DNA of 37,989 nucleotides from Nitrospirota bacterium (GTDB lineage Bacteria > Nitrospirota > Thermodesulfovibrionia > UBA6902), in NCBI GenBank assembly GCA_011040095.1, contig DRDE01000038.1, positions 1 to 37,989 of the forward strand, given 5' to 3'. Positions 1 through 37,989 of this stretch are shown here, piece after piece. Within the stretch, counting starts at the first letter, position 1. Each line of letters starts with the position of its first letter. The position numbers were made by a program, and so were the translations under genes. The notes below the pieces were generated by a model. That model worked only from the letters and a program-made list of their open reading frames with translations. It had not been told where the DNA came from and did not search any database.

Positions 1-1471
1 AGCATATTTCAAGGCATCGGTTGTAGTCTCCTGATAGCTGATATGAGGTCTGTCCGAGGAATCAATCGCTAATGAGGCATCGTGCACCCATCCTGCGCTG
101 TCCACAGTCTCTATCTGCCAGGAAACTCCATCATACCGGGCATATTTCAGGCTGTTATCACCACAATAGCTGATATGGGGCCTGCCCGAGGAATCCAAAG
201 CCAGAGAGGTGAAACGGCAATACACACTCAAAACAACCATTGCATTGTCGACTGTCTCTGTATGCCAGGAAATGCCGTCATACCAGGCATATTTTATCTC
301 TTCATTTGTCCGGTCATAATAACTGATATTGGGTCTGTCTGAGGAATCAAGGGCCAGAGAGGTATACTCGCCCACACTTCCTCCACTATCCACTGTCTCT
401 GTCTGCCAGGTGGAGCCGTCATACCGGGTGTATTTCAAGTCGGCATTTGCAGCATCATAATAACTGATATGGGCCATGCCCGAGGGATCCAAAGCCAAGG
501 AGGTATACTCGCCCACACTTCCTCCATCATCCACTGTCTCTGTCTGCCAGGTGGAGCCGTCATATCGGGTGTATTTCAAGTCGGCATTTGCAGCATCATA
601 ATAACTGATATGGGCTTTGTCCGAAGAATCTAAAGCCAGAGAGGTATACTCGCCCCCGACTGTCTCAATCTGCCAGGAGGAGCCGTCATACCGGGCATAT
701 CTGCCGTCATAAGCGATATGGGGTTTGCCAGAGGAGTCTAAGGCCAGAGAGCTGTACTTGCCCACACCTGTTCCACTATCCACTGTCTCTGTCTGCCAGG
801 AGGAGCCGTCATACCAGGCATATTTCAGGTAAGAAGGATCAACCCGACCATCCCACCGGATACTCATAATAACTGATATGGGGTCTGTCAGAGGAATCAA
901 GCTTCAGAGATGTATGTCCTTTGTATCCCGCGTCAACTGTCTCTATCTGCCAGGAGACCCCGTCATAATAAGCATATTTCAGTCCTGCTCCGGCATAACT
1001 GATATGGGGTTTGCCGGAGGAGTCTAAGGCCAGAGAGGTGTACTTGCCCACACCTGTTCCACTGTCCACTGTCTCAATCTGCCAGGAGGCGCCGTCATAC
1101 CAGGCATATTTCAGATTTTTATTTATACGATCATAATAGCTGATATGGGGTCTGCCGGAGGAGTCTAAAACCAGAGAGGTAAACTCGCCCACGCCTTTTC
1201 CATTGTCTACTGTCTCTGTCTGCCAGGAAACTCCATCATAATAGGCGTAATACAAATTATCACCCCCATAAGCAACATGGGGAAGCATATCCGCATCCAG
1301 CGCCAGCGAACCAGGCCCCATATCACTGAATTGATGTGGACAGTCCGCACACTCTGTCTCCCACCCTGCCATTGCTGCATATGGAGATAGCAAAATAAGT
1401 AAAAGCACACCAAACATCAGACATAAATCTCTTAATCTCCTGCTTATTACCGAGAATTTTCCCTGCGTCAT
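1..1471 (-). pseudogene. Secreted repeat protein (W-Q-x-E-T-V-D...TSLALDSSGxPHISYY...LKYA repeats, probable beta-propeller), broken by a 1-nt frameshift near 843-854; runs off the window edge
   Basis: ORF 839..1471 has an N-terminal signal-like segment and 3 repeats, then TGA. The same repeats resume in the adjacent frame (D-P-S-Y-LKYAWYDGSSWQTETVD...) and stay open to position 1. Nine WxxETV repeat starts in the window. Confidence 0.8.
361..652. repeat. Recent near-identical 141-bp tandem duplication inside the repeat gene
   Basis: GGTATACTCGCCC recurs at 361, 502 and 643; the two units are nearly identical at DNA level (47-aa repeat). Confidence 0.9.
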
Positions 1472-1705
1472 TTTTCCCCTCCTTTTTGTTAACTACCCAG
1501 GCGCAAAGTGTCAAAGGCACATAGGCACAAAGTTCAGAATAATGAGATATGCGTTAAACTGTCATGAAATAGAGCTAATTGCTAAAAGGATAACAGACGC
1601 TAACCGTTTATTCAACCCACTTATAGCATCTATAAATATTTCTTATGCGCTTATCTTCCCTCATCACTGGAGTGTTTTGCGGAAATAAACTTTGAAATAT
1701 AATTA

Positions 1706-1849
1706 GTGTCTGTGTAATAAACTCAACAATAGAGCCGTCATTCCCGCGATCTGTTAGGCGGGAATCCAGTCTTTTCAGTGAGTTCTGGATACCCGACTAC
1801 AGACTTCGGGTATGACAAAAATAAAAAACAGCAGTTTATACACAGACTC
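1706..1849. mobile_element. MITE-like element (family B) with an internal REP-like doublet
   Basis: Imperfect TIRs GTGTCTGTGTAATAAACT / AGTTTATACACAGACTC, flanked by TTA and TAA; internal GTCATTCCCGCG..GCGGGAATCC and GGATACCCGA..TCGGGTATGAC hairpins. Confidence 0.7.
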
Positions 1850-1896
1850 TAAATAGCAGTTTAAAACTGCTATTAACATCACTTTTCCTTACATTA

Positions 1897-2039
1897 GAGT
1901 CTCTTGCAAAAGTCTCTGCAAAACGACCTGTGCCGTCATACCCGTGAAAACGGGCATCCAGAAGTCTTTGTTTTTAAAAGAAACCGGATTCCCGATTACT
2001 ACCTCGGGAATGACAAAACAAGACTTTTGCAAGAACCTC
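1897..2039. mobile_element. 143-bp MITE (family A), copy 1
   Basis: TIRs GAGTCTCTTGCAAAAGTCT / AGACTTTTGCAAGAACCTC; internal REP-like hairpin pair; reverse-complement copy at 18663..18805 (8 mismatches by eye). Confidence 0.85.
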
Positions 2040-2062
2040 ATTATTTTTGTAAATTTCCAAAA

Positions 2063-2238
2063 TGTGTCGGATTTCCTTACTTTTACAACATTTCTTTACA
2101 ATAAAGCTAACCAATTGAATTTAAAGCTGATTTTATGATTTTAATCAAATAAGTTGCCTTATTTGTGTCGGATAACTTTACATTAATATATTAATACAAA
2201 AACCTCAAAATATATTTCCTAATAAAATCAATGAGTTA
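2063..2238 (+). promoter_or_regulatory. Putative activator boxes and IHF site upstream of the PEP-CTERM gene
   Basis: TGTGTCGGAT at 2063 and 2164 (the second reads TGTCGG-N5-TTTACA); AATCAATGAGTTA at 2226-2238 fits the IHF consensus WATCAANNNNTTR. Confidence 0.45.
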
Positions 2239-2350
2239 TGGACTAAAAATGGGATTTGCAATATTCAGATTTAAGAGATTAATGTCTCTTGGTTCAGCTT
2301 ACATTCCAGGCAAATAAATCAATAATTGCAAGGGAACAAGGAGGAAATAG

Positions 2351-2950
2351 ATGATGAAATTGAAATGTGTCTTATTTATATTAAGTTTTTTGTTATTAAC
2401 GTTTAATGCTTCTTTTGCAGATGCCGCACTTATTGACCTTAACGATTTCTTTGCAGACCCTTCGGTTACTGTCTCTGCTGACGGCAGCAGCGCAACTATG
2501 TATGAAGACTCGTCCTTATCCACGGTATTGCTTTCCAATGACCCGTGGTTTGGAGACCCCGGGGTATTTATTCCCTCAATTGCGTTGAGCCTGACATTTG
2601 ATTACAGTTTTACCGAAGGCGCCGGGAATGATGATGAATTTTATGCCTATCTTCTTGACCCTACCACTGGTTCAGCGCTTACAGACAGCGGGGGTAATAC
2701 CCTTGATTTATGGTTAGGCAGCTCACAGAGCGGAACCGTTAGCTGGGATTTAAGCGGCGCTTCTTTTTTAGGTCAGACTGTGGGGATGGAGTTTCAACTG
2801 TATGCTTTTGATGTTGCAGCCGATTCATTCGTGTCAATAAATAATGCATCCGTTAACGTTGTCCCTGAACCGGCAACAGTATTATTATTAGGGTCCGGGT
2901 TATTAGGAACAGGGTTATTAAGATTCGTAAAAAGGAAGATGAAAAAATAA
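2351..2950 (+). CDS. PEP-CTERM sorting domain protein (exosortase substrate)
   Basis: Signal peptide; acidic body; C-terminal VPEPATVLLLGSGLLG + TM helix + KRKMKK; GGAGG RBS. Confidence 0.93.
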   Translation: MMKLKCVLFILSFLLLTFNASFADAALIDLNDFFADPSVTVSADGSSATMYEDSSLSTVLLSNDPWFGDPGVFIPSIALSLTFDYSFTEGAGNDDEFYAYLLDPTTGSALTDSGGNTLDLWLGSSQSGTVSWDLSGASFLGQTVGMEFQLYAFDVAADSFVSINNASVNVVPEPATVLLLGSGLLGTGLLRFVKRKMKK

Positions 2951-2961
2951 AAAAATTTTAC

Positions 2962-2989
2962 TTGACAAAAAAATAACATGCGTTATAAT
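2962..2989 (+). promoter_or_regulatory. Sigma70-type promoter for the PKD-Rhs genes
   Basis: Perfect TTGACA (2962-2967), 16-bp spacer, perfect TATAAT (2984-2989), ~110 bp upstream of ATG 3101. Confidence 0.7.
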
Positions 2990-3100
2990 TAGATTCATTC
3001 TTGCGCTGTTAACTTCATGAAGTAGCGGATGGCTGGGGTTTAATAACAACCTTCAATAAATATATATAAACAATTTTATGCATCCTTTCGGGGGGGACTC

Positions 3101-6100
3101 ATGAAAGCAAGGTATTTAAGTGTCTTAATATTCCTCTTTTTCTTATCACTCCTTATTTTCACAAATAATGTTTATACGTCAACCGATGTCACCTCTTTTG
3201 TACAAATTAATAAATCGGGTGCATACTTTAACCGCAGGACAGGTCAGACCTCATACGATGTTACATTAACGAATATATCCAGCGAAACAATACAAAAACC
3301 GGTTTACGTTGCAATAGAAAATCTTAGTCCGGGCGAGGTTACAGTTGCCAATCCTGACGGGTATACAGCCGGAGGAGACCCATATTACGATTACAGCGCC
3401 TTGATTGCCGGCGCTGCTTTTGATCCGGGAGGGATATCTTCCCCGAAGAAGTGGATATTTAATAACCCGAACAGGCTGCGTTTTACCTATACAACTGTCG
3501 TCTACGGACCTTATTCTGTTAACGATCCGCCGGTAGCCGATGCAGGGATGGATCAAAATGCCCTTATAGAAGTTCCTGTCTATCTGGATGGAAGCGGAAG
3601 TTATGATCCTGACGGAGATTTAATTACTTTCCAATGGACAATGACTGGATCTCCTTCCGGCAGCTCAGCAGCTTTGAGCGGTATTGATACAGCAAGCCCA
3701 CGTGTAACACCTGATATTAGTGGTGACTATACATTTCAGCTCACTGTAAACGACAGTCAGGCAGACAGCGCCCCTGATGAGGTAATTATTCATGCATCCG
3801 TTTCCAATGTTGCTCCGAATGCTGATGCCGGACCGGATCAGTCTGTATTAGTGGATTCCACGGTATTCCTCGACGGAAGCGGGAGTTTTGATCCGGATAA
3901 CGCTCCGGGCCCTTACTCTTTTATTTGGACGTTTACCGGAACACCTTTAAATAGTATGTTCGGCGGCACCGCTCTTACCGGAGTAAGTCCTGTTTTTATC
4001 CCTGATATAGAGGGGGAATTTGTTGTTGAGTTATGGGTAAGTGATGGAGACCTTAGTGATTATGATCAGGTCTCGATTTTTGCAGGGATATCCAATCAGG
4101 CGCCTAATGCTGATGCGGGAGCGGATCAGATAGTCTGGCAGTTGAGTCAGTCGGTAAGTCTGGATGGTAGCGCAAGCTTTGATTCTGATAATGGACCGTC
4201 TGTCCTGACTTATCAATGGTCGTTTGTGTCGCTTCCTGTCGGAAGTACGTTAACCAATACAGGTATAGTTAACGCAGCCACGTCTATTGCCGGCTTCACT
4301 CCTGATGTATATGGAGCTTACCTCCTGAATCTGGAAGTTAATGACGGTGCATTGACTGATAATGACCATACACTGGTAATTGTAACTACCGAAAATAATC
4401 CTCCACAAATAGATATTACGAATCCCGTGGATGGCGCATTTATAAACACGACTAAACCAGATATAACCATAACATTCAGTGACGATGATTCCGGGATAGA
4501 CATTAATAGCTTTAGTGCAGAAATAAACGGGGTGGACAGTAGTTCGTCATTTATTATTTCAGAAAGCGGGGCAAGTTATCAGGTTACAACTGATTTGCCT
4601 GTAGGAAACAATACCATAACTTCCAGTATCAGTGACAATGCAGGAAACTCCGCAAGTGCAACCTCAAACTTCAGAATAGGAATCTTAAGAGCTATTCCCG
4701 GGGCGAGCCCGACTTCAGGGCCATCTCCACTGACAGTTCGATTTACTACAGATGGAGAGGACCCGGCTGGAACAATTCAGATATTTCGATGGGATTTTGA
4801 CGGCAACGGAACATGGGACACGTATGACACCGTTGCGCGGGATTATAACCATACTTATAATAATTCCGGGGTCTATAATGCGACATTGTATGTACAAAGC
4901 AGTACGGGGAAAACTGCTACAGCAAGCATTCTTATAACTGTTGAAAATAATCCGCCGGTAGCGACCGCAGATGTAGTCCCTTCCAATGGAGAAGTTCCCT
5001 TAACAGTTCAATGCATAGGTTCAGGAACAGATAGCGATGGGCAAGTAGTGCTTTACGAATGGGATTTTGATGGAGACGGGACATATGATTGGTCTTCCAC
5101 AACAACCGGGAATACCTCTTATACATACACTTCTCCGGGAACTTTCCAGGCAGTTTTCAGGGTAACAGACAACAATGGCTTGACATCAACGGCATTACCG
5201 CCTAATACGATCGTCAGGGCAGGCCCACCGGGATCGCCGACAGCAACTGCTTCAGCCAATCCAACAAGCGGCAATGCCCCGCTGAATGTCAGTTTGAACT
5301 GCACAGCAACTGACCCCGACAACGATATAGAACTTTATGAATGGGATTTTGAAAGCGACGGTGTTTATGACTGGTCATCTTCAACGACAGGAAGTACTTC
5401 TCATACATACAATGAAGCAGGGACTCATACAGCAAGCTGCAGGGTTACCGATTCTACGGGCTTAACAGGTATAGATCAGATTCTGGTTACAGTTGATATC
5501 GATGTCAGCCTTTCGATTCAGAAGGATACTGTTGGATTTCTTGATGATTCAGGGATGACGGCAAGCGCCAGCAGTCAGTATAGCTCGTATTATGCACCGG
5601 ATAAGGCGATTGACGGAAATACAGGGACATATTGGGTATCATGCTGGTATTGTACTTCTGGTGAGTGGTTTGAGGTATCATTTAACGCCCCCCAAAAGGT
5701 TTCAGGTTTTACGATAACTTGGTACAACTCATCCTCTTACAAAATGTCCAGAGCTAAGATAGAAGTTTTTAATGAGAACAATGATGTCCTGTATAGTCAG
5801 GAAGCCGATTTTTCAGGCAGCGTATCTAACGTCAGCTTGCCTGATGTGGAAAATGTTACGAGAATTCGGTTGACTACCATAAACTATTCAAGTAGCTATT
5901 ACATTATAATCAAAGAATTTGACGTGAATAGTACGCCGATGTCAGTCGGTCAGCCAGAACCTACCGGAACCAATATCGATACTTCAATCAGCGCAGCAAC
6001 ACAGGTTTCTATATTGATAAAAGATTCGGATGGGAACGTGGTTCGAACACTTGTGAACAACGAATCGCGAGATACGGGCTCTTATTCGGATTATTGGGAT

Positions 6101-6889
6101 GTTAAAGATGATTATGGAATTGTGGCAAATGATGGAGTCTATTATGCTATTTTGCAATATATAGTTGACGGGGAGGTTAGAACTCTTGATTTAGCCGATT
6201 CCACAGGTGGTACCAGGCATAAGTTTCCTTTTGGCTCGGGTTGCAACCGAAGAAGTTCGTTTAATTCAAACTTCAGTCCATTTGAAGATAATTTCCTGCC
6301 TTTAACGTTTGAGCTTTGTACGGCACAAGAGGTTACGGCGTTTATTGGACCGCTGTGGGGAGGAGCAGATGCGACCAGAGTAAGAACAATTGTTAACAGG
6401 GAAGTTTTTCCTGCAGGAACTCATACTATTTACTGGGATGGGTTAGATGATAATGGCAATATAGCTGAAGCTTCTCCGGGAGATAGTCTGATAACCGGAT
6501 TTTGGCGTTATGATCTTTCTGATAATGCCATTGTTGTAACAGGCGGAAAACCTGTAATAACGAATATTAGTGCAACTCCAAATTATTTTAGTCCCTTTAG
6601 TGAAAAGTGTGATGAAAACGGGAATGGAGAAGGTATAACTATAAATTACACACTTTCTGAAGATGTAGCCACTGTTGAGCTTCAAGTATACAGTGTTAAG
6701 ACCGGATCATTATTAAGGACAAGTTCTTTCAGTAATGTTCCATCCGGAGATAACGCGATCTTTTGGGATGGAAAGAATAACAATGGTGAATATGTAGATA
6801 TAGGTGATTATAGCATTGGTCTTATAGCTATTGATGCTCAGGGAAATGAATCAATGTTCAGATATACCCTGGTGAGAATAGATTATTAA
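3101..6889 (+). CDS. Large secreted multidomain protein: three PxADAGxDQ PKD/REJ-like domains, Ig-like domain, three PKD domains, F5/8 type C (discoidin)-like domain, three FlgD Ig-like domains
   Basis: Signal peptide; PVADAG/PNADAG + LDGSGSxDPD motifs; WDFDGDG/WDFESDG PKD motifs; ASASSQYS..KAIDGNTGTYW; VRT..(Y/F)WDGKxxxG-type motifs. Confidence 0.88.
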   Translation: MKARYLSVLIFLFFLSLLIFTNNVYTSTDVTSFVQINKSGAYFNRRTGQTSYDVTLTNISSETIQKPVYVAIENLSPGEVTVANPDGYTAGGDPYYDYSALIAGAAFDPGGISSPKKWIFNNPNRLRFTYTTVVYGPYSVNDPPVADAGMDQNALIEVPVYLDGSGSYDPDGDLITFQWTMTGSPSGSSAALSGIDTASPRVTPDISGDYTFQLTVNDSQADSAPDEVIIHASVSNVAPNADAGPDQSVLVDSTVFLDGSGSFDPDNAPGPYSFIWTFTGTPLNSMFGGTALTGVSPVFIPDIEGEFVVELWVSDGDLSDYDQVSIFAGISNQAPNADAGADQIVWQLSQSVSLDGSASFDSDNGPSVLTYQWSFVSLPVGSTLTNTGIVNAATSIAGFTPDVYGAYLLNLEVNDGALTDNDHTLVIVTTENNPPQIDITNPVDGAFINTTKPDITITFSDDDSGIDINSFSAEINGVDSSSSFIISESGASYQVTTDLPVGNNTITSSISDNAGNSASATSNFRIGILRAIPGASPTSGPSPLTVRFTTDGEDPAGTIQIFRWDFDGNGTWDTYDTVARDYNHTYNNSGVYNATLYVQSSTGKTATASILITVENNPPVATADVVPSNGEVPLTVQCIGSGTDSDGQVVLYEWDFDGDGTYDWSSTTTGNTSYTYTSPGTFQAVFRVTDNNGLTSTALPPNTIVRAGPPGSPTATASANPTSGNAPLNVSLNCTATDPDNDIELYEWDFESDGVYDWSSSTTGSTSHTYNEAGTHTASCRVTDSTGLTGIDQILVTVDIDVSLSIQKDTVGFLDDSGMTASASSQYSSYYAPDKAIDGNTGTYWVSCWYCTSGEWFEVSFNAPQKVSGFTITWYNSSSYKMSRAKIEVFNENNDVLYSQEADFSGSVSNVSLPDVENVTRIRLTTINYSSSYYIIIKEFDVNSTPMSVGQPEPTGTNIDTSISAATQVSILIKDSDGNVVRTLVNNESRDTGSYSDYWDVKDDYGIVANDGVYYAILQYIVDGEVRTLDLADSTGGTRHKFPFGSGCNRRSSFNSNFSPFEDNFLPLTFELCTAQEVTAFIGPLWGGADATRVRTIVNREVFPAGTHTIYWDGLDDNGNIAEASPGDSLITGFWRYDLSDNAIVVTGGKPVITNISATPNYFSPFSEKCDENGNGEGITINYTLSEDVATVELQVYSVKTGSLLRTSSFSNVPSGDNAIFWDGKNNNGEYVDIGDYSIGLIAIDAQGNESMFRYTLVRIDY

Positions 6890-6932
6890 TTTTTTTTAAG
6901 CTCAATATTTATTATGGAAAAAAGGAGAGAAA

Positions 6933-9900
6933 ATGCGGTGTAACAAATACGTAAAAAGGATAAATATTGCTCTTTTCTTAATCTTGCTGGTTACTCTATT
7001 TCTGCCCAATAACAGTTTCTCCTATAACAAAAGCTGGGACCAGGGACATAAAGTTGTTGAGACATCTCCTGGAAGTGGTTTATGGGGACGTTGGGACTAT
7101 GATGGTAAATGGGTAGGAACTTACACTTCAAAAGAGTGCTGTGAATTGCTATGTAAGATTTGTCCTGTTTATGCCAACACTGGACGCTTGCAAAAAACAT
7201 ATACGGATTTAACTGTTCCCGGTGTTGGTCCGGCATTGAATATTACAAGGACATATAACAGCCAGGAGTGGGCCTCCGGTCTTTTGGGGTATGGCTGGAC
7301 ATTTAACTTAGGCCGGCGGTTAATCATCGGCCGAAGTAATGCCGGTGATAAAATTATAGGAGTTTTGCTTGAGACCGGGGAAAAGAATTTCTATAAAGAA
7401 CACACGGATAACACACTGGAGCGTTTGACAGACTATGGCGCAACATACAAGCTAATCAAGAATGCGGACAATACTTACACCATAAAAAACATAGACGGCA
7501 CAAGATATGAACTCAGGAAAGACGGGAAAATAGCAAAGGTTATCGATAAGAATAACAACGAACTGGTATTTACATATAATGCCGTTGGTTGCCTGACTAG
7601 GATTACCAATGCTTCAGGCAACTATGTGGACCTGGTGCTTGGGCCGAATGGAAAGATTGCAAACATTTCTGATAATCTGGGCAGAACCATCAGCTATGGA
7701 TATGATGATAACGGAAATCTTACCTCAGTCACCGACCCTATGGGCAATATTACTCAATACGTATATGACAGTGATAACCTGCTTACCCAGATCATTGACG
7801 CAAGAGGCAATACAGTTGAGACCGTCTCATATGACAACAACCAGCCTCCCAGAGTCTCTACTTTCACAGAAAAGGGAGAAACTTACACTGTAGCTTATTA
7901 TAACGGCTACACGGTGAAAACCGATTCTTCAGGAAATGCATGGACTTATTATTACAATGATGTCGGCGTAATAACAAAGGTTATTGATCCCTTAGGCAAT
8001 GTCAAGGAACTCTCTCTCAATAAGATCACGGCTACCAGTAAAGACTGGGAGGAGGATTTAAACGGCAACCGTACGACATATACCTATGACGTTGATGGAA
8101 ATATTGCAAGCAAGACCGATCCATTGGGGAATACGTGGACATATACATATGTTGCAGGGACAGACTGGTTGTTGACGGAAACCGATCCTATGGGGCATGT
8201 AACGAAATATGAATATGATTCAAATGGCAATATTGTAAAAATTACCCGTGATTACGGTGGCCCTTTAGAAAATGCAACAACATATACATATAACAGTGCT
8301 GGAAACAGAACAAGTATGACTGATTCGTTGGGGAATGTAACGCTATACGCATATGACTCTGACGGAAATTTAACTCAAGTCACAGATGCTTTAGGCAATG
8401 TTACAACATATACATATGACAGCTTCGGAAATAAACTCACAGAAACGGATCCGCTGGGTAACACAACAACATATACATATGATCTTTTAAACAGGTTGAC
8501 TTCTGTTACAGATGCCTTAGGGAATAGCACCACTATCACTTACGATCCTAACGGGAATATTCAGAGTTTGACAGATGCTGCCGGTAATACGACTTCTCAT
8601 ACCTATGATGCTTATAACCGACTCATCCAGACAACTGACCCATTAGGTAATGTAACTCAATTTACATATGATTCACAGGGAAACAAGACCAGTATAGTAG
8701 ATGCAAATGGTAATACAACCTCTTTTTCGTATAATGTGTTAAATCGATTAGTTTCTGAAACAAATGCTTTAGGCAACACCACGAGTTATACATATGATGC
8801 TAATGGCAACCGCACAGCTATAACGGATGCCAATGGCAATACAACTACTTTTACCTATGATGCATTGAATAGACTAATCAAGACAACATATCCTGATGGA
8901 ACCTTTGAGACCTTCTCTTATAATGCTGATGGCAATCTTATTGCCAGGACAGATCGCAACGGTAATACCATCAACAGCACCTATGATTCATTGCACAGGC
9001 TGACAGTAAAGACTTATCCTGATGCTACTACAACCAATTTTACTTACGATACGAATGGAAACATATTAACAGCGAGCAATTCTGATGTCTCATATGCTTT
9101 TACTTATGATGCTCTAAATCGGGTAACCCGGGTTACCAATGTCAGCCTGGGCAAGAGTGTTTCTTATTCTTACATCTGTTGCGGTTTAAAGAGCAGCATG
9201 ACCAATCCTGAAGGAGGGGTTACTACTTACACCTATGATGCCTTGAAGAGGCTAACAAGTCTGACCAATCCTCAAGGTGAAACTACGAGCTACACGTACG
9301 ATAACCTGTCCAGAACTGTTAGAAAAGACCTTGCAAATGGCAGCTATACTATTTACAACTATGATGCAGTAAGCAGACTTGTAAGTCTCATTAATAAAAC
9401 TTCTGCTAATTCTGTAATATCGAGTTATAGCTATACCTATGACAATACCAGCAACAGAACTTCAATGACGACCTTGTCAGGAAAACATAATTACACATAC
9501 GATAAAATTTACGAGTTACTGCAGGCTACTCACCCCACTTCATCTACAGAAACGTACACATATGACCCCGTTTATAACAGATTGACTTCAGATAGTTATC
9601 CAAGCTGGACTTACGACAGTAATAACAGGCTAACCTCTTTCAATGGTACAAGTTTTACATATGATGCCAATGGGAATACTATTTCTAAGACAGATACTTC
9701 CGGTGTAACAACTTACCAATATGACTATGAAAATAAATTGGTTAGAATCGATTATCCTGATGGCACATATAGCGAATATAGATATGATCCATTTGGTGAC
9801 AGGATTAAAAAGGATGTTAATGGCACAGTTACATGGTTTGTCTATGATCTTATGAAAGAATTGCCCGATATGCTTGCTGAGTACGATGGGGGCAACTCAT

Positions 9901-10664
9901 TAATTGTCAGCTATACCCACGGGCTTGAAGTTGATGAAGTAATTTCAATGAGAAGAGGTGGATCGAGTTACTTTTACTTAAAAGATGCATTAGGAAGTAT
10001 TGCTGCGCTTATTGATAATACTGAATCAACAGTTAATACATATGAGTATGATGCTTTCGGAAATGTTATTACTCAAACCGGGACTGCTATTAATCCATAT
10101 GGATATACTGGCAGAAGATTTGATACTGAATCAGGGTTGATGTATTATAGGGCAAGATACTATTATGCAAGTATTGGTAGATTTATTAGTGCTGATCCTA
10201 TTGGTTTTATAGGGGGAATAAATTTTCATGTTTATGTTCTTAATAACCCGATAAACAATTCTGACCCAGAAGGGTTGAAAGTTCAAGTATGCTGTAGGTT
10301 ACTTCATGGATGGTTAGGTACTATACTACGACAACGTCATTGTTATATTAAAACCGATAAAAAAAATTACGCATTATTTCCTAAAAAAAATAAACAAGGG
10401 AAGCTCATAGGTGTACCCACAGATAACTCTCCTGATCCAGATGGTAGACCAACTAAATGCGCTGATTGCCCACCATTGCCTGATTGTAAAACTGAAGAAT
10501 GCTTGGCAAACGCACACAAAGCCTATCCTATAGGAAAATACTTCTTTTTAGGACCAAACAGCAATACCTATGCAGGAACGTTAGCTAGAAAGTGCTGCAA
10601 GGGAGGAGTACCTAAGGGACTTGGTTCAGCTCCTGGAATAAATGATAACCCCCCTGTTCCTTAA
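6933..10664 (+). CDS. Rhs/YD-repeat protein with Sec-type signal peptide, DUF6531-like region, Rhs core and Cys-rich C-terminal domain
   Basis: Basic-hydrophobic N-terminus; PVYANTG..RTYNS..GYGW; many YTYDxxGN/TDxLGN repeats; core GLMYYRARYY..GRFISADPIG..NNPINNSDPEGL; CT from ~10278. Confidence 0.95.
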   Translation: MRCNKYVKRINIALFLILLVTLFLPNNSFSYNKSWDQGHKVVETSPGSGLWGRWDYDGKWVGTYTSKECCELLCKICPVYANTGRLQKTYTDLTVPGVGPALNITRTYNSQEWASGLLGYGWTFNLGRRLIIGRSNAGDKIIGVLLETGEKNFYKEHTDNTLERLTDYGATYKLIKNADNTYTIKNIDGTRYELRKDGKIAKVIDKNNNELVFTYNAVGCLTRITNASGNYVDLVLGPNGKIANISDNLGRTISYGYDDNGNLTSVTDPMGNITQYVYDSDNLLTQIIDARGNTVETVSYDNNQPPRVSTFTEKGETYTVAYYNGYTVKTDSSGNAWTYYYNDVGVITKVIDPLGNVKELSLNKITATSKDWEEDLNGNRTTYTYDVDGNIASKTDPLGNTWTYTYVAGTDWLLTETDPMGHVTKYEYDSNGNIVKITRDYGGPLENATTYTYNSAGNRTSMTDSLGNVTLYAYDSDGNLTQVTDALGNVTTYTYDSFGNKLTETDPLGNTTTYTYDLLNRLTSVTDALGNSTTITYDPNGNIQSLTDAAGNTTSHTYDAYNRLIQTTDPLGNVTQFTYDSQGNKTSIVDANGNTTSFSYNVLNRLVSETNALGNTTSYTYDANGNRTAITDANGNTTTFTYDALNRLIKTTYPDGTFETFSYNADGNLIARTDRNGNTINSTYDSLHRLTVKTYPDATTTNFTYDTNGNILTASNSDVSYAFTYDALNRVTRVTNVSLGKSVSYSYICCGLKSSMTNPEGGVTTYTYDALKRLTSLTNPQGETTSYTYDNLSRTVRKDLANGSYTIYNYDAVSRLVSLINKTSANSVISSYSYTYDNTSNRTSMTTLSGKHNYTYDKIYELLQATHPTSSTETYTYDPVYNRLTSDSYPSWTYDSNNRLTSFNGTSFTYDANGNTISKTDTSGVTTYQYDYENKLVRIDYPDGTYSEYRYDPFGDRIKKDVNGTVTWFVYDLMKELPDMLAEYDGGNSLIVSYTHGLEVDEVISMRRGGSSYFYLKDALGSIAALIDNTESTVNTYEYDAFGNVITQTGTAINPYGYTGRRFDTESGLMYYRARYYYASIGRFISADPIGFIGGINFHVYVLNNPINNSDPEGLKVQVCCRLLHGWLGTILRQRHCYIKTDKKNYALFPKKNKQGKLIGVPTDNSPDPDGRPTKCADCPPLPDCKTEECLANAHKAYPIGKYFFLGPNSNTYAGTLARKCCKGGVPKGLGSAPGINDNPPVP

Positions 10665-10744
10665 TCTGGGGAAGTTTAAAGAGATGGTTGAAATTGGTAA
10701 AATGTATAATATTATAAAGAGAATAAATTGTACGAGGTCAGTTT

Positions 10745-11644
10745 ATGCAGAGGCGAAATACATTATTCCCAATGGCTATTATAAGTATTTCATCATTTTT
10801 CTTGGTAGCCATGGGTCAGTTGCAAGTTAATGGTTTTACCGATTTAAAACAAAGCAAGTTTCTATTTTGTGATTCACAAGAAATAGCAGTTGGCTTCTTT
10901 AAAAAAAATAAATTAGAGCTTAATCCTTTAAATCTAAGTTTGAAAATCGAAGATATACATAATTGTTCATACTCAAAAGAAAAAAAATTGATCATTGCTG
11001 CTGTCAGCAATAGACAATTTGCGCAACACGAAATATTGTTTATAAACCCAAATAATGGTTTAGTTAATGTCTTAATGAAGCAAGAGATCATTTATCATGT
11101 TTCAATTTCGAATTCAGGAGAAAACATTGTCTTCACAGCACCTCCTACTAAAGGTGATAATGGTGTAAGTTTATATTTATACGATCTGGAAAAGGGATTG
11201 ATACATTTGCTTGTAGCGGATGAAGTACATAGATTAAGTATTCCATCTTGGAGCATAGATGGAAAAAAAATTGTTTATCATGATATCCATAATCAAATAA
11301 TATGTGTTAATTTTTCCACAGGAGAGAAAAGAGAGATTTTTACTACTGGAGAATTTCCAGTTTTTTCGCCTTTCAATGCAAATCAGATTGCATATATAAA
11401 AGATGGTAGAATTTATATATGGGACTTTATGACTAAAGCCAGCAAAGAAATATTTCGTAGTAATTGGTTCTGGCAATCAGAACCCTTTGGGCGATTAAGT
11501 TGGTCAATTAACGGAAAATACATTATCTTTTGTAGAGCAACTGGTCTAACCGGATATAAAAAAACCTTTTATGCTGTTAATGTTAAAGATAAAAAGGTAA
11601 TGAAAATTTATGAAGGGTATATTAAGGAATTGCAATTCATGTGA
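10745..11644 (+). CDS. TolB/PD40-like beta-propeller protein, candidate immunity protein
   Basis: Directly after the Rhs CT; N-terminal hydrophobic segment; PSWSIDGKKIVY, PVFSPF, LSWSINGKYIIF repeats; AT-rich like the CT. Confidence 0.7.
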   Translation: MQRRNTLFPMAIISISSFFLVAMGQLQVNGFTDLKQSKFLFCDSQEIAVGFFKKNKLELNPLNLSLKIEDIHNCSYSKEKKLIIAAVSNRQFAQHEILFINPNNGLVNVLMKQEIIYHVSISNSGENIVFTAPPTKGDNGVSLYLYDLEKGLIHLLVADEVHRLSIPSWSIDGKKIVYHDIHNQIICVNFSTGEKREIFTTGEFPVFSPFNANQIAYIKDGRIYIWDFMTKASKEIFRSNWFWQSEPFGRLSWSINGKYIIFCRATGLTGYKKTFYAVNVKDKKVMKIYEGYIKELQFM

Positions 11645-11864
11645 GGATAGAGAGACAAGAGTCATAATCCTATCTTCGTGCCGGGCATCTTATAAAGGGG
11701 GCTACTGACAGGGAGCTCAATATTTCCTTACTATAAAGTAAGGGATATGGGGTCAAATCTTTACTATAAACAAAAGCTGTATATTCCCTTAATGAGAGAA
11801 CATTTGACATTTCATATAATAATACAGAAGAGCTTAAGTTAGATTTTAGAATCAGGAGTCAAGA

Positions 11865-12275
11865 TTAAATGAGCTTCAGGCATTTTTTAGCAGTTAAAAC
11901 TTTAAAGGGTAAATCTGAATGGTGGTTGAGAAAGTGCCGGTTTTCGGAGATGAGGGCATCTGCCCCAACCCATTCGGGATATGCTGCAATAAAAGCATCT
12001 GCAGGTTTAAGACCTCTGGCTTCGTATTTAGCCGCTGTTTCGAAAGGAACTACAATGTCTTCGTCAATTGTGGTTAGGGTATTTATTACTTTAATAAATG
12101 TAGCAAAATCTTCAGGCGAGAGATGGCTGCGAACTTCTTCAACAATTCTGCGGGAGATACGAAGGGTATGCAATTTGTGTTTATCAACGATTTCAAGGAT
12201 TATTTTTTTACATGCAGGAACTTTTACAAGTCCAAAACCGAATATATATACATTTGAATCAATGACGAGCAGCAA
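11865..12275 (-). CDS. PIN domain (VapC-like) protein
   Basis: VIDSNV, EEV, ADAFIA, LISEN PIN motifs; likely TTG start at 12275 behind a GGAGG RBS (ORF track extends it to 12320). Confidence 0.8.
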   Translation of the reverse strand: MLLVIDSNVYIFGFGLVKVPACKKIILEIVDKHKLHTLRISRRIVEEVRSHLSPEDFATFIKVINTLTTIDEDIVVPFETAAKYEARGLKPADAFIAAYPEWVGADALISENRHFLNHHSDLPFKVLTAKKCLKLI

Positions 12276-12426
12276 ACTTTTCCTCCCAGAGTTTCTCCCT
12301 GACTTTGCGTATTGCTTCAATAGCTTCTTCCTTGGTCATTCCTGCAAGCGGATTGCGTTTTTTAGATACACTTTTGCAAAGCTCGTCCCACAGTCTTTTA
12401 GCTTCTTTTACGTTTTTATTTTTCAT
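12259..12426 (-). CDS. 55-aa putative antitoxin (MKNKNVKEAKRLWDELCK...WEEKFAARH), not in the ORF track
   Basis: ATG at 12426 after GAGGTG; its 3' end overlaps the PIN start; charged helical composition. Confidence 0.65.
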   Translation of the reverse strand: MKNKNVKEAKRLWDELCKSVSKKRNPLAGMTKEEAIEAIRKVREKLWEEKFAARH

Positions 12427-12432
12427 GATTTA

Positions 12433-12501
12433 TCACCTCTTAAAACCAGCTTTTCTGAATGCCCTGACAGCTCTCTCCGCAGAGACATCAGTAAAGAGCA
12501 T
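12433..12501 (-). pseudogene. HicA-like toxin N-terminal remnant (MLFTDVSAERAVRAFRKAGFKR*)
   Basis: Resembles HicA N-termini (S..xxRAxxKAGF); truncated after 22 aa; starts right after the HicB-like fragment. Confidence 0.55.
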
Positions 12502-12502
12502 T

Positions 12503-12610
12503 CTAAGCAGGAACCTCTACTTCATAAACAGCGGCATCCTTTGTCTCTTCAGCTATCATATGGAGGTATGTCTTAATGGCATCTTTAATGTTATCGATGG
12601 CTTCTTCTCT
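12503..12610 (-). pseudogene. HicB-like antitoxin C-terminal remnant (REEAIDNIKDAIKTYL...EVEVPA*)
   Basis: EEAxxNIxDAI motif typical of short HicB proteins; no start codon or N-terminal half upstream. Confidence 0.65.
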
Positions 12611-12761
12611 TAAATATAAAATTAAGACTTATTTAATCCTATTCTATGGTCAATTCCTAAAAGAAGTCAAGCACAATAAAAATGAAAGAGGGAATGGGCT
12701 CAGGCTTGAAAATTGACATTTAATCGAAAAAAAGAAGTGAACTAACTTTTTGAATTCAGCA

Positions 12762-13382
12762 ATGGAAAATAAAAATAAGGAAAAAGCAATTGAATATGAA
12801 AGCGGGCTTGTAAAATCATTTGATTTTGTACTGAGGGAGGCGGAGGAATTGTATGAGGGACACGGGCGGCTTAGAGAGACATTTGAACGCCTTGCAAGAT
12901 GCCTGGAATATGTAGGCGTTTCTTATAGTCTTGTTGGTGGTTATGCCCTTATTCTTCACGGTGTGCGGCGCTTTACTGAGGATATAGACCTGTTAGTTTC
13001 AAATGAAGGATTGGCTAAAATCCATAAAGAACTTATCGGGAAAGGTTATATCAGGGTTGCGCCGGAAAGTCGTAATCTCAGGGACGCTGAGACCGGTGTA
13101 CAGATTGAATTTTTAGTAACAGGACAATTCCCTGGAGACGGGAAGCCTAAGCCGGTCGCCTTTCCTGACCCGCGGGCTGTAATGGAAAAGCATGAAGGGA
13201 TCAAGGTTGTAAACCTCAAATCATTAATCGAACTCAAGCTGGCTTCGGGGATGACCTCAAAAGAGCGATTACAGGATTTAGCTGATGTGCAACGGCTAAT
13301 AAAGGTACATCATTTGACTACCACCTTTGCTCAGAAACTGCATCCATATGTCCGGGATAAGTTTTTAGAATTGTTGTCATAA
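12762..13382 (+). CDS. Nucleotidyltransferase-family protein (pol-beta/AbiEii-like)
   Basis: LVGGYAL..HG..RFTEDIDLLV motif; C-terminal LIELKL..R.QDLADV. Start is ATG 12762 or TTG 12750. Confidence 0.8.
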   Translation: MENKNKEKAIEYESGLVKSFDFVLREAEELYEGHGRLRETFERLARCLEYVGVSYSLVGGYALILHGVRRFTEDIDLLVSNEGLAKIHKELIGKGYIRVAPESRNLRDAETGVQIEFLVTGQFPGDGKPKPVAFPDPRAVMEKHEGIKVVNLKSLIELKLASGMTSKERLQDLADVQRLIKVHHLTTTFAQKLHPYVRDKFLELLS

Positions 13383-13400
13383 ATGGAAGCAATGGTGGTC

Positions 13401-13566
13401 ATGAATATTGAAATTGAAGAAGGGTAAAGTGAAGATAAATTCTGCCACGGCTGATGTAAAAGAACTGGAGGGAATACTTCACAAGCCCGGTAGAAAGGTG
13501 GTTTCTATTGTAAAAATGAAACAGGCTGTTAAAAAACGTTTTAGAAAAAGGGGTCTATTATGTTAA
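13401..13566 (+). pseudogene. AbrB/MazE-type antitoxin C-terminal remnant with a frameshift
   Basis: MNIEIEEG* followed in the shifted frame by GKVKINSATADVKELEGILHKPGRKVVSIVKMKQAV, resembling the tail of AbrB-family antitoxins. Confidence 0.45.
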
Positions 13567-14027
13567 TTATGAAAAAAATTAAAATGGATTTTTTGATGAG
13601 CGTCTTGTTTTTTCTAATCATTTCAGGGATTACCTTTAACCCTTCAATTTCTTCCGCCGAGATGACAGTAGACTCCTATTGCCAGCTCACCATTGAAAGT
13701 ATGCAGCAGGATATTTCTAATTATCAGGAATTGATTGCACTTGTTAATCAATATAGTAATGATCCGGAGACATTGGCTCAACAGGAAGAGATAAAGAGAA
13801 CGGAATTTGATGAGGATAGGGATACCCTTTACTCTTCATATGGAACAACTGCTGACGAATATGTTCTCTATATGGGAAAAAATGGAAAAGCAGTTAATGA
13901 ATATCTTGAAGCAAATACGGATGTAAAACAGCAAATTGATGACCTGTCTGCTCAGGTCAATTCACTGATGGAAGAATACGAGACTTTGAAAGAGGGTGTA
14001 ATAAATCCTGAGCCGCCGTTACCCTAA
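13560..14027 (+). CDS. Secreted acidic helical hypothetical protein
   Basis: Signal peptide ending SSA-E; D/E-rich, helical-looking body; the true start may be a later Met. Confidence 0.75.
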   Translation: MLIMKKIKMDFLMSVLFFLIISGITFNPSISSAEMTVDSYCQLTIESMQQDISNYQELIALVNQYSNDPETLAQQEEIKRTEFDEDRDTLYSSYGTTADEYVLYMGKNGKAVNEYLEANTDVKQQIDDLSAQVNSLMEEYETLKEGVINPEPPLP

Positions 14028-14137
14028 ATCCAATCCACGAAGGGCGCTAAGATTCGCGAAGTGGTAAGTTGAAATAAACAAACTTATTTGTATCATGAGA
14101 ATTGCATTTTTTAAAGTACTTATGAAAAATAACATCA

Positions 14138-14461
14138 ATGACTATAGATATCTTAGAGTTCATAAAATCATGTATTAAACGTCGCAGAATATACTGGACA
14201 TATCATGTTAATGTGAGATTGAAGGGACGATCAATCTCCCGTGAACTTGTATTGGCATCCGTGGACTCCTATGAAATAATTGAGGAATATCCTGAAGATA
14301 AATATTTACCAAGTTATCTGATTTATGCAGAATATAAAGAAGAGATTATTCACATTCTTATTGCCGCAGATCAAGAGAATGATAATATAAGGATCATTAC
14401 TGCTTACAGACCTTCACTGGATAAATGGAAGAGTGATTTTAAGACAAGGAGAATACAATGA
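14138..14461 (+). CDS. DUF4258 domain protein (RelE/BrnT-like putative toxin)
   Basis: WTYHV..R, IIEEYPEDKYLPSYLI, IITAYRP..W motifs. Confidence 0.85.
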   Translation: MTIDILEFIKSCIKRRRIYWTYHVNVRLKGRSISRELVLASVDSYEIIEEYPEDKYLPSYLIYAEYKEEIIHILIAADQENDNIRIITAYRPSLDKWKSDFKTRRIQ

Positions 14462-14679
14462 ACTGTCATAACTGTGGTGGACAATTAGAGAAGGTTGCTA
14501 CTGATTTACCCTTTAAAATTAAAAGTGACTCCATTGTTATTATCAAAAAATTGCCTGTCCAGCAATGTCAAAATTGTAATGAGTATTTAATTGAAGACTC
14601 AGTGATGGAGAAAGTAGACAATATTTTGAACAAAGTTGATAAAACCGCTGAGCTTGAAATTCTCAGTTACGCTGTATAA
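14458..14679 (+). CDS. YgiT-type (MqsA-like) zinc-finger protein
   Basis: CHNCGG...CQNCNE; ATGA overlap with the DUF4258 gene. Confidence 0.85.
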   Translation: MNCHNCGGQLEKVATDLPFKIKSDSIVIIKKLPVQQCQNCNEYLIEDSVMEKVDNILNKVDKTAELEILSYAV

Positions 14680-14826
14680 GAGTTGCTGACAGTAACAGAT
14701 TTGTAATAAATCTTTCTTTTAAATTATACAGAAAAATCTGCGATCAACGAAGATCACGAAAGTTCACGAGGAAATATATGTTAGTGCATATTCGTGTCTT
14801 TCGTGGATATATTATTCTTTATAAAT

Positions 14827-15717
14827 ATGACGAAAATTATAAAGCTAATTTTATGTCTTGTGCTTATTCTTGCAGGCAATGTATATGCTGATGTATCTCA
14901 ATCAAGATTGGTATTTGTGGCTAATGTCGATGGAAATTGGGATATCTATTCCGTTGATGAAGATGGCGGCAATGTAGTCCGCCTGACATCCACTCCTTAT
15001 GATGAAAAAGACCCTGCATGGTCTTATGACAGAAAGAAAATAGTCTATGCAACAAGCGACGGTCAGTTGAATATTCTTGATATTAATACTAAAAAGTCCG
15101 GGCAGATTGCTGTTGATGAAAAAAAGACTGCCAAATTTTCTCCTTCCTTTTCACCTGATGGCAAAAACATATCATTTGTACAATTTAAATCAGGAAGCGG
15201 GGATGATACCGACCTGATAATATTCAATCTTGAAACAAAACAGAATAGAAGGGTGATTGATCAGCCTGGAGCGCAAATGTGGCCTGCATGGTCGCCTGAT
15301 GGCAGACGCCTGGTTTATACCAGTGTTCACTGTTTATCTGATTGCGGTAGAATTATCCAGGAACTCTGGATAACTGATCCAACAGGAGATTATGCCCGAC
15401 AACTTATAATGACCGGTTCGCTTTCCCAGCAACCTGCATGGTCGCCTGATGGCAATCAAATAGCCTTTTCTTCGGATAAGAGCGGTAATTTTGATATATG
15501 GATATTGTCTTTGAAAGATTGGAAATCGGAACAAATCACCATGGACGAAAATCTTGATGTAAGCCCTGCGTGGTCACCGGACGGGAACAAGCTTGCTTTT
15601 ATTTCCAACAGGACGGGGACCATGGAGATATGGATTAAAGACTTGAACAGTGCTGAACTGAGAAGATTAACGCCTTTTGGTAATAAGAATATTGAATGCA
15701 AGGACATTGCCTGGTAG
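14827..15717 (+). CDS. Secreted TolB-like PD40 beta-propeller protein
   Basis: Signal peptide ending VYA-D; repeated PAWSPDG; no TolB N-terminal domain and no tol-pal context. ATG 14827 preferred to GTG 14794. Confidence 0.88.
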   Translation: MTKIIKLILCLVLILAGNVYADVSQSRLVFVANVDGNWDIYSVDEDGGNVVRLTSTPYDEKDPAWSYDRKKIVYATSDGQLNILDINTKKSGQIAVDEKKTAKFSPSFSPDGKNISFVQFKSGSGDDTDLIIFNLETKQNRRVIDQPGAQMWPAWSPDGRRLVYTSVHCLSDCGRIIQELWITDPTGDYARQLIMTGSLSQQPAWSPDGNQIAFSSDKSGNFDIWILSLKDWKSEQITMDENLDVSPAWSPDGNKLAFISNRTGTMEIWIKDLNSAELRRLTPFGNKNIECKDIAW

Positions 15718-15781
15718 ATGATAAATCATCCCCTTAGCAAGGGGACATTAGGAATTGATTGATTTTATAAAAGGAGAAATT

Positions 15782-16984
15782 ATGAAGAAATGTATTTCTG
15801 TCTTGATTTTATTTCTAATCTATTCATGTGCTGTACAATCTGCCGTTAAAAATGATGCTCCTATTTCGCCGAAACCGGAGCTTCTTTCAGAAATACCTGC
15901 TCGAACATCGGAAGAATCAGCATTATCGCCTATTGCAGATATAAAACCACTGTATGGAAAACTGTTGTCAAATATTAAAATCTCCAAAACATCTTTTAAC
16001 CCCCAATATGGCCAAAGAGTAGATATATCTTTCCATCTCTCAAAACCTGCCAAGGTGACTACGCACGTTTATGACCCTGACTGGGAACTGGTTAAAACTA
16101 TTGTTGATGATAAAAACCTTGTTCAAGGTGAACAAATAGTTTCCTGGAATGGAAAGGATATGGATGGCAATGTTATGCCGGATGAGGCTTATTTTTGCAC
16201 CATTACTGCTGAAGATAAAACAGGGACAAAAGAAATCTATGATCCGACTACGTTTACAGGTGGAATTGAGCATGATATAACATCAGCAGACATTAGTCCG
16301 GAAAATGGAACTTTAATATATAAGATGCCGGAAATGGGAAGGGTTCTTATTCGTACAGGGATTGAAGGCGGCCCTTTGTTGAATACCGTCGTTGATTGGA
16401 AGCCCAGGATAAAAGGCATGGTGACCGAGTACTGGAACGGCAAGGATAAGGACAATCTCGTTGATCTCTATAATCATCCCAAATTCAAGATGCTTATTAC
16501 CTACTTTTCCTTACCCGATAATTCAGTTATATCCTATGGAAATAAGAGAATAGAGTATAGAGACTATAAAAGATCCCTTATTGTCCAAAGACCGGCTAAG
16601 AAGAAACGGGCAAGCCCGGCATCAAAAACCTCTCAACACTATCGTCTTTCCAGAACAGTGGATTATTCACCGGATGTGAAGATAGACTTCATAAACACTC
16701 AGGGAACAGATAGTGATGGCACCACCATTATCCTCAAAGGAAAAACCATTGTTAAGGTTGAGTTGGATGAGCAGGACAAGGTGATTTTTCAAAACCAGCA
16801 ATTTGAGATCGTTTTCTTCCTTGACAATGAGTTCTATGCTGAGGATGAAGCCGGATATACGCCATTTAACTGGGTTTGGGATCTCTCAAACGTGGAGGAA
16901 GGTGAACATTTGCTCACTGTAAATCTGTCCAGTTTTAAAGATCAGATCGGCATACTGAGTCGTAAGGTGCGGGTAGTCAAATGA
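15782..16984 (+). CDS. Lipoprotein with two FlgD Ig-like domains and a C-terminal Ig-like domain
   Basis: MKK..LIYS-C lipobox-like signal; VKTI..SWNGKDMDG and EYWNGKDKDN motifs; AGGAG RBS. Confidence 0.8.
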   Translation: MKKCISVLILFLIYSCAVQSAVKNDAPISPKPELLSEIPARTSEESALSPIADIKPLYGKLLSNIKISKTSFNPQYGQRVDISFHLSKPAKVTTHVYDPDWELVKTIVDDKNLVQGEQIVSWNGKDMDGNVMPDEAYFCTITAEDKTGTKEIYDPTTFTGGIEHDITSADISPENGTLIYKMPEMGRVLIRTGIEGGPLLNTVVDWKPRIKGMVTEYWNGKDKDNLVDLYNHPKFKMLITYFSLPDNSVISYGNKRIEYRDYKRSLIVQRPAKKKRASPASKTSQHYRLSRTVDYSPDVKIDFINTQGTDSDGTTIILKGKTIVKVELDEQDKVIFQNQQFEIVFFLDNEFYAEDEAGYTPFNWVWDLSNVEEGEHLLTVNLSSFKDQIGILSRKVRVVK

Positions 16985-17778
16985 GTCAAATGATAAATCC
17001 ACTAAAGAAGACCCTGAAGGCGCAGAGAAACGCCAGGGTTCTTTTATTATATTCGTGCCCTTGGCGTCCTTCATGGCTGATAATTGTTTTACTGTTCCTG
17101 TCCTCATGCTCAACAGTCAGGTCTGTGTCCGAACAACCGGTTATCACTCCCAAACCTGCGCTTGCATTTGAAGAACAGGTCTATGACTTTGGTATTGCCG
17201 GACCGGAACAGAAGATAAAGCATGCATTTAAATTTATAAATACCGGTTCTGAGCCTTTAAAAATTATAAAATTAAGTCCAAGCTGCGGGTGTACGGCTGC
17301 CCTTTCTTCAGAGGATGAAGTGCCGCCCGGAGGGAGTGGAGAGATACAGGCTATTCTTGAGACCAGAAAATATGCTGGCAGGCAGGAAGCCAGTATTGTA
17401 GTACATTCTAATGACCCGCTCAGGCCGGAAACCGTTCTCACCCTAAAGGGTAATATAAGGAAAGGATTAGCTGTGGTTCCTCAGGGGGTCAGTTTCGGCA
17501 ATATTCAAAAAGGAGAAACTGCTGCTGCTCAGGTGCGCATGCTGCAATTATCTAAAGACCCTTTGGTGTTAGAAAAAATTGAGGCTAATGACAAATTCCT
17601 GACTGTGGAAACTTCAAAATTCAGTGAGGAAAACAGCAGAGGTATCAATATTGATATAATGCTGAAACCCGACATTCCTGCAGGAATGTTCAGCGAGGTT
17701 ATAACGCTTCATACAAACCTGAAAAAATATCAGCGGATAGATGTCCCTGTCATAGCAAATATTCTTGAAAATGATTAA
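16981..17778 (+). CDS. DUF1573 domain protein, probable lipoprotein
   Basis: YDFG..F.F.NTG.EPL.I..L.PSCGCT signature; FLSS-C lipobox-like motif; ATGA overlap with the upstream gene. Confidence 0.85.
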   Translation: MSQMINPLKKTLKAQRNARVLLLYSCPWRPSWLIIVLLFLSSCSTVRSVSEQPVITPKPALAFEEQVYDFGIAGPEQKIKHAFKFINTGSEPLKIIKLSPSCGCTAALSSEDEVPPGGSGEIQAILETRKYAGRQEASIVVHSNDPLRPETVLTLKGNIRKGLAVVPQGVSFGNIQKGETAAAQVRMLQLSKDPLVLEKIEANDKFLTVETSKFSEENSRGINIDIMLKPDIPAGMFSEVITLHTNLKKYQRIDVPVIANILEND

Positions 17779-17982
17779 CATAAGAATCCGGTAAGGTAAG
17801 CAGCGCCAGGATGAGGGTGATGGTGCAAAATTAGCATAGTTTTCTGAAAATAAATAGTTGTTCCATCCTGTCATTGATGTTGAACTAATACATTATCAGT
17901 TCCCATGATATAATATTCTCACAATCTTTGTAAAATCAGGGCTTGGAGGTATAAGTAAAAGTCAAAATTTGGAGGAGGGTAA

Positions 17983-18441
17983 ATGGCGCGAAAACTTAAA
18001 CTCTATTTAGATACATCAGTGCCAAATGCATATGTGGATGATAAAAATCCTGTCCGGCAAGGGGTGACAAAGGACTTCTGGGCAAGACTTGATCGGTATA
18101 ACATCTTCACTTCTGAACTTGTTGTTGAAGAAATTGAAGCTACTGGCAATATAAATAAAAAGAATCAACTCCTTGACTTGATTAAAGGCTTTGAGAAACT
18201 TTCCATTAAAGGAAAAGAGACAGAGGCTTTAGCTGAAGAATATGTAAAGAGAGGTATAATCCCTGTAAAGCACATAGAAGATGCTGTTCACATCGCAGTT
18301 GCCACGGTTTATTCCCTTGATGTGCTTGTAAGCTGGAACTTTGAGCACATTGTAAAGCTGAAGACCAAAAGAGAAATTAATGTTGTCAATATATTATTGG
18401 GCTACAATCAATTGGAAATTGTTGAGCCAACTATGCTTTGA
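17983..18441 (+). CDS. PIN domain protein
   Basis: YLDTSV, EEI, EDAVHIAVA, LVSWNFEHIV motifs; GGAGG RBS. Confidence 0.9.
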   Translation: MARKLKLYLDTSVPNAYVDDKNPVRQGVTKDFWARLDRYNIFTSELVVEEIEATGNINKKNQLLDLIKGFEKLSIKGKETEALAEEYVKRGIIPVKHIEDAVHIAVATVYSLDVLVSWNFEHIVKLKTKREINVVNILLGYNQLEIVEPTML

Positions 18442-18458
18442 AAAAAGGGGGTGTCAGA

Positions 18459-18650
18459 ATGGCTTATTTCAGTGAATTTTATCAAGTAGAGGTGCGAGAC
18501 GAGATTGCAAAAGAATTCACTAATTCCCAAGGCGAGGTAGACGATATGATGGCTGGTCTTCATGAGATCAGGGTAAGGAAAGCAGAAAAAAAATATGATT
18601 TAAAAGAATTGTCTAAAAAGGTAATATCAAGAGAAAAAGTAATTTTTTAA
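18459..18650 (+). CDS. Small hypothetical protein, possible antitoxin partner of the PIN protein
   Basis: ATG 18459 after a G-rich RBS, immediately downstream of the PIN gene. Confidence 0.5.
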   Translation: MAYFSEFYQVEVRDEIAKEFTNSQGEVDDMMAGLHEIRVRKAEKKYDLKELSKKVISREKVIF

Positions 18651-18662
18651 ATGATAAAAAGA

Positions 18663-18805
18663 GAGGCTCTTGCAAAAGTCTTGTTTTGTCATTCCCGAGG
18701 TAGTAATCGAGAATCCAGTTTCTTTAAAAAACAAAAACTTCTGGATACCCGTTTTCACGGGTATGACGGCACAGGTCGTTTTGCAGGGACTTTTGCAAGA
18801 GCCTC
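18663..18805. mobile_element. 143-bp MITE (family A), copy 2, inverted relative to copy 1
   Basis: Perfect 18-bp TIR GAGGCTCTTGCAAAAGTC; ~94% identical to the reverse complement of 1897..2039. Confidence 0.88.
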
Positions 18806-18859
18806 AAGAGCATGGAATTTCAACAAGGAATTAATAGAGTCTCTATATTTTGAAGGTAA

Positions 18860-19903
18860 ATGAATAGTTCAAATAAAAAGGGGGGTGGGTTGAGACGATT
18901 TATTGCTTTATTATTGACAATATCTATCGTGTGTATTTTTACCGGCTGCACCAGAACCAGTGAAAAAGAAGTAGTGGTTTATACTTCATTAGACCAGATA
19001 TTTTCAGAGCCTGTTCTTAGGAATTTTGAAAAGGAAACCGGGATTAAAGTAAAAGCTGTTTATGATGTAGAGGCTTCAAAGACAACCGGTCTCGTTAATC
19101 GACTGATTGCAGAAAAAGAGAGACCAAAGGCGGATGTGTTCTGGAATTCAGAAGTTGCGCAGACCATTATTTTAAAGGATAAAGGCGTTTTGGCGCCGTA
19201 TCGATCTCCATCTGCTGAAGATATTCCTCAAAAATTCAGGGACAAAGAGGATTACTGGACCGGCTTTGCTGCAAGGGCAAGGGTCCTAATATATAACACA
19301 AATCTCCTTAAAGACTCAGACCTCCCAAAATCCATTTTTGAACTGACTGAGCCTCAATGGAAGGGCAAGGTGGCTTTAGCCTATCCACTATTTGGCACTA
19401 CTGCAACACATGTAGCTGCCCTGTATTCCACTCTTGGACAGGAAAAGACCGAGGCATTTTTAAAGGCTTTAAAGGCTAATGATGTAGTTATTGTCAACGG
19501 CAACTCTGTTTCACGTGATGTTGTGGTTGAAGGGCAGCTTCCTTTGGGCTTTACTGATACAGATGATGTGAATGTGGCTATACAGTCGGGAAAACCGGTT
19601 AAAATGCTCTTTCCTGACAAAGAAGGCATTGGCACGCTGCTCATTCCAAATACGGTGGCATTGATTAAAGGCGCTCCGCATCCGGGAGAGGCAAAGGTGT
19701 TTATTGATTACTTGTTGAGCCGGAAGGTTGAGAGCAAGCTTGCTTTTTCAGAATCAGCCCAGATACCTGTAAGGGATGGTGTGAGTAAGCCGCCGCATAT
19801 ACCGGATATTTCCTCAATAGGGGTCATGGAAGTTGATTATTATAAAATAGCCGGGAACATGAAACGGGCTGCCAAATTCAGCCAGAACCTGTTCGTAAGA
19901 TAA
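18860..19903 (+). CDS. ABC transporter substrate-binding lipoprotein, Fe3+/AfuA-FutA-like family
   Basis: FTG-C lipobox; VVVYTS, FEKETGIKV, PKADVFW, RARVLIYN motifs. Confidence 0.9.
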   Translation: MNSSNKKGGGLRRFIALLLTISIVCIFTGCTRTSEKEVVVYTSLDQIFSEPVLRNFEKETGIKVKAVYDVEASKTTGLVNRLIAEKERPKADVFWNSEVAQTIILKDKGVLAPYRSPSAEDIPQKFRDKEDYWTGFAARARVLIYNTNLLKDSDLPKSIFELTEPQWKGKVALAYPLFGTTATHVAALYSTLGQEKTEAFLKALKANDVVIVNGNSVSRDVVVEGQLPLGFTDTDDVNVAIQSGKPVKMLFPDKEGIGTLLIPNTVALIKGAPHPGEAKVFIDYLLSRKVESKLAFSESAQIPVRDGVSKPPHIPDISSIGVMEVDYYKIAGNMKRAAKFSQNLFVR

Positions 19904-19908
19904 ACAGA

Positions 19909-21465
19909 ATGAAACCTCCCCGTTTTTTTTCGCTGGCGGTTATTATTCTGTTTTCCATTATTGTTCTCCTGCCGATCGGCTATATGATATCGGCTCCTTT
20001 ATGGGGAGAGACACCAGTTCAGGCAGACAGTGCAGGCGCCCTGTTTGACAGCCGGCATATTACCTTGTCACTGAACAGCCTTGGATTGGCAGGGGGCACA
20101 ACAATTCTCAGTCTGATAATAGGAGTTCCTCTGGCAATTCTTATTTCCCGCACCAACTTATGGGGAAGGAGGGTGTTTGGAATTGTTTATATAATACCGA
20201 TACTCATTCCTCCTTACATCCACGCTATTGTATGGAGACACCTGAATGGTTTTATTAAGAGATTTCTGTCCCTGGATATCCACAGCCTGTGGGGTGCAAT
20301 ATTTGTTCTTACACTTGCATATTTCCCTTTTGTAACTCTTCTGACTCAGAGTGGACTTAAGTCTGTTGACAGGAATATGGAAGAATCTTCCCTTCTCTAT
20401 CATGGGAATTGGAAAACTTTGAAACGCATTACCCTTCCCCTTGTATCACCTCACATTATTTCAGGGGCGATATTTGTATTTATATTTACCATTGTCGATT
20501 TTGCTGTTCCCGACATATTCAGAGTAAAAGTTTATCCTGTAGAGATATTTATCCAGTTCAGCGCATTTTATGATGAAAGAGCCGCAGCTATTTATTCTTT
20601 GCCTTTAATAGCAGTTACCCTGATTTTACTTATCCTGCAGAAGAGACATATGAAAGACCGGGCTTACGTCCAGATATCCGGGGGTATCTCAAAGGCAGTG
20701 AGGTATAATCTTGGACGTCTGAATACGGCCGCATTCGGCATTTGCCTTTTAATCATCTGTCTTTCCGTGTTAATTCCCGTAGGGGTATTATTAAAGGTTG
20801 CAGGTCCTTTTTCCAGCTACATCAGAGTGTTTAGTATGTCCGGAGAACAGATTCTATACAGTCTGGTTCTTGCTTCTACAGGCGCAGTGTTGGCAGTCTG
20901 TTTGGCCTTTTCCATTTCATACCTGATTGAAAGAGCAAAGGCAGGATTAAAGACGCCTCTTGAATTTGCTTCGTTTGTTCCCCTTGCCATTCCTGCTACT
21001 GCCCTCGGGATCGGTCTTATAAAGGTCTGGAACCGGCCTGTAGCCGACATTATATATGCAAGTCCGCTTATTATTGTCCTGGGATATATAGCCCGTTTTA
21101 TTCCATTTGTCATAATCGCCGTGACATCGGGCATGAAACAGGTTGGACAACGTGTGGAGGAGGCAGCGTTTTTAACTACCGGCAACTGGAGTAAAGTAAT
21201 GTACAGAATTATAATCCCCCTGACAAAACATAGTCTGATTGCCGGTTTTTTTATCGTATTCATACTATCAATCGGAGAACTCGGGACTACACTTCTTGTC
21301 ATACCACCCGGAAGGGAGACAGTTCCGATAAAGATTTATAATTTGATGCATTACGGCGCTGATCAGATGGTTGCTGCATTGTGTCTCATATTAATTGCAA
21401 TAATTCTTGCCTTTTCAGGGCTGTTTTTAATAGTTCATAAAAGTCTCAATAAACAGAGCGCTTAA
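19909..21465 (+). CDS. ABC transporter permease, FbpB-like (duplicated TM domain)
   Basis: About 12 hydrophobic helices; two EAA-like loops (MEESS, VEEAA). Confidence 0.9.
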   Translation: MKPPRFFSLAVIILFSIIVLLPIGYMISAPLWGETPVQADSAGALFDSRHITLSLNSLGLAGGTTILSLIIGVPLAILISRTNLWGRRVFGIVYIIPILIPPYIHAIVWRHLNGFIKRFLSLDIHSLWGAIFVLTLAYFPFVTLLTQSGLKSVDRNMEESSLLYHGNWKTLKRITLPLVSPHIISGAIFVFIFTIVDFAVPDIFRVKVYPVEIFIQFSAFYDERAAAIYSLPLIAVTLILLILQKRHMKDRAYVQISGGISKAVRYNLGRLNTAAFGICLLIICLSVLIPVGVLLKVAGPFSSYIRVFSMSGEQILYSLVLASTGAVLAVCLAFSISYLIERAKAGLKTPLEFASFVPLAIPATALGIGLIKVWNRPVADIIYASPLIIVLGYIARFIPFVIIAVTSGMKQVGQRVEEAAFLTTGNWSKVMYRIIIPLTKHSLIAGFFIVFILSIGELGTTLLVIPPGRETVPIKIYNLMHYGADQMVAALCLILIAIILAFSGLFLIVHKSLNKQSA

Positions 21466-22185
21466 ATGTTAAGTATTGAGCATCTGACAAAAAGATATGG
21501 TGATACAGAAGCTGTAAAGGACCTGACACTCGAACTTTCTTTAAATGAAATCCTGGCAATCATAGGGCCGTCCGGATGCGGTAAAACTACCCTTCTGAGG
21601 TTGACAGCCGGTTTTGAAAGCCCTGATAAGGGGAGGATATTAATTGACGGCGTTGAGGCCAGCGCGCCAAATTATTTAATAGCGCCTTACAGGAGAAGCT
21701 TGTCCATGATATTCCAGGATCTTGCCCTCTGGCCTCACATGACAGTGAAAGAGCATGTGGAATTTGTTCTTAAGAAAAACAAGCTTTCAAGAGGTGATAT
21801 TAATTTAAAAATCGACCGGAACCTTGAAGACGTAAATTTAAATGGATACGGCAATCGAAGACCTCATGAGCTTTCCGGAGGCGAGAAACAGAGACTGGCT
21901 ATTGCAAGGGCGCTGGCATCAGAACCGACTTATTTGCTGATGGATGAGCCTTTCAGCAACCTTGATTCAATCTTGAAAGATGATTTGCAGGAATTGCTCC
22001 TCAGCCTCAAAAATCATCATGGGATGAGTATTATGTATGTAACCCATAATATAGAAGAAGCGCTTGCGCTTGCCGACAGGATAGCCGTCATTAATAACGG
22101 GAGGCTTGAACAAATCGATACTAAAGATAATATACTGAATAATCCCAAAAATGATTTTGTTCGTCGTCTTTTAAGAATTAAATAA
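21466..22185 (+). CDS. ABC transporter ATP-binding protein, FbpC-like without the C-terminal TOBE domain
   Basis: GPSGCGKT, LSGGEKQR, LLMDEPF, YVTH motifs; only 239 aa. Confidence 0.95.
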   Translation: MLSIEHLTKRYGDTEAVKDLTLELSLNEILAIIGPSGCGKTTLLRLTAGFESPDKGRILIDGVEASAPNYLIAPYRRSLSMIFQDLALWPHMTVKEHVEFVLKKNKLSRGDINLKIDRNLEDVNLNGYGNRRPHELSGGEKQRLAIARALASEPTYLLMDEPFSNLDSILKDDLQELLLSLKNHHGMSIMYVTHNIEEALALADRIAVINNGRLEQIDTKDNILNNPKNDFVRRLLRIK

Positions 22186-22192
22186 ATTTTAT

Positions 22193-22708
22193 ATGAAGAC
22201 CATAACGCCAAGAGAGTTGTTCCTTATTATATTTTTTATCTTATTTATTCTTGTTGCATATGCAGGCGCTGGCAATGCCCATGCAGAAGAAAAACCCCTT
22301 GTTTTTTCCACGTGGGAAGGGTTTGAGGTAGATAAGTGTTCATCGATATGGCTTATAAAGCGGTTTATTGACAAAAATGCCGTTATAAAATTCTTTCCCA
22401 AGGGGGAGGAAATAAAAGAGGGTATTCCATTTGATACGCCGGATGCTAAATTAAGAAGGTATCACAACATGTCTACATTCGAATCTATTTTGAAACATTA
22501 TAAGCTGCGGGATCGAAAACTTCTCTACATAGGCAAAATCATCCATGATATAGAAGTAAACATATGGGAGAGAAAGGCGCTTAAGGAAACTTTAATGGTG
22601 CAGAAGGCTGTCAACGAAATTATAACGAATTCAAAAAATAATGATAAAATTATAGATAAAAGTCTTAAGTATTTTGATTCTCTGTACATAAAATTTTTTA
22701 GAAAGTAA
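22193..22708 (+). CDS. Secreted ChrB C-terminal-domain (chromate resistance exported protein-like) protein
   Basis: VD..S.WLIKRFID...F...IPFD...TFE.IL..Y.L.D...I..IIHDI motif set; signal peptide ending AHA-E. Confidence 0.78.
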   Translation: MKTITPRELFLIIFFILFILVAYAGAGNAHAEEKPLVFSTWEGFEVDKCSSIWLIKRFIDKNAVIKFFPKGEEIKEGIPFDTPDAKLRRYHNMSTFESILKHYKLRDRKLLYIGKIIHDIEVNIWERKALKETLMVQKAVNEIITNSKNNDKIIDKSLKYFDSLYIKFFRK

Positions 22709-22848
22709 GGCAAAACCAAAATGAAAATTCTCACTTATATCATTATACCCCACATTCCGTACTTATGAGGAGGCAGAATTTGGAATTCAGCATTTTCAAA
22801 AATCACAAATAAACAGAGGGTTAAGTCGTTACTTGTGTAAAGAAATTT

Positions 22849-22964
22849 GTAACCGTTCACGGGTTATGTTTGTTTACGTTTGCTGGTTACAAACACCGCA
22901 ATGGAAAGACTAAAATCCCCTCTCAAGAGGGGAAAACTGATAACCGCCCCCTGTGAACGGTTAC
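22849..22964. mobile_element. 116-bp MITE (family C) with 8-bp target-site duplication
   Basis: TIR GTAACCGTTCAC / GTGAACGGTTAC; AGAAATTT on both flanks (22841-22848, 22965-22972). Confidence 0.85.
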
Positions 22965-23022
22965 AGAAATTTTATGAAAATCAAGAAGGCCGACAGTAAA
23001 ACCTGCAGCCCGGTGTTAAATC

Positions 23023-23084
23023 TTATCAGTTTACGGTTTGCAGTTAAAACCGGTAACTGTCAACTGTTAACCGTGAACGGTTAC
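23023..23084. repeat. Partial family C element (right TIR only)
   Basis: GTGAACGGTTAC at 23073-23084; TTATCAGTTTACGGTT shared with the element at 32717. Confidence 0.65.
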
Positions 23085-23092
23085 TTTCTTTT

Positions 23093-25147
23093 TCAGGTTC
23101 GCAGCTCGGCCTTAAGTTCAGCTTCAAGTCTTTTTAATATAACGGAATGTACAGCATCCACTTCACTGTCGGTGAGGGTTTTTTCAGCAGATCTGAAACG
23201 GATAGAGAACGCGAGGCTCTTTTTGTCATCCGGGATGGGTTTTCCTGTGTATATGTCAAACAATGTAATTGATTCAATTATATCCGAATCAATACCGAGT
23301 ATGATTTTTTTAGCCTGTTCAACCGGTATATCTTTTGATACTATTATAGCTATATCTCTTTCAACATAAGGATACCTGGGCAAGGGGGTATAAGTTATTC
23401 CGGCAGGAGCTGCCATTTGGATTTTTTCCATATCAAGTATCTCCAGTATATTTACATTCCCTTTAATGTCGAATGCATGGGCAACTCCTGGATGCAGTGT
23501 GCCGAGTGAACCCGCTTTCTGGCCGTTAATAGTAATCGAGCACGATTTGCCGGGATGGAGATACGGTTCAACCGGAGCTGTATCACGTTCAAAAGAGTAT
23601 TCTTTTATTTTCAGCTCCATAAAGAGATTCTCCAGGGCGCCCTTTAAATTGTAGAATCCGTCATGTTTGTCCTGCCAGATAGAGGCGTTTGTGTCCTTGT
23701 GGTAAACAGCCGCAAACCGGGTAATCTCCTCAGGAAGTTTCTGGCCGGAAGACAGAAATACACGCGAGACCTCGAAAAAACGAAGCATCTTTTCCCCGCG
23801 ATTCAGATTCAGGCTGACGTTATTCAACAAGGCGGGTATGAGCGTTGTTCTCATTGCCGACTCCTCTTTTCTCAGGGGATTTTTAATATACACGAGATTC
23901 CTTCTTCCATCATTTGCAGGTAAATTCAGTTTTTCGAGTGCATCAGGATTCAGGAAACTGAAATTGATCACTTCTGAAAAACCCGACTTAATCATGGAGT
24001 TTTTCAGGATTTTAACAAGCTCCTGTGTCTTATGCTCAGGGGGAGAACTCATTTGCATGAAGGGCATGGTAGAAGGTATATTATCGTATCCGTAGAGCCT
24101 GGCCACCTCTTCAATGATGTCAACATCCCTTTCAATATCATTTCTGTATGCCGGCGGAATTGCAGCAATGCCCTCCCCTTCCCTTTCAACCCTGAACCCG
24201 ATATTGCGCAAGCTCCTTTCGACAAAAGACCCGGCAATATCAACCCCGATAACAGAGCTGATTTTTTTAAATGAAACCCTTATCTTTTTCGGCTCAAACA
24301 GCCCGGGATATTTGTCAATAATTTTTGTGACCCGGCCGCCTGCTGTTTCCGCTATCATCTGCGCCGCCCTGTCAAGGGCAAGAGTTACGGCCTCAATATC
24401 AACCCCTCTTTCAAACCTGTATGATGATTCCGTGGAAAGGTTAAGCGACCTGGATGTTTTTCTGACTGAAGAGGGGTTGAAATAAGCGCTTTCAAGCAGT
24501 ATATCAACTGTTGATTCCGAGACCCCGGTATTCCGGCCTCCCATAATGCCTGCAATTGCAACGGGCTTTTCCGCATCCCATATCAGCAGCGTCTCTTTTG
24601 ACAAATCCCTTTCTTCGTCATCAAGTGTCCTGAATTTTTTCACATCGCCCGCCTCCCTGACCACTATCTTTTTCCCTGCAAGCTTGTCGAGATCAAAGGC
24701 ATGCATGGGCTGGCCGAGTTCGAGCATGACATAGTTGGTGATATCTACAATATCGGATGTTGCCCTGATACCGCAGGATTCAAGTCGTTTTGAGAGCCAC
24801 TCAGGAGAAGGCCCGGGTTTTACACCTGTTATGATCCTTGAGGAATAACGCGGACAGAGTCCGGGATTTTCAATCTCGACAACAGGCCCGTCGCCTTCTT
24901 CCTTCTCAATCCCTGTTGAGATATCTTTGAATGGAATTTCCAGAACAGCCGATATTTCACGGGCAATCCCCCGGACACTTAAACAGTCGGGCCTGTTGGG
25001 TGTAATGCCGATATCAAATATAGTATCTTCTTCGACTTTTTCAATTGCTTCAACCTCAAGACCGGCCATTGTCAGTGTGTGAGACAGTTCTTCCGGCGGC
25101 AAGTTAAAATCGACAAATTCTTTAAGCCAAATGTAAGATGCTTTCAT
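23093..25147 (-). CDS. pheT: Phenylalanine-tRNA ligase beta subunit (short form)
   Basis: ITPNRPDCLS, VDITNYVMLELGQPMHAFD, SYRFERG, DIIEEVARLYGY; C-terminal FDX-ACB domain. Confidence 0.97.
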   Translation of the reverse strand: MKASYIWLKEFVDFNLPPEELSHTLTMAGLEVEAIEKVEEDTIFDIGITPNRPDCLSVRGIAREISAVLEIPFKDISTGIEKEEGDGPVVEIENPGLCPRYSSRIITGVKPGPSPEWLSKRLESCGIRATSDIVDITNYVMLELGQPMHAFDLDKLAGKKIVVREAGDVKKFRTLDDEERDLSKETLLIWDAEKPVAIAGIMGGRNTGVSESTVDILLESAYFNPSSVRKTSRSLNLSTESSYRFERGVDIEAVTLALDRAAQMIAETAGGRVTKIIDKYPGLFEPKKIRVSFKKISSVIGVDIAGSFVERSLRNIGFRVEREGEGIAAIPPAYRNDIERDVDIIEEVARLYGYDNIPSTMPFMQMSSPPEHKTQELVKILKNSMIKSGFSEVINFSFLNPDALEKLNLPANDGRRNLVYIKNPLRKEESAMRTTLIPALLNNVSLNLNRGEKMLRFFEVSRVFLSSGQKLPEEITRFAAVYHKDTNASIWQDKHDGFYNLKGALENLFMELKIKEYSFERDTAPVEPYLHPGKSCSITINGQKAGSLGTLHPGVAHAFDIKGNVNILEILDMEKIQMAAPAGITYTPLPRYPYVERDIAIIVSKDIPVEQAKKIILGIDSDIIESITLFDIYTGKPIPDDKKSLAFSIRFRSAEKTLTDSEVDAVHSVILKRLEAELKAELRT

Positions 25148-25170
25148 AATTGTGAGTTTTTCTTCTTATA

Positions 25171-25270
25171 TTCCCCTCTTTTGGAAAAGAGGGGTCAGGG
25201 GAGATTTTATAATTGAAATAATTAATCCCGATTAAAAATCCCCCTTAAATCCCCCTTTGCTAAAGGGGGA
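25171..25270. repeat. CCCCT..AGGGG palindromic repeat pair between pheS and pheT
   Basis: CCCCTCTTTTGGAAAAGAGGGG and TCCCCCTTTGCTAAAGGGGGA hairpins; similar short hairpins near 15729 and 22916. Confidence 0.65.
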
Positions 25271-25278
25271 AAGTTAAG

Positions 25279-26295
25279 TCAAAATTGTTCAAGAAAACGT
25301 TTATCGTTCTCAGGGAAGAGTCTTATATCATCAATGCCGTATTTGAGCATTGCCACACGCTCTATGCCGAGTCCGAATGCAAAACCCGTATAAAGCTCCG
25401 GATCATATCCCGCCTTTTCATATACCCGGGGGTTAATCATGCCCGCGCCGAGAATCTCTATCCACCCCGTGCCTCCGCACACATTGCACCCGGAGCCGTT
25501 ACATATGACACAGGAAATATCAATCTCAGCGCTCGGCTCGGTGAAAGGAAAAAAGCTCGGCCTGAACCTGAGCGATGTATCCGGGCCGAAGACCCTGTGA
25601 ATGAACAGTTCCAGGACACCCTTAAGGTCGCTGAAGCGAATATGTCTGTCAACCATAAATCCCTCTAATTGATGAAACATCGGGATATGACTGACATCCG
25701 CATCGCATCTGTATACCTTGCCAGTGGCAATGACCCGGAGCGGGGGTGAATTTCTCTCCATAACCCGGACCTGAACGGATGATGTATGGGTTCTCAGGAC
25801 TACATCGTCACTGATGAAAAAGGTATCCTGCATATCCCTTGCCGGATGGTCCTTCGGGAAATTCAGGGCCTCGAAGTTATAATAATCAAGTTCCACTTCA
25901 GGCCCTTCTTCAACAGTGAAACCCAATGAAATGAATATACCGCTTATTTCATCAAGAACACGGGTTATGGGATGCAGGTGTCCGGTCGGGATAAAACATC
26001 CCGGCACTGTTACGTCGATTTGCCGGGTCCGGAGGGATTTGTCTAATTCAGAGGACCTGAATTTATCTTCCTGTTTCCTGAGCAGTGATTCAATGAAATT
26101 CCTGGATTCATTCAGGATGCGGCCGACCATAGGTCTCTCTTCCCCGGGAATGGAACCTATGGATTTTAACTTTGCGGTAAGCAACCCTTTTTTGCCTAAG
26201 TATTTTACTTTGAGGTTATGTATATCCTGAAGGCGCCGGGCATTGCTGATTTCATCCCGGGCGAGGTTCTTTATGGATTCAATGTCATTGAGCAT
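25279..26295 (-). CDS. pheS: Phenylalanine-tRNA ligase alpha subunit
   Basis: [38 protein letters not shown]; start MLNDIES (26295) overlapping the rplT end is preferred to 26343. Confidence 0.97.
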
Positions 26296-26644
26296 TCCCT
26301 TTTTTGACCATTTCGACGAGGTTATCAAAGGCCTTTGGATCATTGAATGCCAGATCGGCCAGAGCTTTTCTGTTCAAATGAATATTCATGTTTTTGAGTT
26401 TATTCATGAACTGGCTGTATGACATGCCCAATGCCCTTACCGCGGCATTGATCCTGATAATCCAGAGTGACCTGAATTCTCTCTTTTTAGCCCGCCTGTC
26501 CCTGTAGGCATTTAACAGCGCCCTGTCAACCGCTTGTGCTGCAACTTTATAAAGACGGCTTCTGGCGCTGTAGTAGCCCTTCGCCATCTTAAGGAGTTTT
26601 TTTCTTCTTCTCCGTGTCTTGAATCCACCTCTTGCTCTCGGCAT
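26285..26644 (-). CDS. rplT: 50S ribosomal protein L20
   Basis: [29 protein letters not shown]. Confidence 0.98.
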
Positions 26645-26777
26645 TTATATTTACCTCCTGAAATTACTCGTGTTAACCAGACAGTAATTATACAGTATAT
26701 TTATAGTTTTTGGAATACTTGGAAGGTTGTAAAATTTTGGTTCATTCGTAAAAAAGTTGAAAACACATGATCAGTCT

Positions 26778-26875
26778 GTCATTCCGGCTTGTCGGGAATC
26801 GTTCTTTAAAGGAAGGATTCCCGACGCGCTTCGCTTGCGGGAATGACAAATAACTGTAGGTTTATACACAGACTT
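26778..26875. repeat. Partial family B MITE/REP doublet between rpmI and rplT
   Basis: GTCATTCC..GGAATC and GGATTCCCG..CGGGAATGAC hairpins; right end GTTTATACACAGACT identical to 1834-1848. Confidence 0.7.
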
Positions 26876-27069
26876 TAATTAGGAAGCATTTTCCTGACAC
26901 TGTCGATATTTGTTTTATCAACCAGTCCGCTTTTCCTGAGCAGCTTTGTTCTCTTCGATGACTTATGGGTCAGGAGATGGCTCATGTAAGCCTTGTTTCT
27001 CTTAAACTTCCCTGTCCCGGTTTTTTTAAACCTCTTTGCAGCGCCTCTATGTGTTTTTAACTTTGGCAT
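26875..27069 (-). CDS. rpmI: 50S ribosomal protein L35
   Basis: [21 protein letters not shown]. Confidence 0.98.
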
Positions 27070-27107
27070 TTTAATTTATTCCTCCTCCTGTATAACTCAT
27101 TCCCCTC

Positions 27108-27605
27108 TTATTTTGGCGCAAGAACGATTATCATGCGGTTGCCTTCCATTCTCGGAAACTGTTCAACGTTTGCAGTTTCAGACAGGTCCTTAACAATCCG
27201 GTCCAACACCTTCTGGCCAAGTGACTTATGAACTATCTCTCTTCCTCTGAAAAACATCGTTATCTTTACTTTATGTCCGTGCGCCAGAAATTTCCCGGCG
27301 TTTTTCATTTTAAAAAGCAGATCGTGTTCATTAATCTGAGGCCGTACTTTCACCTCTTTCACTGTTACTGTTTTATGCTTTGCTGAATGTTTTTTTGCCT
27401 GCTGGTAACGGTATTTGCCGTAATCCATTATCTTACAGACAGGGGGCCTGGCCTCCGGGGCCACCTCAACAAGATCCAGATCCTTATCTACAGCAAGCTT
27501 CCTGGCGCTAAACAACTCCATAATGCCTAACTGTTTACCCTCGTCATCTATTACTCTTACTTCTTTTGCCCTGATCCACCTGTTTGTTCTTAATCCTTTA
27601 CTTAT
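27108..27605 (-). CDS. infC: Translation initiation factor IF-3, ATA start
   Basis: DLVEVAP..PPVCKIMDYGKY; the frame extends upstream through IRAKEVRVIDDEGKQLGIM to an ATA 5 nt after AGGAGG. Confidence 0.95.
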   Translation of the reverse strand: MSKGLRTNRWIRAKEVRVIDDEGKQLGIMELFSARKLAVDKDLDLVEVAPEARPPVCKIMDYGKYRYQQAKKHSAKHKTVTVKEVKVRPQINEHDLLFKMKNAGKFLAHGHKVKITMFFRGREIVHKSLGQKVLDRIVKDLSETANVEQFPRMEGNRMIIVLAPK

Positions 27606-27607
27606 AA

Positions 27608-29350
27608 CTACCTCCTATTTATAATCTCATCTTTGAGAAAAACTATCAGCTCTTCAACGGTCATTTCCGCTATGCTTTCTCCATTCCTCTTCCTGATATT
27701 TACGGTATTATTTTCCGTTTCTTTGTCACCTATTATACACATGTATGGTGTTTTTAACATAGCTGCTTTCCTTATTTTATAGCCGATTTTTTCATTGTCC
27801 GCATCCACATCAGCCCTTATCCCTTCTTTAACAAGGGCATCCGATATTCCCTTGCAATAATCCGCATGTCTCTCGGCAATGCTCAATACCGAAACCTGCA
27901 CCGGGGCAAGCCACAGAGGAAAAGCTCCGGCATAGTGTTCCGTTAAAATGCCGAAGAATCTCTCTAAGGACCCCATAAGCGCCCGGTGTATCATTATGGG
28001 CCTGTAGTCCCGGCTGTCCGACCCCCTGTATTTAATGTCCAGCCTGTCCGGAATATTAAAGTCCACCTGTATTGTGCTGCACTGCCACTGACGGCCAAGT
28101 GAATCCCTTACCTTGATATCGATCTTCGGTCCATAGAATACACCCTCGCCGGGGTCAATTTCATATTTCAGGGCTTTGTGCAACAGCGCCTTTTCCAATG
28201 CGTCCGTTGCCTTTTCCCAGCCTTCTTCGGTTCCCACGTATTTATCCGGCCTTGTTGAGAGATATATATCGTATTCATCAAAGCCGAAGGTCTTCAGAAT
28301 AAACAGGGTAAAGTCCAGCACCCTTAAAACTTCATCTTCAATCCGGTCTTCCATACAGAAAATATGAGCGTCATCCTGTGTAAACCCCCTTACCCTCATT
28401 AAACCGTGAAGAACGCCGGAACGTTCATACCTGTATACAGTCCCCAGTTCAGCGAAGCGTATGGGCAATTCCCTGTAACTTCTCAGGCGGCTCTTGAAAA
28501 TGGATACATGAAACGGACAGTTCATGGGTTTTATTTCATATTCAAGCCCTTCTATTTCCATAGGAGAATACATATTTTCTTTATAGAAGTCCAGGTGGCC
28601 TGTTTTTTTCCACAGATCCAGTTTTGCCATATGAGGGGTGTAGAGAATCTGGTAACCGGCCTTAACATGTTCATCAAGCCAGAAATTTTCTATAACCCTT
28701 CTGATTGCCGCGCCGCGCGGATGCCACAGCACGAGTCCCGGCCCGATATCTTCATTTAAACTGAAAAGATCAAGTTTTTTCCCCAGTCGCCTGTGGTCTC
28801 TTTTCTTTACTTCCTCAAGAAAATCAAGATGCTTTTTCAGCGCCTCCTTTGTGGGAAATGCAGTGCCGTAGATGCGTTGAAGCATCTTGTTTTTTTCATC
28901 TCCCCTCCAGTAGGCGCCTGCCACGGACAGGAGTTTGAATGCCCTGACCTTTCCGGTAGATTCAAGGTGAGGGCCGCGGCAGAGGTCGGTGAAATCTCCT
29001 TCTTCATAAACAGTCACGGTTTTATCTTTAATCTCGTTCAGGAGTTCGACCTTATATATCTCTCCATTGTCCTGAAAAAACTTTATAGCTTCATCCCTGG
29101 AAAGTTCTTTCCTTACAAACGGCCTTTTGGCCTTTATAATTTCTTTCATTTTTTTTTCGATTTTCGGCAGATCGTCCAGGGTTATACCGTGGTCGCAATC
29201 CAGGTCATAATAAAACCCGTCGGCAATAGCAGGACCAATGGCAAGCCTTGTATCGGGGAAAAGCTCTTTAACTGCATGAGCCATGATATGGGATGTGCTG
29301 TGGCGATAGATTTCAAGAACTTTTTTATCGTTTCCAGGTGATTCTTTAAT
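27608..29350 (-). CDS. thrS: Threonine-tRNA ligase, no TGS domain, probable ATT start
   Basis: RHSTSHIMAHAV, DLCRGPH, RDHRRLG, KPMNCP, FYGPKID; frame extends 22 codons upstream of Met 29284 to an ATT 7 nt after AGGAGG. Confidence 0.95.
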   Translation of the reverse strand: MKESPGNDKKVLEIYRHSTSHIMAHAVKELFPDTRLAIGPAIADGFYYDLDCDHGITLDDLPKIEKKMKEIIKAKRPFVRKELSRDEAIKFFQDNGEIYKVELLNEIKDKTVTVYEEGDFTDLCRGPHLESTGKVRAFKLLSVAGAYWRGDEKNKMLQRIYGTAFPTKEALKKHLDFLEEVKKRDHRRLGKKLDLFSLNEDIGPGLVLWHPRGAAIRRVIENFWLDEHVKAGYQILYTPHMAKLDLWKKTGHLDFYKENMYSPMEIEGLEYEIKPMNCPFHVSIFKSRLRSYRELPIRFAELGTVYRYERSGVLHGLMRVRGFTQDDAHIFCMEDRIEDEVLRVLDFTLFILKTFGFDEYDIYLSTRPDKYVGTEEGWEKATDALEKALLHKALKYEIDPGEGVFYGPKIDIKVRDSLGRQWQCSTIQVDFNIPDRLDIKYRGSDSRDYRPIMIHRALMGSLERFFGILTEHYAGAFPLWLAPVQVSVLSIAERHADYCKGISDALVKEGIRADVDADNEKIGYKIRKAAMLKTPYMCIIGDKETENNTVNIRKRNGESIAEMTVEELIVFLKDEIINRR

Positions 29351-29430
29351 ACTGATACCTCCTGTTTTATACTGTTAGCTGTCAGCGAAAAAATCAATTC
29401 GTTTTTAGCCGACTGCTGATAACTTCTTAA

Positions 29431-29505
29431 TGGTAGGCACGGGCGGTATCGAACCGCCGACCTCTTCCGTGTCAGGGAAGCGCTCTCCCCCTGAGCTACG
29501 CGCCT
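29431..29505 (-). tRNA. tRNA-Val (GAC)
   Basis: AGGCGCGTAGCTCAGGGGGAGAGCGCTTCCCT-GAC-ACGGAAGAGGTCGGCGGTTCGATACCGCCCGTGCCTACCA folds as a cloverleaf with encoded CCA. Confidence 0.97.
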
Positions 29506-29584
29506 TTAAAATGCTAAGGAAATGTTAAAGAAAATTGGAATCTTTGTCAAGATAATCAATTAATTGCTCATCTTATTGAAATAT

Positions 29585-30466
29585 TCAAACACCTTGCCGT
29601 ACAACACGTACTGCATCTTTAACTACATCGATTTTCACAGGCAGTGTTCCGAAATAATCTCCATCTATCTGGACATGGACTTTGCCGTCTGAGCGGATTT
29701 CAAGCTCCGAAGCCTTGCTGTAGGATACATCATCAAGATCCAAATGCCTTTTCCTGATAACGCCGGTTATAAACCGGAAAAGCGCCCTCCTTGTTCCGCC
29801 TTTTAACACGCATATGTCAAGAAGGGGCTCGGCAACGGATGCATGAGGAGTTACATGAAAATCTCCGCCGTAACAACGCGCATTGCCCGCAACAGCAATA
29901 TACCCGGACATTTCCCCTTCCGGGGTTTTTATTTTTATAAGCGGGGGATCATATCTTTTCATGACCCCGATTCCTGAAATTATATGCGCAGCCTTGCCGG
30001 ATATCCTTTTTATCATGCTGTTTTTAACCCCCAGAACCGTCTCACCGTCAAAACCGATACCGGCCATCAATGAAAAATACCGGCCGTTGATCCTGCCAAG
30101 TGATATTCCGCGAGCCGTACCGGTTAATGCGAGGTTAACGGCTCTTTCAATTTCTTCAGGGATGCCGAGTTCTCTGGCCAGGACATTTGTTGTCCCGAGC
30201 GGGATTAATGCGAGAGGTATGTTGCCCTGATTATTTTTTTCTGAAGAAAGCATGCCGTTGATAACTTCATTTATTGTGCCGTCGCCGCCGCCTGTTATTA
30301 TAATATCCGCATCGGATATTTCTTTAGAAAAACTAAAGGCATCTCCTTTTTTCCGGGTAACGCAGGTTGTCAGAGATGCTTTTTTCTTAAGTAACGTCTC
30401 TATCTTATTGATAAATTTAAAGGCCTTGTTCCCGGCAACGGGATTAACGACGAGGCTTGCGTTCAA
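29585..30466 (-). CDS. Diacylglycerol kinase-family (YegS/DAGK) lipid kinase
   Basis: NPVAG, GGDGTINEVING, PLGTTNVLA, GIGFDG, QIDGD. Confidence 0.92.
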   Translation of the reverse strand: MNASLVVNPVAGNKAFKFINKIETLLKKKASLTTCVTRKKGDAFSFSKEISDADIIITGGGDGTINEVINGMLSSEKNNQGNIPLALIPLGTTNVLARELGIPEEIERAVNLALTGTARGISLGRINGRYFSLMAGIGFDGETVLGVKNSMIKRISGKAAHIISGIGVMKRYDPPLIKIKTPEGEMSGYIAVAGNARCYGGDFHVTPHASVAEPLLDICVLKGGTRRALFRFITGVIRKRHLDLDDVSYSKASELEIRSDGKVHVQIDGDYFGTLPVKIDVVKDAVRVVRQGV

Positions 30467-31244
30467 GGATTTCCTTTAAAGTCACTACACCATTGCAGGG
30501 CTTGATATTATTTATTAAAACAGGTGTCCCCTGGAGATATTTAATAAGTTCTTTAACCTCTCCGCCCGTAATAAAAAAAGCTCTGCCCCCATACGGGACA
30601 CCCCTTTTTTTGATGCGCGGAAGCCGGATGTAACCGTGTGCGCGTGTAGCCACATACCCTGTTGTGTAATTCGGGTCATCGGATATGCAGAGCTCTCCGA
30701 GAACCATGCGATACTTATGGACCTTTCCGGCCAGGATAAGGGCCTCTTTGACAGTATGATTATTAAGGCCGAGTCGCCCTAATTTCCTGGAAAGGTCTGT
30801 TGCCGCCTTTTTGGTTATCCCCATTCGTGTCACTCTGACACCGCGCAAAAGATCAGGCTCAAGCCTCACGCCTTCTATGTTCATTAACATTGCACCCCTC
30901 ATTGCAATGCCGACTTCAAGGGCCTTGAACGCCTCCTCTATTGCCCGGACGGTTATGCCTGTGGATGAGAGGATTTTCAGGGCGGCTTTTTTTGCCGCCT
31001 CGGGATTTCTCGTATTCAGGGTGCAAAGCGGAAGTGAAGATATCTTTTTCGGCTTTTCCTTTAACTCCTCTACTGTAAGACGTATTTCATCCGCTCCGCC
31101 CTTTTCATGAATCAGGGCCCTCTGCGTATACTCTTTAACTATATTAGTGATATCATTTTTATCATAAATGCCTTCAGCGCCTGATATGTGAATGCCGCTT
31201 TTTGCAGATCTCATCCTTATGCTGTAATACCGGAACCTGGACAT
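30444..31244 (-). CDS. bioW: 6-carboxyhexanoate-CoA ligase (pimeloyl-CoA synthetase)
   Basis: YSIRMRS..HISGAE, MRGAML, RGVRVT, EALILA.KV, ELCISDDPNYTTGYVA. Confidence 0.93.
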   Translation of the reverse strand: MSRFRYYSIRMRSAKSGIHISGAEGIYDKNDITNIVKEYTQRALIHEKGGADEIRLTVEELKEKPKKISSLPLCTLNTRNPEAAKKAALKILSSTGITVRAIEEAFKALEVGIAMRGAMLMNIEGVRLEPDLLRGVRVTRMGITKKAATDLSRKLGRLGLNNHTVKEALILAGKVHKYRMVLGELCISDDPNYTTGYVATRAHGYIRLPRIKKRGVPYGGRAFFITGGEVKELIKYLQGTPVLINNIKPCNGVVTLKEILERKPRR

Positions 31245-32203
31245 TATATCTCAAGCCCCAAATCTTTAATCATCTGCAGATCATCCGCAGGATCTCTTCC
31301 CTCTGTTGTAAGATAGTTGCCGATTAACAGCCCGTCAGCCCCTGCCTGGAAAATATGAGAATGAAGGGCCCGCAGAGTCACCGCCCTTCCACCGCAGACC
31401 CTGACCTCACGCCAGGGAAGAACAAGTCTGTAAAGGGCTATAATCTTCAAAGCCTCTAAGGGATTCAGTAGTTCCCTGTTTCCGGACAATGTGCCTTTTA
31501 TCGGGGTAAAGAAATTAAGAGGCACAGAGTCAACACCTGTTTCTTTTAAGGCAAAGGCCATATCAATGCGGTCTTCCCAGGATTCCCCCAGTCCGAATAT
31601 TCCTCCGCTGCATATGGACAGACCAAGGGAACTGGCTGCTTCGATAGTTTTGATTTTATCCCTGTATGTATGAGTAGTGCAGATTTCACTGAAAAAATGC
31701 TCTGAAGTCTCAAGGTTGTGATGGTACCTGTTAAGGCCGGCGTCTTTCAGTTGTCTTAGCTGTCCAATATCCAGCATGCCCAAAGTGGCGCATGGCAAAA
31801 GCCCCATGCCTCTGATTTCAGAGACAAAACCACATATTTCATCCAGCTCTTTAGCGGAAGGTTTTCTACCGCTTGTGACTATGCAAAAGCGCTTGACCCC
31901 GTATTTTTTTGCAGAAGCCGCAGCGCCAAGGATTTTTTCTTTACTTAATAATGGATAAGCATTCGTATCTGTTTTGCTATGTGCGGACTGTGCACAAAAA
32001 GAGCAGTCCTCAGGGCATGCGCCTGATTTGGCATTGATTATCGAACACAGATCAACACTGTTTCCCCTGAACTTCTCCCTCACCCTGTTTGCTAAAGCAA
32101 AAAGGTCATAAATTTCAGCGCCTCTCCTGAGAGATAGGGCCAGGGCTGAATGCCTGTCTATTCCTTGATCTGAATTAAGCAATCCCTGCTCTGTCTGAAG
32201 CAT
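31244..32203 (-). CDS. bioB: Biotin synthase (radical SAM)
   Basis: NAKSGACPEDCSFCAQS, YHHNLETS, CSGGIFGLGE, GNYLTT.GR. Confidence 0.97.
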   Translation of the reverse strand: MLQTEQGLLNSDQGIDRHSALALSLRRGAEIYDLFALANRVREKFRGNSVDLCSIINAKSGACPEDCSFCAQSAHSKTDTNAYPLLSKEKILGAAASAKKYGVKRFCIVTSGRKPSAKELDEICGFVSEIRGMGLLPCATLGMLDIGQLRQLKDAGLNRYHHNLETSEHFFSEICTTHTYRDKIKTIEAASSLGLSICSGGIFGLGESWEDRIDMAFALKETGVDSVPLNFFTPIKGTLSGNRELLNPLEALKIIALYRLVLPWREVRVCGGRAVTLRALHSHIFQAGADGLLIGNYLTTEGRDPADDLQMIKDLGLEI

Positions 32204-32339
32204 CAGTTATTATCTCCCTGTAAACAGGGGATTGTCAATAAAATTAAGGGCGCAGTTGATGATGATGAGTTTAATCGAAAGCCTGTCGGCTTAATTATTA
32301 TGATAAATCAAAGAGATACATATTGCTTATTAAAGTAAA

Positions 32340-32624
32340 TTACCAGCCATATCTGACATCAAAACCATCGAATTCTCCGGTGTAGTCATCCCATTTTTCA
32401 TCAATTTTTGCAACTCTTGCACCCGGAGGACCCTGATGACACCACTCAACGGCCTTTTTCAATTTTTCAACCGGGCCTTCAAAGACAGCTTCAACGCTGC
32501 CGTCAGGCAGGTTTCTGACCCATCCCTTTAAACCGAGTCTCATGGCCGTGTCCCTTGTGCTTGCCCGATAAAAGACTCCCTGCACAAAACCGGATATTAT
32601 CAAATGCACCCTGCCCTTTTCCAT
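32340..32624 (-). CDS. acyP: Acylphosphatase
   Basis: SGFVQGVFYR, GWVRNLPDGSVE, GPPGARV. Confidence 0.95.
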   Translation of the reverse strand: MEKGRVHLIISGFVQGVFYRASTRDTAMRLGLKGWVRNLPDGSVEAVFEGPVEKLKKAVEWCHQGPPGARVAKIDEKWDDYTGEFDGFDVRYGW

Positions 32625-32716
32625 AGTTATGATTATACTATAAAAATTAAACCGGAACGTCTTTCGACTATTCAGTTTCGGAAAAATCGCCTCATAATCC
32701 TGAATCTCTTATATTT

Positions 32717-33055
32717 GTAACCGTTCACAGTTATCAGTTTACGGTTCACGGTTTTTCAACGAGTTAGCAATAATTAATGTAATTACCAATTTGCTTTAGG
32801 GCTCGCGAAAGAATAAGTTGACATTCTTCGCGCTCAGATTTGTGGTTGGATTTGGTTGGTCCGATTGAGCAAAACCGCAGGAATAACTGGTTATTTTGAG
32901 GATTTTGTGATTGAGGAGCAGCCGAAGACGGCCCGAAGATGAGATGTGAAAATGTTAAGTTATTTTTTCGCGGACCCTTAGTCAAACGGATAGCCATATT
33001 TTTTTATATATTTCCTTCAACCGTTAACCTTTAACCGGCAACCGTGAACGGTTAC
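32717..33055. mobile_element. 339-bp family C MITE with 8-bp TSD, carrying a nested element
   Basis: TIR GTAACCGTTCAC / GTGAACGGTTAC; TTATATTT on both flanks (32709-32716, 33056-33063). Confidence 0.87.
32799..32977. mobile_element. 179-bp nested MITE (family D) with TTA duplication
   Basis: 27-bp imperfect TIR GGGCTCGCGAAAGAATAAGTTGACATT vs the reverse complement GGGTCCGCGAAAAAATAACTTAACATT; TTA at 32796-32798 and 32978-32980. Confidence 0.75.
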
Positions 33056-33329
33056 TTATATTTATACAGCAGACGCATAAACAGGGAAACATGCCGTAAT
33101 TATTGAGATTAACTCGCAGGGAGACATGTTTAATTTTGTAAAATATTCCATTGCACAACCAAACTATGAACATTTTATTGTCCTTTGATACGGTTCAGCC
33201 CGGGATTTTACAAATTATTATCAACCACGAAGGGCACGAAGATCACGAAGAAGGGCTATATCCGAAATTCTCAAAGGGGAAAAGGGGGTGCGCTGAACCA
33301 TTACTTCCTCTGTAAGAATTTTGAACGCA

Positions 33330-33357
33330 GTAGGGGCAATTCATGAATTGCCCCTAC
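33330..33357. repeat. GTAG-type REP palindrome
   Basis: Perfect 28-bp palindrome GTAGGGGCAATTCATGAATTGCCCCTAC. Confidence 0.75.
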
Positions 33358-33443
33358 ATCTTCATTACAATACGATAAGATATTGAAAATAAGTGACTGT
33401 AGATCATAAATAAGCGTATTTGCCGGACTTCAGACTGAAACTT

Positions 33444-33470
33444 GTAACGTTACGCGTAACATGATAGAAT
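33444..33470 (+). promoter_or_regulatory. Putative HigA operator and extended -10 of the higBA promoter
   Basis: Overlapping palindromes GTAACGTTAC (33444-33453) and GTTACGCGTAAC (33449-33460), followed by TGaTAGAAT. Confidence 0.6.
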
Positions 33471-33477
33471 GAAAAAA

Positions 33478-33519
33478 ATGATAAAGTCTTTACTCTTTGA
33501 TTACCGTGATTACCATTAG
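33478..33519 (+). pseudogene. higB: higB toxin remnant, internally deleted (MIKSLLFDYRDYH*)
   Basis: Joins the typical HigB start (MIKS) to the typical HigB end (DYxDYH*) directly upstream of higA. Confidence 0.75.
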
Positions 33520-33537
33520 TTCAAAAGGAGAATTTAC

Positions 33538-33828
33538 ATGATTGGAAAAAGAAAACCCACTCATCCTGGAGAAGTCCTGAGTGAAGATGTTATTAAGCCC
33601 TTGGGACTTACAGTAACTGAGGCTGCTAAACGACTGCGAGTCAGCAGAAAAACTTTGTCTGCCTTGCTGAACGGCAGGGCATCATTAAGCCCTGAAATGG
33701 CGGTGAGAATAGCAAAAGCAACAAATACTTCACCGGAGAGCTGGCTGTATATGCAGGCAAAGCTGGACCTCTGGATTGCAGCCAAAAAATCGCCAAAGGT
33801 TCAAGACCTTAAAGCAATTGCTGTATAA
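33538..33828 (+). CDS. higA: HigA-family addiction module antitoxin (HTH-XRE)
   Basis: PTHPGEVL.ED, LTVTEAA..L.VSRKTLS, SPEMAVR, ESWL.MQ..DLW. Confidence 0.93.
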   Translation: MIGKRKPTHPGEVLSEDVIKPLGLTVTEAAKRLRVSRKTLSALLNGRASLSPEMAVRIAKATNTSPESWLYMQAKLDLWIAAKKSPKVQDLKAIAV

Positions 33829-33922
33829 TATTACCGGATCACGCAGTTAGATAAAAATTTTTTTATCGAGATATTATTGGATGTAAATAAATCGACAATA
33901 ATTTTATATACAGGAGGTAAAC

Positions 33923-35140
33923 GTGAAAAGTGTAGAAATAAAACCGGATATATACCTGGTAGGCGCAATTGACTGGGCAGTAAGGGATTTCCACGGATAT
34001 GTAACCCCGAACGGGACCACATACAACAACTATCTTATAATGGATGAGCAGATAACCCTTGTCGACACGGTCAAACATGACTTTGTGCGTCATACCGTAA
34101 AAAATATCATGAACCTGACCGATCCCTCGAAGATCGTAAATCTGATCATCAATCATATCGAGCCGGACCATGCAAGCAGTGTAGACAAAATTATGTCGCT
34201 TGCTCCGGACGCGACTATTTATATAACCGCCAAGGGCAAAAAAGGGCTTGACAGGCATTTTGATACATCAAAATGGAATTTCAGGATAGTTAAGACAGGG
34301 GATACACTCAATACCGGTAAATATACCCTTGTATTTCTTGAAACCCCTATGCTCCACTGGCCCGATTCAATGATGACCTATGTTAAAGAGGCAAAACTCC
34401 TTATTTCACAGGATGCATTCGGACAGCATCTTGCAACCTCTGCAAGGTTTGATGATGAATTTATTGAGAATGCTTCGCTCTGTGAACTGGAGGATTCCAT
34501 AATCGATTACTATGCAAATATTCTCATGCCATTCGGACAGCTTATCAAATCAAAGCTGTCAGAGGTGCAGAAGCTCGGACTTGAAATAGACATGATTGCA
34601 CCCGACCATGGAATAATATGGAGAAAAGACCCGGGAAGCATAATGCAGAAATATCTCGATATGGCTGATGGAAAGGCGAACCTGAGTATATCGTTAATTT
34701 ACGATACCATGTGGAACAGTACGGAGCGTATGACAATCCCGATAATGCAGGGGATAAGAGACGAGGGCCTTGATTGCAAGGTAATAAAGCTTCGTTCAAC
34801 ACCCATGAGTGTTGCAATAAAAGAATTCTGGAAGTCAAGGGGATGTCTCATCGGAAGCCCTACCCTCAATAATTTATTATTCCCTTCTGTAGCCGAATTC
34901 CTGACTCACCTCAGGGGATTACGCCCTAAAAACAGGATAATGGGGGCATTCGGCAGTTACGGATGGGGCGGCGGAGCAGTAAAAGAAGCTTATGAAGAAT
35001 TTAAAAAGATGAAGATAGAAATCCTTGAGCCCGGTATCGAGGTACTTTACAGACCGTCAATGGATGATGAGTCAAAGTGCTATGAATTCGGCGGGGATTT
35101 CGCTAAAAAAGTTAAAGAGTATCATAAGAATTTTGAGTAG
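33923..35140 (+). CDS. fprA: Flavodiiron protein (A-type flavoprotein, O2/NO reductase)
   Basis: GTTYNNYLI, HIEPDH, MLHWPDSM, DAFGQH, IAPDHG; C-terminal flavodoxin (GSPTLN, AFGSYGWGGGA); GTG start with GGAGG. Confidence 0.95.
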   Translation: MKSVEIKPDIYLVGAIDWAVRDFHGYVTPNGTTYNNYLIMDEQITLVDTVKHDFVRHTVKNIMNLTDPSKIVNLIINHIEPDHASSVDKIMSLAPDATIYITAKGKKGLDRHFDTSKWNFRIVKTGDTLNTGKYTLVFLETPMLHWPDSMMTYVKEAKLLISQDAFGQHLATSARFDDEFIENASLCELEDSIIDYYANILMPFGQLIKSKLSEVQKLGLEIDMIAPDHGIIWRKDPGSIMQKYLDMADGKANLSISLIYDTMWNSTERMTIPIMQGIRDEGLDCKVIKLRSTPMSVAIKEFWKSRGCLIGSPTLNNLLFPSVAEFLTHLRGLRPKNRIMGAFGSYGWGGGAVKEAYEEFKKMKIEILEPGIEVLYRPSMDDESKCYEFGGDFAKKVKEYHKNFE

Positions 35141-35160
35141 TATTTATAAAAATCGCCCCC

Positions 35161-36252
35161 ATGAAAAAGATTAGCGAACTATCGGCAGGCCCGGGATTCC
35201 TTGTGACTGCAGCGGCATTCGTTGTTGTGATCGCAGGGATACAGGCCGCAGAATCCATCCTGGTCCCATTTTTAATAGCCGTATTTATTGCAGTCATTTG
35301 CGCACCTCCGTTATTCTGGCTGCAGAGGAAAAAGGTTCCCGCGGTTCTCTCCATGCTAATAGTAGTGTCAGGGGCGATTGTGATCGGGTTAGCCATAATG
35401 ACATTGGTCGGCACATCCCTGAATGACTTTTCGCAGGCCCTGCCTTCTTACCAGGCAAGCCTCCAGGAAAAAATGTCCGGGTTCATGGGGTGGCTGGAAG
35501 GTATGGGTGTGGATATTTACAAGGAAGGGGTGATTAAGGCGTTGAACCCCGGTTTTGCCATGAAACTTGTCGCAAGCCTGCTCACCAGGTTAGGCAGTGT
35601 GCTCACCAATTCATTCATGATATTGCTTACGGTTATCTTCATTCTGCTGGAGGCATCGGGCTTCCCAAACAAATTGCGCGCTGTATCGGATAAGCCGGAT
35701 GCATCATTCGGCAATTTTAACAGTTTCATAAAAAACATCAACCGCTATATGGTGATCAAGACCTTGACAAGCCTGGCAACGGGCATTGCCATTGCAGCCT
35801 GGCTGATTTTCCTCGGCGTCAATCATCCTTTGCTCTGGGGGCTGCTGGCCTTTTTGCTTAATTATGTGCCGAATATCGGCTCGGTAATTGCCGCGGCCCC
35901 GGCCATACTCCTGGCATTAATACAGCTCGGGTCCGGCCCTGCGCTCCTGACAGGGCTTGGATATGCAGTGGTAAATATAATAATCGGAAGCATAATTGAA
36001 CCGAAGATCATGGGAAGAGGGCTTGGATTATCAACATTAGTCGTGTTCCTCTCGCTGGTCTTCTGGGGCTGGGTGCTGGGTCCTGTAGGCATGCTCCTCT
36101 CAGTGCCTTTAACTATGGCCGTGAAGATCGCCCTGGACAGCAATGAAGAGACCCGGTGGATTGCTGTTTTACTCGGTTCCGAAGGATCAATCCGGAATGT
36201 TTTGCAGGCTGAACACAGTGGCACAAGCAAGGAAAAACCCGGCGCCGAATAA
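35161..36252 (+). CDS. AI-2E family transporter
   Basis: LLNYVPNIGS, IEPKIMGRGLGLS, FWGWVLGPVGMLLSVPLT. Confidence 0.93.
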   Translation: MKKISELSAGPGFLVTAAAFVVVIAGIQAAESILVPFLIAVFIAVICAPPLFWLQRKKVPAVLSMLIVVSGAIVIGLAIMTLVGTSLNDFSQALPSYQASLQEKMSGFMGWLEGMGVDIYKEGVIKALNPGFAMKLVASLLTRLGSVLTNSFMILLTVIFILLEASGFPNKLRAVSDKPDASFGNFNSFIKNINRYMVIKTLTSLATGIAIAAWLIFLGVNHPLLWGLLAFLLNYVPNIGSVIAAAPAILLALIQLGSGPALLTGLGYAVVNIIIGSIIEPKIMGRGLGLSTLVVFLSLVFWGWVLGPVGMLLSVPLTMAVKIALDSNEETRWIAVLLGSEGSIRNVLQAEHSGTSKEKPGAE

Positions 36253-36293
36253 TCGGGTCGTCTTCAAATGTCACTGCACCCGCTGCTGCGGCG

Positions 36294-37989
36294 TCAAACG
36301 GCATCCCCTGCCATTGTAACTGCCAGAACCTTATCCCTGAGCGCCCGCAGATAATTCAGGAATTCCCCCGGTGTCCTGTGGTCCATAAACCTTGCCGACA
36401 GCTCTGTAATATATGCACCCTCGGCAATTACCTGTTCTTCATTAAGCCTCAAAAAAGTTTGAAGCCTTCTGTAATATTCATAGGCACTGAAAAGTGTGTC
36501 CCTCTCCGCAGGGTTCAGTATTTGCTTTTTAGCCAAGCGGCTGATTGCCGCCAACGTGTTCTGCACCAGGATTTCCGGGAATCTCCGCGCATGGTGAAGC
36601 TGCAGGAACTGGACATAAAACTCTATCTCTTTGATCCCCCCGCTGCCGAGTTTTATATCCATGCCCTCTGCCTCATGTGAGAGCTCTTTTATTATCCTTG
36701 CTCTCATTGCCGTAATATCGTCTTTCCTGATATCACTTCCTCTTTGCAGTATCACATCTTTCGCCATATTAATAAATGACCGGGAGAGTTTTTCATTCCC
36801 TCCGAGCGGCCTTGCCTTGAGAAGGGCCTGTATCTCCCAGTTCCGGGCGTTTTTAAGATAATAGTTCCTGTATCCCTCAATGTCTTTAACAAGTATCCCC
36901 TTTGATCCGTCAGGCCTTAATCTCGTGTCCACGCTATAGAGCATCCCCATGTCAGTGTATGATGTGAGGACTTTCATTATCTTTTCGGCAAGTGTCATGG
37001 CCTCCGGCGACCCGGATACAAAAACTATATCAATATCCGATCCAAAGGTCATTTCCCGGCCCCCGAGTTTTCCGAAGGCTATGACGGATAATTCATTACA
37101 CCCGAATTTTTGGAGAATCACTTTGATAATTGCCTCTGCAAGATGTGACAGGCCCCTGAAAAGGTCTTCTGTTTTCAGGATTCCAAGGAGGAACAGCATG
37201 CCGGAACGCACTTCTTCAAACCTCCTGTACCTTGCAAGCTCTGAATTGAAATCCTTACTTCCCTCTGTGGTCCGGCGTAATTCCCCCTCCATATTGCCGA
37301 GGCTTTTAACTATACTCCATTCTTCTATCAATATATCGAGATAGTAGTGGCTGCTCAGGAATATCCTTGTGAGATAGGGACTGAGAGAGAATATTTTCGT
37401 GATGCCCGTCATTAATTCTTTAAGCTCCATAATGGCCGTGAGATGGGCTGTTTTTATATCATACGTTGTCAAGAGGCTTTCAAGCCCTGCAAGCGCCCTG
37501 TCCGGGCTTTCGGCCGTCAGGGCGTTTTCAAGGAGCCGGGGCATGACCTCTCTTATAAGGGAACGTTCCTGCATGGTTCGAAAGGCGCTCATATGCTCTC
37601 TTATGTTTTTCATGTTAATCAGGCATTTCCCGGCATGCCTTACCTTCCTGAATGAAAGGTATCCGGAGAGCTCTTCATCACTCAGTTTTCCCTCAAGCAG
37701 GTTCAATGCCTCGGCATGGACGTCCTCCCTGGTGCCGAGCAGAGAGTTGTACATATTTTTTGTCTGCATCCTCCTGAGACGCAGACTTGCAAGGAAATCA
37801 CTTTTAGACGGAAAACCCATCGACCTTGCGATAACCTCCGTCTCTTCATCGGATGGCGGAAGCGTATGAGTCTGCAGGTCTTCTTTCATCTGGAGATAGT
37901 GCTCAAGACGTCTGAGGAAAAGATAGTTTCCTCGGAGAGTGACGAGGTCCTCTTCCGGCGCCATCTTCATCTCCCGGAGTACGCGTATG
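36294..37989 (-). CDS. glnE: Glutamine synthetase adenylyltransferase, 3' part (5' end beyond the window)
   Basis: FLRRLEHYLQ..QTHTLP, GKLGGREM.FGSDID, VDTRLRPDG, WEIQALLKAR, DIKLGSGGIKEIEF; the frame is open to the window edge. Confidence 0.93.
   Translation of the reverse strand, partial: IRVLREMKMAPEEDLVTLRGNYLFLRRLEHYLQMKEDLQTHTLPPSDEETEVIARSMGFPSKSDFLASLRLRRMQTKNMYNSLLGTREDVHAEALNLLEGKLSDEELSGYLSFRKVRHAGKCLINMKNIREHMSAFRTMQERSLIREVMPRLLENALTAESPDRALAGLESLLTTYDIKTAHLTAIMELKELMTGITKIFSLSPYLTRIFLSSHYYLDILIEEWSIVKSLGNMEGELRRTTEGSKDFNSELARYRRFEEVRSGMLFLLGILKTEDLFRGLSHLAEAIIKVILQKFGCNELSVIAFGKLGGREMTFGSDIDIVFVSGSPEAMTLAEKIMKVLTSYTDMGMLYSVDTRLRPDGSKGILVKDIEGYRNYYLKNARNWEIQALLKARPLGGNEKLSRSFINMAKDVILQRGSDIRKDDITAMRARIIKELSHEAEGMDIKLGSGGIKEIEFYVQFLQLHHARRFPEILVQNTLAAISRLAKKQILNPAERDTLFSAYEYYRRLQTFLRLNEEQVIAEGAYITELSARFMDHRTPGEFLNYLRALRDKVLAVTMAGDAV

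Follow-up and report, generated by a model that had tools for sequence, protein, structure and literature searches.

A conserved set of exported and envelope genes accompanies a signal-peptide Rhs toxin in Nitrospirota and other bacterial phyla

How does a diderm bacterium handle an Rhs toxin that carries a Sec signal and has none of the usual delivery genes beside it? The question is raised by a locus of a Nitrospirota bacterium, at positions 2351–22708 of a 37,989-nucleotide stretch of DNA (contig DRDE01000038.1; hereafter the window). Twelve plus-strand ORFs lie at or near the positions first assigned to them and encode exported, envelope or ABC-transporter products, confirming the co-oriented series claimed in the preliminary description, with TA-like genes interrupting it. 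By a simple heuristic, 10 of the 12 proteins have a charged n-region followed by a hydrophobic h-region, and three (encoded at 15782, 16981 and 18860) have lipoboxes; the permease shows 13 TM-like segments by this measure, the ATPase none. In a Pfam scan of 35 window ORFs there was no match to PAAR, VgrG, Hcp, DUF1795/EagR, TcA/TcB or ShlB/CdiB, so that the reported absence of such genes from the window is borne out.

The G+C content of the island is 0.34–0.44, compared with 0.43–0.50 in the flanks; positions 23093–37970 carry housekeeping genes (pheST, rplT, infC, thrS, bioW/bioB and others). The island is accessory and was probably acquired by transfer: its G+C is low, and a search of the 40 nearest relatives did not find its FlgD-Ig lipoprotein. 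A sister species keeps just a remnant of it. Pfam identifies the TA-like inserts as AbiEii-like (12750–13382), DUF4258 (14138–14461) with an adjacent MqsA-like ORF (14458–14679), and PIN (17983–18441), while a minus-strand ORF at 11865–12320 has no Pfam match. The TA-like genes and a MITE are outside the module described below, as is the window-specific PEP-CTERM gene (2351..2950, +; Pfam 26.7 bits, cut-off 20.7). Its proposed membership is doubtful: it is a singleton in all-against-all ORF clustering of 24 loci and blastp finds no counterpart in any other locus, and it is therefore probably no part of the system.

The Rhs polymorphic toxin itself (6933..10664, +; 1243 aa) matches DUF6531, RHS_repeat and Rhs_assc_core, and consists, in order, of a signal peptide (residues 1–30), an N-terminal motif, DUF6531, the YD cocoon, the Rhs-associated core and a C-terminal toxin. 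The Sec-type signal claimed for it is recovered by the simple heuristic as an n-region plus an h-region. According to Pfam and NCBIfam, RHS_repeat covers 20 stretches (E 2.4e-127) and Rhs_assc_core/TIGR03696 spans residues 1039–1115, where PINNSDPEGL (residues 1106–1115; 10248..10277, +) is the autoproteolysis and core-end motif. The Cys-rich C-terminal toxin domain (10278..10661, +; 128 aa) falls into no Pfam family—the best matches, DUF3750 for the window (E 0.16) and PPPDE for locus L025 (E 0.5), are not significant—and is weakly similar to those of L025 and L034 over the first 45–100 residues. Rhs C-terminal domains vary among loci, one being Tlde1 (E 6.2e-09), and the ORFs directly downstream of the Rhs genes are all singletons in clustering. 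In the window this place is taken by a 299-aa exported propeller-like protein (10745..11644, +), a candidate immunity protein, with a signal-like N-terminus by the heuristic and weak propeller matches that all stay below the Pfam cut-off. Its only homologue is in L025, at the same position (24% identity, E 4e-14). The idea that this 'propeller' is a machine component is not supported, as it recurs in that one locus only; because its gene immediately follows the Rhs gene, an exported immunity protein is likelier.

The FlgD-Ig lipoprotein, the most conserved member of the set, was used as the search anchor and yielded 23 true homologue loci, 16 of them with enough flank to judge Rhs linkage. An Rhs gene lies within 10 kb of the lipoprotein gene in 14 of these 16 genome loci, and the Rhs-linked loci come from Desulfobacterota, Acidobacteriota, Gammaproteobacteria, one unclassified MAG and this Nitrospirota window. 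What they conserve is a PKD/FlgD-Ig scaffold, a small helical protein, the Rhs with a variable downstream gene, ChrB_C, a PD40 propeller and the FlgD-Ig lipoprotein; only these families remain conserved after clustering all ORFs of 24 loci. That they recur as a group in other phyla places the arrangement far beyond chance. Linkage is kept through different gene orders (types A and D, the L038 hybrid, G240 with ABC–ChrB_C upstream, L043 and L143). Furthermore, pairwise distances of four large families correlate (Spearman 0.57–0.85; observed value attained in 0 of 999 permutations), which we take to reflect block inheritance, although kinship alone could also yield such a correlation.

With the Rhs N-terminus as the anchor in metagenomes, helpers accompany all 17 close relatives wherever the contig extends. 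Downstream genes are found in nine of the nine whose contig runs 5 kb or more downstream: seven have ChrB_C, PD40 and the lipoprotein, and two reach ChrB_C at the contig end. In contrast, among 43 motif-less DUF6531-Rhs control loci, none of the 22 that extend 2.5 kb or more upstream showed upstream helpers and none of the 13 that extend 5 kb or more downstream showed downstream ones, as judged by tblastn thresholds that very divergent analogues could escape. The motif in question, (P)PWDxGH, directly follows the signal peptide of module-linked Rhs proteins and precedes an acidic or proline-rich spacer; in the window it reads W-D-Q-G-H (residues 35–39; 7035..7049, +), 5 residues past the predicted signal-peptidase site. 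Of 14 aligned Rhs N-termini, 13 contain it (L045 does not), with W, D and H invariant across the 13; it also occurs in the Rhs of G240 and L143 and in 15 of the 17 metagenome relatives, the other two having the variant PPFATDH; a regular-expression search did not find it in the 43 control loci. Judged from sequence, the W-D-x-G-H-type motif marks the module-linked Rhs subclass. Co-occurrence across distant genomes, which had been set as the test of the proposal, is thus seen from both the lipoprotein and the Rhs anchor, and synteny in both directions supports the gene set as a conserved unit tied to the signal-peptide Rhs. None of the contrary outcomes named beforehand—scattered homologues, no Rhs signal, unlinked ABC/ChrB-C genes—occurred.

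The scaffold (3101..6889, +; 1262 aa, Sec signal) combines a PKD array (PKD_4 and K319L-like PKD in Pfam) with a discoidin domain (F5_F8_type_C, residues 821–933) and tandem FlgD-Ig (two FlgD_ig matches). Its PKD region and C-terminal ~320 aa are kept upstream of Rhs in 12 of the 14 Rhs-linked genome loci, a similar gene is also found in L045 and L143, and all 14 metagenome loci whose contig extends 1.7 kb or more upstream have the scaffold. While the N-terminal part differs among loci, the C-terminal FlgD-Ig module is conserved and is homologous to the lipoprotein (hhalign probability 96%, tblastn cross-hits). The small exported helical protein cc155 (13560..14027, +) has a near-invariant Cys just past its signal peptide, matches no Pfam or NCBIfam family and has orthologues in 11 other loci and in 14 of the 17 metagenome relatives. 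In many loci translation of its gene is coupled to that of the Rhs gene, and in the Acidobacteriota and Gammaproteobacteria loci its stop overlaps the Rhs start.

The PD40 (TolB-like) protein (14827..15717, +; alternative start 14794) is a six-bladed propeller with a Sec signal (PD40 E 2.5e-46) that lacks the TolB N-domain (TIGR02800 170.8, cut-off 343), and its gene adjoins the lipoprotein gene in all 21 genome loci that have flank. The FlgD-Ig lipoprotein (15782..16984, +; alternative start 15755; 400 aa, lipobox IYSC) is modelled as three tandem beta-sandwiches (pLDDT 70) with only generic Ig/FN3 fold matches; it has 174 homologues, the best 120 of the 174 being 48–100% identical. Distant relatives of the lipoprotein are fused to Redoxin/thioredoxin-like domains. 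In two Verrucomicrobiota loci the PD40–lipoprotein pair stands without Rhs amid sugar-nucleotide and radical SAM genes; these loci and the thioredoxin-like fusions suggest that the pair may be an envelope module of more general use.

ChrB_C belongs to the core of the module, and the tentative link of the ABC/ChrB-C genes to the cluster is in this respect real. It occurs in 10 of the 14 Rhs-linked genome loci as fetched, lies upstream in an 11th, and is found in all nine metagenome loci that extend 5 kb or more downstream, its linkage being kept through three gene orders. Two forms exist: a long one, fused to a multi-pass membrane domain, and a short, soluble exported one behind an FbpA-like ABC importer. 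The window has the short form (22193..22708, +; 171 aa; Pfam E 2e-34; model pLDDT 92), whose nearest fold is 6mtz_B (Z 11.7), followed by DHH-type domains (Z 5–7.5). Among 151 sampled Desulfobacterota genomes, short exported ChrB_C (E<=1e-20) and the lipoprotein (E<=1e-30) occur in exactly the same two. The importer (18860..22185, +) comprises a lipoprotein SBP (18860–19903, +; SBP family; best E 7.2e-30 to ferric-binding proteins in the PDB), a fused permease with two BPD_transp_1 domains (19909–21465, +) and an ABC_tran ATPase (21466–22185, +); it is tied to the module in L023, L025, L026, L028, L038 and G240. The DUF1573 lipoprotein (16981..17778, +; Pfam E 4.3e-26), whose gene overlaps the upstream stop by 4 bp, contains SCGC as a motif and scores 76 bits with a (seleno)protein family whose cut-off is 100; it has counterparts in six other loci labelled Desulfobacterota, Deltaproteobacteria or unclassified 'bacterium' (L044). 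Both the importer and DUF1573 had been counted as parts of the system: they are linked to it, yet as lineage-specific add-ons and not as core.

Neither TssC nor Hcp was found in the window's genome (79% complete), which has three secretin genes. Other carriers divide: TssC is present in 6 of 10 and was not found in 4. Restriction to T6SS-less genomes thus does not hold; the module is T6SS-independent and not a substitute confined to cells without a T6SS. Acidobacteriota-type loci have genes for neither an outer-membrane channel nor a dedicated ATPase, leaving 'export' there without a visible engine.

T6SS-delivered Rhs effectors such as RhsA, Tse5 and Tse15 rely on PAAR/VgrG and EagR chaperones. 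The window Rhs shares with them the YD-repeat cocoon, the DUF6531-type N-terminal region, the autoproteolytic core ending in DPxGL, the polymorphic C-terminal toxin and the downstream immunity gene, but it has a Sec signal, no PAAR/prePAAR and no nearby vgrG, hcp or DUF1795, and the module Rhs is linked to five exported or envelope helpers in genomes with or without TssC. WapA-type proteins (e.g. S. suis WapA) are Sec-dependent Rhs of Gram-positive bacteria and likewise combine a signal-peptide Rhs toxin, an immunity gene and T6SS independence; however, the module's hosts are diderm, with lipoproteins, TolB-like propellers and secretins, and its Rhs has a dedicated conserved helper set and no cell-wall-binding domain. 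In Tc (ABC) toxins (TcA–TcB–TcC) an Rhs cocoon also comes with a beta-propeller and Ig-like receptor-binding domains on a partner protein; by contrast, the window yielded no match to a TcA-like channel, SpvB or a TcB-type fused propeller, the module components carry Sec signals, and its toxins include the bacteria-directed Tlde1. In Tol-Pal, the periplasmic TolB propeller is paired with the outer-membrane lipoprotein Pal, and colicins carry a TolB box. The module resembles this pairing, but its propeller, which has no TolB N-domain, does not reach the TolB cut-off, and its lipoprotein is an Ig-like stalk in place of an OmpA-like Pal. By analogy with the colicin TolB box, the short Trp/Asp/Gly peptide on the disordered Rhs N-terminal stretch could be a putative propeller ligand.

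The preliminary description had called signal-peptide Rhs the Gram-positive route. This is too strong, given that the available text of Zhang et al. 2012 (PMC3482391) describes signal-peptide RHS toxins exported by Sec/'T2SS' in many diderm phyla; the window Rhs belongs in this 'T2SS' RHS class as described there. In that text FlgD, TolB, ChrB, PKD and DUF1573 have 0 occurrences, and neither the helper set nor the N-terminal motif is described. Bacterial teneurin-like proteins (TLPs), as presented in the available part of their report (bioRxiv 10.1101/2025.11.11.687626, also PMC13018210), are YD-shell toxins that diderms and monoderms alike export by Sec, with a polymorphic C-terminal domain and an immunity gene downstream. 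They are rare and patchy (Pseudomonadota, Thermodesulfobacteriota, Acidobacteriota and others), and according to that report no obvious delivery machinery is known. As depicted there, their lipoprotein anchor, Ig/PKD-type adhesion domains, beta-propeller, plug and shell are mirrored in the module. However, TLPs unite FN-plug, NHL propeller and YD-shell in a single chain, whereas the module has propeller (PD40), anchor and adhesin array in separate genes; the window Rhs chain has no NHL (TEN_YD-shell 25 bits, cut-off 50), and no counterpart of ChrB_C or of the helical protein is seen in the TLPs so described.

We consider it reasonably probable that the locus represents a horizontally mobile module centred on a distinct Sec-exported Rhs subclass with five envelope helpers, for which we infer a role in maturation, anchoring, display or delivery. 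The Rhs cocoon would fold in the periplasm after Sec export, aided by the small helical protein, and the N-terminal peptide on its spacer would dock it to the propeller and/or the FlgD-Ig modules. The lipoprotein would tether the complex to the outer membrane, and the scaffold may act as a long PKD stalk for display or target binding, here with a lectin-type discoidin domain. ChrB_C and its membrane partner might form an inner-membrane link, e.g. for sensing, gating or ligand uptake. With no outer-membrane channel encoded, passage through the outer membrane would use a general route; candidates are a T2SS-type secretin, surface lipoprotein export or vesicles.

An Fe3+-type importer and ChrB_C have no evident part in toxin delivery; this counts against the delivery reading, as do the PD40–lipoprotein pair without Rhs, the thioredoxin-like fusions and the T6SS of 6 of the 10 other carriers. 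The helpers, a PKD adhesin with lipoprotein anchor and propeller, might instead serve adhesion or form a cell-surface structure (matrix or S-layer-like) in its own right, neither exporting nor maturing an Rhs that is carried along for kin discrimination or competition. The scaffold, whose PKD, discoidin and Ig-like domains form a typical adhesin-like array, fits this, as do its variable N-terminal part beside a conserved C-terminal module, the generic tandem Ig/FN3 stalk of the lipoprotein, and the PD40–lipoprotein pair standing alone among polysaccharide genes in L036 and L039. We nevertheless regard it as rather unlikely: among the loci compared, scaffold and small helical protein are found solely beside motif-bearing Rhs (14/14 versus 0/22), and the invariant N-terminal peptide argues for specific recognition over loose association.

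Far less probable still is a periplasmic metal, oxyanion or thiol-redox system with the importer and ChrB_C at its core and the cocoon as a periplasmic container or as the enclosure of a non-toxin cargo. The ferric-binding matches of the SBP, the core status of ChrB_C, the Redoxin/thioredoxin fusions among lipoprotein relatives, the CxC motif and subthreshold (seleno)protein match of DUF1573 and the Cys-rich C-terminus of the window's Rhs point that way, but polymorphic C-terminal domains followed by unrelated small genes are a toxin/immunity hallmark, one such domain is the Tlde1 toxin domain, and Acidobacteriota-type loci lack the ABC importer. Equally, we give very little credence to the Rhs and its immunity gene as the sole functional unit with the remaining genes as island passengers. 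The accessory, low-G+C island with its scattered TA-like genes and MITE, and the mere remnant in the sister species, would suit passengers; against them, linkage is kept over no fewer than four phyla and four gene orders and is absent from the 43 control Rhs loci, and identities of 30–60% make a single recently spread element unlikely.

For the proposed mobile module around a Sec-exported Rhs, a full-text literature search found no description of the gene set. By analogy, its parts list resembles a teneurin-like toxin divided among several genes. The module would represent a variant within the Rhs polymorphic toxin systems, possibly with a new delivery route.

Contig C38 of a metagenome-assembled genome (2.76 Mb, completeness 79%) makes up the window, whose right half consists of housekeeping genes. 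The preliminary description had claimed twelve co-oriented genes between 2351 and 22708; they are present, all on the plus strand, in an island with a G+C content below that of its flanks, and the domain calls made for them were borne out by Pfam and NCBIfam. The first gene (2351–2950) encodes a protein with a C-terminal PEP-CTERM motif (26.7 bits against a Pfam cut-off of 20.7). It is followed by a 1262-residue scaffold, SCAF (3101–6889), which combines PKD arrays, a discoidin domain and two FlgD-Ig modules (Pfam, NCBIfam), and by a 1243-residue Rhs protein (6933–10664) with DUF6531, 20 RHS repeat stretches and an Rhs-associated core (Pfam, NCBIfam). Downstream lie a propeller-like protein with weak matches only (10745–11644), a small exported helical protein of 155 residues, cc155, with no family in Pfam or NCBIfam (13560–14027), a PD40 propeller (14827–15717, Pfam), an FlgD-Ig lipoprotein, FlgDlipo (15782–16984, Pfam), and a DUF1573 lipoprotein (16981–17778, Pfam). 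The set closes with an ABC importer (18860–22185), composed of a substrate-binding protein (SBP), a permease with two BPD_transp_1 domains and an ABC_tran ATPase, and with a 171-residue ChrB_C protein (22193–22708, Pfam). By a simple sequence heuristic, 10 of the 12 gene products have a signal-like N-terminus and three carry a lipobox. By tblastn, no paralogue of FlgDlipo, cc155, ChrB_C, DUF1573 or the SBP was found in the window's genome. More Rhs and PKD gene fragments lie on its contigs C116, C82 and C73, with no helper genes (SCAF, cc155, PD40, FlgDlipo, ChrB_C) nearby in the assembled pieces (tblastn). The island's left edge holds two overlapping minus-strand ORFs, 1–900 and 839–1471, which cluster together and could stem from one gene that was split or frameshifted; one of them has a weak BNR_4 match (27.0 bits, cut-off 27.3).

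Three toxin–antitoxin-like inserts split the module, i.e. the helpers plus Rhs: an unassigned 151-residue minus-strand ORF with an AbiEii-like nucleotidyltransferase (11865–13382), a DUF4258 gene with an MqsA-like ORF (14138–14679), and a PIN gene with two 70-residue ORFs (17983–18863). Contigs of other sequencing runs, possibly from the same population, tile 4956–21310 without differences. In a contig from another study, 17762 runs directly into 18964, so that the PIN gene and a repeat are missing, and an abundant relative carries 1046 different letters between the DUF1573 and SBP genes. We therefore conclude that the toxin–antitoxin-like genes are strain-variable inserts, which is shown at least for the PIN insert, and that the adjacency of DUF1573 and importer is kept. 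The 151-residue ORF has a partial copy on contig C7 (77% identical, tblastn). Between the PIN and SBP genes, at 18663–18805, lies a 143-bp MITE-like element with perfect 18-bp terminal inverted repeats. In four metagenome runs its bin has contig depths that sum to about 106 to 15,400, and its flanks are many and varied, which marks it as a mobile element present in very many copies in that community.

Conservation of the gene set was followed from the lipoprotein. The 40 nearest relatives searched yielded no full-length FlgDlipo homologue, only FlgD-Ig domain matches (best E 5e-9), and the protein database held 174 homologues, the best 120 of which are 48–100% identical. An alignment of 20 homologues, run against a single genome of each species, gave 39 loci: 23 true full-length relatives (L023–L045) and 16 matches through the FlgD-Ig domain only. 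When all window proteins were compared with 10 kb of fetched sequence by tblastn, Rhs was present in 14 of the 23 true loci (L024, L025, L030, L031, L033, L034, L035, L037, L038, L040, L041, L042, L043, L045), seven were too short to tell, and two with ample flank, L036 and L039 (labelled Verrucomicrobiota), had none. PD40 adjoins FlgDlipo wherever there is flank (21/21). SCAF lies upstream of Rhs in 12 of the 14 Rhs-linked loci; of the other two, L045 has a SCAF-like FlgD-Ig/Big protein and L042 has SCAF just outside the fetched stretch. The fetched sequence holds ChrB_C in 10 of these 14, the genome of L042 has it upstream, and two contigs among the remaining ChrB_C-less loci stop just past FlgDlipo. 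When all ORFs of 70 residues or more in 24 loci were clustered all against all, exactly the module families came out as conserved, with no other gene beside them, neither an outer-membrane barrel nor a dedicated ATPase. The loci are labelled Desulfobacterota, Acidobacteriota (Pyrinomonadaceae, Thermoanaerobaculia, Bryobacter), Gammaproteobacteria (Chromatiaceae, Thiosymbion, Exilibacterium and one uncultured), and one unclassified MAG. In L036 and L039, the Rhs-less FlgDlipo–PD40 pair (at about 9500–12050) sits beside genes for a DegT aminotransferase, a GDP-mannose dehydratase and B12-radical SAM proteins, with an ABC exporter and an S8 peptidase as further neighbours.

Aligned Rhs N-termini share a layout in which a signal peptide is followed 3–5 residues later by (P)PW-D-[TQ]-G-H, then by an acidic or proline-rich spacer and DUF6531. 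The W, D and H of this motif are invariant in 13 Rhs sequences, with L045 as the exception. The Sec-type signal attributed earlier to the window Rhs agrees with the signal-like N-terminus that our heuristic detected in it and in 13 aligned relatives. In the reverse direction, metagenome contigs scanned with an alignment of seven Rhs N-termini gave 60 loci, 17 of them close relatives and 43 matching through DUF6531 only. Among the close relatives, 15 carry WD[TQ]GH and two the variant PPFATDH; SCAF was present in all 14 with at least 1.7 kb upstream, cc155 in 14 of 17, and downstream genes in all nine with at least 5 kb downstream (ChrB_C, PD40 and FlgDlipo in seven, the contig ending at ChrB_C in two). 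Beside the motif-less DUF6531 controls, tblastn found helper families in 0 of the 22 loci with at least 2.5 kb upstream and in 0 of the 13 with at least 5 kb downstream. Judged by these comparisons, a short N-terminal address motif separates helper-linked from ordinary Rhs (17 versus 43 loci) and so marks a subclass. PWDSGH and FPWDQGH, each followed by a poly-proline spacer, occur in the Desulfobacterota genome G240 and in L143, a locus of the same cultured strain as L042, respectively. Co-occurrence with a signal-peptide Rhs across distant genomes, the check that the preliminary description had proposed, was thus seen from both the FlgDlipo and the Rhs anchors.

The order of the linked genes varies. 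In the Acidobacteriota, several Gammaproteobacteria and L043 (type A), it runs SCAF, cc155, Rhs, a small variable gene, a long ChrB_C, PD40, FlgDlipo, and the cc155 stop overlaps the Rhs start. In Desulfobacterota and the window (type D), it runs SCAF, Rhs, a variable gene, cc155, PD40, FlgDlipo, DUF1573, the ABC importer and a short exported ChrB_C. L038 (Chromatiaceae) has the type A order, yet with the importer and a short ChrB_C; G240 has the importer and ChrB_C upstream of several PKD genes, SCAF, Rhs, PD40 and FlgDlipo; and the cultured strain of L042 has ChrB_C upstream of SCAF on the opposite strand. That the linkage persists through these rearrangements speaks for function, not for inertia. 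As to what else these loci hold between the putative immunity gene that follows Rhs and PD40, L038 carries a DDE_3 transposase gene there, inside the module (7773–8864, E 8e-24), and L042 (Exilibacterium) two DUF4350/ABC_transp_aux-like proteins of 813 and 792 residues (3183–7999); L034 has a weak IS200-like match only (6583–7671, E 0.007).

The module is rare and patchy. FlgDlipo (E<=1e-30) was detected in five genomes when 151 from the phylum of L031 were sampled, the query genome and the unpublished genome G074 included (4/150 without G074), and four of the five are distant matches. In Desulfobacterota, the phylum of L025, it occurs in two of 151, and the short ChrB_C (E<=1e-20) in exactly the same two genomes. 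A FlgDlipo profile collected 755 cluster representatives at E<=1e-30, giant FlgD-Ig repeat proteins included; about 100 of the best 150 of these are single-stretch proteins of roughly 340–420 residues. Across 19 loci, the pairwise distances of FlgDlipo, PD40, Rhs and SCAF correlate (Spearman 0.57–0.85; 0 of 999 permutations reached the observed values), which is consistent with inheritance as a block, a pattern for which shared ancestry alone would suffice too.

The Rhs protein has the features of Rhs/YD polymorphic toxins: a repeat core (RHS_repeat, E 2.4e-127, Pfam; 11 stretches of TIGR01643, NCBIfam), a DPxGL-ended core (TIGR03696, residues 1039–1115, E 3.2e-24, with the terminal PxxxxDPxGL-type motif PINNSDPEGL at residue 1106), a variable C-terminus and a variable downstream gene. 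Beyond the DPxGL-type motif, the C-terminal domains differ among the 15 Rhs proteins compared; one is Tlde1 (E 6.2e-09, Pfam) and most others have no family. The ORFs directly 3' of Rhs are all singletons in the all-against-all clustering, some cytoplasmic-looking and others with signal or membrane segments. This pattern is consistent with polymorphic toxin/immunity pairs acting in different compartments, toxicity and immunity both being predictions. The toxin domain in the window is Cys-rich, and its resemblance to the toxin domains of L025 and L034 is confined to a short N-terminal stretch. No Pfam family matched it significantly (best DUF3750, E 0.16), and PPPDE (E 0.5) was no significant match to the domain of L025 either. 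Since the exported propeller-like gene follows the window Rhs and recurs only in L025, we read it as a candidate immunity gene.

As for the helpers, FlgDlipo is modelled (mean pLDDT 70) as three beta-sandwiches in tandem, for which Foldseek returned generic tandem Ig/FN3 folds (TM about 0.2) and no specific match. Its first module is homologous to the C-terminal FlgD-Ig module of SCAF (hhalign probability 96%), and tblastn cross-hits between the two span about 190–265 residues. A search for longer forms of FlgDlipo gave no fusion to a partner, which is weak evidence, and none of the fusions among the representatives was to PD40 or Rhs. Three distant members of the family (P0351, P0334, P0341) are fused to Redoxin/Thioredoxin_8 domains, with one weak CcmH match; these fusions hint at a link of the family with periplasmic thiol-disulfide chemistry. 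The PD40 protein was rejected as a TolB equivalog, with TIGR02800 scoring 170.8 against a cut-off of 343.15 and the propeller part alone matching. NCBIfam gave no T9SS C-terminal-domain family on SCAF. A complex prediction for PD40, cc155, FlgDlipo and Rhs residues 31–85 gave an ipSAE of 0.01, which has no bearing either way.

The long ChrB_C proteins begin with some 220 residues of multi-pass membrane region, for which a weak DUF6789 match (E 6.5e-4) and Atlas scores of 0.87 are leads only. The short ChrB_C protein lacks the make-up of a ChrB chromate regulator: it has the ChrB_C domain alone (Pfam) behind a signal peptide (heuristic). Its counterpart in a same-genus genome is 89% identical, as is a ChrB_C cluster representative named Nitrospirae; the ChrB-like frames of about 335–350 residues in relatives are only 25–34% identical. 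The model (pLDDT 92) has an alpha/beta fold nearest to the uncharacterised solved protein 6mtz_B (Z 11.7, rmsd 3.1, 134 residues) and then to the N-domains of DHH-type phosphoesterases (Z 5–7.5), a likeness that tells of the fold of ChrB_C and not of its function. Foldseek gave no match at E<=0.001, a PDB-sequence profile search gave no meaningful one, and a full-text search found no paper naming 6MTZ. The importer has the make-up of a putative FbpABC-type Fe3+ transporter, with an FbpA-like binding protein that matches solved ferric-binding proteins (best E 7.2e-30, PDB), a two-domain permease and an ATPase; with 123.6, its PhnS2 score in NCBIfam stays well below the cut-off of 392.75. Rfam found no riboswitch upstream of the ABC genes, its sole match in the window being a tRNA at 29434–29505. 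In a sister species (L134, 12089–15485 of G001:C32), only the last 142 permease codons, the ATPase and ChrB_C remain at 96% nucleotide identity, abutting an ORF that encodes a reverse-transcriptase domain (RVT_1, E 9.5e-31), which suggests that this locus was cut down by a retroelement or a rearrangement.

How does this Rhs compare with known systems? Rhs effectors of the T6SS have a PAAR/prePAAR or VgrG-binding N-terminus without a signal, and linked vgrG, hcp and DUF1795 genes; the window Rhs has no such Pfam match and a signal-like N-terminus instead. Among the 35 window ORFs scanned with Pfam, we found no PAAR, VgrG, Hcp, DUF1795, Tc or two-partner-secretion gene, so that the absence of PAAR, VgrG, Hcp, EagR, Tc and CdiB genes asserted before holds at this scope. 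TssC and Hcp were not found in the window's genome, which is 79% complete. As TssC is present in six of ten other carrier genomes and was not found in four, the module is probably independent of the T6SS, not exclusive of it. The window's genome has three secretin genes, so that exit by a T2SS-type route is conceivable. In Tc toxins, TcB/TcC work with a TcA partner and have an SpvB/TcB propeller fused to the cocoon, and neither the Rhs nor its neighbours have such Pfam families. A Sec signal (heuristic only for the window) is common to WapA-type Rhs and the window Rhs, but WapA has a monoderm host and a cell-wall-binding region, whereas the window Rhs has no wall-binding domain in Pfam and the carriers are labelled Nitrospirota/Nitrospirae, Desulfobacterota, Acidobacteriota and Gammaproteobacteria, with secretins present in the window's genome. 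Teneurin-like proteins, as defined in 10.1101/2025.11.11.687626, join an FN-plug, an NHL propeller and a YD-shell in one chain; the window Rhs has no NHL match and a TEN_YD-shell score of 25.4 bits against a cut-off of 50 (Pfam). According to the same paper, which described these Sec-exported YD-shell toxins recently, no obvious delivery machinery is known for them. As a class, signal-peptide Rhs toxins of diderms are already on record in PMC3482391; a term search in the accessible part of that paper did not return the gene set of the module. The main texts of openly available papers that were searched contained no description of this gene set, nor of Rhs linked with FlgD-Ig, PD40/TolB-like, ChrB or DUF1573 proteins.

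Taken as comparative genomics, these data indicate a dedicated, co-inherited gene set around a motif-marked, signal-bearing Rhs toxin, and the helper set stands a fair chance of being a new pathway of delivery or display. In the mechanism that we infer, the cocoon would fold in the periplasm with the help of the coupled cc155, and its N-terminal peptide on the spacer would dock to the propeller or the FlgD-Ig modules; FlgDlipo would anchor the complex, the PKD scaffold could provide extension and target binding, and ChrB_C would serve as the inner-membrane link. Colicin TolB boxes, TonB-like proline spacers and the Tc/teneurin architecture offer analogies. A bolder reading is more tentative, possible rather than probable: a new T6SS-independent, two-step route (Sec, then an envelope complex) that displays or delivers the Rhs cocoon toxins of diderms. 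In it, (P)PWDxGH on its spacer would serve as the sorting peptide of the substrates, the apparatus would consist of an FlgD-Ig/PKD stalk, anchored by the lipoprotein, and a TolB-like propeller, and ChrB_C would couple it to the inner membrane via its own membrane domain or the ABC transporter. If this reading is true, the module would amount to a multi-protein machine into which a teneurin-like toxin has been split.

The gene set bears on the question of how Sec-exported Rhs/YD-shell toxins of diderms reach their targets, and offers testable candidates in five conserved helper families and an N-terminal address motif. Unexpectedly, a ChrB_C domain and an Fe3+-type importer are linked to it as well, and this link has been repeatedly retained. 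The carriers belong to poorly studied environmental phyla and include at least one cultured gammaproteobacterium, which makes genetics feasible. A first functional context would follow for ChrB_C outside chromate operons, for the FlgDlipo family and for cc155.
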